Shown: piece by piece, positions 1-64,000 of the stretch
Layout of the letters: the number at the start of each line of letters is the position of its first letter
Numbering within the stretch: the first letter of the stretch is position 1
Assembly: GCA_025360005.1 (NCBI GenBank)
Contig: JANYDA010000048.1
Coordinates: forward strand, 78,048-142,047
Direction of reading: 5' to 3'
Length of the DNA: 64,000 nucleotides
Origin: Fibrobacteria bacterium
Lineage (GTDB): Bacteria; Fibrobacterota; Fibrobacteria; UBA11236
Program-made: the position numbers and the translations under genes
Notes under the pieces: generated by a model
Seen by the model: only the letters and a program-made list of their open reading frames with translations
Told to the model about the DNA's origin: nothing
The model's database searches: none

Positions 1-1857
1 CGCGCTGGCGGGATTGGTGCCGTGCGCGGAAACGGGGATGAGGCACACGTCGCGATGGCTTTCGCCGCGGCTCTTGTGGTAGGCGCGGATGACCATGAGG
101 CCGGCGTATTCGCCTTGCGATCCGGCATTGGGCTGCAGGGAAACGCCCGGCAGGCCGGTGATGGCGGCCAGATCGCGTTCCAGATCCCAGAACATGCGGC
201 GATACCCCTTGGTCTGATCCTCCGGCGCGAACGGGTGGATGTTGCCGAACTCCGGCCAGGTGAGCGGCACCATTTCCGCGGTGGCGTTCAGCTTCATGGT
301 GCAGGAACCCAGCGCTATCATGGAGGTGTTGAGGGACAGGTCCTTGTTCTCAAGCGATTTGATGTAGCGCAGCATTTCCGTTTCGCTGCGATGGCTGTTG
401 AACACGGGATGGGCCAGGATGGCGCTGTTGCGGATGAGCGGCGCGGGCCAATTGAGAGCGAGCCCGCGCGGCCATTCCTCCGCGGCTTTCGCGTCCGGCT
501 TGGGTCTGTTCACGGCTCCCGCGAAGATGGCGACGATTTCCGCCACGTCCTTCTCGGTGGTGGTTTCGTCCAGGCTGATGCCCACGTTCCCGCCCTTGGC
601 GTCTTCCAGATAGCGGAAGTTGCGGCCCGCGGCCACGGAATCCGCTTTGAGCTTGGGCAGCATGGCCGCATCCGGCAGGGAAATACGCAGCGTGTCGAAG
701 AAGGCGGCGTTGGCCTGCTTGCAGCCGAGCGTAGCCAGGCCTTTCTCCAGGGAGCGCGCCAGCGCGTGCACGCGCGAGGCGATGGCCTTGAGCCCCTGCG
801 GCCCGTGGTAGACCGCGTACATGCCGGCCATGACGGCCAACAGCACCTGCGAGGTGCAGATATTGCTGGTGGCCTTGTCCCGGCGGATATGCTGCTCGCG
901 GGTTTGCAATGCCATGCGGTAGGCGCGCTGGCCATGCGCATCGATGGTAACGCCGATGATACGTCCGGGCATGTGGCGCTTGAAGGCTTCCCTGGTGGCG
1001 AAGAAGGCGGCATGCGGCCCGCCGAAACCCATAGGCACGCCAAAGCGTTGCGCGGATCCGATGGCGATGTCCGCCCCGAAGGATCCCGGCGAAGCGAGCA
1101 GTACCAAGGCCAACAAATCCGTGGCCACGGCCACCTTGATGCCGGCGGCATGGGCCCGGGTGACCAGGTCCGCGTAGTCCGCGACGTTGCCGAAGGTGTC
1201 CGGGTATTGGATCAGGGATCCGAATGCGCCCGCCACCTGGCCGTTGGCCAAGTCCGCCTCGTCCCCGATGCGGAGTTCTATACCCAGCGGTTCCGCGCGC
1301 GTGCGCAGCACATCCAGGGTTTGCGGATGGCAGCGCTTGGAGGCGAAAAAGCCCTTGGCGGATTCATCCTCGCGGATGGAGAAGAGCATGGCCATGGCCT
1401 CGGCGGCGGCGGTGCCTTCATCGAGCAGGGATGCGTTGGCGATTTCCATGCCCGTCAAATCCATCACCGTGGTCTGGAAATTGATCAAGGCTTCCAGGCG
1501 GCCTTGCGCGATTTCCGCCTGGTACGGGGTATAGGCCGTGTACCAGCCGGGATTCTCCAGGATGTTGCGCTGGATGACGCCGGGCAGAACCACATCGTAG
1601 TAGCCGGCGCCGATGTGGGATTTGAGGACTTTATTCTGGGAGGCGAGCGCGCGCGCTTCTTGCAGGAAGCGGCTTTCGTTTTCCCAGGCCGGGAGTTCCA
1701 GCGGGGCGGCCAGGCGGATGGAGTCGGGAACGGTTTTCCGCGCCAGATCCTCCAGGCTGTCCGCGTTTACCACCTTGAGCATGTCCCGGATTTGCCCCTC
1801 GTCGGGACCGATATGCCGGGAAACGAATGCACCTTTGTTCTGAACGCTCAATTCCAT
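1..1857 (-). CDS. gcvP: Glycine dehydrogenase (decarboxylating), glycine cleavage P protein; 3' end lies outside the window
   Basis: Manual minus-strand translation from ATG 1857: MELSVQNKGAFVSRHIGP..., LENPGWYTAYTPYQAEIAQG, QRFGVPMGFGGPHAAFF, REQHIRRDKATSNIC. Confidence 0.95.
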   Translation of the reverse strand, partial: MELSVQNKGAFVSRHIGPDEGQIRDMLKVVNADSLEDLARKTVPDSIRLAAPLELPAWENESRFLQEARALASQNKVLKSHIGAGYYDVVLPGVIQRNILENPGWYTAYTPYQAEIAQGRLEALINFQTTVMDLTGMEIANASLLDEGTAAAEAMAMLFSIREDESAKGFFASKRCHPQTLDVLRTRAEPLGIELRIGDEADLANGQVAGAFGSLIQYPDTFGNVADYADLVTRAHAAGIKVAVATDLLALVLLASPGSFGADIAIGSAQRFGVPMGFGGPHAAFFATREAFKRHMPGRIIGVTIDAHGQRAYRMALQTREQHIRRDKATSNICTSQVLLAVMAGMYAVYHGPQGLKAIASRVHALARSLEKGLATLGCKQANAAFFDTLRISLPDAAMLPKLKADSVAAGRNFRYLEDAKGGNVGISLDETTTEKDVAEIVAIFAGAVNRPKPDAKAAEEWPRGLALNWPAPLIRNSAILAHPVFNSHRSETEMLRYIKSLENKDLSLNTSMIALGSCTMKLNATAEMVPLTWPEFGNIHPFAPEDQTKGYRRMFWDLERDLAAITGLPGVSLQPNAGSQGEYAGLMVIRAYHKSRGESHRDVCLIPVSAHGTNPASA

Positions 1858-2094
1858 AAGCCTCGCCCGCGTGGAAAAACCCCGACCGGATGATAGGGGA
1901 ACGGGCCCCATACGGCTGGGGGCACCAAGAACAATTTTACTAATTTTCGGCGGATACCTACAGCCATGGGGTGCATGGCTGCGGGCCGACGCCGCTAGGC
2001 GCAGCAGACGATTGCGGGAGCCGCGGAACCGATTGGGGTTTTCCGGATTCCCATGGGCAATGCCGCTTTCAAGGCACTTACAAGGGATGAGGTT

Positions 2095-3096
2095 ATGGGA
2101 ATCAAGGTCGCGATCATGGGAGCCACCGGCGCGGTGGGAACGGAACTCTTGGACATCCTCGCCGAGCGGAATTTCCCGATTTCCGAATTGCGACTGCTGG
2201 CTTCCGCCCGTTCCGCGGGAAAAACCCTGCAGTTTCAGGATGAGGATATCAAGGTCCAGGAGCTGAAACACGATTCCTTCCGGGGTATCGATCTGGTGCT
2301 CGCTTCCGCGGGCGGGAAAATCAGCAAGGAATACGCGCCTTCCGCCGTCAAGGCCGGGGCCGTGGTGGTCGATAATACTTCCCATTTCCGCATGGCCGAA
2401 GGCGTGCCGCTGGTGATCCCGGAGATCAATCCGGAAGACATCTTCAAGCACAAGGGCATTATCGCCAATCCCAACTGCTCCACCATCATCATGGCCCTGC
2501 CGTTGTGGCCCTTGCACAAGCGCTACAAGATCAAGCGTATCGTGGCCGCCACCTACCAGGCCGCCAGCGGCGCCGGCGCCGTGGCCATGGACGAATTGGT
2601 GAGCGAGACCGCCGCCTACCTCAAGGGCGAGGACTTCAACCGCACCGTGATCCCCCATCCCTATGCTTTCAACCTCTTTCCCCATAACTCCCCCATGACC
2701 GAGAGCGGCTATTGCGAAGAGGAGATCAAGATGGTGAAGGAAACCCGCAAGATCTTCCATGACGATGTGATCCGTGTAACGGCGACCTGCGTGCGCGTGC
2801 CCGTGCTGCGGGCCCACTCGGAAGCCCTCAACGTGGAGTTCGAGCAAGAACCGGACATCGAAGAGGTCTACGCCATCCTGCGCGCCGCCGAAGGCGTGGA
2901 AGTGATGGAGGACAGGGCCAAGAACCGCTGGCCCATGCCCCTGGACGCATCCGGCCGGGATCCGGTGCTGGTGGGCCGCGTCCGCAAGGACAACACCCAG
3001 CCCAAAACGCTGGACATCTGGGTGGTGGGCGATCAAATCCGCAAGGGCGCGGCGCTCAATGCGGTGCAGATAGCGGAAAAACTCTTCAATAAATAG
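2095..3096 (+). CDS. asd: Aspartate-semialdehyde dehydrogenase
   Basis: GATGAVG NAD-binding motif, ANPNCST catalytic Cys, ATCVRVPV, DQIRKGAALNAVQIAE; ATG 2095 follows a GAGG RBS. Confidence 0.96.
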   Translation: MGIKVAIMGATGAVGTELLDILAERNFPISELRLLASARSAGKTLQFQDEDIKVQELKHDSFRGIDLVLASAGGKISKEYAPSAVKAGAVVVDNTSHFRMAEGVPLVIPEINPEDIFKHKGIIANPNCSTIIMALPLWPLHKRYKIKRIVAATYQAASGAGAVAMDELVSETAAYLKGEDFNRTVIPHPYAFNLFPHNSPMTESGYCEEEIKMVKETRKIFHDDVIRVTATCVRVPVLRAHSEALNVEFEQEPDIEEVYAILRAAEGVEVMEDRAKNRWPMPLDASGRDPVLVGRVRKDNTQPKTLDIWVVGDQIRKGAALNAVQIAEKLFNK

Positions 3097-3243
3097 CCGC
3101 CCCGGAATCACGCCTCGCGGAAACCGGCGAGGCGCCATTGAATGCCCCGCCGCGAGCCCCAGGCGCCCATTCCCTTCCCAATCTCCATTTTGCCTTTGCA
3201 TTTCCGCTTCCCTCCCGCCCCTCCGTATGCCTATAATCCTTCC

Positions 3244-3453
3244 ATGGCCATCATCCTCAGTCTGCTCATCTTCTGCCTGGGCCTGTATTTCCTGAGCCTT
3301 TTCTTCCAGGTGGCGCGTTTGGAGAAGACGATGACGGAAGGCGTGACCCTTTTGGAGACCTATATGATCGCCAAATACGCCTTGGACAAGAACGGGAAGA
3401 AAACCGACGATGCCGAGGCCGCTGCTGCGGAAAAGTCCGCAACCCCCGGCTGA
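3244..3453 (+). CDS. Small membrane protein (one N-terminal TM helix), hypothetical
   Basis: MAIILSLLIFCLGLYFLSLFFQV hydrophobic start, host-like codons, TATAAT 6 nt upstream of the ATG. Confidence 0.6.
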   Translation: MAIILSLLIFCLGLYFLSLFFQVARLEKTMTEGVTLLETYMIAKYALDKNGKKTDDAEAAAAEKSATPG

Positions 3454-3519
3454 ACTGCTCCGGAAGGAGATACCGCGGCCGGAGTTTGCTAACTTTCCTC
3501 TCCGGAGGATCCCCCGCTC

Positions 3520-4779
3520 ATGAAGAACCTGGTTACCCATATCGGCCCCTTGCCGGTGCAGCAGTTGGCGAAGGATTTCGGCACGCCGGCATTCATCTAT
3601 GAAAAAGCCGTGATCGAAAAACGCATCGCCGAGCTGAAGGCGTTCGAGGTGATCCGCTTCGCTCAAAAGGCTTGCTCCAATCTGGCCATCCTGGCCTTGA
3701 TGCGCAAACATGGGGTGCTGGTGGACGCGGTTTCGGCGGGGGAAATCCACCGCGCTCTCAAGGTGGGATATACGGGAGCAGGCCATCCTCCCGGCATCGT
3801 GTTCACGGCGGATCTGTTCGACGACGACGCGTTGCACTTGATCCGGGAGCATAGGATTCCCGTGAACGTGGGTTCGCCGGACATGATTTCCCAGCTCGGC
3901 AAGGTGCTGCCCGGAGCGGAAGTGACCTTGCGTATCAATCCCGGCTTCGGGCATGGGCATTCGCGCAAGGTGAATACCGGCGGCAGCTATTCCAAGCACG
4001 GCATCTGGCATACGGATCTGGAGGATTGCCTGCGTCTGGGAGTGGAGGCGGGCGTGGACATCCAGGGCCTGCACATGCATATCGGATCCGGCAGCGATTA
4101 CCAGCATCTCTCCACGGTATGCGACGCCATGGTGAAGGCGGCCAAGCGGATGGGGCCGCAACTTAAGGTGATCAGCGCCGGCGGCGGCCTGCCCATCCCT
4201 TACCGCAAGGAGCAGGCGCGCATCGACATCGCCGCCTATTACGGTTTGTGGGATAAGGCCCGCAAGGCCATCGAGAAGGACGCGGGCCATCCCGTGGGGT
4301 TGGAAGTGGAACCGGGACGTTACCTGGTGGCCGAGTCCTGTTCGCTGCTGACCCGGATCCGCTCGGTGAAAAACTCCGGCGGCAACCGCTTCTACCTGGT
4401 GGACGCGGGCTTCGATACCTTGATCCGTCCCGCCATGTACGGCGCCTATCATGAGATCTCCATCTGCGCCGCCGACGGCCGCACCGTGGGTAACGCCTTC
4501 GATACCATCGTGGCGGGGCCTTTGTGCGAATCCGGCGATGTGTTCACGCAGGAAGAAGGCGGCGTGGTCACCACCCGCAAATTGCCGGAGGCGGTGGTGG
4601 GCGATTACCTGATCCTGCATGACGCAGGGGCGTATGGAGCCTCCATGTCCTCCAATTACAATACCCGCAAGCTGGCGACGGAAGTGATGATCCAGGAGGA
4701 CGGCGCGGAGGTGATCCGGGAACGCCAGACTTTCGAGTCCATCCTCCAGTTTGAACGCGTCCCCAAAAACCTTTCCTGA
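3520..4779 (+). CDS. lysA: Diaminopimelate decarboxylase
   Basis: FAQKACSN PLP-lysine, HMHIGSG, EPGRYLVAE, GPLCESGD, GAYGASMSSNYN. Confidence 0.96.
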   Translation: MKNLVTHIGPLPVQQLAKDFGTPAFIYEKAVIEKRIAELKAFEVIRFAQKACSNLAILALMRKHGVLVDAVSAGEIHRALKVGYTGAGHPPGIVFTADLFDDDALHLIREHRIPVNVGSPDMISQLGKVLPGAEVTLRINPGFGHGHSRKVNTGGSYSKHGIWHTDLEDCLRLGVEAGVDIQGLHMHIGSGSDYQHLSTVCDAMVKAAKRMGPQLKVISAGGGLPIPYRKEQARIDIAAYYGLWDKARKAIEKDAGHPVGLEVEPGRYLVAESCSLLTRIRSVKNSGGNRFYLVDAGFDTLIRPAMYGAYHEISICAADGRTVGNAFDTIVAGPLCESGDVFTQEEGGVVTTRKLPEAVVGDYLILHDAGAYGASMSSNYNTRKLATEVMIQEDGAEVIRERQTFESILQFERVPKNLS

Positions 4780-4947
4780 CTCCCGCAGAGGTTTCCAAAT
4801 CAATGTAATGGCCGCGGTTTCCGGCACATTTTTTATGCTTGCGGGCATCCTCCCGCTCCGGCATCTCCCAGCGAAACGCGGGAAACCCAAAACCGGGCAA
4901 CTATCCCTACTTGGGACGCGGAAGATGGGGTATATTCATCTGGCTCC

Positions 4948-6774
4948 ATGAGTAAAACGATGCGCGCCTCCTTGGCACTTCTTTGTTTCCTTTGCCTATC
5001 CCGCGCCGGCATTCCCGACTCGGTCCATCCCGACTATGCGCTGGCGGAATTGCGCATGCCCGCGCTTTTCAAGACCATGGGGTTGGCTTTTCTCGACGAT
5101 GGTACCATGGTGCTGGCCGTCATCGAGTTGACCGGCGGGGGCGAAGAGCCGGAATTGGACGTGAATGAAAAGATCTATTTGATCAAAGGCGCTTCCACGG
5201 ATTCCCTTCCGGGCGAAATCAAGGAGGTTTCCAATTTCTGGCGGCAGCTTTCCGGCGTGGTGGTGGCGCAAGGCCGCCTTTACGTTTCCGATCGGGACGG
5301 CTTCTATGAAATCCCGGATCTGAAAGCCCCCCCGGATCTCCAGGCCAACCGGAAAGCCATAGTCAAATGGCCCAACGAAAACCATTGGAACTTCGGCCCT
5401 TATTGGCATCAATGGGTGTTCACCCCGCAATACCTGAACGGCTCCTTCTATGCGCCATATTCCGGATCCATCCGCACCGGCGGCTGGTCCAACGTGAACC
5501 CCACCTCTACGCTCAGCGGAGCGTTGCTGCAATGGGATTTGGCGGGGAATCTGCAAGCTTACGCCGGGGGATTGCGTTCGCCCAACGGCGCCAATCTCAA
5601 TTCCGCCACCGGGGAGATGTTCGTTACGGATAACCAGGGCAGCTGGCTGCCCGCCTCCACCTTCATGCGCATCCGCAAGGGTCGCTTCTACGGCCATCGC
5701 CAGAGCTCTCCGGATCTGGATACCGCCGGGAACGTGTTGGGCACGCATGCGCCCAACTTCGCGGAAAGCCTTCCTTACGATCCTCCCGTGGCCTGGCTGC
5801 CGTACGGCACGGTGCGATCCTCTCCCAGCCAGCCCGTGCTTCTGCATAAGGGCACTTTCGCCGGAGATTGGCTGATAGGGGACGTGAACAATCCCGGCCT
5901 TGTCCGGGTTGGGCTCGACAAGGTGGGCGAGGAATACAACGGGGCCGTGTTCCACTTCTCGCTGGGGACCGCCAATGCCGCCATCAACCGGATGGCGGAA
6001 GATCCGGAAGGCGGGATAGTGATTGGCACCATCGCCAAAATCAGCGGCAATTGGCCCGCCGGCGACAAAAGCCCGCTGTACAGATTAACGGCCAAGAGCT
6101 GGGGATCGGCCTTCGATATCAGGTCCGTGCGCGCCTTGGACGATGGCTTGGAACTGGCCTTCACCCAGCCGGTGAATCCGGATTCCATCCGCCCGGAGCA
6201 TTTCTCCGTGAAGTCTTCGCGCTATATCCGCCAGAAGGAATATGGCATGGGAAAGCAACCGGATGAGGATAGGGTGGTGCTGGAGGCGCAACCCTCTGCT
6301 GACCGCAAGCGCGTGCATCTCAAGCTCGATAGCATGCCCTTGGACAGGGTGCTGTACCTCAAGGTGGACGGGGTGACGTCATCGGGGGGCAAGGCTTTAT
6401 GGAATTCGGAAGCCTGGTTCACCCTGAACTATGCCTCCGGGCGCCGGTGGACGGCGGACGTTTCCGGCCTGGCGGGCGCAAGCGTGGATTCCAACCCGTC
6501 CAGATTGAGCGCGCGCGCGTTACCGGCGGGGTTCGGTACCCTGGAGGTTACAGTCCGGTGCGGTCTATCCCCCGGTGGCTGCGGGGATGGCGCCGGGTTC
6601 CAGGCGAAGCTGCTCGCGCCCACGGGGAAAGTGTTGGCCACGCGCTCCGGTTCAGGCGCGGAAGCGGTCCGTTTCAGCCGGCCGGGCGATGGGCCCGGTG
6701 TCTATTTGCTGCAAGTGCTTTCCCCGCGCTCCGCCCCCAGTAACCTATCGGTTACGCAGCGCGTCGTTTTCTGA
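4948..6774 (+). CDS. Secreted beta-propeller protein (glucose/sorbosone dehydrogenase-like) with Ig-like domain and T9SS-like C-terminal domain
   Basis: Signal peptide, GLRSPNG and FVTDNQGSW motifs, C-terminal GVYLLQV. Confidence 0.7.
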   Translation: MSKTMRASLALLCFLCLSRAGIPDSVHPDYALAELRMPALFKTMGLAFLDDGTMVLAVIELTGGGEEPELDVNEKIYLIKGASTDSLPGEIKEVSNFWRQLSGVVVAQGRLYVSDRDGFYEIPDLKAPPDLQANRKAIVKWPNENHWNFGPYWHQWVFTPQYLNGSFYAPYSGSIRTGGWSNVNPTSTLSGALLQWDLAGNLQAYAGGLRSPNGANLNSATGEMFVTDNQGSWLPASTFMRIRKGRFYGHRQSSPDLDTAGNVLGTHAPNFAESLPYDPPVAWLPYGTVRSSPSQPVLLHKGTFAGDWLIGDVNNPGLVRVGLDKVGEEYNGAVFHFSLGTANAAINRMAEDPEGGIVIGTIAKISGNWPAGDKSPLYRLTAKSWGSAFDIRSVRALDDGLELAFTQPVNPDSIRPEHFSVKSSRYIRQKEYGMGKQPDEDRVVLEAQPSADRKRVHLKLDSMPLDRVLYLKVDGVTSSGGKALWNSEAWFTLNYASGRRWTADVSGLAGASVDSNPSRLSARALPAGFGTLEVTVRCGLSPGGCGDGAGFQAKLLAPTGKVLATRSGSGAEAVRFSRPGDGPGVYLLQVLSPRSAPSNLSVTQRVVF

Positions 6775-7060
6775 TCCCAAGCAAGCTGCGCTTTCGATCC
6801 CTTTTCCCAAATCCCCAATAGGCATCCGCGTCCCGCGGCCGTCCCATAATACGTGGCGGACGGCGAAGCAAGCGCTTTCGGTTTTATTTGGATCATTCCG
6901 TTTCTGGGGAGCATAGCGCCTTTTTCCGGCGAATCCCGCCTGAAAGGCGCTACAACCGCGAACGGGTGGCGATTCCGGTGGACGCCGCGCCTTCAGGCTG
7001 CCGCAAAGGGGGAGGAAAGTTCCCGTTGAGTTTTGCTCCCGGTTCCTTATTATAAGTGCC

Positions 7061-7471
7061 ATGCTTATCCTCTCCATCGCATTCGGTTCTCTCAGCCTGA
7101 TCTTGGGCTTAAGCTTCTACCGCAAGTACCAGACGCGCTTGCGTTCCGGCTGGTTAGACACCCTGCGCTACAGCCGCATCGGGGACTATTACGGCAGGCC
7201 CATCCTGTTGGCTTTCGAGTACCGCCCCAACGAAACGACGGGCATTTCCACCGTGGAGGCGGACGTGGACGAGATCTACCATTATGGCCGCGACTATTAT
7301 CTCAAGGGGCATTCTTATCTCAGGGGACATTCCCCGGATAGGAAACGCCGCCAGATATTCAAATGGAGCCGCATCTCCAATCCGCGCGTCCGTTACGATG
7401 GGCGCAATCTGGGATCCCTGGAAGCCTTGTTCCTGGCCGCCGAAGAAGGTGGATCTAGGATTGCGGCCTGA
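7061..7471 (+). CDS. Membrane-anchored protein with a WYL-like domain (hypothetical)
   Basis: N-terminal TM helix; FEY...YYLKG...QIFKWSRI resembles the WYL pattern F-x-Y...YL-x-G...TFRLDRI. Confidence 0.5.
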   Translation: MLILSIAFGSLSLILGLSFYRKYQTRLRSGWLDTLRYSRIGDYYGRPILLAFEYRPNETTGISTVEADVDEIYHYGRDYYLKGHSYLRGHSPDRKRRQIFKWSRISNPRVRYDGRNLGSLEALFLAAEEGGSRIAA

Positions 7472-7667
7472 TGAAACGGGTAAGGGAATTGGCCATGCCA
7501 AATCCACCCAAGTCGGGCTAAATATTGACAATGCCCCCCGCCGGCGCGCTATCGCTCTCTTTTCGCGCCGACTGGAGGCGCTCCGTTTGGGATCGGTCTT
7601 TGCTTGTATCTCTTGTTACGGTACTGACAAAAGGTATCTGAACCGGTGAACCGGTTGAGGAGAGTCC

Positions 7668-7865
7668 ATGGAAAACGAAGACAAGGAGTTCTGGAAAGCT
7701 CTGCTGACCAACCGGAATCTCCGCTCCCGATTCATCCGGGACTTGGAAATCCAATCCATCGTGAGCCGTTCCGCAGAGGATTTGGCCATCCGTTACCATG
7801 AAGAAGAAATGCTTCCCCGTCATGCGGCAGCCGGCGTTCAAAGGGCCGCTGTCAGCCGCAGTTGA
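7668..7865 (+). CDS. Small hypothetical protein (65 aa)
   Basis: Strong GAGGAG RBS before the ATG, host-like codon usage. Confidence 0.55.
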   Translation: MENEDKEFWKALLTNRNLRSRFIRDLEIQSIVSRSAEDLAIRYHEEEMLPRHAAAGVQRAAVSRS

Positions 7866-9655
7866 TAGCCTAGGTCGTTTGCCAGGCCCTCCCGGGTCCA
7901 TGGTATGCGCAGCGCCTGCTCGATTTGGAGCCGGTTTTCCAACTTCCATCCCTGTCGCACATCGCAGCGTAGGTAATTACCGGGACTCCGCATATCTCCC
8001 ATCAAAAAAGCCGCGCTCCAGGCCATGGCGGCCATGCGCCGGCATTCAATGCTCAGAGGGGCGGGAAGCGATCCGGAATACCCTCCGCCTTTCCAGGTAA
8101 ACGCCGTTTTGACGGCCCAATCCCCCCGCCGCCAAGCTAGGCTTTGTCCCCAGCCTCCTCGTCCCTGGGTTCCCCCGCCGGATCCGTTCGAGCTGCCCGG
8201 CCCGCGCGATCCGGCCCTTAGGAAGGCCGCCGTGGCTCCCGCCTCGTGGGTCCATTCGCCCAGGATTTGGATAACCGCCAGGTTACCCTCTCCAGCCACC
8301 AGGCCCTGATCCAAGCCCCAATCCGCACCGCCGCCGCCATCGATACGGGCCCGGTAGCCTCTCCAAGCGGCCAAGGGAAATCGCGTGCGGGCCGACAGGC
8401 CGCCCTCGCCGCGCCCGGGCAGGATCCAACGTCCGTCCAGGGTATCGCGCAGGTAACCCCGGGGGGATTGCAACGGGTTGGCCCAGCCCGCGTCCGCCTG
8501 CCGCAATTGCAACCGCCAACCGGCCGAGTCCGCATCTGGGGAGGCCAGGGCCGCTTCCAGATAGCCGCCCCAATCCGGTTGATCCGTCCCGTTCCCGGCT
8601 TTTCGCCCCGGACCCGCCGATGCACCGGAGGGCGGGGGCGCATCGGTATAGGAAGCGGCCAAGCCCAGGTTCCAGCGAATGAGATTTTGCGCGCGATTGG
8701 CCAACGACGCGCCGGCGATGGAAACCTCCGTGGCCGGGCCGGCATCGGGTTCAAACCGCTGCCTTGCGGCTTGCGCCCGGAAATCCCAACCGGCCTCCAC
8801 CGCGCCCAAGCGTCCGGCGGCGCCCGCGGCGAGAAGGACGGCGTCATTGCGGGCCGGGGAAGCGATGGAAGCCGAGGAAGCCGAGATGGCGGCGCGGTGC
8901 AAACGGTTCCAAGTCGCGGCCGCCTCCAGGATCCATTTTCCCGCGCGCGCGCGCAATCCCAATCCGTCCAAGGCGGTTTCCGGGGAGCCAAGCGCGCCCT
9001 CGATGCCGGAGCTTCCGGACCAACCCGCATAAAACCGGCTGCCGACGACGAAGCCCAGGCGCGTTTCCGCTTGAGCCGCGTGCAGGTGTCCGGCAAGCAG
9101 GGAAAAGCGGGGGGCGCCCACGCGCAGGAAGCGCGTTTCCATCCGGTAATCCCGCAGGGAAAGGCGTCCCGCAAGCCCCGGAAGCGAGCCTTTCGCGCGC
9201 AGGAGGGAAGGTTGGCCTCCCGCGGCATCCGGATTTTGCCGCGGCCGGGCGGTTTGCGACAAAGCGAGAAGCGCCTTGGGTTCCCGATCCCGCAGGGATC
9301 CGTGCAGGGTATCTTCCATGTTACCCGGGGCCGTCTCGCCGCCGGCCACGGCGAGGTCCGGGCAAACCGCGGCCATCGCTTCCCCTATCTCACGCCAGCG
9401 CAGATCCCCATCCCCGGTTTCCGGGGTTTCCGCCCAGGCCTGGCAGCCGTCATCCGGCCGGTCCGCCAGGAAATCGAGGAAGGCATCGTAGGCCTCCTGC
9501 CCGGCCTGGCCTGCCGAAACCCTATCCCGCAAATGTTCCAGAGCGGACTCCGCATCCGGGGAATAGGCCGCCGTCCCCCCCGGGAGACAGGCCACGATGC
9601 TAAGGCTTAAAAGCCGGGCAATGGCGATTATTTGGGGATTATGGGAAGAATTCAA
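7838..9655 (-). CDS. Large exported Gly/Ala-rich protein, probable outer-membrane beta-barrel
   Basis: 605-aa ORF (TTG start), signal-like N-terminus, alternating beta-strand pattern at the C-terminus (YQLRLTAAL); family not recognised with certainty. Confidence 0.5.
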   Translation of the reverse strand: MNSSHNPQIIAIARLLSLSIVACLPGGTAAYSPDAESALEHLRDRVSAGQAGQEAYDAFLDFLADRPDDGCQAWAETPETGDGDLRWREIGEAMAAVCPDLAVAGGETAPGNMEDTLHGSLRDREPKALLALSQTARPRQNPDAAGGQPSLLRAKGSLPGLAGRLSLRDYRMETRFLRVGAPRFSLLAGHLHAAQAETRLGFVVGSRFYAGWSGSSGIEGALGSPETALDGLGLRARAGKWILEAAATWNRLHRAAISASSASIASPARNDAVLLAAGAAGRLGAVEAGWDFRAQAARQRFEPDAGPATEVSIAGASLANRAQNLIRWNLGLAASYTDAPPPSGASAGPGRKAGNGTDQPDWGGYLEAALASPDADSAGWRLQLRQADAGWANPLQSPRGYLRDTLDGRWILPGRGEGGLSARTRFPLAAWRGYRARIDGGGGADWGLDQGLVAGEGNLAVIQILGEWTHEAGATAAFLRAGSRGPGSSNGSGGGTQGRGGWGQSLAWRRGDWAVKTAFTWKGGGYSGSLPAPLSIECRRMAAMAWSAAFLMGDMRSPGNYLRCDVRQGWKLENRLQIEQALRIPWTREGLANDLGYQLRLTAAL

Positions 9656-9725
9656 ATCTTGCCGCTTTCGGTATCCAGCCTCTAAGATTGGGGAAACTTA
9701 AGCCCGGATATCCGCGCGAATTGGA

Positions 9726-11099
9726 ATGGTCGTCACAGCGATGTCGAAGATTTTCCACAGCCTCCGCTTCCAGCTTCCCGCCGTGGTGCTGAGCGTGTTC
9801 GTGGGCATACTTTTCCTGCTGATGTTGTTCTTCCACGAAATGACCGGCATTTTGGTCAAGACCCGCCAATTGGCGGAATCGGCGGAGATCAACGACTACG
9901 TGGCCAGTTGGCTCACGAATCTCTCTTCCAGCGCCCGCGAGCGGACCAAGCTGATGTCCCTGGGGAACGAGAGCTACCTACGTACCTTCCAGGTTACCCT
10001 GAACGAAGTCAACGATCTATACCGGGAGATCGAGCGCATCGGGCCGGATACCGCGGCCGCTTCCACCCAGCAATTGCGCGCCCTGCACGACAAGCATCTG
10101 GAGTACATGGAGCTGCTGGACGGATTCGCCAAGGACCAGACCATCCGCATGCTTTCCAGCCGCGCGCAGGCCGCGGCCCTCCCCGCGCCTCCCCCGGAAA
10201 TCCCCGCGCCCGTCCCCGTCCCCGTGCGTAAGGCCCGCGGCTTCGGCAAACGCGGGCGCATGGCCGCCAAGGCGCCTCCCGCGGGCGGAAAGGGCGCCGG
10301 ATATCACGGCCGCACCGCCGCTAAAGCCGGTCCCCGCGGGCATAAGGCGTTCCCGCGCGAAGGGAGGATCGTCCTGCGCAAGTTCGAGCCTTTGCCTTCG
10401 TCGGCGGGGGTGGAGGCAAGCAAGCAGATCGAATTGGATTCGGCCACCAACGAGACCTTCAAGGCGTATGAGCAGACCCTCCGGGAAGGGCTCTACCTTT
10501 CGCAGGAAACCATGCGGGGCGAACGCAAGGAAAAGCTGAACGGCCTGCGGAATTCCGTCGGCCGCGCCAAAGATCGCCTCATCTATTCTCTCCTGCTGCT
10601 GCTGGCCATGGTGGGCTACGTGGCCGTTATATTGAAGTGGAAAATCCTCGATCCCATGAAGAGCCTTGAGCAAGGTGCCATGGAAATAGGGAAGGGATCC
10701 CTGGGGTACCAGGTGAACGTGGCTTCCCGCAACGAAATCGGGGAGTTGGCGGACGTGTTCAACCGCATGTCCGTGCAACTGGATGAGAAGCGGAACGCGG
10801 AGATGCGGCTGCGGCGCCTGGAAGCAATCGAGCAGATTGTGCGGAGCGTGAACCATGAGATCAACAATCCGCTCATGATCATCAGCGGCAACGCGGAATA
10901 CCTGTTGGCCCTCATGGAAGGCGCGGACGAAGGGCTCAAGACCAAGTTGTACGCCATTGTGGCGGAGGTGCGCCGCATCTTCATGGTGACCCAGCGGCTC
11001 AAGGAAATCAAGGAGCCGGTGACTGAGGATTATATCGGCGCTCAGGATCAGATGATCGATTTGCTGCGCTCCAGCCAAATCCGCCCGAGGGAGTTCTGA
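9726..11099 (+). CDS. Membrane sensor with HAMP and HisKA (DHp) domains but no HATPase domain
   Basis: Two TM helices, HAMP (RNEIGELADVFNRM), H-box VNHEINNPL; protein ends about 80 aa after the His with no N/G boxes. Confidence 0.85.
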   Translation: MVVTAMSKIFHSLRFQLPAVVLSVFVGILFLLMLFFHEMTGILVKTRQLAESAEINDYVASWLTNLSSSARERTKLMSLGNESYLRTFQVTLNEVNDLYREIERIGPDTAAASTQQLRALHDKHLEYMELLDGFAKDQTIRMLSSRAQAAALPAPPPEIPAPVPVPVRKARGFGKRGRMAAKAPPAGGKGAGYHGRTAAKAGPRGHKAFPREGRIVLRKFEPLPSSAGVEASKQIELDSATNETFKAYEQTLREGLYLSQETMRGERKEKLNGLRNSVGRAKDRLIYSLLLLLAMVGYVAVILKWKILDPMKSLEQGAMEIGKGSLGYQVNVASRNEIGELADVFNRMSVQLDEKRNAEMRLRRLEAIEQIVRSVNHEINNPLMIISGNAEYLLALMEGADEGLKTKLYAIVAEVRRIFMVTQRLKEIKEPVTEDYIGAQDQMIDLLRSSQIRPREF

Positions 11100-11671
11100 T
11101 GCGGTCCGGTTCCCAGCCCGGGCGGGCCGCCATAAGCGCCTGCCTGCCTGTGCTGGCCGCGGCGATGCTGATAGGCTGCGCGGCATCCAAAAAGGAACCC
11201 CCTTCCGTTGCCGAGGAAGCCCGGGCGCCGATGGACCGCCTGCTGGGACGCATGGTCTCCAAGGGCGAACTGGAGAAGGCGCAACGCACGGCGGACAGTC
11301 TGATGGCCTCCAAGGATCCCGCGGACCGCGAGATCGCCGCCTACTGGAAGGTGGTGACCTGGCTATGCCGCGACGAAACCGATTCCGCCCTGGCGTTGCT
11401 GGAGACGAACCAAGGCAAGTGGACCGGCGGACTTCGCAAGGTACATGCCGCCTTGTTCCTGAGCCTGGCCCGCGAGGCCAGCCAGAACCGCGCCGCCGGC
11501 CGCGCCCGCCAGAATGAGCCCGCCCGCCCGATCCCGCCGGACAAGGCCTTGCAGGAACGGATCGAATCGCTCCAGAAGGAAACCGGCGATCTGCGCGTCG
11601 AGAACTCCCGCCTGGAATCCGAAAAGGAAAAGTACCAGAAGCTTTTGAATGACCTTGAGACTATTCGGTAG
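11099..11671 (+). CDS. Lipoprotein with C-terminal coiled coil (QseG/YfhG-like by architecture)
   Basis: Lipobox LIGC, TGATG overlap with the upstream sensor, C-terminal ERIESLQKE...LLNDLETIR. Confidence 0.65.
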   Translation: MRSGSQPGRAAISACLPVLAAAMLIGCAASKKEPPSVAEEARAPMDRLLGRMVSKGELEKAQRTADSLMASKDPADREIAAYWKVVTWLCRDETDSALALLETNQGKWTGGLRKVHAALFLSLAREASQNRAAGRARQNEPARPIPPDKALQERIESLQKETGDLRVENSRLESEKEKYQKLLNDLETIR

Positions 11672-11678
11672 GCCCATA

Positions 11679-11738
11679 GGGGTAAAAGGCGAAGTTCAAA
11701 ATATTGCCCTTTGCATTTTGCCCTTTGCCTTTTGAATT
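11679..11738. repeat. Inverted array of degenerate 7-bp tandem repeats
   Basis: Plus-strand units TTGCCCT TTGCATT TTGCCCT TTGCCTT TTGAATT (11704-11738) face minus-strand units TTGAACT TCGCCTT TTACCCC (11679-11699). Confidence 0.7.
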
Positions 11739-11768
11739 CTCCTTCCGCGACTACTACATTCCCCCTCC

Positions 11769-12899
11769 GTGGACGACATACGCACCGATCTCTTCAAATC
11801 CCTGCACCGCTTGGTCATCAAGGTGGGCACCAAGATCCTGGTGGGCGAGGACAACGCGCCTTCCTGGGAACAGCTCAACCATCTGGTGGCCCAGCTTTCC
11901 CTGCTGCACGATGAAGGCTATGCCGTGGTGCTGGTGACTTCCGGCGCCGTGGGGGTGGGCATGAGCATTCTGGGTTTTGAAACGCGGCCCAAGGAGTTGC
12001 CGGAGAAGCAGGCCTGCGCCGCTATCGGGCAAATCCGCCTGATGCACATGTATTCGGAGTCCTTCGCCAAACGCGGCAAGACGGTGGCGCAAATCCTCCT
12101 TTCCGGGGACGATTTCCGCGATCGCACGCGCTACAACAACATCCGCAAGACGGTGGGCACGTTGTTGGAGAAACGCGTCATCCCCATCATCAACGAGAAC
12201 GACACCATCACCACCGAAGAGATCAAGGTGGGCGACAACGACAAGCTCAGCGCGGACGTGGCCCATTTCCTGGAAGCCGATCTGCTGGTGATCCTTTCGG
12301 ACGAGGACGGCCTGTTTACCAAGAACCCCAAGTCCAATCCGGATGCCAAGGCCATCTCCGTGGTCCCGCGCATCACGGCCGAGATCCTGAAGCTGGCGGA
12401 AGAGAAGCCCGGATCCAAGGTGAGCGTGGGCGGCATGAAGGCCAAGCTGCTGGCCATCCGCCAGGCGACGGAAGCGGGAACGCCCGCGGTTCTGACGCGC
12501 GGCCATGGCGCGCGCCTGCTGGATCTGGTGAAAGGGAAAGCGCTGGGAACCCTATTCCTGCCCAACCCGGACAAGATAGGCCGGGACAAGCGCTGGCTGG
12601 CTTTCGTGTCCAAGGCGCGTGGCCAATTATTCCTGGACGAAGGCGGCGTCAAGGCGATGCGCACGCGTAAATCGAGCCTTTTACCCGCCGGCATCAGGGA
12701 CAGCAAGGGCACTTTCAAACCGGGCGATTTCGTGGAAGTGTGCGATCAGGCGGGCGACGTGATAGGCCGGGGACGTTCGGCGTATTCCTCGGCGGAAGTC
12801 CAATTGATCCGCGGCAGCAAGAGCAGCCGCATCGCGGAGCTATTGAACCGCAAGGGCCCGGACGAAGTGATCCACCGCGATCAACTGGTGATTTTTTAA
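11769..12899 (+). CDS. proB: Glutamate 5-kinase with PUA domain
   Basis: VIKVGT, SGAVGVG, PIINEND, GDNDKLSA, GGMKAKL, C-terminal PUA domain. Confidence 0.96.
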   Translation: MDDIRTDLFKSLHRLVIKVGTKILVGEDNAPSWEQLNHLVAQLSLLHDEGYAVVLVTSGAVGVGMSILGFETRPKELPEKQACAAIGQIRLMHMYSESFAKRGKTVAQILLSGDDFRDRTRYNNIRKTVGTLLEKRVIPIINENDTITTEEIKVGDNDKLSADVAHFLEADLLVILSDEDGLFTKNPKSNPDAKAISVVPRITAEILKLAEEKPGSKVSVGGMKAKLLAIRQATEAGTPAVLTRGHGARLLDLVKGKALGTLFLPNPDKIGRDKRWLAFVSKARGQLFLDEGGVKAMRTRKSSLLPAGIRDSKGTFKPGDFVEVCDQAGDVIGRGRSAYSSAEVQLIRGSKSSRIAELLNRKGPDEVIHRDQLVIF

Positions 12900-13055
12900 G
12901 CAACGGTAAGCAAACCACCGACAAGGCAGGCGGCACATGCCCGGGCCCCTTGCGGACGCCGGGCGTATTCCTTCGAGAATCCAAAATCTTCCCTGCAATC
13001 TCCAATCCGCTTGCGCGTGCGTTCCTTATCCTAAGGGTTCACCAAGGAGAGAGCC

Positions 13056-13844
13056 TTGCCGCGTTCCGTCCCGCGCCCGCCCGCCATCGTGGGCCACTGC
13101 CTGTTCGCCATCGCCTGTGCCGCCTTGGCGAGGCCATGCGCGGCATCCACGGCTTCCGCTTCCATGGACGGGCCTTGGATCACCATGTTCAATGGTGTAA
13201 ATCTGGAAGGCTGGAAAGGCGACATGTCGCATTGGCAGGTGGCGGACAGCGCCATCACGGCCAAGGGAAGCATCAGCTCCAATACCTTCCTGGTCTGGAA
13301 AACCCCCGAGAGCGATTTCGTGTTGGAAGCGGACGTGATGGTGCCGGGCGCGGGCGAAGCCAATACCGGCATCCAATTCCATTCGCAGGTGGTGGACTCT
13401 TCCAACACCGGTAAGACGCCCTGGAAAGTGTGCGGGCCCCAAGCGGATATCGGCCCGCAAAAGTTCGGGGCCCTATACGAAGAATGCACCGGACGCGTGG
13501 TGCCGCCGGATTCCTCCCATTGCCAGAAGGCAGGGACCCCCGACGGTTGGAACCATTATGAATTACGAGTGGATGGAAAGCACTGGAACCTGAAGATGAA
13601 CGGCGTGGAGTGCTTCGATTTCCAGGACAGCGCCAAAAGCAAACATCCGGCCGCGGGCGCCGTGGCCCTGCAATACCATGTGCCCGGCTTTCCGCTGTGG
13701 TTCAAGCATATGCGCATGAAGCGCATCAACCTGGCTTCCACCGCCATTGGGCCCGCGCCGCTCCGTCGCAGAGCGCGCGCGTATACCGGCAAGGCCGCGC
13801 TATACCGCTGGGACGGCAGGCGCGCGGGCCGCTCCCGATCCTAA
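13056..13844 (+). CDS. Secreted DUF1080 (3-keto-disaccharide hydrolase-like) protein
   Basis: W-x-x-x-FNG-x-x-L-x-GW, ANTGIQFHS, GPQADI, WNHYEL, GAVALQYH; AAGGAG RBS and signal peptide. Confidence 0.8.
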   Translation: MPRSVPRPPAIVGHCLFAIACAALARPCAASTASASMDGPWITMFNGVNLEGWKGDMSHWQVADSAITAKGSISSNTFLVWKTPESDFVLEADVMVPGAGEANTGIQFHSQVVDSSNTGKTPWKVCGPQADIGPQKFGALYEECTGRVVPPDSSHCQKAGTPDGWNHYELRVDGKHWNLKMNGVECFDFQDSAKSKHPAAGAVALQYHVPGFPLWFKHMRMKRINLASTAIGPAPLRRRARAYTGKAALYRWDGRRAGRSRS

Positions 13845-14063
13845 AAAGCCTTTCCCAAGGATACGGAAAGCAGAACACCGCTTCCGAACACGATGTTGAA
13901 CGCTTTCACGGCTTTATCCCTGGCAACGCTGCCGGCCGAAATGGAATAGTTCCTGCCGCCAAGCAATTGGAATACCCGCCGCATCTAATAATTACCCTGG
14001 AAAGTCCGGTTTCCCCGCGTCAACTTTGCGCGCCCGGCATTCCTGTATACATTTAGACGGATC

Positions 14064-15323
14064 ATGGACCACCTCACCGAATACGCCCGTCTCCTGGGCG
14101 AGAACGCCCGGGAAGCCTCCCGTCAATTGCGGACCCTCCCCCGAGCCAAACGCGACAGCGCGCTGAAAACGCTGGCGGCCTCCCTTATCGCCTCGCAAGC
14201 CGAGATCCTGGCCGAGAACTCCAAAGACCTGGAAGCCGGCAAGGCACGCGGCCTCTCCTCCGCCATGCTCGATCGCCTGCTCCTGACGCCGGCGCGCATC
14301 AAGGGCATCGTCGACAGCGTCAAGTCCATCGCCGCTTTCCCGGATCCGCTCGGCAAGGTTTTGGGCAAGCACAAGCGCAAGGACGGCCTCAAGATCTCCC
14401 GCGTCAGCGTGCCCATCGGCACCATCCTTTTCATTTTCGAATCGCGCCCCAACGTGACCATAGACGGGGGCGCGCTGTGCCTCAAGAGCGGCAATGCCGT
14501 GATCCTGCGGGGCGGCAAGGAGGCGGCGCATACCAATACCGTATTCGCGCGCCTGTTCCGGGCGGCTTTGAAGGCCAAGGGCATCGACGAACGCGCGGTG
14601 CAGCTGGTGGAAAAACCCGATCACGCCCTGGTCGATCTCCTGCTCACGGACGTGAAGCACGTGGATCTGGTGATCCCGCGCGGGGGCGAACGCTTGATCC
14701 AATCGGTGGTGGAGAAGGCGCGCATCCCGGTCATCAAGCATTACAAGGGCGTGTGCCATATCTATGTGGATAAAACCGCCGACATGCAGGCGGCCGAACG
14801 CATCGTGGTCAACGCCAAGGCCCAGCGCCCGGGCGTATGCAATGCCGTGGAAACCCTGCTCATCGACAAGCGCGTCAAGGCTCCGGCCGTCAAGCGCATC
14901 CTGGACGCCTTGGCGGAGCATAACGTGGAATTGCGCGGGGACGAGGCCATGCGGGCCCTGCATCCCGCGGTCATGCCCGCCTCGGAGTCCGACTGGGACG
15001 AGGAATACCTCGATCTCATCCTGGCCGTGAAGCAGGTGGACGGCGTGGAAGGCGCGATTGCGCATATCGATAAACACGGCACCGGCCACACGGACGCGGT
15101 GCTGGCCCAATCGGCCAAGGTGCAAAGGGCATTCCTGGCCGGCGTGGACAGCGCTTCCCTGATGGTCAACGCCTCCACCCGCTTCGCCGACGGATCCGAA
15201 TACGGGTTGGGCGCGGAGGTGGGCATCAGCACCGATAAGCTGCACGCGCGCGGGCCCATGGGCCTGGAAAGCCTGACTACCTACCGGTGGTTGGTGGAGG
15301 GCAAGGGCCATGTCCGGAAATAA
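14064..15323 (+). CDS. proA: Gamma-glutamyl phosphate reductase
   Basis: FESRPNVT, LRGGKEA, RPGVCNAVET, GAEVGISTDKLHARGPMGL. Confidence 0.97.
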   Translation: MDHLTEYARLLGENAREASRQLRTLPRAKRDSALKTLAASLIASQAEILAENSKDLEAGKARGLSSAMLDRLLLTPARIKGIVDSVKSIAAFPDPLGKVLGKHKRKDGLKISRVSVPIGTILFIFESRPNVTIDGGALCLKSGNAVILRGGKEAAHTNTVFARLFRAALKAKGIDERAVQLVEKPDHALVDLLLTDVKHVDLVIPRGGERLIQSVVEKARIPVIKHYKGVCHIYVDKTADMQAAERIVVNAKAQRPGVCNAVETLLIDKRVKAPAVKRILDALAEHNVELRGDEAMRALHPAVMPASESDWDEEYLDLILAVKQVDGVEGAIAHIDKHGTGHTDAVLAQSAKVQRAFLAGVDSASLMVNASTRFADGSEYGLGAEVGISTDKLHARGPMGLESLTTYRWLVEGKGHVRK

Positions 15324-15696
15324 ACCCGAGACCGAAGCGCTGCTGGCGCAGGTCAAGTTCGGCGCGGACGGCCTGGTCACGGCCGTGGCCATCGACGATG
15401 CGGACGGGCAGGTGCTGATGCTCGCGCATATGAACCGGGAGTCGCTGGCGCTCACCTTCGCCGACGGCTACATGACCTATTGGTCGCGCTCGCGGAAAAA
15501 GCTCTGGCTCAAGGGAGAAACCTCCGGCAACCGCCAGCGGGTGATGAGCGCCAGCCTGGATTGCGACGGCGACGCCCTGCTGTTCCGCGTGCGGCCGGAA
15601 GGCAATGGCGCCGCCTGCCACGAAGGCTATCGCACCTGCTTCTTCCGCCTCCGCAAGGACGGGGAGTGGGAGATCCAGGGGAAGCCGGTAGAGTGA
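15310..15696 (+). CDS. hisI: Phosphoribosyl-AMP cyclohydrolase
   Basis: YWSRSRKKLWLKGETSG, DCDGDALL, ACHEGYRTCFF. Confidence 0.96.
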   Translation: MSGNKPETEALLAQVKFGADGLVTAVAIDDADGQVLMLAHMNRESLALTFADGYMTYWSRSRKKLWLKGETSGNRQRVMSASLDCDGDALLFRVRPEGNGAACHEGYRTCFFRLRKDGEWEIQGKPVE

Positions 15697-15720
15697 GCGG
15701 AAAAATCCAAGATCTTTGCA

Positions 15721-15813
15721 AATTGAAAACCGCAAAACGGAAAACCGAAGAGCTTTTCGGCACTTTATAGCGAGAGAGGGCTTGCTCCCACCCTCAATTT
15801 TCAATTTTCAAAA
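15721..15813. repeat. Second inverted array of 7-bp tandem repeats
   Basis: AATTGAA AACCGCA AAACGGA AAACCGA (15721-15748) and CTCAATT TTCAATT TTCAAAA (15793-15813); AATTGAAAA and TTTTCAATT are reverse complements. Confidence 0.55.
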
Positions 15814-15817
15814 TCCC

Positions 15818-17331
15818 ATGATAAGCAATACAGAACCGGCCCTGAACCTTTGGGGCCATTGCACCCAGGCTTTTCTTTCCTCCCAGGGCTGGCATCCCGG
15901 CGATGACCGTCTGCTGCTCGCCGTTTCCGGCGGCGCCGATTCCATCGCTTTGCTGCATTGGGCCCGGCGCGCGACAGCTTTGTCCGGAGGCAGCCTGGCG
16001 GTAGCCCATGTCCATCACGGACTCCGTCCCTCCGCTACCGGTGAGCAGGACTTTGTAGCCGCCTTATGCCGCGATATGGAGATCCCGTTTCTGTCCCGCT
16101 CCCTGAACCCGGCCTCCCGGCCGCCTCGCGAGTCCGTGGAGATGTGGGCGCGCCGCGAACGCTATGCTTTCTTCGCCGAGGCCGCCGCCGCAGCCGGCGC
16201 CCGCTGGATCCTGACCGGCCATCATCGCGACGACCTGGTCGAAACCGTGTTCCAGCGCTTGGGGCGGGGAACGGGCCCGCGCGGACTGAAAGGTATTCCG
16301 TTCCGGCGCGGCAACATCGTCCGGCCCTTTCTCAACCGCAGCCGCGCCCAGATCCTGGACTACCTGCGCCTGTGCGGCGCGTCCTGGCGCGAGGATGAAT
16401 CCAACGCCGATATCCGCATCGACAGGAATGGGTATCGCCACCGTTACCTGCCCGCGCTGCGGTCGGCGGAACCGGACCTGGATGCGCGCATCCTGGCCAT
16501 GGCCCTGCGCCTGCAATCGCTGGGGGACGGCATTGATCGATTGGAAGGGGAGGCCGGATGGTTGCAATACGATGGGGAGGCCAAGCCATTCCTTTCCCGC
16601 GCGCCCATCGCCGCCGCAGCGGCGGCAGACGATTGGGAATCCCTGGAGTTCTGGCTGCGGAAACTGCTGCGCGCCGCCATTCCCAACCCCGATGCCGCGG
16701 GCTCAGTATCTGCGGGTTCCATACCCATGGGACATGCCGCCGCGCCATCCCTGGCCGTTACCAAAGGGATACTTCAGGAGTTCCGCCGCCAATGGCGGAC
16801 CGACCCCGTGAGACTGAGGGTTCCGCTCTCGGCAACGGCCGCATTGAAATGCGAAAATGGGGGGGTTTATTGCGTAAACCCGGTCGAGACAACCCTCAAG
16901 GGAGTGAGGCGGGCAAAAAAAGGCTGCTCGCCGCAAGTCCAAAGGGTTATACTGAATCAAGGCTGCGGCGAGGTTTCCTGGCAATGGGGAAACCGGACCT
17001 ATACATTGGCGGCGCGGCGGTATTCCCGGCCCCGGGAACTGGAATTCCCCGAGCCATGGGCAGGAAGGGCGATCTTTGATGCGGCACTCTTTTCTTGTAC
17101 ATTGGAGATACGAACTCGCGAGGACGGCGATCGCTTTTCCCCGTTGGGACTTCAAAGCCGTTCGCGAAAATTGAAAACATTTTTCAACGAGGAGAAGGTT
17201 CCGATCGGCGTGAGGGAAATACTCCCTTTAGTCCTCGGCGGCCGGATGGTCGCCTGGGTCCCCGGTCATGGGATATCCGATTTCTTCAAGGTCAGCGGAT
17301 CGACTTCTCACATCCTTGAGTTGGTGCTTAA

Positions 17332-17347
<16 letters not shown>
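15818..17347 (+). CDS. tilS: tRNA(Ile)-lysidine synthetase
   Basis: [10 protein letters not shown]-loop, HVHHGLR, ARRERY, TGHHRDD, WREDESN, TilS C-terminal domain. Confidence 0.93.
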
Positions 17348-19476
<2,129 letters not shown>

Positions 19477-19517
19477 TCCTTTAATCCTTTTTCCCCAGGC
19501 GGATCGCCGGTACCATC

Positions 19518-20522
19518 ATGAGTTTTCCGGACCCCGATCCCCCTCCCCCCTCTTCGACCGAACCGCAGCCGGCCCCTACAGGGGCCGGCTCGTTTTCCTT
19601 CCTGGCCCCCCCGGGGGCTTCCGTTTCCGAAGCGCCCCGCGCGGTTCCTCCCCACGGTTGGGATAAGCCCATCGCCCATGCCAAGCCGCGTCCCTGGTAC
19701 GCGGGTGACCGCGTCCTGGGCGGGGACAGGCCGCTCATCATGGGTATCCTCAACGTTACCCCGGATTCCTTCCATGACGGCGGCCGCCATGCGGGCGCGG
19801 ACCAAGCGGTGCGCCATGCCGCGGCCATGCTGGAGGCCGGCGCCGACATCATCGACATAGGCGGGGAATCCTCGCGGCCGGGCGCCGCATCCGTGCCGGA
19901 GGCCCAGGAACTGGCCCGCACGCTTCCCGCCGTGCGCGAAATTGTGAAGCGCTTCGGCTGCCCCGTCTCCATCGACACGGTCAAAGCCAACGTGGCCCGC
20001 GCCGCGCTGATGGAAGGCGCCTGCATCATCAACGATATCAGCGCCATGACGTTCGACCCGCTGATGCCGGAAGTGCCCAAGGCTTTCCGCGCGGGCGTGG
20101 TGCTGAACCATATCCGGGGCAGGCCCAGCGGCATGCAGGATGCTCCTTCCTACGGCAACGTGGTGGCGGACGTGGCGGCATTCCTGAAAGAACGCATCCA
20201 ACTCCTGGCGGCCATGGGGTTGGCCAAGGATCGTATCGCCGTGGATCCGGGCATCGGTTTCGGCAAGCGCCTGCAGGACAATTACCGCCTCATCGCGGAA
20301 TGCGAAACCTTGGATGCCTTGGGTTGCCCCATCCTGCTCGGCATGTCCCGCAAATCCTTCATCGGCAAGACGCCGGGGCTTCAGGATTCCGATCGCCTCT
20401 TTCCCAGCGTGGCCTTGGCCGTATTCGCCGCTCTCAAAGGCGTTTCCATCCTGCGTGTGCATGACGTACGGGAAACGCGCGAGGCCTTGGCCATGATCGC
20501 GGCGGTGCGCGGTCCGGGCTGA
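19518..20522 (+). CDS. folP: Dihydropteroate synthase
   Basis: MGILNVTPDSF, DIGGESSRPG, DPGIGFGK, GMSRKSF, LRVHDV; Pro-rich N-terminal extension. Confidence 0.96.
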   Translation: MSFPDPDPPPPSSTEPQPAPTGAGSFSFLAPPGASVSEAPRAVPPHGWDKPIAHAKPRPWYAGDRVLGGDRPLIMGILNVTPDSFHDGGRHAGADQAVRHAAAMLEAGADIIDIGGESSRPGAASVPEAQELARTLPAVREIVKRFGCPVSIDTVKANVARAALMEGACIINDISAMTFDPLMPEVPKAFRAGVVLNHIRGRPSGMQDAPSYGNVVADVAAFLKERIQLLAAMGLAKDRIAVDPGIGFGKRLQDNYRLIAECETLDALGCPILLGMSRKSFIGKTPGLQDSDRLFPSVALAVFAALKGVSILRVHDVRETREALAMIAAVRGPG

Positions 20523-20676
20523 ATTCCCTTGGCCGGGCACACCGCTCCTTCCCAGAAAAACCGCCCCCGGCCGCGGGGATTTCCAAGGCGGGGATTTTGA
20601 AGCACAGGGGAGTTTTCCGGATCGGGAACAGGAGTCGACCCGGAAGGATATTCAGGGAAAATGGTATACTCATAGG

Positions 20677-21480
20677 ATGGCGCCGGCTGATGCATGGATC
20701 GCGGAATATTGGGAACGCGGATTCGCGCGCGTAGCGGGCGTGTTCCCCCCCGGGGAAATAGCCGCTCTCTCCGCCGGCTTTGATGATATCCTGGCGCTTG
20801 GCCGCGACCTGACGGAAACGACCAAGCAGGGCCTGGCGGAATTCCGGGTCGTGCCCATCGCAGGCAAACCCACCTTGAAGTTCGCCAAATGGGCTTCCTC
20901 CATCCACGCCGGCCTCGATCGCTTCCGCACATCGCCGCGCCTGCTGTCCCTGGTGATGCGGGTGCTGGGCCCGGACCTGCGCCAGATCACCAACCAGATG
21001 CATTATAAGAATCCCGGCGACGGCGTGAGCTTCCAGATGCACCAGGATTGCGCCTTCCGCAAACCGGACGCCGCTTATCGCGATCTCTACCATTGCTTCC
21101 TGCAAGCCGCCATCGCGGTCGATCCCGCCACGCTTGAAAATGGTTGTTTGCAATTGGTACCGGGATCGCACCACGAAGCCAAGGCCCTCCTGGCAGGCGG
21201 CTATGAAGGGTGGGACGCGAACGGGAGCAACCAAAAGGTCCTCGATCGTTTTCCTTCCGCGGTCGCGGCCTTGATGGATCCCGGCGACGTTTTGCTCTGG
21301 AATCCATTCACCATCCACGGCTCCCAGCCCAATCGCAGCCCTTTCAGCCGGCGCGTGTACATCAACGGGTTCGCGCGCACGCGCGATTGTGATCACGGCG
21401 TGCCCGTGACCGTGGACGGCCAAGCGGTTCCTCTTGCGTACGGACCGGAAACCCGGTGGGACGTGGTTGAAGAGCGCTGA
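20677..21480 (+). CDS. Phytanoyl-CoA dioxygenase family (Fe(II)/2OG) protein
   Basis: HQD...IHGS facial triad, LQLVPGSH, R-R-x-Y motif. Confidence 0.88.
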   Translation: MAPADAWIAEYWERGFARVAGVFPPGEIAALSAGFDDILALGRDLTETTKQGLAEFRVVPIAGKPTLKFAKWASSIHAGLDRFRTSPRLLSLVMRVLGPDLRQITNQMHYKNPGDGVSFQMHQDCAFRKPDAAYRDLYHCFLQAAIAVDPATLENGCLQLVPGSHHEAKALLAGGYEGWDANGSNQKVLDRFPSAVAALMDPGDVLLWNPFTIHGSQPNRSPFSRRVYINGFARTRDCDHGVPVTVDGQAVPLAYGPETRWDVVEER

Positions 21481-22657
21481 GATTCCTTTCAAGTCCTTAT
21501 TGTTCCCGTTGGTCCTGATGGCCCAATGCGCTGCCCAATGGTCGCAAACGGATCTTCCGGAAGCCGGCCGCGTTTACGGTATCGCGACGAGCGCGGAGCG
21601 GGTCTTTGCCGCTACCGATCATGGGGTATACCGCAGCGGCGATGAAGGCCTTACCTGGACGCCTGCGAGTGCAGGCCTACCTGATACTTCCGTCAGCGCA
21701 CTGGCCGTTGTCGACACCACGCTAATAGCCGGGGTTGCCGGTTCAGGCGTGTTCAAATCTTCCGACCATGGCCGATCGTGGCAAGCCACCCGATACGGGA
21801 CGGCGATTTCCGCTCCCACTGCTTTTGCGGTGGCGGGCGGCGTCCTGGTTTCGGGAAATTCCAGCGGCGGCTTTTTCCGTTCCCTGGATACCGGCATCAC
21901 ATGGACTCCCGCCCGGAATGCGGTTCCGGAATCCGAAGCCACATCATTCGCTGTCATCGGCGGAATCCTGTTCGTCGCCACCTTCGGTCAGGGGATATTC
22001 TCCTCCCCGGATACGGGCGCCACCTGGTCGCAGCTTGCCGATGTTCCCAACGGAATCGTGACGTCCCTGTCCGTCCAGGGAACGGATCTTTACGCCGGTT
22101 GCTCCGGACTCGGCGTATTCCGATCCCGGGATTCGGGGAAGGCGTGGAACCCGGTGACACAAGATTTGCCCGATGCCCAAGTCGGGGCCCTCCTTGCGGT
22201 GGGGGCATCCCTTTATGCGGGAACCTCGCACGGCGTCTTTGCCCTGAAGGAGAATGGTTCCGGTTGGATGCCGGTCCAGCAAGGATTGCCGGACGTTTTC
22301 GTAAGCGCCTTGTGCCCGGCAGGAGGCAATTTGCTGGCGGGTACCCGGGGCAAGGGCCTTTGGAGACGGCCGCTATCGGAATTGGCGGCCGCGATTCAAT
22401 TCCGCCGGAAAGGGAAAGCGGAAGGGGAAAACGGATTCGGACCGGGGATTGCGATCACGGAGTGGACGGAAACGGAATTCAGGTTTTTCATCCCGCGGCA
22501 AATGCGCATCAATATCAGGATGCTTGACGGCAAGGGAAGATCGGCCGGAGCGCTGCTGAACTCGGTGGTCAATCCAGGGACCCACACGGTCGCATTCGAC
22601 CGCGCCCGCTTGCCTGCGGGCCGTTATTTTTTGCGGATGGTGGGGATAACGGAGTGA
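21467..22657 (+). CDS. Secreted BNR-repeat beta-propeller protein with T9SS/FlgD-like C-terminal domain
   Basis: Repeated S-x-D-x-G-x-x-W Asp-box motifs; C-terminal LPAGRYFLRM; TTG start inferred. Confidence 0.8.
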   Translation: MKSAEIPFKSLLFPLVLMAQCAAQWSQTDLPEAGRVYGIATSAERVFAATDHGVYRSGDEGLTWTPASAGLPDTSVSALAVVDTTLIAGVAGSGVFKSSDHGRSWQATRYGTAISAPTAFAVAGGVLVSGNSSGGFFRSLDTGITWTPARNAVPESEATSFAVIGGILFVATFGQGIFSSPDTGATWSQLADVPNGIVTSLSVQGTDLYAGCSGLGVFRSRDSGKAWNPVTQDLPDAQVGALLAVGASLYAGTSHGVFALKENGSGWMPVQQGLPDVFVSALCPAGGNLLAGTRGKGLWRRPLSELAAAIQFRRKGKAEGENGFGPGIAITEWTETEFRFFIPRQMRINIRMLDGKGRSAGALLNSVVNPGTHTVAFDRARLPAGRYFLRMVGITE

Positions 22658-22767
22658 CAAACTTCACCCGCGGCCCGTGAGCCCCGCACTTGCAAGGGTT
22701 GCGGGCATTTAATCTATTTACGGAGCGCCCTGATTCCCGGGTTCGGGAAAAATCCAAGGTATCCAAT

Positions 22768-23505
22768 ATGACGCTCAAGTTCCTCCTTCCGTTTTACTTT
22801 TGCCTATCCGCATGCCTACCGGCCGCGGCCGCCCTGGGCATCAAGCCGGACGGCCATTTGGACATGCCCGTGCTGCGCAAGGCGTACATGGAAAGCGAAT
22901 TCGAAAAGGTGCGCGCCTCCCTGGAAGGATTCCTCAAAAAGCATCCCAAGGACGTGACCCGGGACGAGAAGATTTTCACCCATATGTATCTGGGCGTCAT
23001 TTGCGCGGCGGATTCCACCACGGAAATCCGGGCGGAAAGCCATTTCAACGCGCTATTGCAGCTCTCACCGCATATAGAACCCGTGGACATGTTCGTTCCC
23101 CCCAAGATCCAGGATCTGTTCGATCGCATCAAGCGCGACTATCTCAAAAGGCAGGAATACGAAAAACGCTACGATGCTTTCGGCAATCCCATTGCATCCG
23201 GCCCCGATTCCGCATATGCCTCCCCCAATGCCACGGCTCCTGGCGTCGGCGGCAACCCCAACGCACCGCAAGGGGAAACCCATCCCGCGCGCAAGGATGC
23301 GGCGGGCGATGCCCCGCGTACCGGCGCGCAGTCCGCCAAGCACCCAGCCATCTCCGCAAACGATCGCCATGCCTGGGTGTGGTGGACCGTGGGTTCAGCC
23401 GCCGTGGTGGCTGCCAGCGTGGGCGTCTACGTCTTGGTCGCATCCGATCCATCGCCATCACCGCATCGCACTACTGCGGATGGAACCTTGCGGGCGGGCC
23501 CTTGA
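22768..23505 (+). CDS. Exported helical (TPR-like) protein with C-terminal TM helix
   Basis: Signal peptide, helical core, Pro/Ala linker, AWVWWTVGSAAVVAASVGVYVLV; 1 nt from the next gene. Confidence 0.65.
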   Translation: MTLKFLLPFYFCLSACLPAAAALGIKPDGHLDMPVLRKAYMESEFEKVRASLEGFLKKHPKDVTRDEKIFTHMYLGVICAADSTTEIRAESHFNALLQLSPHIEPVDMFVPPKIQDLFDRIKRDYLKRQEYEKRYDAFGNPIASGPDSAYASPNATAPGVGGNPNAPQGETHPARKDAAGDAPRTGAQSAKHPAISANDRHAWVWWTVGSAAVVAASVGVYVLVASDPSPSPHRTTADGTLRAGP

Positions 23506-23506
23506 G

Positions 23507-26500
23507 ATGAAAACCCTGCATCCCAAACTCATCCCGTTCTTCCTTCTGCTCGCGCTTGCCGTTTGGCGCTGCAATTTCTCCAACCAACCCGCAGCAGAGA
23601 ACCTGCTGACGGTCAAGCTTGACGACTCGCTCTCCACCTACGATTCCATCCGCATCGACATCCTCTATCCCAACGGCACCGTCTATAAGGATTCGATCTT
23701 TTACGGCAAATACGCTCCCGCCGCCGATCATCAACTCAAGGATCTCGATCTGGGCGCGAATCCTCCCGCCAATTACCAAATCCTGATCACCGGGATCCGC
23801 GCCGGCAATAAAGTCCTGGTATTCAGCATCCCGGTGACCCCGAAAGGCGCCGAGCCCCCGAAAATACTGGTGCGGGAGCCGCCCCGGGACACGGTCAAAA
23901 CGCCCGTGGACACCGTCCCGCGCAGGGTCAATCTCATTACCCCATCCCCGCTCATCCTGGCGGCGACGGCCCAGGCAACCGCCCTCAAGGCGGAAGTCCA
24001 ACCCAGGGCGGCCAATCAGGCCCTGCTATACTCCGGATTCGACACTGCGGTCGCCACCCTGGATGCCGCAGGCAACATCCGCCCCATCCGGGCCGGGGAA
24101 ACCGATATCACCGTCCGCTCGCAAGGCGATACCTCCCTCACCGCCCTTCTCCATCTCAAGATCATCGAACCCGTGGACGTAAAAGGCGTCACCTTGACTC
24201 CGGACAAGCTCACCCTCTATCTGGGCGGCGATGCGTATAAATTGAACGCCCAGACCTCCCCGCCGGACGCCAAGGTGAGCGTGATCTTCCAGAGCGACAA
24301 CGACACCGTCGCCAAGGTGGCCGCGGACGGTACCGTGCAGCCGGGAAAAGCGGGCCAGGCTTCCATCCGGGTCTTTCCCGCGGGTTTTCCCTCCCTGTTC
24401 CTCACCTGCCAGGTCACGGTGGAAATAGATCCCCCCGTACTGGATGCGGGATCCGATCGTGATGTGCGGCCCAAGGAGATAGTAACCTTCCCGTTAACGG
24501 TGACGCAGAAGAACGGCGGCGTGGCCGCCTTGAAATGGGACCTGGATGGGGATAATGTCTGGGACGATTCCGTAAAAATCCCTACCGCATCTCCGCAGCA
24601 CGTCTATGACGGCAAGGACTCCCTGATCACGGTCCATTTCTACGTACGCGATACCGAAGGCAACTTCATCAACGTCTCCCGCAAAGTGCACGTGGGCCAA
24701 ACGCTGGCGGCGCCTGTCTTCACCTCCGCCACCACGCCCTCGCCCACGCGACTGGCCAAACCCGCTTGGGCCTGGACAGGTAACCCGGGCGGTACTGGCG
24801 CCTTCCGCTACGTCTTCGATGGAAAGCCCGAAGCGGAAACCAGGGCCACCACCTTCATTCCCGATTCCCTACCCGACGGCGAACACACCCTGGTCGTGCG
24901 CGAGCTGGACGCCTCCGGCCGCCTTTCCGACTCCGCCACTCGCACCATCAAGGTGGTAACCCTGGGGCCCATCGTCACCATCACCTCCCCGAATGGCGGC
25001 TTTCTGACCAATGCCGCCGTGGTCGGCGTCGCCTGGACGGTCAAACAGGCGAGCGGCGCCATCCTCTCGAACAGCAATTCCGAAAAGCTGGCCGGCAAGC
25101 AAGGCGCCGTCAAAATCATCCGCGAAGAATCCGATATCTACGGCAACAGAGGCGCCGACACCGTGACAATCTTCCGCGACACCATCGCGCCTGAGCCGCC
25201 TTCCTTCACCGCGCAAACATCTCCGGTCAGCGTCAATGCAGCCAATACTTCGCCCGTGCAATGGGCCTGGACGCGCGCCGCGCCCAACGACTACTTCATG
25301 GTTTCCCTCAATGGCGCCCCTGCGGTCAAGCAGGCATCCACGGCCTATACGCTTCCCAACGCGGCCAATGGGACCTATATCCTCAACGTGCTGGAAAGCG
25401 ATTCGGCAGGCAATCTCTCCACCGGGGCCAGCTACTCCATCTTCGTGGACCGTACTGCTCCGCCCACGCCTTCCGTCTCGGGGACCACCCCGACCGGCAA
25501 TCCCACCTGGTCCTGGACCCCCGGCGCAGGTTCGGACGGCGCCAAGATTTACCGCTACAAGCTTTCCACCGCTGCGGCCTACTCAACGGAAACCAATTCC
25601 ACTTCCTATAGTCCCAGCGGTCTTGCCACCGGGAGCTATACCCTGCAAGTGCAAGAGCGGGATGGGTCGGGCAATTGGTCGGGCGATGGGACGTGGAAAA
25701 TTGATGTGGACAAGACGGGGCCGGTGGTGACGGTGGGGAAGCCGACGCCTTTTGGACGAGTGACCAGCGTAAACCCGGTCGTCTCCGGATCGGTGATGGA
25801 TGAAAACGGTATCAGGAAGGTGGAATACAAAATCAATACGGGAACTTACGCCCCCGTGACTCCTACTGGGAGCAACTGGACTTTCTTGGACAACTATGAT
25901 GCGGGTGTGAATACGATTTGGATCCGTGGCGAGGATCAATTCGGGAACAAGGATTCCGCGTCCATTAAAATTTACAAGTATCCGAATGTCGTGTTCGTAC
26001 GGAAGAATGCGACGGGAACGGGAAAATCTTGGGAGGATGCTTATGGGGAAATGTATGATGCGCTGGATTCCACAAAGGTTTATCCGGTGGGAACAAATAT
26101 CTGGGTCACAAAAGGAAGCTATGGAGGCTCACCTTCAAGACAGAATGATTTGCCGATATACCATTCCGATATCCATGTATTAGGCGGATTCTTCGATGAT
26201 CACCCCTCGGTGGATTCCACGCAAAGGGATATCTCCCTAGGTGTATCAACGATTTCAAAAGTTTTATGGATTGGAGAACCGGGAACCCTTATCCATGATT
26301 TTATTCTCGATGGCTTCACGCTTTCCGATAGGCTCTGGATTGCCAATGCGGATCACTATCGGAATTCCTTTCGGAACCTGAAATTCAGCAAGATCACCTC
26401 AACGACTAATATTCTGTTAACGCGCGGTGGCAACATTTTCGAGAATTGCGAATTCTCCGATTTGCTTTCAACGGAAGACAGTCCCATTTACCTCAAGGGG

Positions 26501-26770
26501 ACCAATGAATTCCGTAAATGCAGATTTGAAAACGTGAAGGCGGGTGCAGGAAATACCGCGATAAGTTTTTCAGGAATGATTATCGTGCGGGATTCCTATT
26601 TCTCGAATAACGGAGGCCCGGACGGGGGCTATCACTTCAATCTGAGTTCAAACGCGCAAACCTTGGACATCGATGGGAGCCAAATCCAATCTGGAAAAGC
26701 GGGGATTCTCGTGGATCCCTCCTTCCCCATCGGCCAATTCATATACGGAAATGGCAATACTGGCTTCTAA
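23507..26770 (+). CDS. Large surface lipoprotein with tandem Ig-like (Big_2/PKD-type) domains and a C-terminal pectin-lyase-like beta-helix
   Basis: Signal ending AVWRC, repeats P-x-W-x-W...G-x-YTL-x-V-x-E-x-D, WDLDGD, C-terminal V-x-x-x-ATG-x-G-x-SWEDAY. Confidence 0.75.
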   Translation: MKTLHPKLIPFFLLLALAVWRCNFSNQPAAENLLTVKLDDSLSTYDSIRIDILYPNGTVYKDSIFYGKYAPAADHQLKDLDLGANPPANYQILITGIRAGNKVLVFSIPVTPKGAEPPKILVREPPRDTVKTPVDTVPRRVNLITPSPLILAATAQATALKAEVQPRAANQALLYSGFDTAVATLDAAGNIRPIRAGETDITVRSQGDTSLTALLHLKIIEPVDVKGVTLTPDKLTLYLGGDAYKLNAQTSPPDAKVSVIFQSDNDTVAKVAADGTVQPGKAGQASIRVFPAGFPSLFLTCQVTVEIDPPVLDAGSDRDVRPKEIVTFPLTVTQKNGGVAALKWDLDGDNVWDDSVKIPTASPQHVYDGKDSLITVHFYVRDTEGNFINVSRKVHVGQTLAAPVFTSATTPSPTRLAKPAWAWTGNPGGTGAFRYVFDGKPEAETRATTFIPDSLPDGEHTLVVRELDASGRLSDSATRTIKVVTLGPIVTITSPNGGFLTNAAVVGVAWTVKQASGAILSNSNSEKLAGKQGAVKIIREESDIYGNRGADTVTIFRDTIAPEPPSFTAQTSPVSVNAANTSPVQWAWTRAAPNDYFMVSLNGAPAVKQASTAYTLPNAANGTYILNVLESDSAGNLSTGASYSIFVDRTAPPTPSVSGTTPTGNPTWSWTPGAGSDGAKIYRYKLSTAAAYSTETNSTSYSPSGLATGSYTLQVQERDGSGNWSGDGTWKIDVDKTGPVVTVGKPTPFGRVTSVNPVVSGSVMDENGIRKVEYKINTGTYAPVTPTGSNWTFLDNYDAGVNTIWIRGEDQFGNKDSASIKIYKYPNVVFVRKNATGTGKSWEDAYGEMYDALDSTKVYPVGTNIWVTKGSYGGSPSRQNDLPIYHSDIHVLGGFFDDHPSVDSTQRDISLGVSTISKVLWIGEPGTLIHDFILDGFTLSDRLWIANADHYRNSFRNLKFSKITSTTNILLTRGGNIFENCEFSDLLSTEDSPIYLKGTNEFRKCRFENVKAGAGNTAISFSGMIIVRDSYFSNNGGPDGGYHFNLSSNAQTLDIDGSQIQSGKAGILVDPSFPIGQFIYGNGNTGF

Positions 26771-26794
26771 AGTGGCAAACCATCTGCGTGGGAA

Positions 26795-27892
26795 TCAATA
26801 AACCAGGATTCTTTGAGAATACTTTTGCGCCTTCGTTTCCAGATTCACAATGTAGAATCCCGGATTCCGCAAGGAAGAAATTTCAAATGCCGATTTCCCT
26901 TCCCCATTTGCAGAATAGAGTTGAACGCCTTGCGGCGACCAGACCGTAATTTTATACGGCTCATCCAAAGTGACGTTCAGCTCGCTGCTCTCGGTAACGA
27001 AAGAGATGTTGTCTTTCGGAGTGACGGCAACATCTTTAATGGTAATTGTCGTCGGGTCCCCAGATACATATTCTAAAGCGCGCAGAATCAAGCTGCGGAA
27101 AAAGGGCGTATTCACGGCAACGGGTTCATGAAAGCAAATCGAATAAAAGTAACGTGTGCCGGCGGCATCTTCGCGATACCAAGCCGCGGGATGGGTCGGG
27201 TAAGGAGCGCGGTTGAGGGCCTTCGCATTCTGCAAAAAATATATCGGCTTGATTTGGGGGTAGGTGGTCCCCAAAGTGTCGAATTGATACCATTCGTCTT
27301 TGGCAGTATAGGATGCTGGCAGATCTTTTAAGATAGGGTTGGACAATACGGCAGGATCGGTCGTCTTTGTGATCGTCCCTTCCGGAATATCCGGATGGTC
27401 GACGATATACCTCATCGAGGTGACATTGTCCTGATACCAAGGCCATTCCGCTTTGCTCCACTCATTAGCGCCGGATGTGTGGTAGCCTACATACCCCTTG
27501 TGGGGCAGCTTCAGCCATCCGATGAAAGCGTTCTTGGCTGCATCTGGAAATTGATCGGGAAGCTCGGTATGGAAGAAGTAGTTGAAGACGATGATGTCGT
27601 ATTTCGCGAGCATGGCCGCCGTCAATTTCGTCGCATCCCCTTTTTCCAGGGTAAAGCCGACGGCGGTTTGCATGGTTTGCAGATTCGTCCAGGCGGCCAG
27701 CTTGGAAGCCTCATGACCCGCAGCGGTACCTTCTAAAACCAGAACCTTTTTGCTTTTCAAAGGGCTCAAAGGGTTCGGAGCCACCATTTGCGCCTGGGCC
27801 GCGATCAACCCGATGGAAACCAGTATGAACTTCGCTCCATTCCCGATGCTTCGGACATAATTATGGCGGAGATGATTTCGTGTGTTCGGCAT
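26795..27892 (-). CDS. Secreted ThuA-like (class I glutamine amidotransferase fold) protein with T9SS-like tail
   Basis: GYVGYHTSG, W-x-WY, DEWYQF, HPAAW, C-terminal GFYIVNL. Confidence 0.75.
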   Translation of the reverse strand: MPNTRNHLRHNYVRSIGNGAKFILVSIGLIAAQAQMVAPNPLSPLKSKKVLVLEGTAAGHEASKLAAWTNLQTMQTAVGFTLEKGDATKLTAAMLAKYDIIVFNYFFHTELPDQFPDAAKNAFIGWLKLPHKGYVGYHTSGANEWSKAEWPWYQDNVTSMRYIVDHPDIPEGTITKTTDPAVLSNPILKDLPASYTAKDEWYQFDTLGTTYPQIKPIYFLQNAKALNRAPYPTHPAAWYREDAAGTRYFYSICFHEPVAVNTPFFRSLILRALEYVSGDPTTITIKDVAVTPKDNISFVTESSELNVTLDEPYKITVWSPQGVQLYSANGEGKSAFEISSLRNPGFYIVNLETKAQKYSQRILVY

Positions 27893-27900
27893 TGTGTTTC

Positions 27901-29295
27901 CTATCGTAAAGAAAATTCCAACCTCAAGAGGTAATACCAGTCTTTGCTTCGAGGGGTCAAAGGGATGCTGCTTGGGCTTAAGGATCCGTCCGTCAGGCGG
28001 AAATGATCGCTGGCCGCTTGTGCATACACCGAGACGTATTTGTTGACGGCTTTCTTGGCGTAGATTGACCACTTGAAATCATCGCTATGGACAGAATCGG
28101 TTTTGGTCGTGCTCCAGATCGGCAAGGATTCCTGAACAAAGGAATAGATATCGTTATAGGGGGATTTATAATATTCGCCTTGTAGGGAGAGTACATCGAG
28201 CATTTTGAAGGTGGGCACGTTGACGCCGAACATGACCGGAATCCTTTCCGATCTTTTGGCGTAGTACAAAGGCTGGTTCTCCACTCCCAATACGGCGGCT
28301 TCGGCGAAGATCCGCAAATCTTCGGGACCGCGGATCTCCTCGGGCAGAAGCGGTCCCAGGTTCAGAGCGACGCGTCCCATCAGCTTTATCCCCTTGAAGG
28401 TCCAATGATGCAAGACTACCGTATCCACCGGATTGACGATCAGGTGGTCGGTGAAAATATCGGAGAGTCGGCCAGTATAGGTAACCGTATCCGGCAAAGT
28501 GGGATCGGGTACATCCTTGACCGTGGCGTAAGTATTTGCCTGGTCCTTGGGAACCTCCTTGCTGGGTCGCAGCGGAAGGTAATGGTTGAATACGGCGCCG
28601 CCCCCGAAATCGATCCATTTACTGACGAAGGAAAAATCGTAGCCAGGAGAGAAATCCCCCACGGGATAATAAACCGTTTCCATGAAAAGAGAGGCGTTGT
28701 GCTTAAGATGCCCGCCCATTTGGGAAAGGGTAAACAACAATCCCTGGCTGTAGTTGCCGGCCCGGTTCATAAGTCCCCACCCATCGTTCGTCCAGATATA
28801 GCCTGGATAAGTGCCGGACCGATATAGATACTCTCCCAGGTTCTTCGCATCCGGGTTGTATTTGTAGTTGAACGTTCCCAACATGATGCTTTCCGAGGTC
28901 GTACCCGGATCGCCGAATTGCCAGCGGGCCCTGGCAACCGGCACCATCGGTTTCACCTGCATGATCTTCTGGCTCAGATCCGCATTCGCCCCCCCGCCAT
29001 AGTAAGGCCACCAAACCAGGCCGGATAATCCGACGGAAACGTCGAATCTCCCTGCGGTCATGTCCTGAATTACGGAAACGCTGGTCCGGCTCAGGGGAAG
29101 ATTGGTGATCGTGTTCTTTTTACTGGGGTCATTATAATCATAACCCTTGATCAGGTGGCCGTAGTCCATATAGGATTTCACGGTAAGCTTATGGCTATCG
29201 AGGCCTTCGAATTGGGCGGCGGATTCAACGGCGACTACCGACATGCATAACCCCAACAGCGCACGGAGCGGCGGCGCTTTGTATCGTGGGTTCAT
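27901..29295 (-). CDS. Uncharacterised outer-membrane protein, paralogue B
   Basis: Signal peptide; shares KYNPDAKNLGEYLYRSGTYPG, WWP, DHFRL and WYYL with the upstream paralogue. Confidence 0.7.
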   Translation of the reverse strand: MNPRYKAPPLRALLGLCMSVVAVESAAQFEGLDSHKLTVKSYMDYGHLIKGYDYNDPSKKNTITNLPLSRTSVSVIQDMTAGRFDVSVGLSGLVWWPYYGGGANADLSQKIMQVKPMVPVARARWQFGDPGTTSESIMLGTFNYKYNPDAKNLGEYLYRSGTYPGYIWTNDGWGLMNRAGNYSQGLLFTLSQMGGHLKHNASLFMETVYYPVGDFSPGYDFSFVSKWIDFGGGAVFNHYLPLRPSKEVPKDQANTYATVKDVPDPTLPDTVTYTGRLSDIFTDHLIVNPVDTVVLHHWTFKGIKLMGRVALNLGPLLPEEIRGPEDLRIFAEAAVLGVENQPLYYAKRSERIPVMFGVNVPTFKMLDVLSLQGEYYKSPYNDIYSFVQESLPIWSTTKTDSVHSDDFKWSIYAKKAVNKYVSVYAQAASDHFRLTDGSLSPSSIPLTPRSKDWYYLLRLEFSLR

Positions 29296-29324
29296 TTTTA
29301 CTCCAATGGCCTTAATTTGATCAA

Positions 29325-30704
29325 TCAAAGCGACATCTCCATGTTCACCAGGTAATACCAATTATTCGGTGACTGCGTTAAATCGTATTGGGATAGAGAT
29401 GCGTCGAATGTCCTCAAGCGCAGATGGTCGTTGGCGACTTGGGCGTTCAATTTCAGCAACCGGTTCAGCTGTTTGCTCGCATAGGCCGACCACTTCCACT
29501 TGTTGACCTTGAGGGCATCCGCGTCGCGGGTCTGATAGTCTTGCACCGTCCAAATGGGAAGCGATGATTCGGTATAGGCCTTGATGCCGTTGAAAGGGGA
29601 AGAATAATATTCAACCTGAAGGGAAATCACATCGAGCAGTTGGAGCGTAGGCAAGTTGAAGCCGGCCATGACCGGCATACGTTCCGTGAGTTTTTCATAA
29701 TAGTAGGGTTGGTCTTCAACCCCTAAAACACCCACCTCGCCGAACAAACGGAGATCCTCCGGGCCGCGAACTCTTTCCGGAATGAGGAAACCCAAATCTA
29801 CGGCCGCCCGGGCCATCAATTTTATTCCTTGCAGTCCCCAAGTATGCAACACCTGGTATGGATCGGTGGTATCGCCTTGAATCGCAGCCGGGGCACCTGA
29901 ATATGGCCCTTTGTAGTATGGCGTTCCCTTTGTAGGGTTGGCTTGGGCTTCGATGTAAGTGTTTTCCTTTTTCCGGGGACGCGTCTTGCTGGGGTTGAAA
30001 GAGATGCCTCGGTTGTATGCGGCGCCGATTCCAAACTTAAGCAGGGAGCCGTTCCAAGAAATCTCGTAGCCGGGGGTAATGTCGCCAATGGGATATGTCA
30101 TCAATTCGGAAAAGAGATTGATGTCCTGCGAAAGCCTATCGCCAAAACTTGAATAATGGAAATGGAGCCCATAGGCTTCAAAATAAGCATTGTTGATCAA
30201 ATGATACCCGTCCCCATTGGATATCACACCGGGATAAGTACCGGATCGGTAAAGGTATTCACCAAGATTGCGCGCATCAGGGTTGTATTTATAGGGGAAA
30301 TAGCCGGCTTCAAGGTAATGGGATTCATCGCCCGGACCGAATAACTTTTTGATCTTCGCTATCGAAGGGCGAGGTTCGACTCGAATCGTGCGAGTCACCG
30401 GAACGGTTTGTTGAGGGCTAAAGGGCCACCACAAAATCCCTTTCAAACCAAGATTGAACTCCCAAGAATCACCGTACGTAGCGTTTTGTTCCAAGAAGAC
30501 AATGTTTCGGTACATTCCAATGTCATTTAAAGGGAACGTTAGGCCCGCATTTCTGTTTTCGCCCTTTACTATCTGGCCAAACTCCAAATCTGCTCCCGCC
30601 CTGAACTCCTCGAACCGCACCCCCGTGCTGTCTTCCGCCCGGGCTCCCATCGCCAGGCCCATACCAAGCAAAAATACCCAATGTCTTTTAACGAGTATGC
30701 CCAT
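29325..30704 (-). CDS. Uncharacterised outer-membrane protein, paralogue A
   Basis: Signal peptide; KYNPDARNLGEYLYRSGTYPG, WWP, DHLRL, WYYL; amphipathic beta strands. Confidence 0.7.
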   Translation of the reverse strand: MGILVKRHWVFLLGMGLAMGARAEDSTGVRFEEFRAGADLEFGQIVKGENRNAGLTFPLNDIGMYRNIVFLEQNATYGDSWEFNLGLKGILWWPFSPQQTVPVTRTIRVEPRPSIAKIKKLFGPGDESHYLEAGYFPYKYNPDARNLGEYLYRSGTYPGVISNGDGYHLINNAYFEAYGLHFHYSSFGDRLSQDINLFSELMTYPIGDITPGYEISWNGSLLKFGIGAAYNRGISFNPSKTRPRKKENTYIEAQANPTKGTPYYKGPYSGAPAAIQGDTTDPYQVLHTWGLQGIKLMARAAVDLGFLIPERVRGPEDLRLFGEVGVLGVEDQPYYYEKLTERMPVMAGFNLPTLQLLDVISLQVEYYSSPFNGIKAYTESSLPIWTVQDYQTRDADALKVNKWKWSAYASKQLNRLLKLNAQVANDHLRLRTFDASLSQYDLTQSPNNWYYLVNMEMSL

Positions 30705-31249
30705 GGGAATGCTACGCGAAAACCTTTTGCAAAGGGAAACCTCGACCCCGGGGTAAATCTAACCCCAGCCTGGAAGCATTTCAGGCCAAAAGTGGCTTCA
30801 GCCCGGTAATTGGGCGGGCATTCACGTTTATCGGCCAAAATGATGGCGCGCGAACATTAATTTCGCATTCTAACAAGTGCGTTCCCCTGGCCGTGGGCAT
30901 TGGTTGGGGAGGGTTTTCATTCCCTACCCCGCGCCGGGGATGAATTTAGGGAAGCGGGTTTTGGAAAATGTGCCCAGGGGCGGGTCGAGCGGTAGGCGAC
31001 GGCGGTAGGGAACAGGCGGCCTTGGAAGCAGATGGGGAGGGGGCGGATAGGTAACATTTGTGATACGGGGGGCGGGGATAGCCATTGGAAACGGGACCGG
31101 GGCTGTGGAGGCGGCATTCCTGCATGGAAACTGCCTCCCCGATCGCTCAGTAAGGGGGCCGTCGCGTGTTTCCGGCACGCATCGGTGCCTGCTTGCTACG
31201 GGCATCGCGTGAACGTATTTTACCCCTACCTCAAAGGAAAGGAAATAGC

Positions 31250-32131
31250 ATGTACGTCATTACCGGAGCCACTGGGCATATCGGAGGCGGGATAGCGGAG
31301 AAGCTGCTCGCGGACGGGAAGAAGGTCAAGGTCATCGCCCGCGATCGATCCAAGCTGGCCGGCTTGGAGGCCAAGGGCGCTGAAGTAGCGGAGGGAAACC
31401 TGGAGGATACGGTGTTCCTGGCCAAAAACTTCGTGGGCGCGGAGGGCGTGTTCGTGCTTATCCCTCCCGATTTGCGCAGCGATGACGTAGCCGCCCACCA
31501 GGACCGCGTCGGCGCATCCATCGCCAAGGCCATTGCCGAATCCGGCGTGCGCTACGTGGTGAACCTGAGCAGCATGGGTTCGGACCTGCCCAAGGGCAAC
31601 GGCCCCATCGCGGGCACGTACCGGCAGGAGCAGCGTTTGAACGCCTTGTCCGGGGTGAACGTGCTGCATTTGCGGCCGGGGTATTTCATGGAGAATCTGT
31701 ACAATAGCATCGGCATGATCAAGAACATGGGCATCAACGGATCGCCCTTGAAGGGTGATCTGGCCATCGCCCAGATCGCCACCAAGGATATCGCCGCGCA
31801 TGGGGCCAAGCGGCTGGTGAGCAAGGATTTCTCCGGCAAGTCGGTGCAAGAGCTGCTGGGAGCCAGGGATTTGTCCATGCAGGAGGCGACGCGCGTCATC
31901 GGCGCCGCCATCGGCAAACCGGACCTCCCGTACGTGCAATTTCCTTATGAGGATGCGCTCAAGGGGATGGTGGCCGCGGGCCTGTCCCAGAACATGGCGG
32001 AGGGCTTCGTGGAAATGAACAAGGGATTCAACGACGGCATCCTGGGCAAAGCGGCTAGAACCGCGTCGAATACCACTCCCACCACTATTGAGGAATTCGC
32101 CAAGGAATTCGCCCGCGCTTACCAATCGTAA
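31250..32131 (+). CDS. NmrA-like NAD(P)H-binding (atypical SDR) protein
   Basis: ITGATGHIG, LRPGYFMENL, IATKDIA; AGGA RBS. Confidence 0.9.
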   Translation: MYVITGATGHIGGGIAEKLLADGKKVKVIARDRSKLAGLEAKGAEVAEGNLEDTVFLAKNFVGAEGVFVLIPPDLRSDDVAAHQDRVGASIAKAIAESGVRYVVNLSSMGSDLPKGNGPIAGTYRQEQRLNALSGVNVLHLRPGYFMENLYNSIGMIKNMGINGSPLKGDLAIAQIATKDIAAHGAKRLVSKDFSGKSVQELLGARDLSMQEATRVIGAAIGKPDLPYVQFPYEDALKGMVAAGLSQNMAEGFVEMNKGFNDGILGKAARTASNTTPTTIEEFAKEFARAYQS

Positions 32132-32141
32132 AGCATTTCCG

Positions 32142-32173
32142 CACCCGGACGAACGGCCGCGACCGGGTGTTTT
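32142..32173 (+). terminator. Possible intrinsic terminator
   Basis: CACCCGG / CCGGGTG stem followed by TTTT, just after the NmrA-like gene. Confidence 0.4.
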
Positions 32174-32488
32174 ACGCTTGTATTGGCCGGGCCGCGGTGC
32201 TACAATCTCCCAGTCACGGCGATAGTAGGGACATCCCCACCTTCCCTGCTATCGTTTCGGCCCGGCGGTCCCTAGCCGCCGGGCCCTTTTATTTCCGGTC
32301 ATCCAAGAGGTGTCTATTATCCTGTCGAAAACAGGCCGGCCGCAGGATTGTCCCAACTGCTTACCGGTAGGCGTTGCCGGAGTGGGTTTCCGCGGCGCCG
32401 CGTCCGGGTTTTCGTCCGGCATACCCGAATAATCCTCAAGTTCCCGGTACCGTCCCGGCTGGACCGGAGCGGTGGAATTCCGGATATT

Positions 32489-33007
32489 ATGGGCATGGAT
32501 GCAGGCGGTCTTTTCCAAAAGCGGAAACAGAAACTCTACGTAGGATACGATCATTACGCGGACGGGCTCTACTATGAAGGCTTGCGGCGGTTGTATTCCT
32601 CCTTGTACGAAATGGCGCGCGACAACTCGCTGGAGAGGGAGTTGGACGGAGACGATGCCGAAGGATTCGTCCGCCGCGCGCGCGAAGAGGCGCTCGACGG
32701 TTGCGCCGGCGTTATCGTTCTGTGCGGGGAGCGGACCCATCTCAGCAAATTCGTGGACTGGGAAATCAAGGCCGCCCTCGATCGCAGACTCAGCCTGATC
32801 GGCATCATCCTTCCCACCAATCCCTCACTCGATCAAAACAAGCCTTTGCTGCCGGAGCGCCTGGGGGTGAATTTCGACGGCGGCTTCGCGGTGATCTGCC
32901 GCTGGATGGAAATCGCTTCCGCCCAGGTGGATTTGGGGTCGCGCATCCGCTTCGCCATGGAGCAGTCGCCGGAGCGCATCGACAATAGCCTGCCGCTGCG
33001 CTCGTGA
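32489..33007 (+). CDS. TIR-like domain protein (DUF1863/MTH538, Thoeris ThsB-like)
   Basis: VIVLCGERT, KFVDWEIKAAL with the catalytic Glu, LIGIILP, LPERL, IDNS. Confidence 0.8.
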   Translation: MGMDAGGLFQKRKQKLYVGYDHYADGLYYEGLRRLYSSLYEMARDNSLERELDGDDAEGFVRRAREEALDGCAGVIVLCGERTHLSKFVDWEIKAALDRRLSLIGIILPTNPSLDQNKPLLPERLGVNFDGGFAVICRWMEIASAQVDLGSRIRFAMEQSPERIDNSLPLRS

Positions 33008-33015
33008 CCGGCCGC

Positions 33016-33759
33016 TCATCCTTCCAACCTGAAATTGTAAGTGACCACGAAGCGGCTGGGAACCTTGGCGCCGTCCTTGATCAAGGGTTGGAACAGGCTG
33101 GCCCGGGCCGCGCGCAAGGCGCCCGCGTCGAAATCCTTCCCGGCGGCGCGCTTTACGGAAGCATCGATCACGCGCCCTTCCGCGTCGATGGTTACCCAAA
33201 CCAGCACCACGGCCTGCACTCCCTGCTCCTGGGCCCACTCCGGATAATCGGCCATCGCCTGCTTGAGGAAGCCGGGCGCACGGTCCAATTCCACGGGGGC
33301 GGGAGGCAAAAGGGCCGGGGCTTTGCGCACGATGCTGTCCGCCGGGGTAGCCAGCGTGTTACCCGTGGCCACGGCCATGTCGCCTTGGTCCGAGGTCTCA
33401 TCCTCCTGCAACCCGAAGACCGGCGGGGGCGGTTCCGCGTCAGCCGCCTTGGGAGCGGTGCGTTCTACGGGCGGCGGGGACACCTTGGGCGGTTCCTTGA
33501 CTTCCACGGGCGGCGGCGGGATCTCTTCCACCCATTCCACCGTCTCTTCCCCAGGCGGAGTATGCGCCGGGAGTTTGCCCGCAAAATAGAAGGCCAATCC
33601 CGCCGCGAACAGCGCGGCTCCCGCCAAACCCAGGTCCATGCCGCCCGGTCCCTTGACCGGAGGCAGGTGCAGGAAGATCTTTCCTGCCGTCCCATCCTTT
33701 CCGAAATAGCCTTCCTGGGGCGGGCGCCGCTTGCGTTGCCGGGATGTTGCCGGAATCAT
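33016..33759 (-). CDS. tonB: Energy transducer TonB
   Basis: TM helix, Pro-rich linker, DYPEWAQEQGVQAVV...IDAEGRV TonB_C domain. Confidence 0.88.
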   Translation of the reverse strand: MIPATSRQRKRRPPQEGYFGKDGTAGKIFLHLPPVKGPGGMDLGLAGAALFAAGLAFYFAGKLPAHTPPGEETVEWVEEIPPPPVEVKEPPKVSPPPVERTAPKAADAEPPPPVFGLQEDETSDQGDMAVATGNTLATPADSIVRKAPALLPPAPVELDRAPGFLKQAMADYPEWAQEQGVQAVVLVWVTIDAEGRVIDASVKRAAGKDFDAGALRAARASLFQPLIKDGAKVPSRFVVTYNFRLEG

Positions 33760-34166
33760 GTTCCCGCCCTCGTCACCTTGAGCGCGTATTTGCTGACGCC
33801 GGTGCCGCGCACCAGGTCGATAACGCTTACCACCTCCCGGTAAGGCAAATCCTGATCGGCGGCGATGAGCACCTGATGCTCTACGTCCCGGCCGACCGCT
33901 ACGCGCAACAGGGCGCAGACCTGGGCCGAGTCCTTAAGCTCCCCGTCCAGGAAAAGGCGGTGATCCTTGTCCAGCACCAGGCCGGAAGCCTTGGGCGCCT
34001 CCGAGCCCGCATGGGCCGCCTTGGGCAGGTTGACGGGGATCTGCCGCTGATCCACCACGGAGCTGGTGATCATGAAGATGATGAGCAGCACCAGGAAGAT
34101 ATCCACCAATGGCGTGATGTTGATCGCAGATATGATTTCGTCGTCGGAGGCGGTCATGGAGGCCAT
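33756..34166 (-). CDS. exbD: Biopolymer transporter ExbD
   Basis: INITPLVDIFLVLLIIFMIT, IAADQDLPY; TAATG overlap with exbB. Confidence 0.92.
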   Translation of the reverse strand: MASMTASDDEIISAINITPLVDIFLVLLIIFMITSSVVDQRQIPVNLPKAAHAGSEAPKASGLVLDKDHRLFLDGELKDSAQVCALLRVAVGRDVEHQVLIAADQDLPYREVVSVIDLVRGTGVSKYALKVTRAGT

Positions 34167-34822
34167 TATTCCGCCCTTCCGTTGGCATAGACGAGGTTGG
34201 CCTGCATGCTGCGGGCCACAATCAGGCCGCGGACTTCCCGCGCCCCCTCCAGGACGGTGCGCGAACGCTGCTTCAGGATGTTGAAGAACACCACCGCCGG
34301 GATGGCCACCACCAGGCCCACCGCCGTGGCTATCAAGGCCTGCGAGATGGCGACCATGACTTCCGTGCTGCCTTTGCCTCCGGACGCCGCGAAGCGCTCG
34401 AAGGCGACCAGGATGCCGATGACGGTGCCGGTCAGCCCCAGGAAGGGCGCGTTGGATCCCACCGTGCCCAGGAAGGAAAGCCCCTTCTCCAGTTCGCGCT
34501 TCTCGGCGGATTCCTGCACGTCGAAGACCTTTTCCAAAGCGTCCGAGGCGAGCCCTTGGTTGGCGAGTCCGGTGCGGACCACGCGGCCGGCCAGGGTAGC
34601 GTCGTCTTCCGGAGTGAGGATCATGGATGGGATGCGGGGGCTGGCCATCTCCTGGGCGAGGATGCGGATCCATTTCTGGGGCTTGCCTTGCGCTTTGGCG
34701 TAGCTGCGCCATCGCCAGCAGAAGATGGCCAGGGAGGCCGCGCCGAGCAGGGCGAGCAGGACCAAGAGGCTTTTCTCCAGGATGAGCAGGGCCGGGGCCA
34801 GGTGTTGGATGATGTCGTTCAT
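34166..34822 (-). CDS. exbB: MotA/TolQ/ExbB proton-channel protein
   Basis: LGTVGSNAPFLGLTGTVIGI, ISQALIATAVGLVVAIPAV; AAGGAG RBS. Confidence 0.92.
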   Translation of the reverse strand: MNDIIQHLAPALLILEKSLLVLLALLGAASLAIFCWRWRSYAKAQGKPQKWIRILAQEMASPRIPSMILTPEDDATLAGRVVRTGLANQGLASDALEKVFDVQESAEKRELEKGLSFLGTVGSNAPFLGLTGTVIGILVAFERFAASGGKGSTEVMVAISQALIATAVGLVVAIPAVVFFNILKQRSRTVLEGAREVRGLIVARSMQANLVYANGRAE

Positions 34823-34863
34823 GGGATGTCTCCTTTTATGTTATCGCGGCTGGGCCGCTTGGT

Positions 34864-34886
34864 GTTACCGTCTTACCTAAGTTACC
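34864..34886. repeat. Three tandem GTTACC-like half-sites upstream of exbB
   Basis: GTTACC-GT-CTTACC-TAA-GTTACC. Confidence 0.5.
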
Positions 34887-34949
34887 CTGGTCAGGGACGC
34901 TTCCGGATTTTAATCCGGCGTAATGCCGTTTCCGGGCGATGAAATGCAT

Positions 34950-36254
34950 TCACCGGCCTTTGGTGCGCATCCAGGCGTTCCGCAACGCGGAGACCGGAAT
35001 GGTGTCGCGCACGGCTTGGATCTGGATCGCGAAACTGTCGGCTATGGCGGCGGAGAAATATCCGTCCCCGTTCGCGACATTGCTGTAGCGCAGCACGTTC
35101 TGGGCCCGGCTGCTGCCCCCGCCCAGGCCGGAACCCGTGCTGGTGCCGGACTGGATGAGGCCTTTGTAGTACTCGTAGTACAAAGGATCCACGCTGTAGG
35201 CGTGCAGGACATTGCGGCCGGTATAGCCCCAAACGCTGTTGGAAAGGCGCAGCGTGTCCGGATAGCCTTTGAGATCGGCGGCATAGGATCCGTTGACCTG
35301 GAGCGCGCGCGTCTGGCCGCGCTGATAGTAGTTGGCGCTGTCCAACTTTTGGTTGAACGCATCGTCAAGGATCTTTTGCAAGGGATCGTAAATACGCGCC
35401 CGGGTGGAATCGAAATGCTGGGACAGGATCACGCCCCCGAAATCCGCCTTGTCGATCACCTGGCCGAACAACCAGGGCAGGGAATAGCGGTGCTGGCTCG
35501 CGCCGGAATAGTCGATGGCGGTCGACGCGTCGAAGATATAGAACACGGTATCCTCGCGGCGCACCGGTCGGAACACGGTCTGTCCTTGCAGGTATTGCGA
35601 GAAGTCCGCCTCCGTGATCCCGCGGTCGGCCAGGGAACGGATGGCTTCCAGGCTGTCGTACAAGCTTTTACGATACGCCGTGTCCTGGCCGGCGCGGGCG
35701 TAAGATGCCGGCGGCAGTCCCCCGGAGAGGGTAGGATGCAGGGCCTCCATGGGCATCCAGGCGAGGGAGTCCAAGGAATACCGGGCCGGAACCTTGGTGG
35801 TGGCAGTGAGGATTTCCGACTGGTACGCCGAACCCGAGGGGAAATCCGACGCTGCGTTCCAACGGACCTGTGCCTTGAAGGCATATTCCGTGCCGCGTTT
35901 GATCCGGTAGGCGGTATCTTCGGACACCCAGGCCGAGGCTCTTCCCGGCACCGGCCGGAAGCGCAGAACGGTACCCGTGGGGGACTCGGAGACCTCGATG
36001 CGGCTTTGCGCCGTGTCCACGAATGCCAGGGAGGAGTCGGTCTTGCCGGCCAGGGGCAAGGGGCGCTCCAACCACAAGGTGTCCAGGGGCCGGTCCGCCA
36101 CCAGCAGCAGGGAGACCCACAACTTGGCGGGTTGCGGACCGTCCACGGCCTGCATGTTCCACGGGCCGTTGCAGGCGGCGGCGCCCAGGCCGGCCAAGGC
36201 CGCCAGGGCCGCCAGCGCGGAAAATTTCGGGTAAGTCTTGGGCGTATTATTCAT
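34950..36254 (-). CDS. Lipoprotein partner of the TonB-dependent receptor (DUF4249-like)
   Basis: Lipobox AAAC, C-terminal YSNVANGDGYF; GGAGG RBS. Confidence 0.7.
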   Translation of the reverse strand: MNNTPKTYPKFSALAALAALAGLGAAACNGPWNMQAVDGPQPAKLWVSLLLVADRPLDTLWLERPLPLAGKTDSSLAFVDTAQSRIEVSESPTGTVLRFRPVPGRASAWVSEDTAYRIKRGTEYAFKAQVRWNAASDFPSGSAYQSEILTATTKVPARYSLDSLAWMPMEALHPTLSGGLPPASYARAGQDTAYRKSLYDSLEAIRSLADRGITEADFSQYLQGQTVFRPVRREDTVFYIFDASTAIDYSGASQHRYSLPWLFGQVIDKADFGGVILSQHFDSTRARIYDPLQKILDDAFNQKLDSANYYQRGQTRALQVNGSYAADLKGYPDTLRLSNSVWGYTGRNVLHAYSVDPLYYEYYKGLIQSGTSTGSGLGGGSSRAQNVLRYSNVANGDGYFSAAIADSFAIQIQAVRDTIPVSALRNAWMRTKGR

Positions 36255-36279
36255 GGTAACCTCCGTGGTACATCCGTTT

Positions 36280-38802
36280 TCAGAATTGGTATTCATAGCC
36301 GACCAATATGGGGAGCAGGGGTATCTGGTAGGTTTCCTGCTTCTGGGGGGGATTCTTGCTGGTGTCGAAGTTGATCAGGAATACGTTCTGCCGGTCCGTA
36401 AGGTTGAGGATGGTCCAGTACAGCCGCCACTTGCCTTCCCGTCCCCAATCGAATACGGTAGCATCCAGGCGGAAATAGTCTTTGCGGACGGTTCCGTTAT
36501 GGCGGCCCTGGCGCAGGTAGGTGTTGTCCTTGAGATAGGTGGCGGGGCCCGCGCCGTCGCCGCCGTCCGCGCCTTGGTCCGGTTCATGCACCGAGTAATA
36601 GTCCTCGAACTGGGTATAGGGCAGGCCGGTATGGTAATTGGCCTGCAAGGTAGTGCGCAGAAAAAGACCTCGTTTGCCCGAATTCCAGAAAGAATTTTCC
36701 GGCTTCCCGCGCCAGTTGAGATTGAGCTTGGCCTTCACCGTGTTGCGCTGATCCCAATCGGCGGCATAGGCTTCAAAGCTGTGGGTGCCGAGAGAGTTGG
36801 TGTAGTCCTTTTGCCGCAGCACGGCCTGGGAAACGCCCCAACTGGCTTCGCCGCTCAGCGCGCCTTCTTCCCGCGCAACCGTCAGTTCCGTCCCCGCGGC
36901 ATAACCGTCCTGGGTGGTGAAATCATCGGAGATCTGGCTGCCGCTCGCCTGGATCTCGGCCTGGGTACGGTAGGGAAAGTATAACGGCAGATCCCGGATA
37001 TCCTTGTAATAGCCCTCCAGGGAAACCTTCAGATGCAAGCTGGTAAGGTCGGACCGTTCCGCGCCCAGGGAAAGCAGGGTGGAGTGCGAAGGCTTGATGG
37101 ATCCTTTCGCCGGATACCAGAATTCATTGAAGGTTTCCTGATCCGTCCAGCGGATGCTGGTCAGGTATTGGTGGTAGATGCCGGCATGCGCGTCCAGCCG
37201 CCAGTCCCGCGTGGGCCTCCAGGTATAGGTGGCGCGAGGATCCCAGGACATATCGTTGAGTTCCGGATACAGGTAGCCGCGCAATCCTACCGTCAGGCTG
37301 TGCTGGGGGGACAATACCCACCGATCCTGCAGGTAGCCCGCATAGAGATCGGTGGAGGTCTTGTCCTGGGTGTCGACGTTGGAGCTTTCCTGGCCGATGG
37401 CGGCGCGGAAATGGTTGTACTCGCCGCCCATGGTAAGCAGATGACCGGCCCCGGCGTTCAGGGACAATTCCTGGCGCGCGTTCCAATCCTCCATGGAGTT
37501 GCTCAGGCTCTGGATGTCCCCGAATTTCCATTTCTGCGAGAAGCGGGAATAGGCCATGGTACCTGAATATTCCCAGCGCTCCCCCAGGCGCAGCTTGAGG
37601 TTGACGGGAATGGCCGTGTTACCCCAGGTTATGTTGATGGGATCCAAGGTCAAATCGTCCTGCCCCTGATAGGCGGAGACGCGCAGGGTATCGCCGCCTT
37701 TGCCGTATGCCACGCTGCCCTGGGCGTCATAGAAGTAATAGGGCAGACTCAGACTGGTCACGCCTAGGGCCCGCCCGGCCGAGAGGGCCTCATCGATCCA
37801 AGTGCGCCGGCCGGCGCCTACCCAGGACCAGTTGCCTTTGCGGCCGTCGGTCTCCAGGGATCCGGAAAGCGTGGTAACGCGCGCGGTACCTTGGGCCCAG
37901 GTTTCCCGCGCGGCTCCGGTATCGGTGGCGCCGCCGTCCTTGCTGGTCACCGACAGCACCGAGCTCAGGCGATCGCCATAGCGGGAATCGAATCCGCCCT
38001 TGTAGAAGTCCATGCCGCCCACGGCGTCGGCCAGGAAGGTGCTGAAGATGCCGCCGAAATGCATGGGCGAATACACGATGGCGTTGTCGAAGAGGATCAG
38101 GTTCTGATCGCTTGCCGATCCGCGCACGTAAAGCTTGGTGGAAAAGTCCGAAGAGGCGACCACGCCCGGCAGCGCCTGCACGGCGCGGATGACGTCCGGT
38201 TCCGCGAGCCCGGGAAGCCGTTTGATCTCCTTGGCGCTGACATGGCTTTGGCCCGCGGCGCGCGCGGGGCGGCGGCGCGCCTTCACGTTCACGGTGCGGC
38301 CGGAATTCTCGCGCCCGCCGTCCACCACGGTGGCGGAGGCCGCCATCGCCGCAGCGGCCGTGGAAGCGCCGGCTCCCGGGGATGCCGGAACCGTATCGGT
38401 CCCGAAGGCCCCGGAAAAATACTCGGGACCCGCGGATGCGGCCGTGTCCGCGGTGAAGGCGAGAGGGGCCAGATCAAGGGTGTCGTAGGCGCCGGCGCTC
38501 ACCGAGGTGCAGGCCCGCCGCGCGCCGTCCACGAGGCAAAGCTCCAACCGCGAGCTCCGGGCGGCGCTGTCGAGGGGGAGGGAGGCGGTCCAAGCGCCCG
38601 CGGAATCCACCGGGAACTCGGATCCTCCCAGGGAAATGCGCGAGCCCGCCGGAGCCGAACCGCGGAAGACCACGGTGCCGGGTGCGCTCTTTATCAGCGC
38701 GGCGCCCGCGCTATCCGGGGCCGCTGCGGTCCCTCCGTCCGGGGAGGGAGTCGCCAGGGCCGACGAGGCCGTCCACATCAACGCAACAATGAGCCGATTC
38801 AT
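36280..38802 (-). CDS. TonB-dependent outer-membrane receptor
   Basis: Plug DVIRAVQALPGV...YVRGSASDQNLILFD, YKGGFDSRYG, C-terminal beta-barrel ending GYEYQF. Confidence 0.92.
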   Translation of the reverse strand: MNRLIVALMWTASSALATPSPDGGTAAAPDSAGAALIKSAPGTVVFRGSAPAGSRISLGGSEFPVDSAGAWTASLPLDSAARSSRLELCLVDGARRACTSVSAGAYDTLDLAPLAFTADTAASAGPEYFSGAFGTDTVPASPGAGASTAAAAMAASATVVDGGRENSGRTVNVKARRRPARAAGQSHVSAKEIKRLPGLAEPDVIRAVQALPGVVASSDFSTKLYVRGSASDQNLILFDNAIVYSPMHFGGIFSTFLADAVGGMDFYKGGFDSRYGDRLSSVLSVTSKDGGATDTGAARETWAQGTARVTTLSGSLETDGRKGNWSWVGAGRRTWIDEALSAGRALGVTSLSLPYYFYDAQGSVAYGKGGDTLRVSAYQGQDDLTLDPINITWGNTAIPVNLKLRLGERWEYSGTMAYSRFSQKWKFGDIQSLSNSMEDWNARQELSLNAGAGHLLTMGGEYNHFRAAIGQESSNVDTQDKTSTDLYAGYLQDRWVLSPQHSLTVGLRGYLYPELNDMSWDPRATYTWRPTRDWRLDAHAGIYHQYLTSIRWTDQETFNEFWYPAKGSIKPSHSTLLSLGAERSDLTSLHLKVSLEGYYKDIRDLPLYFPYRTQAEIQASGSQISDDFTTQDGYAAGTELTVAREEGALSGEASWGVSQAVLRQKDYTNSLGTHSFEAYAADWDQRNTVKAKLNLNWRGKPENSFWNSGKRGLFLRTTLQANYHTGLPYTQFEDYYSVHEPDQGADGGDGAGPATYLKDNTYLRQGRHNGTVRKDYFRLDATVFDWGREGKWRLYWTILNLTDRQNVFLINFDTSKNPPQKQETYQIPLLPILVGYEYQF

Positions 38803-38884
38803 CCGATTTCCTTTCCGCGGCGGCAATCGCGCCGCGCATGCAAGGAAATATACGGGTTGCCGAAATGCGCGGGTTTTCCCGGTC

Positions 38885-38936
38885 GGCGTACTGTCGGATT
38901 GTGCCGTCGAACGGTCGAAAGCGGTTCCCGGAACGT
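38885..38936 (-). promoter_or_regulatory. Candidate LytTR-binding direct repeats
   Basis: Minus-strand ACGTTCCGG, CCGTTCGAC and CAGTACGCC at 22- and 21-bp periods; TATATT -10-like hexamer at 38852-38847. Confidence 0.45.
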
Positions 38937-39023
38937 CCCCTTGGGTAACTTGCAAGGTACTGCGGGGCCGGGAAGCCGCAGGCGATACGGAGGGCCGGGG
39001 CGCCGCCATCCGCCAAATGCAGG

Positions 39024-40901
39024 TTATGGGGGGTGAACGGCATCCTCGCCGCGGGCGGCGCGGGGACCTGGGAGCGATCCGGGATCCTGGATGTTCACGT
39101 CCGCCTGCCAGGAGTTGCCGGCCGCCGGAACCGCCCCCACGCTCAGGTTCCATCGTCCCGGAAAGGCTTCTTCCAAACGGGCCCGCACATATTTGAGGCC
39201 GGTCTCGTCGGACGCGCGCTGCCAGCGCGGCTTTAGGGGAGCCTGATGGGAAAGCCGCAGGCGCAGGCCCTTGCCGGGATGGGCCGCGAGCAGGAAGCGG
39301 ATGGCCGGAGGGCCTTCCTCGGCTTCTTCCAATCCCATTTCCAACAGGGTGTGCAGAACCATGGGAGGAATGCGCTCCTCGCCGTCCACGCCTTGGGTCT
39401 CCAGCGAAAGGGCGCGGTGCCCCCGCAGTCCCATCACTTCAAGGTGGGAGCGGCACAGTTTGATCTCTTCGGCCAAGGGGATGATCCGCTCTGAGGACAG
39501 TTTGAGCACCATACGCAATTCCGAGGCCAGGGAATTGACCAGCCGGGCGGCCACTTTGGGTTCGCGCTCCAGCCAATCCGTGATCGAGCGCAGGGAGTTG
39601 AGCAGGAAGTGGGGCTGGATGTTTTTCTTGAGCAGCTCGATTTCCAGGCGCGCGCTGCGGAGATTGCTTTCTTGGAAAGCCATCCCCTGGCGGGTCAGGC
39701 GCCGCGCCAGTCCGCCGTTGAGGAATAGGATCAGGGCGGTAAGTCCCACCGCCCAGGCCCATTGCCATCGGGAAGCCTGCGTGAGGGCGACTCCGGCGAG
39801 CAGGCATAGCAGGCCCAGGCTGGCGGATCCGCTGCCCGGCTTCTTCTTCCATACGGCCCAAGCCGAAATCCCCAGCGAGAGCAAAATGGTGGCGAACCCC
39901 AGGATATCGTTGGCCCCGGACACGCCGCGGAACATCCCGGCCGGGAGCAGGTCCACGATGGCCAGTTCCAAGGGCAGCATTATCGAGGCCACGATGGTTC
40001 CCAGCAGCCAGTACCAGCGGCGCGCTGCTCTGGTGAATTCGCTCAGGAAGAACATGGGCAGGGATATCATCATGATTCCCCAGGCCAAGGTGGTGGCCGC
40101 ATCCGCCCATATGAAGGTGGGCATTTTCACGTTCAGGTAGATGGCCGCGAACATGGGTATGCTCTGGAGCGTGCAGCCCATGCAGAATAGGCTGAAGAGG
40201 CCGTAGGTGGGCTGGATCCGGTTCATGAAGTTGGCGAAATGGAAAATGCTGGTGATGAAGAAGATGCCCATCAGGAATACCAACAGGGCGATCTGCCCGT
40301 GCATGGCGTTCTGCAAGGGTTTCAGGCCGCCCAGCTTGACGTAGCCCATGCCTCCCGTGAAGGTGCGGAAGTTGGATATCCTCAGGGCCAGCATGTGTTC
40401 TCCCGGCCCGCACAGTTTCCAGGGGATGGTGATGGACTGGAACATCCGCCCCGGTTTTTCCCCGGCCGCGTCGGCGGCTACCCGTCCGTTGCTGCCCACC
40501 TGCAACCCGTCCCAGAAAACTTCCTGAGCGTCCGGGTTATGGAAGGCGTTCAGATAAAGGGGCTCCAGGGAATCGATAGGATCCTGCAAACGAATACGGG
40601 CGCGATACCAAATGATTCCCTTGGGAGGCAGCCCATCCGCTATCCAGGTCCGCAGGGCTCCGGAGTTCAGCTTCCAATCTCCGTCGGGCCAAGCGGGAGC
40701 GGCCCAGGCGGTATCGTCTCCGGTATGGTATTTCCATTTCTCCAGGAAGACAACGTCCTGGGAGCTCGCGTTCCAGGTATAAGACGCGTCGCCTTCCGCC
40801 GGGATCGCGGCGTCCCTCCCAGGTAACGCCAAAGCTACTGCGGAAAGGAGCGAACCGCACGCCAAGGCGGCCAGGATGAAGGCAGTACCCCGCGAACCCA
40901 T
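39024..40901 (-). CDS. LytS-type membrane sensor with sugar-binding-like periplasmic domain; ATP-binding boxes degenerate (probable pseudokinase)
   Basis: H-box NIQPHFLLNSL intact; N-box LEMGLEE, G1 SHQA and G2 ETGL deviate from ENGLTHG / NDG / GTGL. Confidence 0.8.
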   Translation of the reverse strand: MGSRGTAFILAALACGSLLSAVALALPGRDAAIPAEGDASYTWNASSQDVVFLEKWKYHTGDDTAWAAPAWPDGDWKLNSGALRTWIADGLPPKGIIWYRARIRLQDPIDSLEPLYLNAFHNPDAQEVFWDGLQVGSNGRVAADAAGEKPGRMFQSITIPWKLCGPGEHMLALRISNFRTFTGGMGYVKLGGLKPLQNAMHGQIALLVFLMGIFFITSIFHFANFMNRIQPTYGLFSLFCMGCTLQSIPMFAAIYLNVKMPTFIWADAATTLAWGIMMISLPMFFLSEFTRAARRWYWLLGTIVASIMLPLELAIVDLLPAGMFRGVSGANDILGFATILLSLGISAWAVWKKKPGSGSASLGLLCLLAGVALTQASRWQWAWAVGLTALILFLNGGLARRLTRQGMAFQESNLRSARLEIELLKKNIQPHFLLNSLRSITDWLEREPKVAARLVNSLASELRMVLKLSSERIIPLAEEIKLCRSHLEVMGLRGHRALSLETQGVDGEERIPPMVLHTLLEMGLEEAEEGPPAIRFLLAAHPGKGLRLRLSHQAPLKPRWQRASDETGLKYVRARLEEAFPGRWNLSVGAVPAAGNSWQADVNIQDPGSLPGPRAARGEDAVHPP

Positions 40902-41287
40902 CAAGCTATCAGGTTCCGCGCCTTGACGTAACGCTCCAGGTGTCGCCGCAATTGTTCTTCATCCAAGGGCTTGGACAGGTATGCGAACACGCCCAAGGCG
41001 AAGGCCTCGTCGCAATAGCGGGAGTCGGCGCTGACGATGATGACCTTGTCCGCGGGCAGCTTGGATTGCCGCAGCCATTCCAGGGTATTGAAGCCGCCCA
41101 GGTTCAGGTCCAGGAAAATCAGGTCCGGGTTTTTCGCCACCTCGGCCATGGCGGCGTCCGGATCCCCGCTCCAATCGATCTCGGCGGGAATCCTGCCCCA
41201 CTCGCCCAGATCTTCCAGTAAGCGATCCAGAAGCTTACGCAGGCGGCGCGCGGCCGGGGGTTCGTCCTCAATCAGGAGTATCTTCAT
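40901..41287 (-). CDS. Single-domain response regulator (LytTR-type receiver, no output domain)
   Basis: LLIEDE, LIFLD, VS and SKP conserved; 128 aa. Confidence 0.85.
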   Translation of the reverse strand: MKILLIEDEPPAARRLRKLLDRLLEDLGEWGRIPAEIDWSGDPDAAMAEVAKNPDLIFLDLNLGGFNTLEWLRQSKLPADKVIIVSADSRYCDEAFALGVFAYLSKPLDEEQLRRHLERYVKARNLIA

Positions 41288-41291
41288 GGGA

Positions 41292-41984
41292 TTAAGCGCG
41301 CTCCTTCAATTCCCTGTACTTCACCCGGCTCACCGGAACCAGGCGGCCTTTGCCCAGCTCCATGGCATATTTGCCCGCGCCCTGCAACACTATCCCCTTC
41401 ATGGCCCGCATGTCCACGATGTAGGACTTGTGGATGCGCTCGAAGTGCGGGGGCAAAAGCTCCCCCAGCGTTTCCAGGGTCTTGCCGTGCAATTCCATGC
41501 GCCCGTCCTCAAGGTGGATTTCCACGTAGTCCCCCGCGCCCTGCAGGTACAGCACCTTGTCCACGGGCAGCAGTTCCACCTTCCCGTGCTTGCGCACGGA
41601 AAGGTATTTGGCCGGCGGCCGGCCTTGCGATTTGGTGCCGACGCGCGCCAACGCCTTCTCCAGCCGTTCCAGGTCGAAGGGCTTGGGCACGAAATCCAGC
41701 ACGCCGTATTGGAAGGCATCCACGGCCCTATCCGCGTTGGCGGAAACCACAATGGTCTGGAAGGATCCTGCGGCGGCCAGCCTTAGGAGATCGTATCCGT
41801 CCTCGCCGTGGAGGTTGAGATCCAAGAGCAGCAGGTCGATGGGTTTTTCAAAAAGGTATTCTTCCGCGTCCGCGAGCGATTCCTTGACGGCGATCGAGAC
41901 CGCTTTTTCGCCCAGGATTTCCCCGACCATGCGCTCCAGGCGCCGGGCCGCCACGCTTTCGTCTTCCGCGATGAGGATGCGCAT
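41292..41984 (-). CDS. LytTR-family response regulator
   Basis: Receiver (LLLLD, PKP) plus LytTR domain (YLQGAGDYVEIH, FERIHKSYIV). Confidence 0.93.
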   Translation of the reverse strand: MRILIAEDESVAARRLERMVGEILGEKAVSIAVKESLADAEEYLFEKPIDLLLLDLNLHGEDGYDLLRLAAAGSFQTIVVSANADRAVDAFQYGVLDFVPKPFDLERLEKALARVGTKSQGRPPAKYLSVRKHGKVELLPVDKVLYLQGAGDYVEIHLEDGRMELHGKTLETLGELLPPHFERIHKSYIVDMRAMKGIVLQGAGKYAMELGKGRLVPVSRVKYRELKERA

Positions 41985-42005
41985 GTTACCCCCGTCCCTT
42001 CGGTT

Positions 42006-43850
42006 TCAATTTTTCACATCCACGATCACCTGCCAGCCGCCCGCCACGGCCCCGGAATTCAGGCTCCAGCGCCCGGGAAAGGCTTCCTCCAGCCGAGAGC
42101 GCACGTAGCGCAGCCCGGTTCCTTCGCCTTGCTTGGCCGGTTTTTCCTTGGGGGCGCCGTCGTTGAAAAGCGAGAAGCGGATGCCGCCGGGGATGTCCTC
42201 GCGCTTGAGCAGGAAAACGCCTTCGGTCTTGCCCACGTAGCCGTGCGTCAGGCCGTTCTCGACCAAGGTGTGCAGCACCAGCGGCGGGATCGGCTCTTCG
42301 CCGCGGATCCCCTGGGCCTCCATCCGATAGCTCTTGTCCTGGCGCAGTCCCATCAGCTGCAGATGGGTGCGGCACAGCCGGATTTCCTCGTCCATGGGAA
42401 TGGTCTGTTCCGCCGAAACCTTGAGGAGGATTTCCAGCTCTTCCGCCAGGGCGTTCACCAGACGCACGGCCGTCTTGGGTTCCTCTTCCAGCCAGGCGAT
42501 GATCGAGTTCAGGGAATTGAGCAGGAAGTGGGGTTGGATATTCTTCTTCAGGAGTTCGATCTCCAGACGCGCGGATCGGATTTCGGTCTCGCCGTGGATC
42601 CGCAACCGTTCCGACATCTGCAGGGACTGGGCGCGCGCCAGGAAGATGATATGGGCGGCCACGCCGGCGGCCCAAGCCCAATTGCTGTGGAACACGAAGG
42701 TGATGAAGACGCCCATCAATAGGCACAGGATCCCCCGCAACGCGGGGCGGCTGCCGGTTTGCTTGCGCCAAACCGCCCATGCGATGACCCAGATGGAAAT
42801 GCCGATGGAGACATAGGTGAAAAACTGGTTCGCCGTCTGCACGACGTTTATGCGGTGGAAGGGCAGCCATCCGGTGAATACCAGTGTCATGGGCAAAGCG
42901 AAGAAGACTCCTGCGATGAGCTGGGCCTTGCCCACCCATCGGTATGGGAATGTCTCGGCGAAGATGAAGAAATCCGGGATCATGCTTACCATGAAATACC
43001 AGGCTACCCCCAGCGCCACCCGGCAGGCCATTTGCGTCCCTTCCGGCAGGGTCACCACCGCGCCCAGGTACTGCAGGATGATAAAAGCGGCGCAGGCGAA
43101 AACGAATATGGAGAAATAAAAACTGCCGCGGCCATAGCCGGAGGCGCGATAGTTGAGAAAGCGGTGCAAGGCGCCGAAGACGAAGATGCCGGCCAGGAAA
43201 AACATCACCAAGGCCTCGCGCATGTACCCGAGTTCCAAATCCGCCAGGTCCGCCACCGCTATCAAAGCCGGGACGGGAAAGACGATGCCGTGGTGGGCGG
43301 TCCTGCGGACCGCAAGACTGTGGCGTCCGGGAACGGTAAGGTAGGGCGGTATTTCCAAAAAGGCGCCTGTTCCCAGCCGTTCCTCGGCCAGGGTCGCTCC
43401 CAGCTTTCCGCTGCGGCCGATCAGCACGCCGTCCCAATAGAATTCCTGAGGGGTGGCGGGCATATGGCTGATGGCCAGGGTCTTTGCCGGCCCCGGGTTT
43501 TCCGGAAGCGTGAACGATTTGCGGAACCAGGCGTACTCATGGCGGGAAACGAGTTCGCGGCGACTGGCTTGCAGGAGGTCGGCGGAATCCCAATGGGTAT
43601 CCACGTATGCGGGCTGGGACCATTGCGCGGAGTCGCCGGAATGGTATTTCCAGAGGCCCATTAGCGGCATGGGCCTTTCCCAAGCTTCCACGGGCGGCCG
43701 CATATCGGCCTCCGCGGCCGGCACGCCCGCCAAGACAATCAGCCACCCCGCCATGAGGAAAACCGGGCGTCCCGCCGCGAATGGGGCGGCGGATGGATGG
43801 CGGGAACCGGATCCGGTTGCAAGGTCATTTGGGGGCGTCCTGGCGGCCAT
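42006..43850 (-). CDS. LytS-type membrane histidine kinase with sugar-binding-like periplasmic domain
   Basis: WKYHSGD...W motif, multiple TM helices, NIQPHFLLNSL, ENGLTHG, NDG, GTGL. Confidence 0.88.
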   Translation of the reverse strand: MAARTPPNDLATGSGSRHPSAAPFAAGRPVFLMAGWLIVLAGVPAAEADMRPPVEAWERPMPLMGLWKYHSGDSAQWSQPAYVDTHWDSADLLQASRRELVSRHEYAWFRKSFTLPENPGPAKTLAISHMPATPQEFYWDGVLIGRSGKLGATLAEERLGTGAFLEIPPYLTVPGRHSLAVRRTAHHGIVFPVPALIAVADLADLELGYMREALVMFFLAGIFVFGALHRFLNYRASGYGRGSFYFSIFVFACAAFIILQYLGAVVTLPEGTQMACRVALGVAWYFMVSMIPDFFIFAETFPYRWVGKAQLIAGVFFALPMTLVFTGWLPFHRINVVQTANQFFTYVSIGISIWVIAWAVWRKQTGSRPALRGILCLLMGVFITFVFHSNWAWAAGVAAHIIFLARAQSLQMSERLRIHGETEIRSARLEIELLKKNIQPHFLLNSLNSIIAWLEEEPKTAVRLVNALAEELEILLKVSAEQTIPMDEEIRLCRTHLQLMGLRQDKSYRMEAQGIRGEEPIPPLVLHTLVENGLTHGYVGKTEGVFLLKREDIPGGIRFSLFNDGAPKEKPAKQGEGTGLRYVRSRLEEAFPGRWSLNSGAVAGGWQVIVDVKN

Positions 43851-44036
43851 ATTGTTGCAATATAGTAGCGGGGCGCGTCGGTATGCCGCAAATTGTCGCC
43901 CAAGTGCATTTCCACGGGGCGAACGGAAGCGGGGGTGGGGACGGCCCGGCTGAATGCCGGTAGGGAGGCCCCGAAAAAAAACCTGGGGTAACCTCATTGC
44001 TACCCACTAAGAAGGAGTACGGGGTTTCCTTCCCGA

Positions 44037-45857
44037 TCAATATGGAAAGAGTTTATACAACCCGGTTCCATGGGCGCCGGAAACGGTGATCAGCAACAGC
44101 CCCCGCTCCTTGGGAAGCAGATCCCGTAAGGCATAGGTTTTCGGCCCGTGACCTTCGACGCGGCGGAGTTCCCGGCCATGCACGTCCCGGATCACCAGGG
44201 TATAGGCGGCCTCGGAGACTTCCAGGCGGTTGCCCGTAAGCTTGGAGAAAGTATGCTCCGGGGACGAGGCTCCGGCAAGGGAAACCGTGGGGCTGCAATT
44301 TCCCGTGTACTCGATGCGGCCGATGCCGGTGCCATCCAACGATGTTCCCCGGTCTCCGTAGTTGGCGACGTACAGTCCCCCGTCCGGACCCTGCACAAAA
44401 TCGAGCGGAAAGCTGAGCCATCCCTTGCCCGTGAATAGGGCCAGGGAATCCAAGACCTGGGTGCCCGCATCGTTAAGCTTGAAGACCCGGATCCCTTTGC
44501 TGTTCCCCTGTACGTAATCGGTTGTGAACCAGGCATTTTGGAAATGGGGCGGAAGCTTGTATGCCGCGCCTCCGGCAACGTATTGGTAGATTGGGCCGCC
44601 GATGCCGCCCGCGCCATTGTAGTGGGATGTGTTCAAATCATGCAGATAGGTGTGCAAGGCTGCGGTCACGGGAGGCAGTTGCTTGGGTCCGCCGTTCCAT
44701 TTGGAATTGTTCACCGGCGCCAGCGGATCCTCCGTGTCTGATCCATGGGCCGTCTTCCAGACATTGTTTCCGTTCTGACCGAATCCGGTATTCGACCAAA
44801 GCGGGAACAAGGCATGGCCGGTCCCGCCTCCCGTGAAATACGGATAACCCGCAAAGCCGGGATGGGTGAAGAGATAATGGGTTTCCGTATAGCCCGCGGT
44901 GGTATTGACGTTGAACATGCCAACCGATGCCCACCTTTTGGTGGGATGGACGGAAAGAGAGTAGGGGTTGCGCATGCCCTTCACATAAACCTCCGCTTTC
45001 ACTTTGGAAGTGTCGCGGTACTGGGCGGCAAGGTCCGGCTTGGAGGCCTGGAACTGATCGGCCCAGTAAGCGCCGTAGTTTCCGTCCGGAATCGAATAAC
45101 CCCGGGCGGAATTGTCGGGATGGATGCGCAATACGCTCCCGCGCAAATCGGCGGTGTTGGACGAGGTGTTTTCCGAACTCATGGTCTGGTCGGTTTCACT
45201 GTAGGAGTTGACGTAGTCGGGCGCGTTCTTGCCGATGTTGATCCACAGATCGCCGTAGCTGTCGAACGCCATCCCCGATCCCGTGTGGTTCTTGCCCGCC
45301 ACCGCCGCGATGGTTATGAGCCGCTTTTCCGTATCGGTGAAAGCGCCCTTGAACTGGGTATGGGCGTCATTCAAGGTGACGCGGGAGAGGTGGAATTCAT
45401 AGGGGCCGCTCGCGGAATAATAAACGAAGATTTGATGGTTTTTATGGAAGTCCGGATCCAGGGCCAGGCTGGTGAACCCCATGTCGTTGGTAGTGACCGA
45501 AGGCAAGGTCCCCACGGTGATGTTGGTGTTGCTGGCCGTATTGTACTTCCGGAGCTTTCCGTTCCGCTGGACGATGTAGATATCGACGCTCTTGTCGGAG
45601 AGCGTATCGATGGCGATTTTCAAAGGTTCGCTCAGCGTTTGGTCTACCAGCTTGGGGCTTTTCGCGTTGGTGGGCGCGACCAATTGCGTGTATTTGAAAT
45701 CCGCTTCCGTTACGTCCGCGCAGCCCGCATAGGGAAACGGACTTTGGGCCACGGCGGCGCTCATGAACATCGCCACCGCCAAACACGGAATCCATGCCGG
45801 CTCCAAGCCGGATTCTCCGCGTCCAAGACGGGAGGAGCCCTTTTCGTCAAGTTTCAT
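44037..45857 (-). CDS. Secreted PQQ-dependent glucose/sorbosone dehydrogenase-like protein with T9SS-like tail
   Basis: LALDPDF, HTGSGMAFD, DLRGSVLRI, GMRNPY; C-terminal RDVHGR...GLY. Confidence 0.8.
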   Translation of the reverse strand: MKLDEKGSSRLGRGESGLEPAWIPCLAVAMFMSAAVAQSPFPYAGCADVTEADFKYTQLVAPTNAKSPKLVDQTLSEPLKIAIDTLSDKSVDIYIVQRNGKLRKYNTASNTNITVGTLPSVTTNDMGFTSLALDPDFHKNHQIFVYYSASGPYEFHLSRVTLNDAHTQFKGAFTDTEKRLITIAAVAGKNHTGSGMAFDSYGDLWINIGKNAPDYVNSYSETDQTMSSENTSSNTADLRGSVLRIHPDNSARGYSIPDGNYGAYWADQFQASKPDLAAQYRDTSKVKAEVYVKGMRNPYSLSVHPTKRWASVGMFNVNTTAGYTETHYLFTHPGFAGYPYFTGGGTGHALFPLWSNTGFGQNGNNVWKTAHGSDTEDPLAPVNNSKWNGGPKQLPPVTAALHTYLHDLNTSHYNGAGGIGGPIYQYVAGGAAYKLPPHFQNAWFTTDYVQGNSKGIRVFKLNDAGTQVLDSLALFTGKGWLSFPLDFVQGPDGGLYVANYGDRGTSLDGTGIGRIEYTGNCSPTVSLAGASSPEHTFSKLTGNRLEVSEAAYTLVIRDVHGRELRRVEGHGPKTYALRDLLPKERGLLLITVSGAHGTGLYKLFPY

Positions 45858-46335
45858 ATGGCCGTCCGTTTTCAATGGGAATAAATTTCTCAACAGCGCC
45901 TGCGCAAAAATAGACCTATTCCCCACGATTGCCGCCCAATACAGGGCCCTTCATGTCCACTTCCCTGTTTCCCGGTGGTTTCGTGTTTCCGCCCCTAGCC
46001 AGGGGGAGCGGAATTATCGTGCCCTGCCAATTAAAGTACCGTGGAAGGCTTCGACATTGCCCTAAATCGCATTTTCCGGGTTTTTCTTACGCCAACCAAA
46101 CGAAATGTCGGAAGGGTAGGGCTATCGAGTTCGCAAATGAGAAATACCGGAGCGGTTCCGGGCCCTCTGTGGGCCTCATGTAACTCACAAGTTACGGGAC
46201 ATTCATGCTCCATCCCCTGATCACGGTTTGGCCGGTTTCCGCATGGTGGGTTCGTAGCATAGAACGGCATGATGGGCGCGTACTTCGCGTCCTTAAAGGA
46301 CGGACATCAGACGGGTGTTAGGGGGCTGCAAGGAG

Positions 46336-46412
<77 letters not shown>

Positions 46413-46550
46413 CTGAAAAACCGTCCGGCTGTTACGCTGCCGGCCCCGGCAGCACTACCTGGGGAAAGCGGAAATCTACAACTTAGGGAACCAGCCTGCA
46501 ACCCGGCTTGGGCGCCGAATGGAGGCGATGACGGTGAGGCGCATTTCCGC

Positions 46551-47087
46551 TCAGTCATGCCACCAGTTGTTGTCCGGCCCCGAGTTCTTGGGAGTGGTTT
46601 CCACCGTATGCTTATGCTCCCCAACGGCGTTTCCCTCGGTGACTTGTTCGCGCGGCCGAGCGGGGACGTCCGCGGGTTTTTCCTGGTACCACCAGCTGTA
46701 TTCCCTTTCCTTTTCGCGCGCGGGCTTGGCCTTGTCCTGGAACCACCAATTGCCTTGCTTGGATTTCCCGTCGGCGCGGGAGTTTTCCCCGCCAACGGGG
46801 GATTCGTCTCCGGATCGGGGCCCATCCTCTGAGTTAACGGACAAGTTACCTCGGCCCTCGTTTCCGCCCTTATCCGATCCCCCAACCGGTGAAAAGTTTT
46901 TTCCGGCCGATTGCGCGTGGTGGGAGGCGGTTTCCCCGTGGTGGGAAGAGGGCCAGAACGCCACCAGAAAAAGGGAGAGGCCCGCCACCGCGAGGGCGAT
47001 CGGCAACAAGAGGCGGAGCTTGACCCGGTCCAGGCCTGGAGAGGGCGATCCCGGGGATTGTATTGATTGGGGGTCTCGGCCCGACAT
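46551..47087 (-). CDS. Membrane-anchored disordered protein with three Trp-Trp motifs
   Basis: AAGGAG RBS, one TM helix, G/S/E/K-rich tail with NWWFQDK, SWWYQEK and NWWHD. Confidence 0.65.
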   Translation of the reverse strand: MSGRDPQSIQSPGSPSPGLDRVKLRLLLPIALAVAGLSLFLVAFWPSSHHGETASHHAQSAGKNFSPVGGSDKGGNEGRGNLSVNSEDGPRSGDESPVGGENSRADGKSKQGNWWFQDKAKPAREKEREYSWWYQEKPADVPARPREQVTEGNAVGEHKHTVETTPKNSGPDNNWWHD

Positions 47088-47197
47088 AGTACTCCTTAGG
47101 GAGAATGGGCCGGCACCCCGTTCCCTTTCTCGTTATGCTGTCAATCTAACCCGGAAAATGCGGGGTGTGCAACAAAGTGGGCCGCAAATCCGGGAAT

Positions 47198-47217
47198 TGG
47201 GTAAGCGTGGGTAAGCG
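47198..47217. repeat. Perfect tandem 10-mer in a divergent promoter region
   Basis: TGGGTAAGCG repeated twice. Confidence 0.6.
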
Positions 47218-47336
47218 GGAACCCTGCTGCCGGCTCAATTGCCAAAAAAATAAGGGCAATAACCTCAAATCGTGAATGATGGTAGCTTATTGCTCACATT
47301 GGGAATATCTTCCCGATAGACTTCTCCGAGGTACAG

Positions 47337-47735
47337 ATGGTTTCCGCTGAAATGAAAACGATCCTATTGGTTGACGATGAGGATTCCATCCGGAACCTGG
47401 CATCCATTGTCCTGGAAGCCCAAGGCTACCGGGTCCTCAAGGCGCAGCACAGCGATGAGGCATTGCTCCTGCTCGATGCCTGTAAGGATCAGGTGCATTT
47501 GCTGTTGACCGATGTGAAAATGGATCCTTTCCTGAGCGGTTGCGAATTGGCCAAATGCATCCGGCTCATGCGCCCGGACATCGGTGTGCTGTACATATCC
47601 GGATTTACCAACAACCCCATGGTGATGCAGGAAGTGGAAGAGACCCGCGCGGCGTTCCTGGCGAAGCCCTTTTCTCCCGCGGAACTTTTGGAAAAAGTCA
47701 GGGCGCTCCTGGTGGACTCGCGCCTCCCCGCCTGA
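47337..47735 (+). CDS. Single-domain response regulator
   Basis: LLVDDE, LLLTD, YISG, LAKPF. Confidence 0.92.
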   Translation: MVSAEMKTILLVDDEDSIRNLASIVLEAQGYRVLKAQHSDEALLLLDACKDQVHLLLTDVKMDPFLSGCELAKCIRLMRPDIGVLYISGFTNNPMVMQEVEETRAAFLAKPFSPAELLEKVRALLVDSRLPA

Positions 47736-47862
47736 TTTTCCGTTACGGCGGAGGTTACAGCCGAATGAAACTGCATTAAAACGATACGAATATCACGAAA
47801 GCGGGCAACAGCCGGATTTAATTCTGTGATCCCCGCTGCGAATAAATTATATAGTACCCGCT

Positions 47863-49971
47863 ATGGGGGGTGGAAAAGAAAAGGGTCGCGGCTGGCAGGG
47901 GGCAGGGAGAGATCTCCTAGCCGCTTTAGCCAAAACATTAGGCAGGGGCGCGCCGGTTGAACCAGGCTCCAAGTTCCCTCTACCGCCCCATCCCGGATCT
48001 TTCCGGCTGCTTTTCGCCAAGGCTCCGGAAGCCATGGCGCTCCTCAACGGAAACATGCTCCTGGAAACCAATCCCGCCTGGGATGAGCTTTTCCATTATC
48101 CCGGGACGCATTCCGCCGGCGCTGCCTTGGGGCGTTTCATCCCTGATGCATTCATCCTCCATGCGGGGACATTGCCGCTAACCGGATCGGAAGGGGTCAA
48201 AGGGGACGGCACGCGTTTTCCCCTGAAGGTTTACGCTTATCCCTTCCCCTGGCAGGGCCGGGATTTGCGCGTGGTCACCGCCTATGCGGTCCAGGAAGGG
48301 CCCGCCGCAACCGGAGGCTCGGCGGCAGGGCAAGACTGTTCCGAGGACGGTTCGGACGCGGGAATCGATCGGTTGCGCCGGGTGTTGGCCAATGCGCCCA
48401 TCGTCCTGTTCGCCTTGGACGGTAAAGGGAGGGTCACTTTCTGCGAGGGACGGGGACTGGAGCCTTTGGGCATCAACTCACGCCAGGCAGTGGGCAAATC
48501 CGCATTTGAATTGTGCCGGCATACGCCGCAAGACAGCCTGAATCTGCGCCGCGCGCTTTCCGGCGAAGAGTTCACCGCCACCGCCGGGTTTGAAGGCATG
48601 TGGTTCGAGATCCATTTCAGCCCCTTGTTCAAGGGCTACGACGATGTGGCTGGAGTGGTGGGGGTGGGACTCAACATCACCGATCGCCACAAGGCCGCCG
48701 AAGCCTTGCGCCGCAGCGACGGAAAGCTGCGCCATGCTCGCAAGATGGACGCCATCGGCCGGGTGGCGGCCGGGGTCACCCGTGATTTCATCGACCTGCT
48801 GGCTCTGTTGAATGCCAGCGGCGAATCCCCGCTCCCGGAAATCGGCGGGGTGGAATCGCAAACCTGGAACCTGGCGGAATTCCGCAAGCTGGCGGAACGG
48901 GCTTCCCAACTCAAGGGGCGCCTGTCGGCCATCGGACGCAACCAGGCGCTTTCGCTGGGGCCTGTCAAGCTCAACCGCTTGACGGATGCGATTGATAAAG
49001 AACTGCGCCGCAGGCTTCCGGCGGAGATTGAGTTGGTGACGGCGCTGGAACCGGAACTGGGCGAGGTATGGGCCGACGCCGGGAAGTTGGAACAGGTGAT
49101 ATTTGATCTGATCGAGAATGCCCGCGATGCCATACCCGATGGCGGACAGATCACGCTGGAAACCGGGAACGTGGAATTGGACGGGAGCTATGCCCGCGGC
49201 GAACTCTTCGTGGTCCCGGGCCCTTATGTCATGTTATCCATAAGCGATACCGGTATCGGCATGGACGAAGAGGTCAAGTCGCATTTGTTTGAACCGTATT
49301 TTTCCACCAAGGCGGAAGGCAAGGGCCTGGGCTTGCCGGCAGTGTATGGGACCGTGAAGCAGAACGGCGGGACCCTTTCCGTGGAAAGCGAGATAGGCAA
49401 AGGGACCAGGGTCAGGATATACCTTCCCCGCCTGGACGGGAGCCGGGCGCCCGCGCGCTATGCGCCGCCGGCGCAGGTTTCCAAGTCCGCCCGATCCGGT
49501 TTTTCCCCGCATGGCCTGGAAACCATCCTGCTGGTGGAGGATGAAGAAGCGGTCCGGACTTTGATCCGGGAAATCCTGTGCATGCACGGCTACGAAGTGT
49601 TGGAAGCGCGCCAGGGCGGCGAAGCCATCCTCATCAGCCAGAGCCACAAAGGGTCCATCCAGCTTTTATTGACGGACATGGTGATGGCCAACATGAGCGG
49701 CCGGGAACTGGCCGGGCACTTGATGCCTTTGCGGCCGGAGATGCGTGTCCTGTTCATTTCCGGATACAACCCGCAGGCCGTATTCAGCGAGACGTGGGGA
49801 ATGGGAGGATCCTTGCTCGGGGATTCCCCGGGGCGCGACGGCGCAGGCCCGAATACGGTCGCCTTTCTGGCCAAGCCCTTCACCCCCAAGACTTTGGCCG
49901 CCAGGGTCCGCGATTTGCTGGACGGGAAACCCTCCGGGCGCGGCGCCTTGATCGGGCATTTGCAGGAATAG
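47863..49971 (+). CDS. PAS-containing hybrid (CckA-like) kinase lacking the phospho-acceptor His
   Basis: H-box reads GVTRDFIDLL instead of GVAHDFNNLL; HATPase (NARDA, DTGIG, GKGLGL) and receiver (LLLTD, AKPF) intact. Confidence 0.85.
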   Translation: MGGGKEKGRGWQGAGRDLLAALAKTLGRGAPVEPGSKFPLPPHPGSFRLLFAKAPEAMALLNGNMLLETNPAWDELFHYPGTHSAGAALGRFIPDAFILHAGTLPLTGSEGVKGDGTRFPLKVYAYPFPWQGRDLRVVTAYAVQEGPAATGGSAAGQDCSEDGSDAGIDRLRRVLANAPIVLFALDGKGRVTFCEGRGLEPLGINSRQAVGKSAFELCRHTPQDSLNLRRALSGEEFTATAGFEGMWFEIHFSPLFKGYDDVAGVVGVGLNITDRHKAAEALRRSDGKLRHARKMDAIGRVAAGVTRDFIDLLALLNASGESPLPEIGGVESQTWNLAEFRKLAERASQLKGRLSAIGRNQALSLGPVKLNRLTDAIDKELRRRLPAEIELVTALEPELGEVWADAGKLEQVIFDLIENARDAIPDGGQITLETGNVELDGSYARGELFVVPGPYVMLSISDTGIGMDEEVKSHLFEPYFSTKAEGKGLGLPAVYGTVKQNGGTLSVESEIGKGTRVRIYLPRLDGSRAPARYAPPAQVSKSARSGFSPHGLETILLVEDEEAVRTLIREILCMHGYEVLEARQGGEAILISQSHKGSIQLLLTDMVMANMSGRELAGHLMPLRPEMRVLFISGYNPQAVFSETWGMGGSLLGDSPGRDGAGPNTVAFLAKPFTPKTLAARVRDLLDGKPSGRGALIGHLQE

Positions 49972-49997
49972 CCCTGGCCTTGGCGGGCACCGGATCC

Positions 49998-51182
49998 TCA
50001 ACGTAGGCGCGCTTCTCCCAGCCATTTGCCTACCGCGTTGCGGACCGGGCCTTCGCCGAAGCCGGCCGGGGAGAATCCCAGGCCCCCATGCGCGAAATCC
50101 AGGGTAACATTCCCGTTACGCAGGGAGCCGCTGCGGGCCGGCGCCCGGATGCCCACGAATGTCGTCAGGGATTGCTTGAGGCCGTCATACGCGGGCTTGG
50201 GTTTGTAGTTCTCGTCGAACGGCAGGGCCGCGCCGTATCCGCCGTAGAAACCCGGGACCCAGGAATGGGCGTCCGTGAAGCCCCAGGTGAGGAAGGCTTT
50301 GCAATTGTCGTTGGCGAGGCAGACGGCCAATAGCCTGGAATAGTTGTCCTTTTGCGTTGCCAAGCCCGCGGAATCGGCCGGCAGGGGAAGGCGGAAATCA
50401 ACCTCGGTGAAGGAGACGCGCAGCCCCAGGGCTCCCAGCCGTTTGAGGTTGCGATCGATGTCCGCGGTGGAGAATAACGCTTGGGCGGCGAAATGGGATT
50501 GCAGGCCCACACCGTGGATGGGCACGCCCCTGTCCTTCATGCCTTTCACCAGATCGTAGATCTTGTCCGACTTGCCGCCCATGCCTTCGCCGGAATAATC
50601 GTTGTAGAAAAGCAAGGCCTTGGGATCCGCGCGGTGGGCCCAAGTGAAGGCGGAATCCAGGTAATCGCTCCCGATGCGTTGCTTCCAAAAGGATTCCCGC
50701 AACGCGCCCGCGCCGTCGTCGATGGCCTCGTTCACCACGTCCCACTCCAGGATTTTGCCCTGGAAATGTCCCACCACGGAATCGATATGGTTCTTAAGGA
50801 CGGCCTGCATCTCGATGCGGCTGAGGCCGGCGGCCGCATTGGCGATCCAGCCGCTTTGCTGGTGCCATACCAGATTGTGCCCGCGCAAGGAGATGCCGTT
50901 CTGGGCGGCGAAGGCCGCCAGATCATCCCCCTGCTTCCAGGTGAAACGGTTTTTGCTGGGCTCCAATTGATCGAACTTCATGGCGTTCTCCGCCACGATG
51001 AGATTGAATTCCTTTTTAAGGGTGTCCTTGTAACGGGCGTCCCCGCCCCAGAACGCATCGCCCACCGCGGCCCCTACGAATACGCCGCGTTTCTTGGCCA
51101 GGCTGCCTAAGGTTTCCTGAGCTGGGACGGCCATGGCCGTTACCGATAAAAACAGCGCTAGGGCCGCAGTATTAATCCTCAT
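49998..51182 (-). CDS. GH10 endo-1,4-beta-xylanase, secreted
   Basis: VAENAMK, RGHNLVWHQQ, WDVVNEA (acid/base), GVGLQSH, FTEVD (nucleophile). Confidence 0.94.
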   Translation of the reverse strand: MRINTAALALFLSVTAMAVPAQETLGSLAKKRGVFVGAAVGDAFWGGDARYKDTLKKEFNLIVAENAMKFDQLEPSKNRFTWKQGDDLAAFAAQNGISLRGHNLVWHQQSGWIANAAAGLSRIEMQAVLKNHIDSVVGHFQGKILEWDVVNEAIDDGAGALRESFWKQRIGSDYLDSAFTWAHRADPKALLFYNDYSGEGMGGKSDKIYDLVKGMKDRGVPIHGVGLQSHFAAQALFSTADIDRNLKRLGALGLRVSFTEVDFRLPLPADSAGLATQKDNYSRLLAVCLANDNCKAFLTWGFTDAHSWVPGFYGGYGAALPFDENYKPKPAYDGLKQSLTTFVGIRAPARSGSLRNGNVTLDFAHGGLGFSPAGFGEGPVRNAVGKWLGEARLR

Positions 51183-51478
51183 CCCCCGACTCCATCCTCG
51201 GAATGATTATCCCGGATAGCTTTATAATATAGGCCCCCGGCTTCCAAGCGGCGGGCATTCCTCCCTATTTGTCGCAAGAAAGGGAACCAAGGTTGCCATC
51301 CTCCCCAAAAACCGTGGCGGTATTTCGCCGTAATCCCCGATTCCAAGGCGCCTGCTGGGGCGTTGGGTTGGGTTGCGTGACGGCAAAGAAAGAGTAAAGG
51401 TTTTGAAAACCACCCCCGATATAGCTTATGTAAACCCGGCCGCCGAGCTTTGTGCTCGCCGGCACCCAAGGAAAAGCA

Positions 51479-51994
51479 ATGAAGACCCTGATGCTCCTGT
51501 GCAGCCTGATCCAAATCATTCCTGCCGCCGAAATCAAAGGCAAGGTGGTTGGGGTGAAGAGCGGGAACGAAATCGAGATCCTCAACGGCGGCAAGGTGTT
51601 CGCGCTCCGGTTGCAAGGCATCGACTGCCCCGCCAGGACCTTCGCTGCAGGCAAAGTGGCCCGCCGCTATATAGCGGACAACGCGTTCATGAATGACGTA
51701 TCGATCGAATTGACCGGAACCGAATCCGACGGCACCTTCATCGGCAAAGTCTCCCTCCCGAATGGCATGAGTTTGGAAGCGGAGATGGTGAAGGGCGGAT
51801 TCGCCTGGTGGGATAAGCAGGGCAGCCCCGACGACGCGGGTCTGGCCCGGCTTGAGCAGCAAGCCCGCGACGCCTACTTGGGCGTCTGGGCCGGCACTTC
51901 GGACGATGACGGCGAGGACTTCGGAAAGGAAGTGCTGGCCAAACGGGAAACCGCCGGAAAGGACAAGACCGCTATGCTGACCGCCGGCAACTGA
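51479..51994 (+). CDS. Secreted thermonuclease (SNase)-fold protein with degenerate active site
   Basis: RLQGIDCP, EMVKGGFAW, LEQQARDAYLGVW; DGDT replaced by SGNE. Confidence 0.75.
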   Translation: MKTLMLLCSLIQIIPAAEIKGKVVGVKSGNEIEILNGGKVFALRLQGIDCPARTFAAGKVARRYIADNAFMNDVSIELTGTESDGTFIGKVSLPNGMSLEAEMVKGGFAWWDKQGSPDDAGLARLEQQARDAYLGVWAGTSDDDGEDFGKEVLAKRETAGKDKTAMLTAGN

Positions 51995-52040
51995 AGCCGG
52001 AAGCATCCCACAACCCAATCCCCAGGCCCTCCCCGGGCCA

Positions 52041-52071
52041 GCGGCCCCATCCCCTGGGCCGCACTTTTTTT
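52041..52071 (+). terminator. Intrinsic terminator
   Basis: GCGGCCC / GGGCCGC stem followed by ACTTTTTTT. Confidence 0.65.
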
Positions 52072-52158
52072 AGAACCAAATTATTTGGTCGATAGGGAAA
52101 TGGGTCCGATCCGACGGGGATGGATCCGCATCCCCGCGCCGTGCGGCCGCGGCGGGCT

Positions 52159-52581
52159 TCAGCGGATCTTGAGGCAGCGGATCAGCACGCGGCGGCGATG
52201 CGGTTCCGTGCGATGCTCGCAGAGGAAAATCCCCTGCCAGGCGCCCAGGCTCAAGGACCCGTTGTCCACCGGGATGGATTCGCTGGTACCGGTGAGGAGG
52301 GCCCGCATATGGGAAGGGGAATCGTCCGGGCCTTCCAGGGTATGCCGGTGCCAGGGTTGGTTTTCCGGGGCCAAGCGGATGAGGAACTCCTCCAGATCCC
52401 GGCGCGCGGTGGGATCGTAATTCTCGCTGATCAGCAAGGACGCGCTGGTATGCTGCAGGTAGAGATGGCACATGCCTTCCTCCACCTTCCAGAGACGGAT
52501 CTGATCGGCGATGCGATCGGTGAAGGCGTGCAGCCCGCGGCCCGGGGTGCGGATCTCGATTTCGGTCTTAAGCCATTCCAT
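52159..52581 (-). CDS. yjbQ: YjbQ/UPF0047 family protein
   Basis: HTSASLLISEN-x-DP, H-x-x-EGPDD-x-PSH, LGAWQGIFLCEHR. Confidence 0.92.
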   Translation of the reverse strand: MEWLKTEIEIRTPGRGLHAFTDRIADQIRLWKVEEGMCHLYLQHTSASLLISENYDPTARRDLEEFLIRLAPENQPWHRHTLEGPDDSPSHMRALLTGTSESIPVDNGSLSLGAWQGIFLCEHRTEPHRRRVLIRCLKIR

Positions 52582-52619
52582 GCGGGGAAAGATAGCTGCG
52601 CGGGCGACCGCAGTGCAAG

Positions 52620-53567
52620 TTAGCGCTGCAGGCCTTGCGTGCGAGCGCGGGCGGGCGCCTCGTCTGCCGCGGACGAAGCATCCGCGGCAGACGAGGCGTC
52701 TGCTTCGCATTCCCTATCGTACAGCATACGTAACTTGCGGAATACCGGTCCCACCTTGCCGCCGCCGATTTTACGGCCGTCGATGCGGGTGATGGGGAGC
52801 GGTCCGCGTATGGAGGAGCACAGGAAGGCTTCTTCCATCATGTCCGTTTCCCCCGGGAAGAGCGCTACTTCCCCGCAAGGGATTTTCTCCCGGCGCAGGA
52901 TGCGTAAAAGCACTTGGCGGGTTATGCCGGGCAGGATGCCGGTTTCGATGGGCGGCGTCAGCACTTTGTCCTTGACCACGCAGAAGAAGCTGGACGTGCT
53001 GAGCTCGGCGATTTCCCCCTGCGGCCCCAGCAATATGGCCTCGTAGGCGCCTTTGCGATCGGCCTCGGCCTTGGCGAAGATGTTGGCCAGGTAGTTGGTG
53101 GACTTGATGGCGGAATCCAATCCGGATGCGGCCGCCTTGTTGATGCTGGAGACGGCCACTTTCACGCCGCGCTGGTAAAGTTCCGGCGGAAGCCCCGATA
53201 CGGGGGCTACGGTGATGATGAGGGTGGGCGGCAGGGAAGGATCGATGGCCAGTCCGCCCAGGTAACGTCCGCGCGTCAGGGTGATGCGCACCACCGCATC
53301 GGCCAAACCGCTCTTGGCGCAGAGCCGTTTGACAAGCTTCTCCAATGCCGCCGCATCCATATCCAAACGCAATCGCAAGCGCTTGGCGGACTTGGCCAGC
53401 CGCGCATAATGCAGGCCGAAGAATTGCGGGCGCCCGTTCCAGGCGCGCACGGTTTCGAACAGGCCGTCGCCGAGCACCAGGCCGCGATCGAAAACGGAAA
53501 CCACGGCTTTGTCGGCCGGGGTGATTTTGCCGTTCACATAAGCGTAGAGGGTTTTAGCGCCGCGCAA
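52620..53567 (-). CDS. Class-IV PLP-dependent aminotransferase (branched-chain aminotransferase / ADC-lyase family)
   Basis: DRGLVLGDGLFET, IKSTNYL, EAILL, GILPGITR. Confidence 0.9.
   Translation of the reverse strand: MRGAKTLYAYVNGKITPADKAVVSVFDRGLVLGDGLFETVRAWNGRPQFFGLHYARLAKSAKRLRLRLDMDAAALEKLVKRLCAKSGLADAVVRITLTRGRYLGGLAIDPSLPPTLIITVAPVSGLPPELYQRGVKVAVSSINKAAASGLDSAIKSTNYLANIFAKAEADRKGAYEAILLGPQGEIAELSTSSFFCVVKDKVLTPPIETGILPGITRQVLLRILRREKIPCGEVALFPGETDMMEEAFLCSSIRGPLPITRIDGRKIGGGKVGPVFRKLRMLYDRECEADASSAADASSAADEAPARARTQGLQR
52656..52698. repeat. Perfect 18-bp inverted repeat inside the 3' end of the aminotransferase gene
   Basis: CGCCTCGTCTGCCGCGGA, 7-nt loop, TCCGCGGCAGACGAGGCG. Confidence 0.85.
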
Positions 53568-56500
53568 AGGGGGAAACCGGATTCTGGGGGTTGCGCACCT
53601 TGCCGTTCGGACCGTTCCCCAACAGGCCGTTATACAAGCCGAAGGAAACGCCGAAGCTGATGCGGGTGGCGTAGGTATCGATTTCCGTGCCTCGTCCGCC
53701 CAGCTTGATCTTCACATCGTCCAATCGCACCAGGCCGCCATGGCCGTCCGGATAGCCGGAAAGCCCCGTGGCCGCCTCGAAGTAGGCCAGGAACGGGTAG
53801 TTGTTGTAAATGCGCGCGTTGAGCTTGAGTCCCCATCCTATGCTCTGGAACCAGCCGTCCGCATGGCCGGCGGGCTTCCAATAGTCCCCGTCCAAAAGAC
53901 GCGAGTCGAAGGCGGAGCCGTTCCACGCGCGTCCGCTTTCCCAGAACACGTTGAGGTAGAGATCCTCCAGGAAGAGAATCCAATAGCCTTTGTAGATGTC
54001 CGGGATGATGGGCTGGTTCAGGTCCGCGCTGAACTTCAGCGTATTGCGGCCCTGGAAAGCCAGGTTCTCGATGTCCCGCAGGAAGGGGTAACCGCGGAGG
54101 TACATGCCCTTGGCGAAGAAGCTGTCCAGCGTGTCCGCGCCGGCCTCCGGTTTGTCGACATGCCAGTCGAGGACGCTGCCCGCGAAGCCGGAAAGGAGCA
54201 GGGCGCCGTTGTCCGACCAGGGCAGGCCGATTCCGTAGCTGGCGCCCAAGTCCAGGTCATGCAGGGTATAGTCGCGGAAGAGCGTGCGCACCTCGCCCGA
54301 TGACGTCACCTCGAAGGTTTCCGCGAAGGAGCCTTTGCGTACGATGCCGGAGCGATCATAGGTATAGGCCGCCACCGCCGCCAGGCCCGTGGGGGCTATC
54401 TCTTCCTTGTCGTTGTAGGATGAGCTGTACAGGTTGACCACCGTGGACAGGTAGAGGTTCTTGTAATACTGGAAAGCGAACGGGAATTCATAGAAGTTGA
54501 AATCGTTCCAGGAATAGCCGCCCGCGACGCGCAGATAGGATGTCTTGGTGTCGTTCTCCACCGCGCCCGCGTCGAAGAGGTTGTAGGAGGCGGCCGCTTC
54601 CACGTTGCGGAAGATGACGGCGTAGTTCTGTTCCTCCACGCTTATTTCCGGCGCGCCCGGCTTGTCCCGCACCGTGACCGTATCGTGCGTGGTCAGATTC
54701 CCGCGCGAGAAGGATAGCTCCAGGGAGACGGGGAGCGCATGGTTGGCCCATCCCAGGTAGAATTGGGATTCCTTGTCGGCGGAGAGGATCTCGTCGTTGG
54801 CGCCGAAATAGTCCAGCCCCTTGCCCATTTCCAGGAGTAACGCGCCGGATACCTCGTTCTGGGTGACGGGGTCGTTGATGACCCCGTTGAAGCCGGCCAG
54901 CCATTTGGCCTCGCCGTAGCGGGCCGACCGCGTGGTCGCCGACATCTCTTCGCCGATGAGCAGCGGGTTCAGGATATAACGCGTGGGCACGCCCAGGTAT
55001 TTCTCGCTCTTGCCCTCGAAGTCGATGGGCTCCACCTTTTCATTTTCAGGATGCAGGGTGCGCAGGGCCGTGGGCGGGGCCGCCACCGGTTTGATGTCCG
55101 CCAGGAGGTAAAGCGAGAAGCCGTCCTTATCGTAGTTGACGTAGGCCAGGCGCTTGCCGCCGGGATCGACCGCTGGGGCGAAGGCGCCGCCGGGGACCTG
55201 GGTGATGGCTTCCACCGGGCCTGCCGCGCCGTTCTCGAAGGGACAGCGGTAGATGTTGTAGATGGCGTTGCTGTCCGCGGAGAAGAAAAAAGATTTCCCG
55301 TCCGGACTCCATTCGGGATCGCGCTCGTCGTAGGGGCGATCCAGCACGGGATGGAAACCGGTGCCGTCGGCGTTGATGATGGCGATGTTGCGGGAGGCGC
55401 CGTCGAAGTAAGAGAAAAGAATGGCCTTGCCGTCCGGGGAGAAGCGGGGCGAATAGATGTTGAAGCCGAAATGCCCTTGCATGGCGCTGTCCGCGGGGAA
55501 AATGGTCTTCACTTCCTCCGGATCCAATTCGGTCCGGCCCGTTTTGGGATCGGCGTGATCCGGTATGGGAGCCACGCACAGATAGAAGTTGGTCAGCTGG
55601 TTGCGCACGAAAACCACGCGCTTGCCCTGCTTATCGTAGCTGGCCTGCACGGCGTTCAGGGACTTGGTGAAGCGCTTCTCGGTCTTGTCCGGCCCGAAGG
55701 CGAAAAAGGGAGTCTTGCGCAGGGGATTGCGTTGGAAGACGTCCAGCTTATGGATGCCGTTGCTGTCCTCTTCGCGCGCGGAGTGGTAGAGGATGGTGCT
55801 GTCGTCCGGCGCCACGTCGAAGGGGCTGCGGATGGGCGCGATCAGCTTCAGGCGATCGTCCTCCTTCTTGGCGGTGTCCGCGAGCTTATAGCGGTACAGG
55901 GAACCTTTGAAATCGTCGCGGCCGCGGTTGGAGATGAGGAAGATGTTCTCGCCTTTGGAATCCCAGCGCGGATAATAGTTGTAGAATCCCTTTTCCGTCA
56001 GCTTCCGCCCTTGCCGCAAAGGCCCCAGCGCCTTCACCTGATCCGCGTATTGGGCCGTGATGGAATTCTTCCAATCCGTCCATACCTGTTGCGCATCCTT
56101 GCCCAGGACGTGCTCCATCGATCCGGACAGCGTCTGCCGGTGGATCCTGGCGTTCTCGGCCCACAGCTTGATGACGGCGTTGTCCCCGTAACGGGCGGCG
56201 ATGTATTTGACGAAGGCGAACCCTTGCGTGTAGGGTCCCAATTCGTATTGCAGGCTGGTGCCCGCGAAGGTGCCCATGCGATCGTAGCTGAGCAGCTTGT
56301 CGTTTAGGCAGGCGGTGCGCAAGAGCATGTCGCGGTGGGAGTCCCAGGCATCGTAGCCGGAGTATTCCGATTCGTACTGCGCCACGCCTTCCGCGAACCA
56401 GTTGGGCTGGCTGGTGAAAGGGACAATGGTGGCGGCGGAGGATTGCACCGCCTCGTTGTAGAAATCCTGGTATCCCAGCACCAGGCCTTGGATAGGGCTG

Positions 56501-56967
56501 GGAAGCTTGCTGGAGGATTGGATGGAAACCAGATGCGAGAACTCGTGCGTGACCACGTCCTTGAGCCAATTGTGCGTGCTGCGGATGGGAAAGTCCCAAT
56601 CCGAGATCCACACCGTCATGGTATTCTGCAGGGAGTTGGCCCAGCCGTTGGAGAAGATATCTTCGCGGATGATGAACTCTACCTTGTTGGGCAGGCGGAT
56701 CTGGTAGCGCTTCATCTTATCCTCCGCCACGCCTTCCGCGATGGCGGCGATGTAGCCGGCCACCGGCTCCAACTCGGCCGGATAATGGAAGCGGAAATGC
56801 TCCGTTTCCGAGGTGCGCCATTGGATATGCGCCTCATTGCGGTTGAGGGTGAAGGCATGCGCCGTCCCTGCGGACAGGCAAACGGCCAGCAGTCCCCACG
56901 CCACCCCCGTCTTTAAAAGGGCGCGCGCGCGGGATGCGATTTTTGGGTAGGAAAACCGGAACGGCAT
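53554..56967 (-). CDS. Metallopeptidase-like (HExxH) + PD40/TolB propeller + Omp85-type barrel fusion protein
   Basis: VVTHEFSH, WFAEGVAQY, repeated P-x-(W/F)SPDG, C-terminal LRGY and FWESG. Confidence 0.75.
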   Translation of the reverse strand: MPFRFSYPKIASRARALLKTGVAWGLLAVCLSAGTAHAFTLNRNEAHIQWRTSETEHFRFHYPAELEPVAGYIAAIAEGVAEDKMKRYQIRLPNKVEFIIREDIFSNGWANSLQNTMTVWISDWDFPIRSTHNWLKDVVTHEFSHLVSIQSSSKLPSPIQGLVLGYQDFYNEAVQSSAATIVPFTSQPNWFAEGVAQYESEYSGYDAWDSHRDMLLRTACLNDKLLSYDRMGTFAGTSLQYELGPYTQGFAFVKYIAARYGDNAVIKLWAENARIHRQTLSGSMEHVLGKDAQQVWTDWKNSITAQYADQVKALGPLRQGRKLTEKGFYNYYPRWDSKGENIFLISNRGRDDFKGSLYRYKLADTAKKEDDRLKLIAPIRSPFDVAPDDSTILYHSAREEDSNGIHKLDVFQRNPLRKTPFFAFGPDKTEKRFTKSLNAVQASYDKQGKRVVFVRNQLTNFYLCVAPIPDHADPKTGRTELDPEEVKTIFPADSAMQGHFGFNIYSPRFSPDGKAILFSYFDGASRNIAIINADGTGFHPVLDRPYDERDPEWSPDGKSFFFSADSNAIYNIYRCPFENGAAGPVEAITQVPGGAFAPAVDPGGKRLAYVNYDKDGFSLYLLADIKPVAAPPTALRTLHPENEKVEPIDFEGKSEKYLGVPTRYILNPLLIGEEMSATTRSARYGEAKWLAGFNGVINDPVTQNEVSGALLLEMGKGLDYFGANDEILSADKESQFYLGWANHALPVSLELSFSRGNLTTHDTVTVRDKPGAPEISVEEQNYAVIFRNVEAAASYNLFDAGAVENDTKTSYLRVAGGYSWNDFNFYEFPFAFQYYKNLYLSTVVNLYSSSYNDKEEIAPTGLAAVAAYTYDRSGIVRKGSFAETFEVTSSGEVRTLFRDYTLHDLDLGASYGIGLPWSDNGALLLSGFAGSVLDWHVDKPEAGADTLDSFFAKGMYLRGYPFLRDIENLAFQGRNTLKFSADLNQPIIPDIYKGYWILFLEDLYLNVFWESGRAWNGSAFDSRLLDGDYWKPAGHADGWFQSIGWGLKLNARIYNNYPFLAYFEAATGLSGYPDGHGGLVRLDDVKIKLGGRGTEIDTYATRISFGVSFGLYNGLLGNGPNGKVRNPQNPVSPFARR

Positions 56968-57025
56968 GAGCCCCCATAGTGTACAAAAATCGGGCCGCAG
57001 GTTACATTCCAAAAGGAGCAAAACC

Positions 57026-58474
57026 TTGGCCAGTTTCACTGAAAGATACCACGAACTCACCAAGTACAACCCGCATACCATCGATAAGCTGGGGCCGGTG
57101 CATTGGGATCGCCAACCTCCCGCCTTCAAGGCTATCAGCTCCAAAGTCAAAATAGACCTGCTCTCACGCCTGCAATCGGTGATGGATCACCTGGAAGAAG
57201 GTCCCCAGGTTTCCGCCAGTCCGGAAGCCGGCCTTGAAAACATCGCGCGGCTGCTGTTCTTCACCTTGGGCCTTACCGCGCGCCTGGGCGATCAAAGCGG
57301 CGGCGATTATTTCCTGCGCGCCGCGCCTTCCGCGGGCGGGCTTTATCCCACGGAAATCTATGTGGCCGCCCGCAACCAGAGCGGCTTGCCGGACGGGCTT
57401 TACCATTACCATTCGCTCAAGTCCGCGCTCATCCCCGTATGGCAGGGATCCTTCTGGGGGGATTTGAAGCATTATTTCCTGGGCCATCCCGGCGTGGAGG
57501 CTTCCGGCCTCATTTTCATTTTCACCGGCCTGTACGGCCGCAGCGCTTGGCGTTACAAGGAGCGCGCCTATCGGCGCATTCTGTTGGACACGGGTCATGC
57601 GGTGGGCAATCTGTTGGAAGCGTGCCGTTACGCGGACCTGGATCATTCCCTGATGGGCGGTTTCGTGGACGCGGGCCTGGAAGAGCTCCTGTTCCTGACG
57701 CCTAACGAGGAATTCCCCTTGCTGGGCGTGGCGGTGGGGCCGGCGGGAACCATCCCGTCGTTAAGCGGCCAATATCCGGGCGAACCGCCGGCCGAAGCCA
57801 TCCGCCATCTCACGCAAGGCGATCCCATGCAGGTGCAGCAGAACGCCTCCGAGCGCATTCTTTCCGAGAAGCCCCGGCCCTTGGTGGAAGGGGCCTGCGG
57901 CGGTCCCGCCTTTGCCGCCCCCAAGGATTTCAATCCCCTCAAGACCATCCTGCGCCGCCGCAGCTGCCGTAAGTTTTCCGGCGCCTCCATCACGCGCGGA
58001 CAAGCGGCGGAGATGCTCGCCTTCGCGTTCCGGGACTCCGGATCCGCCTGGTGCCTGGCTTCCGGCCATCTGGAATTCCACCTGGTGGCCCTCAACGTGG
58101 AGGGCCTGGAGGCGGGCGTTTACCGGCTGCGCAATGGCGCACTGGAACAGGATCCTAAGCGGACGGGGGATTTCCGCACCGAGACCTATACCATGTGCCT
58201 GGGCCAGGATCTGGCCGCCGAATGCGCTTTCGCCCTGGTCCACAGTTCCGATCTGGCGCGCTTGGCGGAAGCGTACGGCGATCGCGGCTATCGTTACGCA
58301 TGCATGGATGCCGGGCTGGTGGGCGAGCGGCTCAATCTCTGGGCGGTCCATCGCAACCTGGGTTCCAGCGGCATCGGCGGCTATTACGACGATCAGGCCA
58401 ACGAACTGCTGGAGATCCCGCTCACCCACGGTATCCTGTACATTACCCTGGTGGGCGTTCCGGAAGAGGAATGA
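57026..58474 (+). CDS. Two-domain SagB/ThcOx-like nitroreductase-fold protein
   Basis: RAAPSAGGLYP, YKERAYRRILLDTGH, RRRSCR, YGDRGYRYACMDAG; TTG after an AAGGAG RBS. Confidence 0.85.
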   Translation: MASFTERYHELTKYNPHTIDKLGPVHWDRQPPAFKAISSKVKIDLLSRLQSVMDHLEEGPQVSASPEAGLENIARLLFFTLGLTARLGDQSGGDYFLRAAPSAGGLYPTEIYVAARNQSGLPDGLYHYHSLKSALIPVWQGSFWGDLKHYFLGHPGVEASGLIFIFTGLYGRSAWRYKERAYRRILLDTGHAVGNLLEACRYADLDHSLMGGFVDAGLEELLFLTPNEEFPLLGVAVGPAGTIPSLSGQYPGEPPAEAIRHLTQGDPMQVQQNASERILSEKPRPLVEGACGGPAFAAPKDFNPLKTILRRRSCRKFSGASITRGQAAEMLAFAFRDSGSAWCLASGHLEFHLVALNVEGLEAGVYRLRNGALEQDPKRTGDFRTETYTMCLGQDLAAECAFALVHSSDLARLAEAYGDRGYRYACMDAGLVGERLNLWAVHRNLGSSGIGGYYDDQANELLEIPLTHGILYITLVGVPEEE

Positions 58475-58507
58475 TCCGGATCGATCCGGAATGGAGCGCC
58501 GGCCCGT

Positions 58508-60154
58508 TCAGACAGGCTTGTGTTCGGGCAGATCCAGAAACGCCTGCCGCAGCGCATTGGGATTGAAAGGTTTGGCCAATACCAGGGACATTCCGCAAGC
58601 CAGGCAGCGCTCGCGCTCTTCTTCCGTCACCGCCGCCGTAAAAGCGTAGATGATAGGGCGCCTGTTCGGGGGCAGCATCTTGAGGATCTTTTCCGTGGCT
58701 TCAAATCCGTCCATCACCGGCATCTGGCAATCCATCAGAATCAAATCGTAATCCTTGCTTTCCAGCATGCGCAGCACTTCCACCCCGTTGGCCGCCAGAT
58801 CGGCGCTGTAGCCCAGTTTCTTCACCGCGGCCAGGGCCACTATCTGGTTGACGCGGTTGTCCTCCGCGATGAGGATGGAAAGCGGTTTGATATCGGACAG
58901 CAGGCCCGCGGAGCCTTCCCCCGGCTTGGCCAGGAAGGAGGCCGGAGCCTCGCCCACTTCGTACTCCAGCAAGAAGGTGAAGGTCGATCCCTTGCCGGGT
59001 TCGCTTTCCAGGCCGATGGTCCCGCCCATGCCTTCCACCAGGCCTTTCACAATCGCCAATCCCAATCCGGTGCCGCCGTACTTGCGCGTGGTGGAAATGT
59101 CCACCTGGCTGAAGGAATGGAAAAGCCGATCCTGGGCATGCTTGGGGATGCCGATGCCTTCGTCGCGGACGGAGAAGGTGATCGCGATTTTACCGGCCGG
59201 CGCCGGACGCTTGGCGACGGTGAGGCAAATCTCGCCCGCCTCCGTGAACTTGATGGCATTGCCCAAAAGGTTCATCAGGATCTGCGAGAGCCGGGTCGAA
59301 TCCCCTATCAGCCAATCCGGCTTGCCTCCCAGTCCCACCTTAAGGCGCAGTCCCTTGTTGTGGGCGATGGGTCCCAGGATTTCCAAAATGTTCCGCGTCA
59401 ATTCATCCAGGCTGAAGGCATGGGTCTCGAACTGGATCTTGCCGGATTCGAGTTTGGAATAATCGAGGATATCGTTGAGCAACGTCAGCAGGATATCGCT
59501 GCAATTGCGGATGATGCGGAGATGATCGAGCGTTTCCCTGTCCCGGGTCTTGTCGATGAGGAGGTTGGTGATGCCCACTATCCCGTTCATGGGCGTGCGG
59601 ATCTCATGGCTCATGGATGCCAGGAAGGTGGATTTGGCGTCCAGGGCCTTTTTCAGTTCCCGGTTGGCGCGGCGCAGGTTGAGATGGGCCACCACTTGGT
59701 GCGCCAGGCATTTCATGGCCTGCTTCTGCTTCTCGGTAAGGCGCCTGGGCTTCTTGTCGATCACGCATAGCGTGCCCACATTGACCCCTTCGCCCAGTTC
59801 CAACGGGAAGCCCGCGTAGAAGACCGCATGGGGGGCCTCTTGCACCAGGGGATTGTCCTGGAAGCGCGCGTCCTTGCGCGTGTCTTCCACCTCGAACAAC
59901 CCGTCGCCCAGAATGGTGTGGGCGCAGAAGGCGAATTCCCTCGGGGTTTGCGTCACGTTCACGCCGTACCGGGATTTGAACCATTGCCGTTTGGAATCGA
60001 TGAGGCTTATCAGGCAGATAGGAGCGTCGCAGATCTGCGCGGTCAATGCGGTGACATCGTCGTAAATGTCTTCCGGTTCCGTATCGAGGATGACCAAGCC
60101 GGCGAGAGCGCGGATGCGGGCGGATTCATTGATGGGAAGGGGAGCGGATTCCAT
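58508..60154 (-). CDS. GAF-HisKA-HATPase-receiver hybrid histidine kinase
   Basis: GAF (CAHTI, FYAG-x-PL), SHEIRTPMNG, NAIKFT, GGTGLGL, LILMDCQMP. Confidence 0.94.
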   Translation of the reverse strand: MESAPLPINESARIRALAGLVILDTEPEDIYDDVTALTAQICDAPICLISLIDSKRQWFKSRYGVNVTQTPREFAFCAHTILGDGLFEVEDTRKDARFQDNPLVQEAPHAVFYAGFPLELGEGVNVGTLCVIDKKPRRLTEKQKQAMKCLAHQVVAHLNLRRANRELKKALDAKSTFLASMSHEIRTPMNGIVGITNLLIDKTRDRETLDHLRIIRNCSDILLTLLNDILDYSKLESGKIQFETHAFSLDELTRNILEILGPIAHNKGLRLKVGLGGKPDWLIGDSTRLSQILMNLLGNAIKFTEAGEICLTVAKRPAPAGKIAITFSVRDEGIGIPKHAQDRLFHSFSQVDISTTRKYGGTGLGLAIVKGLVEGMGGTIGLESEPGKGSTFTFLLEYEVGEAPASFLAKPGEGSAGLLSDIKPLSILIAEDNRVNQIVALAAVKKLGYSADLAANGVEVLRMLESKDYDLILMDCQMPVMDGFEATEKILKMLPPNRRPIIYAFTAAVTEEERERCLACGMSLVLAKPFNPNALRQAFLDLPEHKPV

Positions 60155-60275
60155 CGCGGTTCCTGGTTCAGCCGGGATTATCTTACCACCGGATCCGGGA
60201 ATGGTCGATACCGCATCCCCCGCGCGCGGGAATTTTCCTAAATTTTGTCCTTCCCATTTTAAACCGGTTGGCCCC

Positions 60276-61703
60276 ATGATGCCTCAAATCAGCTTTTACA
60301 ATACGGCATCCCGCAAGCAGGAACCGTTCACCACCTTGCATCCGCGCGTGGCCAACGTGTATTGCTGCGGGCCCACCGTTTACCATTACGCCCATATCGG
60401 AAATCTCCGTACCTACGTGTTCGAGGATTTGCTGCGGCGCGTGCTTGATTACGGAGGCTACGCCGTCAATCATATCGTCAACATCACGGACGTAGGGCAT
60501 CTCACCTCGGATGCGGATACGGGCGAAGACAAGATGGAAAAAGGCGCCGCGCGGGAAGGCAAATCGGTGTGGGAAATCGCCGACTTCTACACGCAAGCGT
60601 TCATGAAGGATTGGGAGCGGCTCAACCTGGTGGCCCCTTCTCTCTGGACCAAGGCCACCGATCATATCCCCGAACAGATAGCCTTGGTCAAGGTGTTGGA
60701 AGAAAAGGGCTATGCGTACAGGGTGCCGGAAGACGGCGTCTATTTCGACACGGCCAAATTCCCGCGCTATGCGGACTTCGCCGGCCTGGACATCCGCGGC
60801 ATGCAGGAAGGCGCGCGCATCGGCGTTACGGAAGGCAAGCGCAACCCGGCGGACTTCGCGCTTTGGAAGGTTTCCCCCAAGGACGTGCAACGCGCCATGG
60901 AATGGGATTCGCCTTGGGGACGCGGGTTCCCCGGCTGGCACGTGGAATGCTCGGCCATGGCCATGAAGCATCTGGGCCCCACCCTGGACATCCACTGCGG
61001 CGGCACCGATCATATCCGCGTGCACCACAGCAACGAGATAGCCCAATCGGAGGGTGCCACCGGCGTTACCTTCTCCCGCTTCTGGCTGCACGGCGGCTGG
61101 CTCTTGGAAGCGCCCACGGAGGAAGGCGGCGGCGGCAAGATGTCCAAGTCGGCGGGAGAATTCGTCACCCTGGATTTCCTGCTCAAGAAGAATTACGGCG
61201 CCATGGACTACCGTTACTTCTGCCTGGGCGCGCACTACCGCAGCTACCTCAACTTCAGCTGGGAAGGGTTGGACACGGCGCGAGACTCCCTGAAAAGCCT
61301 GCGCCGCAAAACCGATCCGCTCATCGGCCGCGCCACCGCCATCGCTTCCGAGAACGCCTTGGGCTGGCAGCGCCGGTTCCTCACGGCCGCATACGATGAT
61401 CTGGGATTTCCCCAGGCGTTGGCCGTCCTGAACCAGATGCTGAAAGATCCGGATCTTTTGGAGGGCGAGAAGGCCGCGCTGGTGCGCGATTTCGATCGCT
61501 TGCTGGGATTGGGCCTGGCGGAGAAAGGCGAACGCGAGGATCGCAGCCTTCCCGGGCCCTTGGCGGCATTGCTGGACGAACGCAAGGACGCGCGCGCGCA
61601 CAAGGATTGGAAGCGCAGCGACGAGATCCGCGATCTACTTAAGGCCAAAGGGTTCGGGGTCAAGGATAATCCGGACGGCACCACCAGTTGGTTTCCGTTG
61701 TGA
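60276..61703 (+). CDS. cysS: Cysteine--tRNA ligase
   Basis: CGPTVY, HIGN, PGWHVECSAM, HCGG-x-DH, KMSKS. Confidence 0.97.
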   Translation: MMPQISFYNTASRKQEPFTTLHPRVANVYCCGPTVYHYAHIGNLRTYVFEDLLRRVLDYGGYAVNHIVNITDVGHLTSDADTGEDKMEKGAAREGKSVWEIADFYTQAFMKDWERLNLVAPSLWTKATDHIPEQIALVKVLEEKGYAYRVPEDGVYFDTAKFPRYADFAGLDIRGMQEGARIGVTEGKRNPADFALWKVSPKDVQRAMEWDSPWGRGFPGWHVECSAMAMKHLGPTLDIHCGGTDHIRVHHSNEIAQSEGATGVTFSRFWLHGGWLLEAPTEEGGGGKMSKSAGEFVTLDFLLKKNYGAMDYRYFCLGAHYRSYLNFSWEGLDTARDSLKSLRRKTDPLIGRATAIASENALGWQRRFLTAAYDDLGFPQALAVLNQMLKDPDLLEGEKAALVRDFDRLLGLGLAEKGEREDRSLPGPLAALLDERKDARAHKDWKRSDEIRDLLKAKGFGVKDNPDGTTSWFPL

Positions 61704-61787
61704 AACCGTTCCTCGTTTTATCGCCGGGGATGCGCTGATCTTTGCGCTCCCCGCTCTGAAATTTCTATTTATGATCCTTGGATAGGA

Positions 61788-61796
61788 TGATATAAT
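61788..61796 (+). promoter_or_regulatory. Extended -10 promoter element upstream of clpP
   Basis: TG-A-TATAAT, about 70 nt upstream of the ATG. Confidence 0.55.
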
Positions 61797-61867
61797 TCCG
61801 GGACCCGAGGGCTCGCGAGAGCCGGACCCGGCCGGAAGAAACCTTCAACCACAGTCACGGCGGCAAC

Positions 61868-62461
61868 ATGATCAGGAACGAAGACAAGGAAAAAGAGAAG
61901 GATAAGGAAGAGCCTTCTTTTCTCGCCAAGGAAATCGCGGAGTCCTTCATCAAGGCCCGGAAGATTTTCCTGTGGACTCCCGTGGACGATGTCGCTGCCG
62001 AGAAGATCGTCAAGCAACTCATTTATCTGGACTCCCAGAACCATGATGACATCTACTTCTACATCAACAGCCCCGGCGGCGTGATCTCCTCCGGCCTGGC
62101 CATCCTGGACGCCATGGAAGCGGTCAAGTCGGACGTGGTCACCATCGTTTCCGGCCAGGCGGCTTCCATGGGCGCCGTGCTGCTGTGCGCGGGCAAGAAG
62201 GGCAAACGTTACGCGTGGAAGAATTCCCGCGTTATGATCCACCAACCCCTGATTTCCGGCCATATGTACGGGCCCGCCACGGATATCGAGATCCAGGCGG
62301 AAGAGATGCTCCGTATCCGCACCGCGCTCAACAAAATCCTCTCGGACGCCACCGGCAAATCCATGGATCAAATCGAACTGGATACGGATCGGGATCGCTT
62401 CATGACCGCCGAAGAGGCCAAGACCTACGGCATGATCGATATCATCGAAAACCGGCTCTAA
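61868..62461 (+). CDS. clpP: ATP-dependent Clp protease proteolytic subunit
   Basis: INSPGG, AASMGA (Ser), MIHQP (His), DRDRF (Asp). Confidence 0.96.
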   Translation: MIRNEDKEKEKDKEEPSFLAKEIAESFIKARKIFLWTPVDDVAAEKIVKQLIYLDSQNHDDIYFYINSPGGVISSGLAILDAMEAVKSDVVTIVSGQAASMGAVLLCAGKKGKRYAWKNSRVMIHQPLISGHMYGPATDIEIQAEEMLRIRTALNKILSDATGKSMDQIELDTDRDRFMTAEEAKTYGMIDIIENRL

Positions 62462-62667
62462 CCGCCCCGTCCGCGCCCTCTGTGGACGGATCGGTTCGTC
62501 CTTCGCGGGGCGGCTGGTCCGGGCTTTCCGGACGCCCGGTCCGGGCCGGACGACCCTAATGCTTCCGAGAGCCGTCAAAACACCAGGTTTGGCGGCTCTT
62601 TCGGTTTAACTCGCTTCCGGGGCATTTTGCCGTCGTTTTCCCCGATCGTCCATAGCCTTCGCCAAGC

Positions 62668-62688
62668 GGGGAGTTATCCCCTTTTTTT
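62668..62688 (+). terminator. Possible intrinsic terminator
   Basis: GGGGA-GTTA-TCCCC followed by T7. Confidence 0.35.
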
Positions 62689-62741
62689 CCGCCGCGCACT
62701 CATGCTAGAATCAAACCAGCACCCCAAAAAAGATCAGGAAC

Positions 62742-63620
62742 ATGACTGAGGAGTCCAAGAAACGTTATCAGCGCATCATCCAGGACCTGGGACAGATCCC
62801 CACCATGCCCACCATCGCCGCCAAGGTGATGCAGATAGTCAACGATCCCCATTCCAGCGCGGAAGATGTCGCCAAATTCATTTCCCGGGACGTAGCCCTC
62901 ACTTCCAAGGTGCTCCGCCTGGCAAACTCGGCCTTCTACGGAATCCCGCGTACTATCTCATCGGTCAATTCCGCCATCGTCATCCTGGGATTCAATACCA
63001 TCCGCAGCCTGGTGCTCTCCGCATCCGTGCTCAAAGTATTCCCGGCCAAGCCCGGCCTGGTGCGCTTTGATCGGAAAGCCTTCTGGAAGCATTCCTTCAT
63101 GGTGGGCATAGCCTCGCGCATGGTGGCGCAAATCTACCGCCGCAAGAAGCTGGTGGACATGGAAACGGCGTTCAGCGCCGGCCTGCTCCATGATATCGGC
63201 AAGATCATTCTGGAGCAGTTCTCCAACGAGGATTACCTGCCCGTCCTGAAGGCGGCCAAGGACCTGGCGCAGCCCCTGGTGGTGGTGGAGCGGAACATGC
63301 TTGGGATGAGCCATGCGGACGTGAGCGGCATGCTGGTGGATAAATGGCAGATGCCCAACGAGCTGAAAGACCCCATCGTTTACCATCATTCCCCGCTGGA
63401 CGACAATGCGTCCAAGGAAATGGCGTGCATCGTGCATTACGCCAACCACCTTTGCCATCTCAAGGCCAGCGGTTGCATGGAGAACGAAACCTACGCTCCT
63501 TTCATGGTCCAGGTCGAAGCCGTGCTCAACCTCGGCATTTCCCAGGACGATTTGCTGGGGGAATTGGAAAAGCATATTCAGGAGGCGGAGCCGTTCTTCT
63601 CGCTCATTGAAGCCAACTGA
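62742..63620 (+). CDS. HDOD-domain protein
   Basis: D-x-ALTSKVLRLANSAFYG, FWKHS, AGLLHDIGK, WQMP, YHH. Confidence 0.93.
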   Translation: MTEESKKRYQRIIQDLGQIPTMPTIAAKVMQIVNDPHSSAEDVAKFISRDVALTSKVLRLANSAFYGIPRTISSVNSAIVILGFNTIRSLVLSASVLKVFPAKPGLVRFDRKAFWKHSFMVGIASRMVAQIYRRKKLVDMETAFSAGLLHDIGKIILEQFSNEDYLPVLKAAKDLAQPLVVVERNMLGMSHADVSGMLVDKWQMPNELKDPIVYHHSPLDDNASKEMACIVHYANHLCHLKASGCMENETYAPFMVQVEAVLNLGISQDDLLGELEKHIQEAEPFFSLIEAN

Positions 63621-63654
63621 GGCGGACTCGGACTCTCCCGGACCCGCAGAAACC

Positions 63655-64000
63655 ATGGCCGAAAGCGACTTCGGAAATCCGGAAGCCTTTTTCGCCCGCC
63701 ACGGCGGCGTGCCCAAGAATCCCGTCCTCATCCGCCAGACCCTTGCCGTGCTGCGGGATCCCACTTGTTCCGCGGGCGATCTGGTGCAGGTGCTGGAAAA
63801 CGAACCGGCCATCTCCTCCAAAGTGCTCAAGGCCGCCAACTCGGTGTTCTTCGGCACGCCCAAATCCATCACCTCGCTCAAGGCCGCCATCGTGCGCTTA
63901 GGGAACCACAACATATCCCGCATCGCCTTGTCCGCATCGCTGGGCGCCACCGGCGGCAGCCATTGGCAGGCTTTCTGGCGCCATTCCATTTCCGTGGCCA
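63655..64000 (+). CDS. Second HDOD-domain protein (truncated by the window end)
   Basis: EPAISSKVLKAANSVFFG, AAIVRLG, FWRHS. Confidence 0.88.
   Translation, partial: MAESDFGNPEAFFARHGGVPKNPVLIRQTLAVLRDPTCSAGDLVQVLENEPAISSKVLKAANSVFFGTPKSITSLKAAIVRLGNHNISRIALSASLGATGGSHWQAFWRHSISVA

Follow-up and report, generated by a model that had tools for sequence, protein, structure and literature searches.

A force that acts on the DNA itself keeps a two-part word, GTAAC-N6-GNTAC, at a density near one copy per 3 kb, overriding codon preference and shifting the amino-acid sequence of the encoded proteins. Within a family-level clade of uncultured Fibrobacteria, some members are subject to this force and others are not. 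The analysis covered a stretch of 64,000 nucleotides of the source genome (hereafter the window) and about 10–22 kb of each relative, and the word probably extends across the whole genome of the source organism. Very probably it is a word at the level of DNA with a dedicated reader. Our preferred reading, which we put at about 35%, is that it may be a self-recognition tag, by analogy with the uptake sequences of Neisseriaceae (DUS) and Pasteurellaceae (USS).

The word spans 16 bases and occurs at 20 sites in the window. Every coordinate and strand in the initial annotation proved right, including the perfect palindromes at 6740, 46180 and 50104. A scan of spacer lengths from 0 to 20 gave 23 strand-wise matches at N6 and 0–1 at any other length. 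The i.i.d. expectation of about 0.3 copies given at the time is arithmetically sound, although it ignores the depletion of TA. Dinucleotide shuffles of the window yielded a mean of 0.04 copies (maximum 2), and first-order Markov simulations 0.03; synonymous-codon shuffling within each gene predicts 0.30 coding copies where 15 are seen (maximum 4 in 500 shuffles). This amounts to an enrichment of about 50-fold over the codon-aware null, the strictest one, and of more than 500-fold over the dinucleotide nulls. As had been noted, each of the 20 GTANC-N6-GNTAC sites has at least one GTAAC half. The G preceding GTAAC, originally counted in 16 of 20 copies, was recovered in 16 of 23 oriented half-sites, and 14 of the 26 plus-strand GTAAC pentamers (estimated earlier as about half) have their partner at N6. 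The one-mismatch variants named before (4308, 8271, 24482, 46834 and 52730) are present among 16 oriented matches, against 3.0 expected. The spacer sequences of the 20 copies are all different, and the copies are spaced slightly more evenly along the window than random (CV 0.62, P = 0.016). DNA of this stretch was present only in the assembled contigs of two runs. The copies are listed below, the main frame being xGT ANC nnn nnn GNT ACx.

947..962, plus strand: gcvP (gene on the minus strand), coding strand CGT ATC ATC GGC GTT ACC (RIIGVT), main frame
4490..4505, plus strand: lysA, GGT AAC GCC TTC GAT ACC (GNAFDT), main frame
6536..6551, minus strand: 608-aa gene without assigned function, GGT ACC CTG GAG GTT ACA, main frame
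6740..6755, strandless: last 35 nt of the 608-aa gene, perfect palindrome GTAAC-N6-GTTAC, with an orthologous copy in relative L005
9309..9324, minus strand: 585-aa gene (minus strand) without assigned function, GGT AAC ATG GAA GAT ACC, main frame
9982..9997, minus strand: HAMP/HisKA sensor gene, CGT ACC TTC CAG GTT ACC, retained in L005 and L022, disrupted by wobble-position changes in L003 and L004
16432..16447, minus strand: tilS, other frame, G TAT CGC CAC CGT TAC (YRHRY), retained in L007, L009 and L022
19744..19759, minus strand: folP, conserved GILNVT, GGT ATC CTC AAC GTT ACC, retained in L006, L007, L008, L012 and L021
24780..24795, plus strand: gene for a 1198-aa Ig-like/beta-helix surface protein, GGT AAC CCG GGC GGT ACT, amino acids of orthologues differing here
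31051..31066, plus strand: intergenic, about 185 bp upstream of an NmrA-like gene
33347..33362, minus strand: tonB, GGT AAC ACG CTG GCT ACC, main frame
36256..36271, plus strand: intergenic, in the short gap between the stop of a TonB-dependent receptor gene and the start of a DUF4249 lipoprotein gene, overlapping a GGAGG ribosome-binding site
37874..37889, plus strand: TonB-dependent receptor gene, GGT ACC GCG CGC GTT ACC, main frame
38945..38960, plus strand: intergenic, between the stop of a His_kinase gene (39024) and the start of a receptor gene
40823..40838, plus strand: signal-peptide codons of a 7TMR-DISM histidine kinase, GTA GCT TTG GCG TTA CCT, a frame requiring rare GTA and TTA
43988..44003, plus strand: intergenic, 34 nt past the stop of a GSDH gene, terminator-like hairpin on the strand of that gene
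46180..46195, strandless: intergenic, between tRNA-Arg (46336-46412, minus strand) and the start of the GSDH gene, perfect palindrome
50104..50119, strandless: GH10 xylanase gene, perfect palindrome, CGT AAC GGG AAT GTT ACC, main frame
54088..54103, plus strand: 1198-aa peptidase/PD40 gene, Tyr-Tyr frame, G TAC CTC CGC GGT TAC
54837..54852, plus strand: the same peptidase/PD40 gene, rare-codon frame, GTA TCC GGC GCG TTA CTC

Fifteen of the 20 copies (75%) are coding, distributed over 12 unrelated genes in both coding orientations and three frames, and evenly along the genes. The word is carried at 15 of the 22 coding positions (68%) with which the protein sequence is compatible, and at 12 of 15 in the main frame. 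The codons that it uses are rare here (GGT, 8% of Gly; GTT, 12% of Val; CGT, 8% of Arg; GCT, 7% of Ala), and, for it to be built in the main frame, two of the three wobble positions must go from C/G to T (GGC to GGT; GTG or GTC to GTT). Moreover, the proteins contain 15 peptides that fit the main frame, against 4.6 once the amino-acid order is shuffled, a 3.3-fold excess. The peptides encoded at the copies share only those residues dictated by the word. An artefact of codon usage, a protein motif and a repeat element are excluded.

These observations support the earlier suggestion of a chromosome-scale signal rather than an ordinary regulon, because most copies are coding, most compatible positions are filled, the codons are rare, and the excess is common to relatives of 41–66% GC. 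If the copies were operators through which an ordinary transcription factor controls a large regulon, the models would be the boxes of RhpR, GlnR/AfsQ1 or TyrR. The RhpR operator of Pseudomonas syringae, GTATC-N6-GATAC, belongs to the class GTANC-N6-GNTAC, so that a dimeric response regulator can read this geometry, with about 167 ChIP peaks (PMC4191427). Many of those peaks are mismatched, however, and coding sequence is not saturated, whereas the Fibrobacteria word requires GTAAC in one arm. A regulon would agree with the gathering of five intergenic copies in one sensor/receptor locus, but not with 75% of copies spread evenly along coding sequence, the 68% filling, the bent peptide composition, or the intergenic copies of relatives, which adjoin unrelated housekeeping genes. 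We regard it as close to refuted.

The intergenic copies (5 in 6.7 kb) are about three times denser than the coding copies (15 in about 57 kb), and all five fall within 15 kb, in a single TonB/receptor/LytTR cluster (post hoc P about 0.001); this might point to an additional, local function. On the strand of the GSDH gene, the copy at 43988..44003 forms a hairpin, GGGUAGC-AAUGAG-GUUACCC, followed by CAGG and T8, and resembles an intrinsic terminator.

The excess recurs in relatives. Loci of the clade, i.e. of close relatives with an FtsH at least 76% identical and a GC content of 41–66%, contain 36 copies in 358 kb, against 5 copies in 2.03 Mb of outgroup sequence (135 loci), and in one relative the excess was seen again in another region, of 10 kb. 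On the FtsH tree the word is patchy, and several close relatives lack it or have lost it. Orthologous compatible positions are filled in 16 of 32 cases in motif-positive relatives, versus 0 of 18 in motif-negative ones (one-sided hypergeometric P about 1e-4). The copies in folP and tilS are retained across genomes of 41–62% GC, while many others are lineage-specific; at folP, GILNVT is also the peptide of relatives that lack the word, which write it with GGC and GTG/GTC.

The pooled logo of 60 oriented sites reads rG-GTAAC-nTnnAn-GNTAC-c, with T29/C16/G13/A2 at spacer position 2 and A33/G17/C7/T3 at position 5. One arm has to be a full GTAAC, and the other tolerates any base at its fourth position; two GTAAC arms are found in 8 sites and one in 44, which fits a single GTAAC being sufficient. 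The inverted 5-bp arms have their centres 11 bp apart and therefore lie on one face of the helix. Together with the symmetric T/A at spacer positions 2 and 5, this suggests that a two-fold symmetric protein, either a homodimer or a pseudo-dimer, would read the word on duplex DNA.

The combination of one strict and one free-base arm with a fixed 6-bp spacer would also suit a site recognised by a Type I-like orphan methyltransferase of bipartite specificity, with a density raised by housekeeping use (strand discrimination, replication control) or by motif-directed repair bias. Such arms at fixed spacing are the usual format of Type I specificity (REBASE-type motifs), and the uneven presence of the word in close relatives is reminiscent of methylase genes. 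We nevertheless consider this explanation unlikely, since genomes normally avoid restriction and methylase targets, or are neutral towards them, and do not enrich them 50-fold or more, and since near-mirror arms would need a coincidence of two independent target-recognition domains. Among the kinds of signal listed in the initial annotation, a methylase target driven up by biased repair has lost ground, because VSP-type repair, which acts on deaminated 5-methylcytosine, turns T:G into C:G and cannot make the T's at wobble positions 2 and 14, while the main frame needs C/G-to-T.

The inverted 5-N6-5 geometry also recalls the core sites at which a tyrosine recombinase acts, or targets into which a mobile element inserts, with arms around a 6-bp crossover (cf. 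dif, lox and the Bacteroides invertons). In Bacteroides, of a related phylum in the FCB group, the same pentamers are inverted around a short spacer in GTTAC-N7-GTAAC, pairs of which flank invertible promoters beside a recombinase gene (PMC4611039). The order of the arms is opposite there, and the spacer is 7 instead of 6, whereas the Fibrobacteria copies are dispersed in genes and have 20 different spacers in the window. Neither a recombinase gene nor site pairs bracketing a segment were found in the 64-kb window; moreover, a thousand gene-internal recombination sites would be harmful, and the enrichment would be left without a reason. This makes recombination sites very improbable.

For a self-recognition tag, we propose that a putative receptor would favour word-bearing DNA during uptake or another form of cell-to-cell transfer, that recombination would then spread word-bearing alleles, and that such molecular drive could fill almost all positions tolerated by the proteins. 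Many DUS and USS sit in terminator-like hairpins, as does one copy here. Like the word, they occur every 1–3 kb on both strands, mostly inside genes, with raised intergenic density, are limited to a family-level clade with gain and loss, and show a strong reading-frame bias and over-use of the encoded peptides, tripeptides being roughly doubled (PMC2817400). The proteome effect, the intergenic density, the clade limits and the saturation at the cost of rare codons all argue for this interpretation. On the other hand, sister lineages were searched for dialects of the word and none were found, and the intergenic copies are confined to a single cluster. Known uptake sequences are contiguous, non-palindromic 9–12-mers of Proteobacteria that are naturally competent and whose uptake machinery is known at least in part, whereas the present word is bipartite and near-palindromic, and comes from uncultured Fibrobacteria. 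We know of no bipartite palindromic uptake sequence, nor, to our knowledge, has natural transformation been reported in Fibrobacterota.

The evenness of spacing suits a structural role at least as well as a tag. The main rival, which we hold as a tentative possibility, is that the copies are sites of a putative abundant chromosome-organising, nucleoid-associated or self-marking dimeric protein, with site density under selection; in one variant the word would be a Chi-like self-mark shielding the cell's own DNA from nuclease. A palindromic logo of 16–20 bp is typical for a dimeric reader of duplex DNA, and some copies are retained despite deep divergence and very different GC. Absence or loss in several close relatives would be odd for a core chromosome function, and sites of Noc, SlmA and MatP, at tens per genome, are far fewer than the estimated thousand or more copies of the word. 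HIP1 (GCGATCGC) and related highly iterated palindromes of cyanobacteria offer a parallel: they are palindromic, gene-internal, conserved between genomes and 15- to 300-fold above codon-aware expectation (about 50-fold here), and a link to chromosome structure has been proposed, albeit that their function is unsettled after long study (PMC5861425). HIP1 differs in that it is an uninterrupted 8-mer from another phylum, overlaps known methylase targets and reaches higher densities (up to more than one per gene), whereas the Fibrobacteria word combines a 6-bp spacer with one relaxed arm.

Full-text string searches found no description of the word, in agreement with the initial annotation, which knew of none for this lineage. 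The word is a clade-limited trait, gained and lost inside the clade, and its two-part, near-palindromic shape is new compared with both the DUS of the Neisseria/Haemophilus type and the cyanobacterial HIP1.

A pattern search of the window for GTAAC-N6-GNTAC, a word of two arms of which one is strictly GTAAC and the other has a free fourth base, returns exactly the 20 sites listed in the initial annotation, three of them perfect palindromes. This corresponds to a density of 3.1 copies per 10 kb, and compares to a mean of 0.04 copies in dinucleotide-preserving shuffles of the window. The spacer length is specific, with 23 strand-wise matches at six nucleotides and 0 or 1 at each other spacer from 0 to 20. 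Features described initially from the sequence alone were recovered: none of the 20 GTANC-N6-GNTAC sites lacks a GTAAC arm; variants with one mismatch show a modest excess (16 oriented matches where 3.0 are expected); and about half of the plus-strand GTAAC pentamers (14/26) have a partner half-site. When the fixed bases were relaxed one by one, the fourth base of one arm proved to be the sole free position in the window.

Genes were mapped with a self-trained codon model, and the map was checked against public gene calls (15 kb) and Pfam; gene starts in this map are approximate, and four doubtful starts were inspected before the copies were divided into 15 coding (75%) and five intergenic ones. 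The coding copies are found in 12 unrelated genes, in both coding orientations and at relative gene positions from 0.02 to 0.98. Twelve of them share one coding frame, xGT ANC nnn nnn GNT ACx (the main frame), in which three of the nine fixed bases fall on wobble positions, and the codons needed are rare in the window (GGT, 8% of Gly; GTT, 12% of Val; CGT, 8% of Arg; GCT, 7% of Ala). Synonymous codon shuffling within each gene does not reproduce the over-representation claimed initially, giving a mean of 0.30 and a maximum of 4 coding copies in 500 shuffles against the 15 observed, an excess beyond the HIP1-type threshold of at least 15-fold over a codon-aware null. Coding positions at which the amino acids are compatible with the word are close to saturated, with 15 of 22 (68%) occupied overall and 12 of 15 for the main frame, and the empty ones are mostly in a frame requiring the very rare GTA and TTA codons.

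Main-frame-compatible peptides are themselves in excess, numbering 15 versus 4.6 after within-gene shuffling of the amino-acid order. The proteins are bent towards the word, beyond codon choice, and the cause of its enrichment acts at the level of the DNA, and neither at that of the protein nor at that of the codon. A protein motif or repeat was rejected, as the encoded peptides are unrelated and have in common only what the word dictates; codon-pair bias was likewise rejected, in view of the exact 6-nt coupling, the intergenic copies and the absence of the word from relatives encoding the same peptides. Biased repair, which had been suggested as a possible origin, is not likely in its VSP-type form, since making the word in the main frame takes a C/G-to-T change at each of two wobble positions, which is the opposite base-change direction. 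The combination of frame bias in genes with an excess of encoded peptides is of the DUS/USS type, and uptake sequences roughly double their encoded tripeptides (PMC2817400). DUS and USS are contiguous, non-palindromic 9-12-mers, whereas the present word is bipartite (5-N6-5) and, as in HIP1-type words, palindromic apart from one free base.

A logo pooled from 60 oriented sites of 13 genomes reads rG-GTAAC-nTnnAn-GNTAC-c. The flanking G and C are not counted as recognised, because they are largely given by the Gly (GGT) and Thr (ACC) codons. Within the spacer, position 2 is preferentially T (T29/C16/G13/A2) and its mirror position 5 preferentially A (A33/G17/C7/T3), a symmetric preference that coding cannot account for. 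Sites with GTAAC in both arms are outnumbered by those with it in one (8 versus 44), as expected if one full arm suffices and the other base is free. With their centres 11 bp apart, the arms sit on the same side of the helix, and two-fold symmetry spans 16-18 bp overall. The simplest reader, i.e. the protein presumed to recognise the word, would be a symmetric dimer that binds duplex DNA once an affinity threshold is passed; a Type I specificity subunit or another pseudo-dimer is also possible. The strict arm follows the coding strand (9 versus 4), as predicted by codon constraints. A polar word of the Chi or KOPS type was rejected, since the word is near-palindromic and its arm orientation tracks the coding strand, and an RNA hairpin was rejected because the word occurs in both orientations relative to genes and has a stem of 5 bp. 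Other candidates fail on format, namely a sigma-54 or ECF promoter (wrong spacing, palindromic word), an NtcA/CRP box (GTA-N8-TAC, compared to GTA-N10-TAC in the word) and an EbfC/YbaB GTnAC site (the second arm of the word is GNTAC).

The density of the word is about three-fold higher between genes (5 copies in 6.7 kb) than within them (15 in about 57 kb). The five intergenic copies are all confined to 31051-46195, a co-directional cluster encoding TonB/ExbBD, a TonB-dependent receptor, two 7TMR-DISM kinase/LytTR proteins and GSDH, where they occupy nearly every gap of more than 30 bp; the housekeeping array at 2-26 kb has 14 gaps, none of which contains the word (post hoc P about 0.001). In relatives the intergenic copies adjoin housekeeping genes, with one (in locus L009) making use of the stop codon TAA; the clustering is therefore not counted in favour of a regulon. 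That the copies are operators of one large regulon is unlikely. A dimeric regulator can read the same class of word, the RhpR operator being GTATC-N6-GATAC (PMC4191427); a transcription-factor regulon of the RhpR, GlnR or TyrR type was rejected on the grounds that 15/20 copies are coding, that the allowed positions are saturated and that the encoded peptides are distorted. The copy at 43988 (43975-44010, minus strand) forms a 7-bp hairpin, GGGUAGC-AAUGAG-GUUACCC, followed by CAGG and U8, at 34 nt past the stop of the GSDH gene, and judging from this sequence it is likely an intrinsic terminator built from the word.

Recombinase sites are an unlikely explanation as well. The Bacteroides inverton repeat GTTAC[N7]GTAAC has similar arms, in the opposite order and with a 7-nt spacer (PMC4611039); a tyrosine-recombinase core site or inverton repeat was rejected because the spacers differ in 20/20 copies and no recombinase domain was found within the window. 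A REP, REPIN or MITE element was rejected, as the flanks are unrelated and 75% of the copies fall within genes.

The window holds ordinary chromosomal genes (gcvP, asd, lysA, proB, proA, hisI, tilS, ftsH, folP, cysS, clpP and a tRNA-Arg gene) besides the TonB/ExbBD-receptor-LytTR sensor cluster and a GH10 xylanase gene. A gene for a ThsB-type TIR protein is located at 32348-33007, with no ThsA gene nearby in the window. The longest word-free stretches are 26795-30704, which contains a three-gene ThuA/outer-membrane-protein cassette, and 54853-64000, which contains the core genes cysS and clpP; the cysS regions of the relatives L194-L197 are also poor in copies.

To follow the word outside the window, 80 FtsH-anchored loci of other genomes and contigs (designated by L-numbers) were scanned. 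The nearest FtsH loci among GTDB species representatives all belong to uncultured Fibrobacteria MAGs, and carriers of the word are limited to close relatives, with FtsH at least 76% identical.

Copies of the word in FtsH-anchored loci of relatives (locus, number of copies, length)
L007, 10 copies, 22 kb
L004, 4 copies, 22 kb
L012, 4 copies, 22 kb (41% GC)
L005, 3 copies, 13 kb
L009, 3 copies, 12 kb
L003, L008, L015, L021 and L022, 2 copies each, 12-22 kb

The word is absent from Fibrobacter, Chitinispirillaceae, Ignavibacteria and the remaining FtsH-anchored loci. The loci of the clade total 36 copies in 358 kb, and 135 outgroup loci 5 copies in 2.03 Mb. The excess recurs in relatives: besides the 20 copies over 64 kb, copies are present in 12 relatives and, with two more in a further 10 kb, in a second region of the L007 genome. 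Loci L002 and L010 have no copies in 10-12 kb each, which is too short to call, and the Logan contigs L001 (15 kb) and L193 (5 kb) merely re-cover window DNA. This DNA is contained in just two short-read runs, in each case as assembled contigs, and exact look-ups returned no record for most proteins of the window. Among JGI metagenome relatives retrieved via CysS only four are close, with 0-2 copies each; the other 76 loci serve as negative controls. In the FtsH tree, carriers are found in the 7-row clade of the window, in the L007 clade and, deeper, in L012. L011/L013 and the 8 rows of a sister clade have practically no copies, which implies more than one loss, or gain, of the trait. We conclude that the word is a lineage trait. 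The public labels of L011, L026 and L027 ('uncultured Bifidobacteriales' or 'Bifidobacterium') look wrong, as their FtsH falls firmly inside Fibrobacteria.

In L007 a tandem pair directly follows folP (L007 13711-13746, equal to 3120-3155 of the overlapping locus L274); the two sites at the folP stop codon, GGGTAACGTGTATGATAC and GGGTAACGTATACGATAC, are 20 bp apart and look like a tandem duplication of one site. As side observations from this relative, in which the word is densest, two regions of L274 (4847-5498 and 11975-12786) were recorded; this locus has a short Y1_Tnp (IS200/RAYT-type) gene fragment and a GTA-type holin adjoining a GH108 lysin, the latter two possibly remains of a phage or gene-transfer agent.

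Variant words in sister lineages were not found in dyad scans, either per locus or over pooled loci. Three candidates for such dialects were rejected: GTAGG-N7-CCTAC belongs to an orthologous tRNA, of which it forms the T-arm; ATTTC-N3-GAAAT encodes the conserved FtsH peptide DFVEM; and TGGC-N7-GCCA stems from the coding of an Ala-rich coiled coil. A scan of viral contigs for the full 14-base consensus returned 111 single hits, with no enrichment overall. Two three-copy viral loci, L087 (2735-6590) and L125, carry paralogous tail-fibre-like genes with a common N-terminal peptide, MSDPLLFVDTSESNVTVTGNLHVT; their copies are due to repetition of this peptide (VTGNLHVT), whose coding sequence yields GGTAACCTCCAYGTTAC three times; here the word originates at the protein level and is unrelated to the lineage finding.

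At orthologous positions, the conserved DHPS peptide GILNVT is encoded as GGT ATC CTC AAC GTT ACC in seven carriers of 41-62% GC, while relatives without the word spell it with GGC and GTG/GTC. The copies in tilS and in the sensor-kinase gene follow the same pattern as folP, and those of folP and tilS are retained across genomes of 41-62% GC. Where relatives could be aligned to window proteins, the word occupies 16 of 32 main-frame-compatible positions in the motif-positive ones versus 0 of 18 in the motif-negative ones (hypergeometric one-sided P about 1e-4), classes for which about 10-22 kb was seen per relative and which for some loci rest on small counts. Classed as motif-positive are the genomes of the window and of L003-L009, L012, L021 and L022, and as motif-negative those of L011, L013, L016-L020 and L023; L015, a locus of the complete chromosome OY970309.1, carries the word at low density. 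As with HIP1-type words, sites are shared between genomes beyond neutral expectation, through conservation or re-creation by drive. Numerous other copies are lineage-specific, some within intergenic insertions, and copies therefore turn over. Close relatives that have the word and others that lack it agree in the peptides encoded at corresponding positions. They constitute a natural experiment, and comparison of the gene content of these genomes should therefore point to the reader.

We tentatively propose, with a rough probability of 0.35, that the word may be a self-recognition tag which biases DNA uptake or another form of transfer and would have spread through recombination. This reading is preferred because the evolutionary pattern is closest, among the cases known to us, to that of DNA uptake sequences: very high enrichment, near-saturation, a bias in reading frame, over-represented encoded peptides, a higher density between genes (where one copy resembles a terminator), and confinement to a single clade in which the trait is gained and lost. 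Neither competence machinery nor a gene for a sequence-specific receptor was found within the 64-kb window. The main rival holds that the copies are binding sites of a chromosome-organising or self-marking protein, kept by selection. The 20 copies are spaced more evenly than random (CV 0.62, P = 0.016), which leans this way, and HIP1, for which the same has been argued, is similarly over-represented and conserved (PMC5861425), but that close relatives have repeatedly lost the word speaks rather against an essential role, and we regard this rival as possible, if somewhat unlikely. The target of a bipartite orphan methylase would agree with the two-part format and the patchy distribution, and an asymmetric word with a fixed spacer of 6 falls within the Type I format (5-8 bp spacer); the enrichment, however, does not fit, and we consider such a target improbable. 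No link between Fibrobacter methylomes and the word was found in the literature.

The word in any spelling has no match in the full-text literature that was searched, which agrees with the initial statement that no such motif is described for this lineage. To our knowledge, very few genome-wide signature words have been described (DUS, USS, HIP1, Chi and KOPS), and each of them gave insight into DNA uptake, repair or chromosome organisation. We rate the present word as belonging with them, in a new shape and a new phylum: what is new is its two-part near-palindromic form, its occurrence in a phylum with nothing comparable described, and its unusual saturation (68%). As a marker it can serve to bin these MAGs and to recognise DNA that they acquired recently; it is also a ready-made bait for pull-down or DAP-seq, and may help to develop genetic tools in a phylum that is hard to handle. 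It is conceivable, though doubtful at present, that it is the first self-recognition signal for uptake or transfer outside the Proteobacteria, and the first bipartite palindromic one. If so, a clade of uncultured Fibrobacteria from soil, sediment and glacier streams would favour its own kind when exchanging DNA, through a dimeric receptor specific for GTAAC-nTnnAn-GNTAC.

What the first reader, a model, noticed from the sequence alone, without database searches (positions are those of the whole stretch)
19744..19759. Motif copies are written into coding sequence using disfavoured synonymous codons, in different frames and strands
Seen: 15 of the 20 copies lie in CDS and often use T/A-ending codons in genes that otherwise prefer G/C-ending ones. 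folP conserved GILNVT = GGT ATC CTC AAC GTT ACC. gcvP RIIGVT = CGT ATC ATC GGC GTT ACC (947). lysA GNAFDT = GGT AAC GCC TTC GAT ACC. Sensor RTFQVT = CGT ACC TTC CAG GTT ACC (9982). tilS GYRHRY = GGG TAT CGC CAC CGT TAC (another frame). Omp85 VSGAL = GTA TCC GGC GCG TTA (54837). Kinase VALALP = GTA GCT TTG GCG TTA CCT (40823). Inference: selection or molecular drive acts on the DNA word itself, even in core genes, as with Neisseria/Haemophilus uptake sequences and cyanobacterial HIP1.
Basis: partly seen in the sequence, partly recalled or inferred. Interest (0 to 1): 0.75.

Follow-up and report, generated by a model that had tools for sequence, protein, structure and literature searches.

The report
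Hyper-abundant bipartite DNA word in Fibrobacteria
A 16-base DNA word, GTAAC-N6-GNTAC, fills about two thirds of the places in this soil bacterium's genes where the protein sequence allows it, using rare codons. Something therefore selects the DNA word itself, as with the uptake sequences of Haemophilus and Neisseria and HIP1 of cyanobacteria, but here in an uncultured lineage of Fibrobacteria and with a new two-part design.

Summary
The word (G)GTAAC-N6-GNTAC occurs 20 times in 64 kb, against 0.32 expected. The spacer is always exactly 6 bases, and one-mismatch variants are near background.

Fifteen copies lie in 13 genes, in all three codon phases and on both strands; five are intergenic. 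Only 22 amino-acid contexts in the window can encode the word, and 15 of them (68%) do. Composition-matched control words fill 1% of their contexts. Resampling synonymous codons gives 0.2 copies.

The codons used are rare: GGT 9%, CGT 8%, GTT 13%, GTA 9%, TTA 3%.

The enrichment is confined to one clade of uncultured Fibrobacteria. It is absent from neighbouring Fibrobacteria, from other phyla and from 1.1 Mb of control contigs. Copies persist at orthologous positions although synonymous sites are almost saturated. Density differs about ten-fold between lineages.

The function is untested. My best guess is a self-DNA tag read by a two-module protein whose geometry resembles a Type I specificity subunit.

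The parts
947..962 (+). Motif copy in gcvP (gene on the - strand): sense CGT ATC ATC GGC GTT ACC = RIIGVT, starting at codon position 2
4490..4505 (+). Motif copy in lysA: GGT AAC GCC TTC GAT ACC = GNAFDT
6536..6551 (-). Motif copy in a 608-aa hypothetical gene: GGT ACC CTG GAG GTT ACA = GTLEVT
6740..6755 (.). Perfect palindrome GTAAC-N6-GTTAC near the 3' end of the same gene: AGT AAC CTA TCG GTT ACG = SNLSVT
9309..9324 (-). Motif copy in a conserved 605-aa gene on the - strand: GGT AAC ATG GAA GAT ACC = GNMEDT
9982..9997 (-). Motif copy in the HAMP/HisKA sensor: CGT ACC TTC CAG GTT ACC = RTFQVT. Kept in L004 and L021.
16432..16447 (-). Motif copy in tilS, starting at codon position 3: GGG TAT CGC CAC CGT TAC = GYRHRY. 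Kept in L006, L008 and L021, with changes in the spacer and at N.
19744..19759 (-). The copy named in the finding, in folP: GGT ATC CTC AAC GTT ACC = GILNVT. Kept in L005, L006, L007, L011 and L020; one base off in L003/L004; two off in L001/L002.
24780..24795 (+). Motif copy in the Big_2/beta-helix surface protein: GGT AAC CCG GGC GGT ACT = GNPGGT
31051..31066 (+). Intergenic copy about 100 bp upstream of the NmrA-like gene
33347..33362 (-). Motif copy in tonB (- strand): GGT AAC ACG CTG GCT ACC = GNTLAT
36256..36271 (+). Intergenic copy in the 25-bp gap between the receptor stop codon and the lipoprotein start
37874..37889 (+). Motif copy in the TonB-dependent receptor (- strand): GGT ACC GCG CGC GTT ACC = GTARVT
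38945..38960 (+). Intergenic copy about 140 bp upstream of the receptor start. A copy sits at the same place in relative L170 (9843) with a different spacer and N.
40823..40838 (+). Motif copy in the LytS-type kinase, starting at codon position 1: GTA GCT TTG GCG TTA CCT = VALALP
43988..44003 (+). Intergenic copy upstream of the second LytS-type kinase (called start at 43754)
46180..46195 (.). Intergenic perfect palindrome upstream of the GSDH-type dehydrogenase
50104..50119 (.). Perfect palindrome in the GH10 xylanase: CGT AAC GGG AAT GTT ACC = RNGNVT. A copy lies at the equivalent position of the L170 orthologue.
54088..54103 (+). Motif copy in the PD40/Tricorn-like peptidase, starting at codon position 3: ATG TAC CTC CGC GGT TAC = MYLRGY
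54837..54852 (+). Motif copy in the same gene, starting at codon position 1: GTA TCC GGC GCG TTA CTC = VSGALL.

Best explanation
(G)GTAAC-N6-GNTAC is a lineage-specific genomic tag. A force acting on the DNA itself, not on the proteins, keeps it at high density.

Shown: the word is written by synonymous substitutions into most codon contexts that can hold it, against codon preference. It persists at orthologous sites across near-saturated synonymous divergence. It is confined to one clade of Fibrobacteria.

Inferred: a single sequence-specific reader recognises double-stranded DNA through two unequal modules about 11 bp apart. One module demands GGTAAC; the other tolerates any base at one position (GNTAC). 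This geometry is that of a Type I specificity subunit or its methyltransferase.

Most likely (inferred, not shown): DNA carrying the word is favoured when DNA is exchanged or repaired within the lineage. That could be preferential uptake or recombination of own-kind DNA, possibly marked by methylation. This is established for USS/DUS and is now proposed for methylated HIP1.

Under this reading, near-matches are driven to perfect matches wherever the protein permits. Density is then limited by protein constraint and by the cost of very rare codons.
For: - Enrichment is 62-fold, with a strict N6 spacer and a sharp word.
- GTAAC alone is not enriched: 63 occurrences against about 92 expected, and 23 of those lie inside the word. 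The unit under pressure is therefore the whole 16-mer.
- Synonymous resampling gives 0.2 copies against 15-16 observed.
- Occupancy is 15/22 contexts, against 13/1237 for control words.
- GTT and GGT are used almost only in compatible contexts.
- All 20 copies have at least one strict GTAAC half, and the base at N is close to random (A7 G7 C3 T3). Recognition is therefore intrinsically asymmetric.
- Clade restriction: W 62x; core-clade FtsH loci 36x; other contigs of the same MAGs 21x. Neighbouring Fibrobacteria 1.0x; other phyla 0.5x; 1.09 Mb of controls 0.4x.
- Orthologous retention is 13/23 against 14% in matched controls, and 0/9 in outgroups. 4-fold sites differ by 35-46%.
- Occupancy falls where the cost is highest. 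Phase-1 contexts need both GTA and TTA and are filled in 2 of 6 cases; phase-2 contexts are filled in 11 of 14.
- Non-coding DNA holds 25% of copies in 10.7% of the sequence.
- Literature: USS/DUS accumulate in coding DNA by molecular drive (PMC2817400, PMC2397512). HIP1 is read by the orphan methylases DmtA and DmtC and enhances transformation in a methylation-dependent way (PMC13756078; bioRxiv 10.1101/2024.09.10.611283).
Against: - No competence, pilus, hsdS/hsdM or other methyltransferase gene was seen in the window or in any fetched locus that has gene calls.
- Natural transformation is not known in Fibrobacterota, and my literature search found nothing on it.
- Known uptake sequences are contiguous 9-12-mers, not bipartite words.
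- Genome-wide distribution in this genome is untested. All of my own-genome data come from one 64-kb window, and its last 9 kb has no copy.
- Density varies about ten-fold among close relatives. One genome with 87% CysS identity has 1 copy in 31 kb. That pattern would also fit a patchy, mobile system.
- A recogniser that reads only perfect sites gives no obvious stepwise path from a 3-mismatch context to a perfect site.
Confidence: 0.4

Rival explanations
1. The word is the target of a clade-conserved orphan bipartite (Type I-like HsdS/HsdM) methyltransferase. Its density is selected for a housekeeping role unrelated to DNA exchange, for example strand discrimination in mismatch repair, replication control or chromosome cohesion. 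That would be comparable to Dam/GATC or CcrM/GANTC.
For: The architecture matches Type I recognition sequences: asymmetric halves and a non-specific 6-bp spacer. Adenines on opposite strands lie 10-11 bp apart (A3/A4 on top, the A opposite T14 on the bottom). Recognition is very sharp. The word is conserved across a clade spanning 41-66% GC. A spacing of one copy per 2-10 kb is on the scale over which methyl-directed repair works (my own knowledge).
Against: No methyltransferase or hsd gene was seen in any locus held. Known housekeeping methylation words are short and frequent by chance, and are not driven 60-fold against codon bias. A ten-fold density difference between close relatives is odd for a core housekeeping function.
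Confidence: 0.2
2. The copies are binding sites for a nucleoid-organising or segregation protein (like ParB/parS, Noc, SlmA or MatP/matS). They might be confined to one chromosomal domain that happens to include this window.
For: The word is a near-palindromic 16-mer with half-site centres 11 bp apart, the geometry of helix-turn-helix dimers. Copies are tolerated inside genes, as parS and Noc sites are. The last 9 kb of the window and the syntenic 31 kb of L164/L166 are nearly empty.
Against: The density of one copy per 3 kb, with about 68% saturation of encodable contexts, is far above any known system of this kind (tens of sites per genome; my own knowledge). In one relative MAG (GCA_028287505.1) the word is enriched on three separate contigs: 8 copies in 58 kb against 0.28 expected. 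The strict asymmetry argues against a homodimer.
Confidence: 0.12
3. The word has no function. It is the footprint of a biased repair or gene-conversion process, analogous to very-short-patch repair, that converts near-matches into the word.
For: The changes are almost wholly synonymous. The number of encodable contexts (22-23) is about the average for control words (about 24), so there is no clear sign that proteins were altered to fit the word. Density varies between lineages. A repair-type drive was proposed for HIP1 (PMC4390886).
Against: Known repair biases change word frequencies by fractions, not 60-fold (my own knowledge). A nine-base bipartite specificity would still require a dedicated reader protein.
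Confidence: 0.1
4. The word is a polar, replication-oriented signal such as Chi (RecBCD/AddAB) or KOPS (FtsK).
For: Orientation along the window looks switched: left of about 22 kb there are 5 minus and 2 plus copies; to the right, 9 plus and 1 minus. GC skew changes sign nearby.
Against: The orientation follows gene strand, and coding constraint explains the bias. GTAAC cannot begin at codon position 3 of the sense strand, because that creates an in-frame TAA. Compatible contexts number 8 against 11 for the two orientations, and occupancy is 4/8 against 9/11, which is not significant. GC skew here simply tracks the coding strand, because C-ending codons are preferred. Three of the 20 copies are perfect palindromes and so have no polarity. 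Known polar signals are contiguous 5-8-mers.
Confidence: 0.05
5. The copies are operators of a global transcription factor of the CRP/FNR/NtcA type (5-N6-5; GTA-N8-TAC).
For: The geometry is that of CRP-family sites. Five copies lie upstream of genes or between them in the TonB-receptor/LytTR locus. The copy upstream of the receptor is conserved in L170.
Against: 75% of copies lie inside genes at arbitrary positions. Encodable contexts are near saturation. The word is all-or-none sharp, unlike degenerate operator sets.
Confidence: 0.03

Closest known systems
Pasteurellaceae USS and Neisseriaceae DUS (DNA uptake enhancing sequences)
   Same: A short, sharply defined word, tens to hundreds of times over-represented. 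It occurs on both strands, in all reading frames and in intergenic DNA. It is written into core genes where the protein tolerates it, is family-specific, and varies in density between lineages (PMC2817400, PMC2397512, PMC3630211).
   Different: Those are contiguous 9-12-mers, not a bipartite 5-N6-5 word with one degenerate position. Their hosts are proven competent and show measured uptake bias; here neither competence nor uptake is known. The phylum is different (Fibrobacterota).
Cyanobacterial HIP1 (GCGATCGC)
   Same: Hyper-abundance (15-300-fold in HIP1, 62-fold here). Copies are kept at orthologous sites beyond what codon usage predicts. Abundance varies by lineage, and some lineages have lost it. 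For decades its function was unknown, and it is now linked to orphan methylases and transformation (PMC5861425, PMC4390886, PMC13756078).
   Different: HIP1 is a contiguous perfect palindrome; this word is split and asymmetric. HIP1's methylases are identified; here no reader is known.
Type I restriction-modification recognition sequences (e.g. AAC-N6-GTGC of EcoKI)
   Same: Two unequal specific halves around a non-specific 6-bp spacer. Adenines on opposite strands lie about one helical turn apart. Specificity is all-or-none.
   Different: Type I targets are not known to be enriched in the host genome (my own knowledge), and their specificities change quickly between strains. This word is 62-fold enriched and shared by species whose synonymous sites are near saturation.
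Dispersed 11-mer GCTTATCGACG of Corynebacterium, noted earlier in this scan (e1-1977898)
   Same: That note also describes a word written into nearly every gene position where the protein allows it, in a group with no described uptake sequence.
   Different: That word is contiguous and has a strand-specific C-rich tail. It is an unchecked AI note and is not independent evidence.

Membership tests
DNA uptake sequences (USS/DUS) | Strong over-representation of one short word across the genome, on both strands | tested here: inconclusive
   62-fold in the 64-kb window. 21-36-fold on several contigs of related MAGs.
DNA uptake sequences (USS/DUS) | Copies sit in coding DNA in several frames, placed where the protein tolerates them | tested here: met
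   Three codon phases and both sense orientations; 15/22 encodable contexts filled.
DNA uptake sequences (USS/DUS) | The host is naturally competent and takes up DNA carrying the word preferentially | not testable with these tools
   The lineage is uncultured. No competence gene lies in the loci held, and no literature was found.
DNA uptake sequences (USS/DUS) | Contiguous core of 9-12 bases | tested here: not met
   The word is bipartite, with a free 6-bp spacer and one free position.
HIP1-type highly iterated palindromes | Hyper-abundant word conserved at orthologous sites beyond codon-usage expectation | tested here: met
   13/23 retained, against 14% for rare-codon controls.
HIP1-type highly iterated palindromes | Perfect contiguous palindrome | tested here: not met
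   Only 3 of the 20 copies are palindromic, and every copy is split by N6.
HIP1-type highly iterated palindromes | Cognate orphan methyltransferases present in genomes that carry the word | not testable with these tools
Only Logan contigs of short-read runs were available, so no methylation signal could be read.
Type I R-M / bipartite methyltransferase target | Asymmetric bipartite word with a fixed non-specific spacer of 5-8 bp and adenines in both halves | tested here: met
   GTAAC-N6-GNTAC. Spacers of 0-5 and 7-13 bases give 0-1 copies.
Type I R-M / bipartite methyltransferase target | hsdS/hsdM (or equivalent) encoded in the genome, and sites methylated | not testable with these tools
   No such gene lies in the window or in the loci that have gene calls.
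Chi / KOPS polar signals | Orientation tied to the direction of replication | tested here: inconclusive
   The apparent switch follows gene strand and is explained by the in-frame TAA constraint. Three copies are palindromic. No replication map is available.
CRP/FNR/NtcA-type operators | Sites lie mainly in promoters and form a degenerate set | tested here: not met
   15 of the 20 copies are intragenic, and one-mismatch variants are near background.

The most novel reading that the evidence does not exclude
An uncultured soil clade of Fibrobacteria uses a bipartite word with Type I-like geometry as a self-DNA tag, probably through methylation. The tag would bias DNA uptake or recombination towards own-kind DNA. 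That would be a further hyper-abundant 'self word' system after USS, DUS and HIP1. It would be the first with a split, asymmetric recognition sequence and the first in the Fibrobacterota-Chlorobiota-Bacteroidota (FCB) group. It would imply natural transformation with kin preference in a lineage known only from metagenomes.
Probability: 0.3. Interest if true: 0.85.

Novelty: new variant of a known kind. Interest (0 to 1): 0.75.

Why it matters
Very few hyper-abundant genomic words are known (USS, DUS, HIP1), and each has shaped ideas about kin-biased gene exchange and molecular drive. This one is found in a new phylum and has a new architecture, the geometry of a Type I specificity subunit.

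It also comes with unusually clean evidence. About two thirds of all encodable codon contexts are filled against codon bias, in a clade whose density ranges from background to saturation. That natural gradient makes the question testable: correlating density with gene content across the MAGs should point to the reader protein.

There is also a practical use. The word is a strong lineage marker for binning, and a candidate handle for getting DNA into organisms that currently have no genetic system.

Tried and rejected
- Whole-genome access was closed (fetch from genomes; the genome search). I could therefore make no genome-wide count, no replication map and no search for hsd or competence genes.
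Look-ups return only Logan contigs of 5-12 kb, so I could not walk beyond the window.
I used them as a 1.09-Mb negative control.
- Runs X1-X4 are held only as Logan contigs. X3 and X4 hold only fragments, so I could test neither strain-level polymorphism nor methylation.
- A de novo search for a different word ('dialect') in motif-poor relatives found nothing convincing. The 4+4 scans are dominated by codon periodicity.
- A literature search for the word in several spellings found no paper.
- Mobile-element remnant, rejected: the flanks share nothing beyond G at position -1.
- Protein-motif or codon-pair artefact, rejected: several frames and strands, intergenic copies, and the synonymous-resampling result.
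- Assembly artefact, rejected: the word occurs in independent MAGs from different studies.
- My first two self-trained gene callers were misled by shadow ORFs. I replaced them with a gene list curated from Pfam hits, conservation and external gene calls.
- One resampling run reported a maximum of 6 copies. I cannot explain it, and a second run gave a maximum of 2. The means agree at 0.19-0.20.
Full report
**What is there.**
Positions 19744-19759 read GTATCCTCAACGTTAC. They lie in folP as GGT ATC CTC AAC GTT ACC = GILNVT. The general word is GTAAC-N6-GNTAC, which reads GTANC-N6-GTTAC on the other strand.

The window holds 20 unique copies, three of them perfect palindromes. Base composition predicts 0.32. 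Dinucleotide shuffles give 0.04 for the stricter GTATC-N6-GTTAC, against 7 observed.

The spacer is always 6 bases; spacers of 0-5 and 7-13 give 0-1 copies. Apart from the free position, single-mismatch variants are close to background. GTAAC alone is not enriched: 63 occurrences against about 92 expected, and 23 of the 63 lie inside the word. The unit is therefore the full 16-mer.

Every copy has at least one strict GTAAC half, while the base at N is A7 G7 C3 T3. Recognition is therefore intrinsically asymmetric rather than a relaxed palindrome. Position -1 is G in 16 of 20 copies, and the second spacer base is a pyrimidine in 18 of 20. The flanks are otherwise unrelated, so this is not a repeat element.

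**Genes and frames.**
I fixed gene boundaries using Pfam hits, conservation in relatives and external gene calls.

- Fifteen copies are in 13 genes: gcvP, lysA, two hypothetical genes, a HAMP sensor, tilS, folP, a Big_2 surface protein, tonB, a TonB-dependent receptor, a LytS-type kinase, a GH10 xylanase and a PD40/Tricorn-like peptidase.
- Five copies are intergenic. Non-coding DNA is 10.7% of the window but holds 25% of the copies.
Only the name 'Omp85' for the gene at 53554-57150 is wrong.
- Copies start at codon position 1 (2 copies), 2 (11) and 3 (2), in both sense orientations.

**Is the DNA word itself under pressure?**
The codons used are rare in the window: GGT 9%, CGT 8%, GTT 13%, GTA 9%, TTA 3%. 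That alone is partly circular, because the word dictates the codons. I therefore ran four non-circular tests.

1. *Synonymous resampling.* Keeping every protein and redrawing synonymous codons from the window's usage gives a mean of 0.19-0.20 copies, against 15-16 observed.
2. *Occupancy.* Only 22 amino-acid contexts in 57 kb of coding DNA can encode the word at all, and 15 of them (68%) do. For 52 composition-matched control words (other spacers, swapped or permuted halves), occupancy is 13 of 1237, or 1%.
3. *Codon choice by context.* Val-Thr is written GTT-ACN in 7 of 8 compatible hexapeptides, against 7 of 64 elsewhere. Gly-Asn uses GGT in 4 of 6, against 3 of 59.
4. *Number of contexts.* The number of encodable contexts is ordinary for such words (22-23 against a control mean of about 24), although it is somewhat above an amino-acid shuffle (15 +/- 4). 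The pressure therefore works mainly on synonymous positions.

Occupancy is lowest where the cost is greatest. Phase-1 contexts need both GTA and TTA, and 2 of 6 are filled; 11 of 14 phase-2 contexts are filled. This looks like a balance between the drive and selection on codons.

**Orientation.**
Along the window the orientation seems to switch near 22 kb, where GC skew also changes sign. Both effects follow gene strand.

GTAAC cannot start at codon position 3 of the sense strand, because that creates an in-frame TAA. Fewer contexts are therefore open to that orientation. Occupancy is 4/8 against 9/11 for the two orientations, which is not significant. GC skew here tracks the coding strand because C-ending codons are preferred. 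I see no evidence of replication polarity, and three copies are palindromes.

**Who has it.**
An FtsH-based scan of one genome per species returned 80 loci and identified the source as an uncultured Fibrobacteria MAG lineage. Observed/expected ratios are listed below.

| Group | DNA examined | Observed/expected |
|---|---|---|
| This window (W) | 64 kb | 62 |
| Core clade of 12 on the FtsH tree, FtsH loci | 156 kb | 36 |
| L011, more distant, GC 41% | 22 kb | 23 |
| Ten neighbouring Fibrobacteria | 195 kb | 1.0 |
| Distant Fibrobacterota and other phyla | 875 kb | 0.5 |
| Unrelated metagenome contigs | 1.09 Mb | 0.4 |

With crude gene calls, occupancy in motif-positive relatives is 12-57%. In the clearly motif-negative relatives it is about 1 in 60.

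**Conservation and turnover.**
4-fold sites differ by 35-46% between W and even its closest relatives. Unrelated high-GC genomes differ by about 46-47%, so synonymous sites are nearly saturated. Nevertheless:

- The folP copy is present in L005, L006, L007, L011 and L020.
- The tilS copy is present in L006, L008 and L021, with changes in the spacer and at N.
- The sensor copy is present in L004 and L021.
- Over all compatible orthologous contexts in the core clade, 13 of 23 keep all nine specified bases. Control windows in which W uses equally rare codons keep them in 14% of cases. Outgroups keep 0 of 9.

Sites are also lost and gained by synonymous change. At folP, GTT is GTG in L003 and L004, and GGT/GTT are GGC/GTG in L001 and L002. 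L011 has gained a copy in the sensor gene. An intergenic copy upstream of the receptor gene is also kept in L170, with a different spacer.

**Breadth and heterogeneity.**
I could not read the rest of this genome. I used other routes to sample relatives.

- L006's contig, extended into non-syntenic DNA, has 2 more copies in 9.8 kb.
- MAG GCA_028287505.1 carries the word on three separate contigs: 8 copies in 58 kb against 0.28 expected.
- MAG GCA_028287465.1 carries it on two contigs: 3 copies in 45 kb against 0.19 expected.

This argues for a multi-locus, probably genome-wide feature.

Density differs about ten-fold between lineages: 0.31-0.37 per kb in W and L006, and 0.07-0.25 per kb in most others. 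A genome with 87% CysS identity has 1 copy in 31 kb and 0 of 3 contexts filled. That includes the orthologue of a context that is filled in W. L014's complete chromosome shows 2 copies near ftsH and none in 21 kb sampled 700 kb away.

**How it most likely works.**
Shown: a DNA-level force writes and keeps the word at synonymous and non-coding positions in one clade.

Inferred: a single reader recognises duplex DNA through two unequal modules whose centres are 11 bp apart. This is the geometry of Type I specificity subunits and their methyltransferases. Adenines are available on opposite strands 10-11 bp apart.

Best guess (confidence 0.4): the word marks own-kind DNA and is favoured during DNA exchange or recombination. 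Near-matches are then driven to perfect matches wherever the protein allows. This is established for USS/DUS (PMC2817400, PMC2397512). It is now proposed for HIP1, which two orphan methylases read and which boosts transformation in a methylation-dependent way (PMC13756078; bioRxiv 10.1101/2024.09.10.611283).

Rivals, with my confidence in each:

- A housekeeping orphan methylase target (0.2).
- Nucleoid-protein sites, possibly regional (0.12).
- A functionless repair bias (0.1).
- A Chi/KOPS-like polar signal (0.05).
- Operators of a global regulator (0.03).

None of the loci held encodes an obvious methylase, hsd gene or competence gene. I found no paper on competence in Fibrobacterota and no paper containing the word.

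**Comparison and novelty.**
In pattern the word behaves like USS, DUS and HIP1. It is not a member of any of them, because it is bipartite, asymmetric and in a different phylum. It has the form of a Type I target, but its abundance and its conservation across species are not those of a restriction target.

I rate it a new variant of a known kind.

Noticed in passing
It is a large Tricorn-like periplasmic peptidase, not a BamA/Omp85 protein.
   Followed up: partly
window, all 20 motif copies (position 2 of the spacer and position -1): The second spacer base after GTAAC is a pyrimidine in 18 of 20 copies, and the base before GTAAC is G in 16 of 20. In 61 pooled (partly orthologous) copies, spacer position 5 is A in 31. 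The true recognition may therefore be slightly longer (GGTAAC-N-Y...R-N-GNTAC).
   Followed up: partly
L006 13711-13746: Two motif copies in direct tandem, 20 bp apart start to start (GTAACgtgtatGATACctggGTAACgtatacGATAC), at the 3' end of folP in the most motif-rich relative.
   Followed up: no
window 38945-38960 and L170 9843-9858: An intergenic copy about 140-160 bp upstream of the TonB-dependent receptor gene is kept in a relative whose 4-fold sites differ by about 37%. Its spacer and N base differ, so at least some non-coding copies are maintained.
   Followed up: partly
window 26795-30704: The lower-GC three-gene cassette (GC about 0.54) has no motif copy, and its single encodable context is unfilled. 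This fits recently acquired DNA that has not yet accumulated the word.
   Followed up: no
window, whole: GC skew is negative where genes lie on the + strand and positive where they lie on the - strand. The coding strand is therefore C-rich, consistent with the preference for C-ending codons. The skew switch near 25-28 kb is a gene-orientation effect, not evidence of an origin or terminus.
   Followed up: partly
L010, L025, L026; L047, L049 (record titles against the FtsH tree): Three MAGs titled Bifidobacteriales or Bifidobacterium sit firmly inside Fibrobacteria on the FtsH tree. Two titled Bacteroidetes sit inside Ignavibacteria. These are probably mislabelled records.
   Followed up: no
L166 15451-20423: In the motif-poor relative, synteny with the window ends at a resolvase gene followed by low-GC (0.51-0.53) hypothetical genes. 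This is probably an integrated island.
   Followed up: no
L162 4847-5498: A split Y1_Tnp (IS200/IS605 or RAYT-type) transposase remnant lies 2 kb from folP in the most motif-rich relative. IS608-type elements target TTAC, which is part of the word. This is probably coincidence.
   Followed up: no
window 16757-16772 and orthologues: The tilS peptide VTK(E/G)IL is written GTT ACn AAA GAG ATA CTn in nine relatives, giving a conserved GTTAC-N6-GATAC. This has the halves in the 'wrong' orientation and is not a copy of the word. It shows that protein constraint alone can fix look-alike strings.
   Followed up: partly

Follow-up and report, generated by a model that had tools for sequence, protein, structure and literature searches.

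In a 64,000-nt window of DNA from an uncultured Fibrobacteria bacterium (GCA_025360005.1 JANYDA010000048.1:78048-142047), we identified a sensor pseudokinase, HK2, that is encoded in the same operon as its active-type paralog, HK1, and that keeps the phospho-acceptor histidine but not the canonical residues of the ATP site. We believe, from its sequence and those of its relatives, that HK2 is very probably a functional, ATP-blind paralog that acts together with HK1 and the response regulator RR1. The best explanation overall, to which we would give a probability of roughly one half, is that HK2 is a selection-maintained pseudokinase of the PF06580 (LytS/YesM) type, the fixed partner of HK1, and that it drains phosphoryl groups; the draining mechanism as such is put forward tentatively.

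Gene layout and the ATP sites of the two sensors

ORF and Pfam analysis of the window gave the minus-strand gene order HK1-RR1-RR2-HK2, upstream of a TonB-dependent receptor/ExbBD/TonB operon. HK1, an active-type sensor histidine kinase, occupies 42006-43754; its ORF spans 42006-43997, and the likely start is the ATG at 43754, where a 582-aa database entry also begins (the sequence-only reading of this DNA had used an alternative ATG at 43850). RR1 (41292-41984) is a response regulator with matches to Pfam Response_reg and LytTR, the latter a DNA-binding domain, and RR2 (40901-41287) is a stand-alone receiver of 128 aa that matches Response_reg only. HK2, assigned from its ORF (39024-40904), Pfam, motif alignment and a structure model, has its ATG at 40901 and is annotated as 39024-40901; its residues are numbered here from the TTG at 40904, one codon ahead of the ATG. 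The stop codon of RR2 overlaps this ATG (TGATG), which suggests translational coupling.

The two sensors had been described as clear paralogs, and they are indeed 37% identical over 592 aa (E 4e-110) and have ELLKKNIQPHFLLNSL and RLEEAFPGRW in common. HK1 has a sugar-binding-like outer domain, seven transmembrane helices, a PF06580 dimerization and phosphotransfer (DHp) domain and an ATPase domain with intact boxes: the N box ENGLTHGY (42231-42260), the G1 box FNDG (42156-42167) and the G2 box GEGTGL (42111-42128). The AlphaFold model of HK2 (pLDDT 88) has a complete sensor kinase fold, with an outer beta-sandwich (aa 41-192, 40329-40784), seven transmembrane helices (annotated at aa 194-400; in the model, within aa 194-428) and an ATPase-like alpha/beta domain (aa 499-605, pLDDT about 90). 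The outer domain resembles GH2 sugar-binding domains (profile E 5e-7, with a Foldseek fold match as well); the membrane domain scored 28.0 bits against PF07695 (7TMR-DISM_7TM), slightly below the cut-off of 29, and Pfam returned no PF07696 match in HK2. The DHp domain matches PF06580 His_kinase (E 7.4e-15, 55.4 bits; Pfam cut-off 25.2), including the xPHF(L/I)xN H box. Foldseek searches with the model gave GanS as the top match and included the DivL kinase domain (4q20).

Pfam HATPase_c matches neither HK2 nor HK1, indicating that the ATPase domain is atypical across the whole family, and we therefore examined the ATP site of HK2 by motif alignment to HK1 and GanS, checking the N-box assignment against the solved GanS kinase domain (6swj/6swk). 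The motif changes listed in the sequence-only reading were all recovered. His432 (codon CAC, 39609-39611), in QPHFLLN (aa 430-436), occupies the phospho-acceptor position and is kept. The degenerate N box EMGLEEAEEG (39312-39341) has Met523 (39336-39338) at the position of the Mg-ATP-binding Asn, so that ENGLTHG of HK1 becomes EMGLEEA, with the acidic EEAEEG in place of THGYVG. The former G1-lid-G2 stretch (39195-39251) reads SHQA (39240-39251) instead of FNDG, then LKPRWQR, then DETGL (39195-39209) instead of GEGTGL. In GHKL ATPases it is the N-box Asn that coordinates Mg2+-ATP, and HK2 is predicted to be no longer able to bind Mg-ATP. In EnvZ, N-box mutants lose kinase activity and keep phosphatase activity; we know of no established phosphatase motif in PF06580 kinases.

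The DHp domains of HK1 and HK2 are about 68% identical by a hand count from the pairwise alignment, and their first helices are near-identical, with just two clade-fixed differences. Because DHp helix 1 is nearly invariant throughout the subfamily, in several phyla, the likeness of the two helices is not specific evidence. RR1 has the receiver residues E7/D8, D55, S81 and K101. RR2, as had been noted, keeps its own (E7/D8, D60, S86, K106) and has no output domain such as LytTR, its chain ending at residue 128. Two further features of RR2 are conserved, an LGEWG insertion behind helix 1 and the motif SAD(S/T)RYC, and its helix 1 shares AARRL with that of RR1. A third pair, encoded at another place in the genome, includes a LytTR regulator to which RR2 is 39% identical; its identity to RR1 is 37%, so it is no closer to RR1 than to this other regulator. 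The FATGUY motif (F-A-T-G-x-Y, in strand 4 and the next loop), which defines shuttle receivers such as SdrG, MrrA and Sma0114 (PMC9981736), is not present in RR2, which has IIVSADSRYC there instead.

Conservation of the kinase/pseudokinase pair

We found the kinase/pseudokinase module in 15 loci from Fibrobacterota genomes and metagenomes. HK1 and RR1, the LytTR regulator, adjoin HK2 in all 15, each of which has visible context. RR2 is present in 12 of the 15, and the remaining three, from one subclade, keep HK2, His included, without it. One locus has the order HK1-RR1-RR2-HK2-x-HK1b-HK2b, in which the second pair has no regulators of its own and two kinase/pseudokinase pairs share a single RR1 and RR2. 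Because RR2 is missing in one subclade and HK1b-HK2b lacks regulators, the conserved unit is kinase plus pseudokinase and not HK2 plus RR2. The earlier description of a duplicated two-component module is correct as to the paralogy of the kinases; its module wording is loose in view of the gene order and of these loci.

The N-box Asn is missing in 26 of 26 HK2-clade proteins, where Met, Ile or Leu (or Gln) takes its place, and is present in 17 of 17 HK1-clade proteins. Among the nearest 50%-cluster representatives, 140 were scored and 131 have the Asn; the nine without it comprise five HK2-clade proteins, including the query HK2, and four others. Loss of this Asn is the universal and diagnostic change of the HK2 clade. 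The G2 change is not universal (DGTGL is found in several members), and the G1 box is a weak criterion here, since its Asp is also missing in many solo kinases of this subfamily from other phyla. At the N box itself, a few solo kinases of the subfamily read EGG or ESG; with the frequent lack of the G1 Asp, this means that the family may tolerate unusual ATP sites. Where the ATP lid used to be, HK2-clade proteins share a new, clade-specific conserved motif, L[KR]P[RK]WQR. The His432 position is kept in 25 of 26 members; the exception, P0027, has Arg, and the His may therefore not be essential everywhere.

HK1 and HK2 form sister clades with mirrored topologies and equal branch lengths. A second family of the order is represented in each of them, and the duplication is older than a family split. 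In pairs of relatives, most with dS near saturation, dN/dS was 0.18-0.41 for HK2 and 0.13-0.41 for HK1, and in the least saturated pair 0.24 and 0.26, respectively. HK2 resembles HK1 in this measure in all four domains: its values were 0.26 for the sensor, 0.28 for the seven-helix membrane domain, 0.14 for the DHp and 0.19 for the ATPase-like domain (against about 0.15 for the ATPase domain of HK1), making the last two the best-conserved parts of the protein. RR2 is under strong purifying selection (dN/dS 0.09-0.19).

HK2 is a selection-maintained paralog that is not decaying: it is present with an intact reading frame in every relative, there are 26 distinct intact HK2-clade proteins in public data, and the ATP-box changes are fixed in the clade. 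The sequence-only reading had already doubted simple decay, and the dN/dS comparison across orthologs for which it had called bears this out; its refuting condition, a second copy missing or frameshifted in relatives, did not hold. We therefore rejected the explanation in which a duplicated system is decaying and HK2 and RR2 are its remnants, to which we attach almost no probability; the motif losses themselves are all that speaks for it, and the age of the clade, its branch lengths and its dN/dS speak against it.

The predicted target operon

The likely target operon, also on the minus strand, begins with the TonB-dependent receptor (Plug domain, 36280-38802), and the gene directly after the receptor in all cases encodes a DUF4249-like protein (34950-36296, a weak match). 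ExbB (34166-34822), ExbD (33756-34166) and TonB (33016-33759, start uncertain) follow, and these three genes (33016-34822) are the locus's own energizing motor.

Alignment of six orthologous intergenic regions revealed a conserved direct repeat ahead of the receptor gene, ACCGTTC-N14-ACAGTAC (38888-38915, minus strand), whose period is 21 bp. The window contains no other copy and 200 shuffles yielded none, though the pattern was derived after the alignment had been viewed. A LytTR site of the AgrA type has a pair of direct repeats, each about 9 bp long and separated by 12-13 bp, ahead of the promoter that is controlled, and we consider the repeat a likely binding site for RR1. Between it and the receptor ATG, about 35 bp downstream of the former and about 40 bp ahead of the latter, lies a conserved GTATATTTCCTT box (38842-38853, minus strand), a likely core promoter element. 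Conserved synteny and the conserved LytTR-type repeat in the promoter support the receptor operon as the predicted target of the HK1/RR1 system, in agreement with the earlier proposal.

Known analogs and the proposed role of HK2

The arrangement of HK1 and HK2 has close analogs among known systems, namely Spo0B, ChpT, PhyT/SdrG and RocA. Spo0B, of the Bacillus sporulation relay, and ChpT, of the Caulobacter CckA/ChpT relay (PMC3433190), are kinase-derived dimeric phosphotransferases with a DHp-like bundle that carries the phospho-His and a Bergerat-like domain with no ATP-binding capacity, and Spo0F is a receiver-only shuttle. As judged from sequence and model, HK2 shares with proteins of the Spo0B, ChpT and PhyT kind a DHp domain with a conserved His and an ATPase-like fold without ATP-binding residues. 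However, Spo0B and ChpT are soluble and sensorless, whereas HK2 has an outer domain and seven transmembrane helices under purifying selection and is kept even in loci without a stand-alone receiver. PhyT (PhyP), of the alphaproteobacterial general stress response, is membrane-bound and acts in Pak-SdrG-PhyT-PhyR (PMC5898713). Like HK2 as proposed here, it is a kinase-like protein with a conserved His that is not an ATP-driven kinase and that has a dual phosphotransferase and negative role, and together with true kinases and a stand-alone receiver it controls how far a single output regulator is phosphorylated. PhyT differs in belonging to the HisKA2/HWE world rather than to PF06580/LytS and in its output, the anti-anti-sigma factor PhyR rather than a LytTR protein, and HK2, unlike PhyT, is a full paralog of an active kinase in the same operon with a large outer sensor domain retained; RR2 differs from SdrG in lacking FATGUY. 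The sequence-only reading did not include a His-Asp-His-Asp relay, and HK2 and RR2 would fit the Spo0B/Spo0F and PhyT/SdrG pattern.

RocA, the CovS partner of group A Streptococcus, is a multi-pass membrane homolog of sensor kinases; its catalytic domain is degenerate, and it modulates both a true kinase and the regulator of that kinase (PMC7028121). The His of RocA is dispensable and its gene is unlinked to covRS, whereas in HK2 the His and DHp are best conserved and the gene lies in its paralog's operon; the His in 25 of 26 members argues against dispensability of the RocA type, and P0027 argues for it. DivL of Caulobacter, like HK2 as proposed here, is a kinase-like protein repurposed as a non-kinase signaling part, with the reverse pattern: DivL has lost its His (Tyr) and kept its ATPase domain. 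HK2 is of one kinase family with GanS, the best sequence and fold match to the kinase core, and with BtsS of BtsS/BtsR, a LytS/LytTR system with a 7-TM sensor (PMC10653868); the likeness extends to the PF06580 DHp, the 7-TM receptor architecture, the LytTR partner and the control of a transporter for the nutrient that is sensed. BtsS and GanS are, however, single catalytically competent kinases, and neither system is known to have a paired pseudokinase or stand-alone receiver.

We infer that HK2 handles phosphoryl groups made by HK1, whether as a drain, in a relay or in a heterodimer; the sequence-only reading had likewise proposed a phosphatase, a phosphate sink or a heterodimer partner. A possible, if somewhat unlikely, course is a four-step relay from HK1 to RR2 to His432 of HK2 to RR1, with HK2 as a membrane-bound, sensor-gated histidine phosphotransferase; phosphoryl groups would pass only if both sensors allowed it, so that the system would be an AND gate served by one ATPase. 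The encoding in one operon of a receiver-only protein and a kinase-like protein whose His is kept while its ATPase-like domain is dead matches the known relays Spo0F/Spo0B, CckA/ChpT and Pak-SdrG-PhyT-PhyR and argues for such a relay, as do the overlap of the RR2 and HK2 genes and the constraint on RR2 and its presence in most loci. On the other hand, three loci keep HK2 and its His without RR2, the HK1b-HK2b pair comes without receivers, the FATGUY motif found in alphaproteobacterial shuttle receivers is absent from RR2, and helix 1 of RR1 and RR2 and DHp helix 1 of the two sensors are too alike for the insulation of a strict relay. We found no LytS-family relay with a sensor-bearing middle phosphotransferase in the literature searched; if the relay were true, two extracytoplasmic sugar-type sensors would check one phosphoryl group in series with a single ATPase.

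That HK1 and HK2 always co-occur, once as an adjacent pair without regulators, could instead reflect a heterodimer or allosteric co-sensor, in which the two proteins contact each other by their membrane domains, their DHp domains or both, and HK2 adjusts the kinase/phosphatase balance of HK1. The single ATPase domain of HK1 may then phosphorylate the His of either subunit, and the His chemistry of HK2 may be dispensable, as in RocA-CovS, where a membrane pseudokinase binds CovS and its His is not needed. The high DHp identity relative to the whole protein, the paucity of clade-fixed differences in helix 1 and the Arg of P0027 are consistent with this. We nevertheless regard it as unlikely: a membrane-only contact needs neither the strongly conserved DHp and ATPase-like domains nor the His, and helix 1 is too uniform across the subfamily for the likeness to be specific. 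It is very improbable that HK2 is still an autokinase that binds nucleotide non-canonically. In its favor, the subfamily has short ATPase domains that HATPase_c fails to match even in HK1, and other phyla contain solo kinases with EGG/ESG at the N box or with no G1 Asp; yet in HK2 the Asn has become hydrophobic Met, Ile or Leu (or Gln), the following HG has become EA, the G1 NDG is gone and the lid has a new conserved motif, and these changes are clade-fixed while the adjacent HK1 retains all canonical residues under strong constraint.

In the draining explanation that we prefer, HK2, which keeps its sugar-binding-like outer domain, seven-helix membrane domain, DHp helices and acceptor His, would have lost ATP binding and would act on the regulators of HK1 as its constant partner. 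HK1 would make phosphoryl groups and pass them to RR1, and phosphorylated RR1 would bind the repeat at 38888-38915 and turn on the TonB-dependent receptor/ExbBD/TonB operon. HK2 would dock RR1 and RR2 through a DHp almost the same as that of HK1; the docking surfaces are taken to be shared because RR1 and RR2 have AARRL in helix 1 and the two DHp first helices are near-identical. A signal at the outer domain of HK2 would set the removal or taking back of phosphoryl groups, by phosphatase action or by reverse transfer onto His432, with RR2 as an extra phosphoryl acceptor or shuttle. The shared partners and the direction of phosphoryl flow are likewise predictions from these comparisons. Kinase and phosphatase duties would thus be divided between two sensors, and the importer would be expressed only if HK1 is on and HK2 is not draining, a two-ligand logic gate on the receptor operon of the kind that had been suggested from the sequence alone. 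The switch that controls an outer-membrane nutrient importer probably gains a second signal input through HK2.

Genes of the locus and the ATP site of HK2

In the genome of this uncultured bacterium, the minus strand carries a head-to-tail array of four genes between 39024 and approximately 43754. HK1, an active-type sensor kinase, is encoded by an ORF at 42006-43997 whose likely start is the ATG at 43754, which matches a 582-aa database entry. RR1 (41292-41984) encodes a receiver with a LytTR domain, and RR2 (40901-41287) a receiver only, of 128 aa. The gene for the paralogous sensor HK2 (39024-40901) begins with an ATG that overlaps the RR2 stop as TGATG. A gap of 221 bp separates HK2 from the next five genes, also on the minus strand, which encode a TonB-dependent receptor (36280-38802), a DUF4249-like protein (34950-36296), and ExbB, ExbD and TonB (33016-34822).

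The sequence-only reading had proposed that the two sensors are paralogues, and that HK2 keeps its phospho-acceptor His while its ATP boxes have changed; both points were borne out. HK1 and HK2 both match the Pfam family His_kinase (PF06580), with a weaker 7TMR-DISM_7TM match in each, and they share 37% identity over 592 residues (E 4e-110), including the strings on which the earlier claim was based. Numbered from the TTG at 40904, one codon ahead of the ATG, His432 of HK2 is present (CAC, 39609-39611), and helix 1 of the dimerisation and phosphotransfer (DHp) domain is nearly identical between the two proteins. ENGLTHG of HK1 corresponds to EMGLEEA in HK2, FNDG to SHQA, and GEGTGL to DETGL. 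The N-box assignment is anchored in structure: for the family profile and for HK1 alike, this stretch aligns with LIENAFIHG of GanS, whose kinase domain has been solved (6swj); the sequence alignment of HK1 with GanS ends past the N box, and G1 and G2 are not anchored to structure. Pfam HATPase_c matched neither full-length kinase, nor the C-terminal part of either one taken alone, at a threshold as loose as E 10. Since HK1 is also unmatched, this profile does not discriminate, and we therefore used motif alignment as the test of the ATPase domain. Judged by these motifs, the ATP site of HK2 looks dead.

The AlphaFold model of HK2 (42-sequence alignment, mean pLDDT 88, pTM 0.71) comprises a beta-sandwich (aa 41-192), seven membrane helices, a long helix leading into the DHp hairpin, and a compact alpha/beta domain (aa 499-605). 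When the model was compared with the PDB using Foldseek, the best match was the GanS kinase domain, followed by many GH2 sugar-binding domains that matched the outer part; the kinase cores of HK853 and DivL also matched. A profile search concurs (GanS, 7e-12; GH2 sugar-binding domain, 5e-7). As modelled, HK2 retains the complete domain arrangement of a sensor kinase of the sugar type, with only its nucleotide site altered.

The partner receiver had been described as keeping its key residues while having no LytTR domain, and this was confirmed: alignment of RR2 with CheY places the acidic pair, phospho-Asp, Ser and Lys of receivers, and Pfam detects no second domain. The receiver is of the LytTR-regulator type, but its identity to RR1 (37%) does not exceed that to the regulator of a third pair (39%), which is encoded at another place in the genome. 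RR1 and RR2 have the string AARRL in common in helix 1, and the FATGUY motif of shuttle receivers was sought in RR2 and is absent. The third pair, on contig C21 of the window's own genome (L041 3070-5887), is an ordinary one, consisting of a 7TMR-DISMED2, 7TM and PF06580 kinase with intact boxes (ENGLTHGY, NDG, GLGL) and a LytTR regulator; its nearest relatives are found in Leptospirales and Spirochaetia, not in the HK1/HK2 clade. HK2 is not the only non-canonical kinase in the window: the translation of a hybrid kinase at 47863-49971 (plus strand) reads GVTRDFIDLL at the expected H box, with Arg replacing His.

Conservation, selection and age of the paralogues

Whole-genome searches covered 61 genomes, namely 60 relatives and the window's own. 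We looked for absence or frameshifting of HK2 and instead found the module in three other genomes of the genus (two of which carry two copies), in one genome of another genus, and, split over two contigs, in one genome of another family of the same order; no internal stops were present in these copies. Relatives fetched by name are metagenome-assembled genomes of Fibrobacteres/Fibrobacteria. A search of 5.8 billion proteins yielded 26 HK2-type and 17 HK1-type proteins. All 17 of the latter carry ENG(L/I/V)THGY, NDG and GTGL. The N-box Asn is present in none of the 26 HK2-type proteins, being replaced by Met, Ile, Leu or Gln after Glu, with DMG, DRG or GMG in single members. In most members the HG that follows this position has become EA and G1 reads SHxA, and a new conserved motif, L[KR]P[RK]WQR, occupies the former position of the ATP lid. 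The acceptor His is present in 25 of the 26.

Two other candidate criteria were discarded: the G1 Asp is missing from many of the subfamily's solo kinases (in Verrucomicrobiota, Ignavibacteria and Gammaproteobacteria), and several HK2-clade members have DGTGL at G2. One HK2-clade protein, P0027 (L089 8001-9974), known from a single assembly, has Arg at the acceptor position (QPRF) and a long low-complexity insert in its ATPase-like domain; HK1, RR1 and RR2 still precede its gene.

We also scanned 1.84 billion cluster representatives without a profile, using the C-terminal half of HK2 as the query, and found the N-box Asn in 131 of the 140 nearest sequences scored. Five of the nine exceptions belong to the HK2 clade (query included), two have EGG, one has ESG, and one is an unrelated double loss. 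Odd sites in the wider subfamily are represented by P0204, P0110 and P0112 and by loci L051, L068 and L077. P0204 has a double change, of His to Lys and of the N-box Asn to Tyr, and several Opitutaceae kinases, each apparently the sole kinase beside a LytTR regulator, have EGG for ENG.

Intact frames and coordinated changes had been taken to speak against simple decay of HK2, and the dN/dS comparison across orthologues suggested as a check agrees. Pairwise Nei-Gojobori dN/dS was 0.18-0.41 for HK2 versus 0.13-0.41 for HK1, values that are approximate, as dS is near or above 1 for many pairs, though comparison of the paralogues within a genome pair is still fair. Because the window's own nearest pair is near saturation (dS ~1), we gave most weight to the pair with the lowest saturation (dS 0.56-0.62), with dN/dS of 0.24 for HK2 versus 0.26 for HK1, and on domain medians. 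For the sensor, membrane, DHp and ATPase-like domains these were 0.26, 0.28, 0.14 and 0.19 in HK2 and 0.36, 0.27, 0.09 and 0.15 in HK1. For RR2, dN/dS was 0.09-0.19. The maximum-likelihood tree recovers HK1 and HK2 as sister clades (support 97), with similar branch lengths. Each clade forms one group that includes a member from the other family of the order, and their topologies mirror each other, which places both the duplication and the disappearance of the ATP site before the family split and shows that the two copies have been retained since. With intact frames, changes fixed across the clade and HK1-like dN/dS, we reject decay as an explanation of HK2.

Natural variants of the module and a candidate RR1 site

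HK1 and RR1 lie directly upstream of HK2 in all 15 loci with visible neighbours, whereas RR2 is found in 12 and is missing only in one subclade, which is made up of one metagenome contig and two genomes in which a complete module is present as well. Because this subclade nests beside an RR2-bearing member, the absence of RR2 is a secondary loss. The metagenome contig L090 (7063-16172) has the order HK1-RR1-RR2-HK2-x-HK1b-HK2b-small ORF-receptor, in which HK1b-HK2b is a second kinase/pseudokinase pair without regulators of its own, so that the two pairs have one RR1 and one RR2 in common, ahead of one receptor operon. The sequence-only reading had described a duplicated module with a second HK2-RR2 pair; the paralogous kinases stand, but the conserved unit is kinase, pseudokinase and RR1, to which RR2 is often added. 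A Trp-to-Leu change in the DHp domain of HK2 (ITDWLE to ITDLLE) was considered as a correlate of RR2 loss and rejected, since the HK2-type protein P0025 has DLL together with RR2.

In nearly all loci HK2 is followed by the receptor, the DUF4249-like gene and ExbB/ExbD/TonB. Two further genes are found in relatives and are absent from the window. A gene for an Omp85-like outer-membrane protein (~365 aa), with overlapping start and stop codons, lies between RR2 and HK2 in three loci: the closest relative (L033 5443-6540), L088 (6817-7932) and apparently G010a. In several relatives (L090 16292-16537, L091 7713-7877, and the intergenic regions of L033, L035 and L037) the receptor gene is immediately preceded by a small conserved ORF of 54-81 aa; the ORF product has a hydrophobic N-terminus (ML.ILFVA..LLTQAY.FRD) and an acidic, Ser-rich tail.

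The region between HK2 and the receptor gene is alignable among relatives and contains a conserved direct repeat at 38888-38915, ACCGTTC-N14-ACAGTAC, with a period of 21 bp; a relative's version is GACAGTTC-N13-GACAGTTC. A conserved GTATATTTCCTT box lies approximately 35 bp downstream. The repeat pattern, which was written after the alignment was seen, occurs once in the 64-kb window and in 0 of 200 shuffles; we count as the real evidence not this result but the conserved position of the repeat in six orthologous intergenic regions. LytTR regulators such as AgrA bind direct repeats of about 9 bp with a spacing of 12-13 bp, and 38888-38915 is a plausible candidate for the RR1 site. A separate word, GTAAC-N6-GNTAC, is found genome-wide and occurs 23 times in the window versus 0.04 expected, with copies between HK2 and the receptor (38945-38960), just upstream of HK1 (43988-44003), and at 36256-36271 and 46180-46195. 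The copy at 38945 is conserved in position in the relatives' orthologous promoters, ~30 bp upstream of the LytTR-type repeat, which would be as compatible with a site bound by a protein as with an uptake-type word.

Possible roles of HK2

We envisage HK1 as the sole source of phosphoryl groups and phosphorylated RR1 as the probable activator of the receptor operon. HK2, which shares its genomic fate with HK1 and RR1, would dock the same receivers as HK1, given the near-identical DHp helix 1 of the two kinases and the AARRL common to helix 1 of the two regulators. Our preferred reading, tentative at a probability of roughly 0.4, is that HK2 drains phosphoryl groups from RR1~P and RR2~P under the control of a signal, either as a phosphatase or by reverse transfer. 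The two activities of a single bifunctional ancestor, kinase and phosphatase, would thereby be divided over two sensors. A drain would explain why HK2 is retained where RR2 is absent, how a second HK1b-HK2b pair can share one RR1, and why the DHp domain and its His are the best conserved parts of HK2.

Phosphate might instead pass along a His-Asp-His-Asp relay, HK1-RR2-HK2-RR1, as it does in Spo0F/Spo0B, ChpT and Pak-SdrG-PhyT-PhyR. This would best account for RR2 itself and for the coupling of RR2 to HK2, but it is strained by the loci that have no RR2, and we consider it unlikely. HK1:HK2 heterodimers, or an allosteric partnership like that of RocA, fit the data, as do the relay and the drain, and seem to us less probable again. 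That HK2 is an unusual yet active kinase is very improbable, even though the subfamily has an atypical ATPase domain and unusual N boxes occur in a few of its solo members.

Pseudokinase and phosphotransferase derivatives of histidine kinases are an established but thinly sampled class with few known cases, namely DivL, RocA, ChpT, Spo0B and PhyT. HK2 belongs to this class. In DivL the His is gone and the ATPase retained. RocA, a membrane pseudokinase, can do without its His (PMC7028121), the soluble proteins Spo0B and ChpT combine a retained His with a dead ATPase fold (PMC3433190), and PhyT, which is bound to the membrane, acts together with the stand-alone receiver SdrG (PMC5898713). HK2 differs from all five in belonging to the PF06580/LytS family with LytTR output, in being a full-length paralogue of an active kinase in its own operon, in keeping a large sugar-binding-like sensor under selection, and in its probable control of a TonB-dependent importer. 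Our search of the open-access literature, including Fibrobacter, LytTR, and 7TMR-DISM with TonB receptors, did not turn up any account of this system.

The locus offers a clean natural experiment, in which an active kinase and an apparently ATP-blind paralogue are encoded adjacently, both with full sensor domains under equal selection. The circuit is complete, with one LytTR regulator common to both kinases, a stand-alone receiver that is present in some loci only and, as likely output, a TonB-dependent importer with its own motor, and the RR2-less loci, the doubled kinase/pseudokinase pair and the one His-less member amount to natural genetic dissections of it. It is a tidy, testable case rather than a surprise, relevant chiefly to specialists in two-component signalling. 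Its study could reveal how kinase and phosphatase or transfer duties are divided between two sensors, and how polysaccharide-degrading Fibrobacteria control the decision to express an importer.
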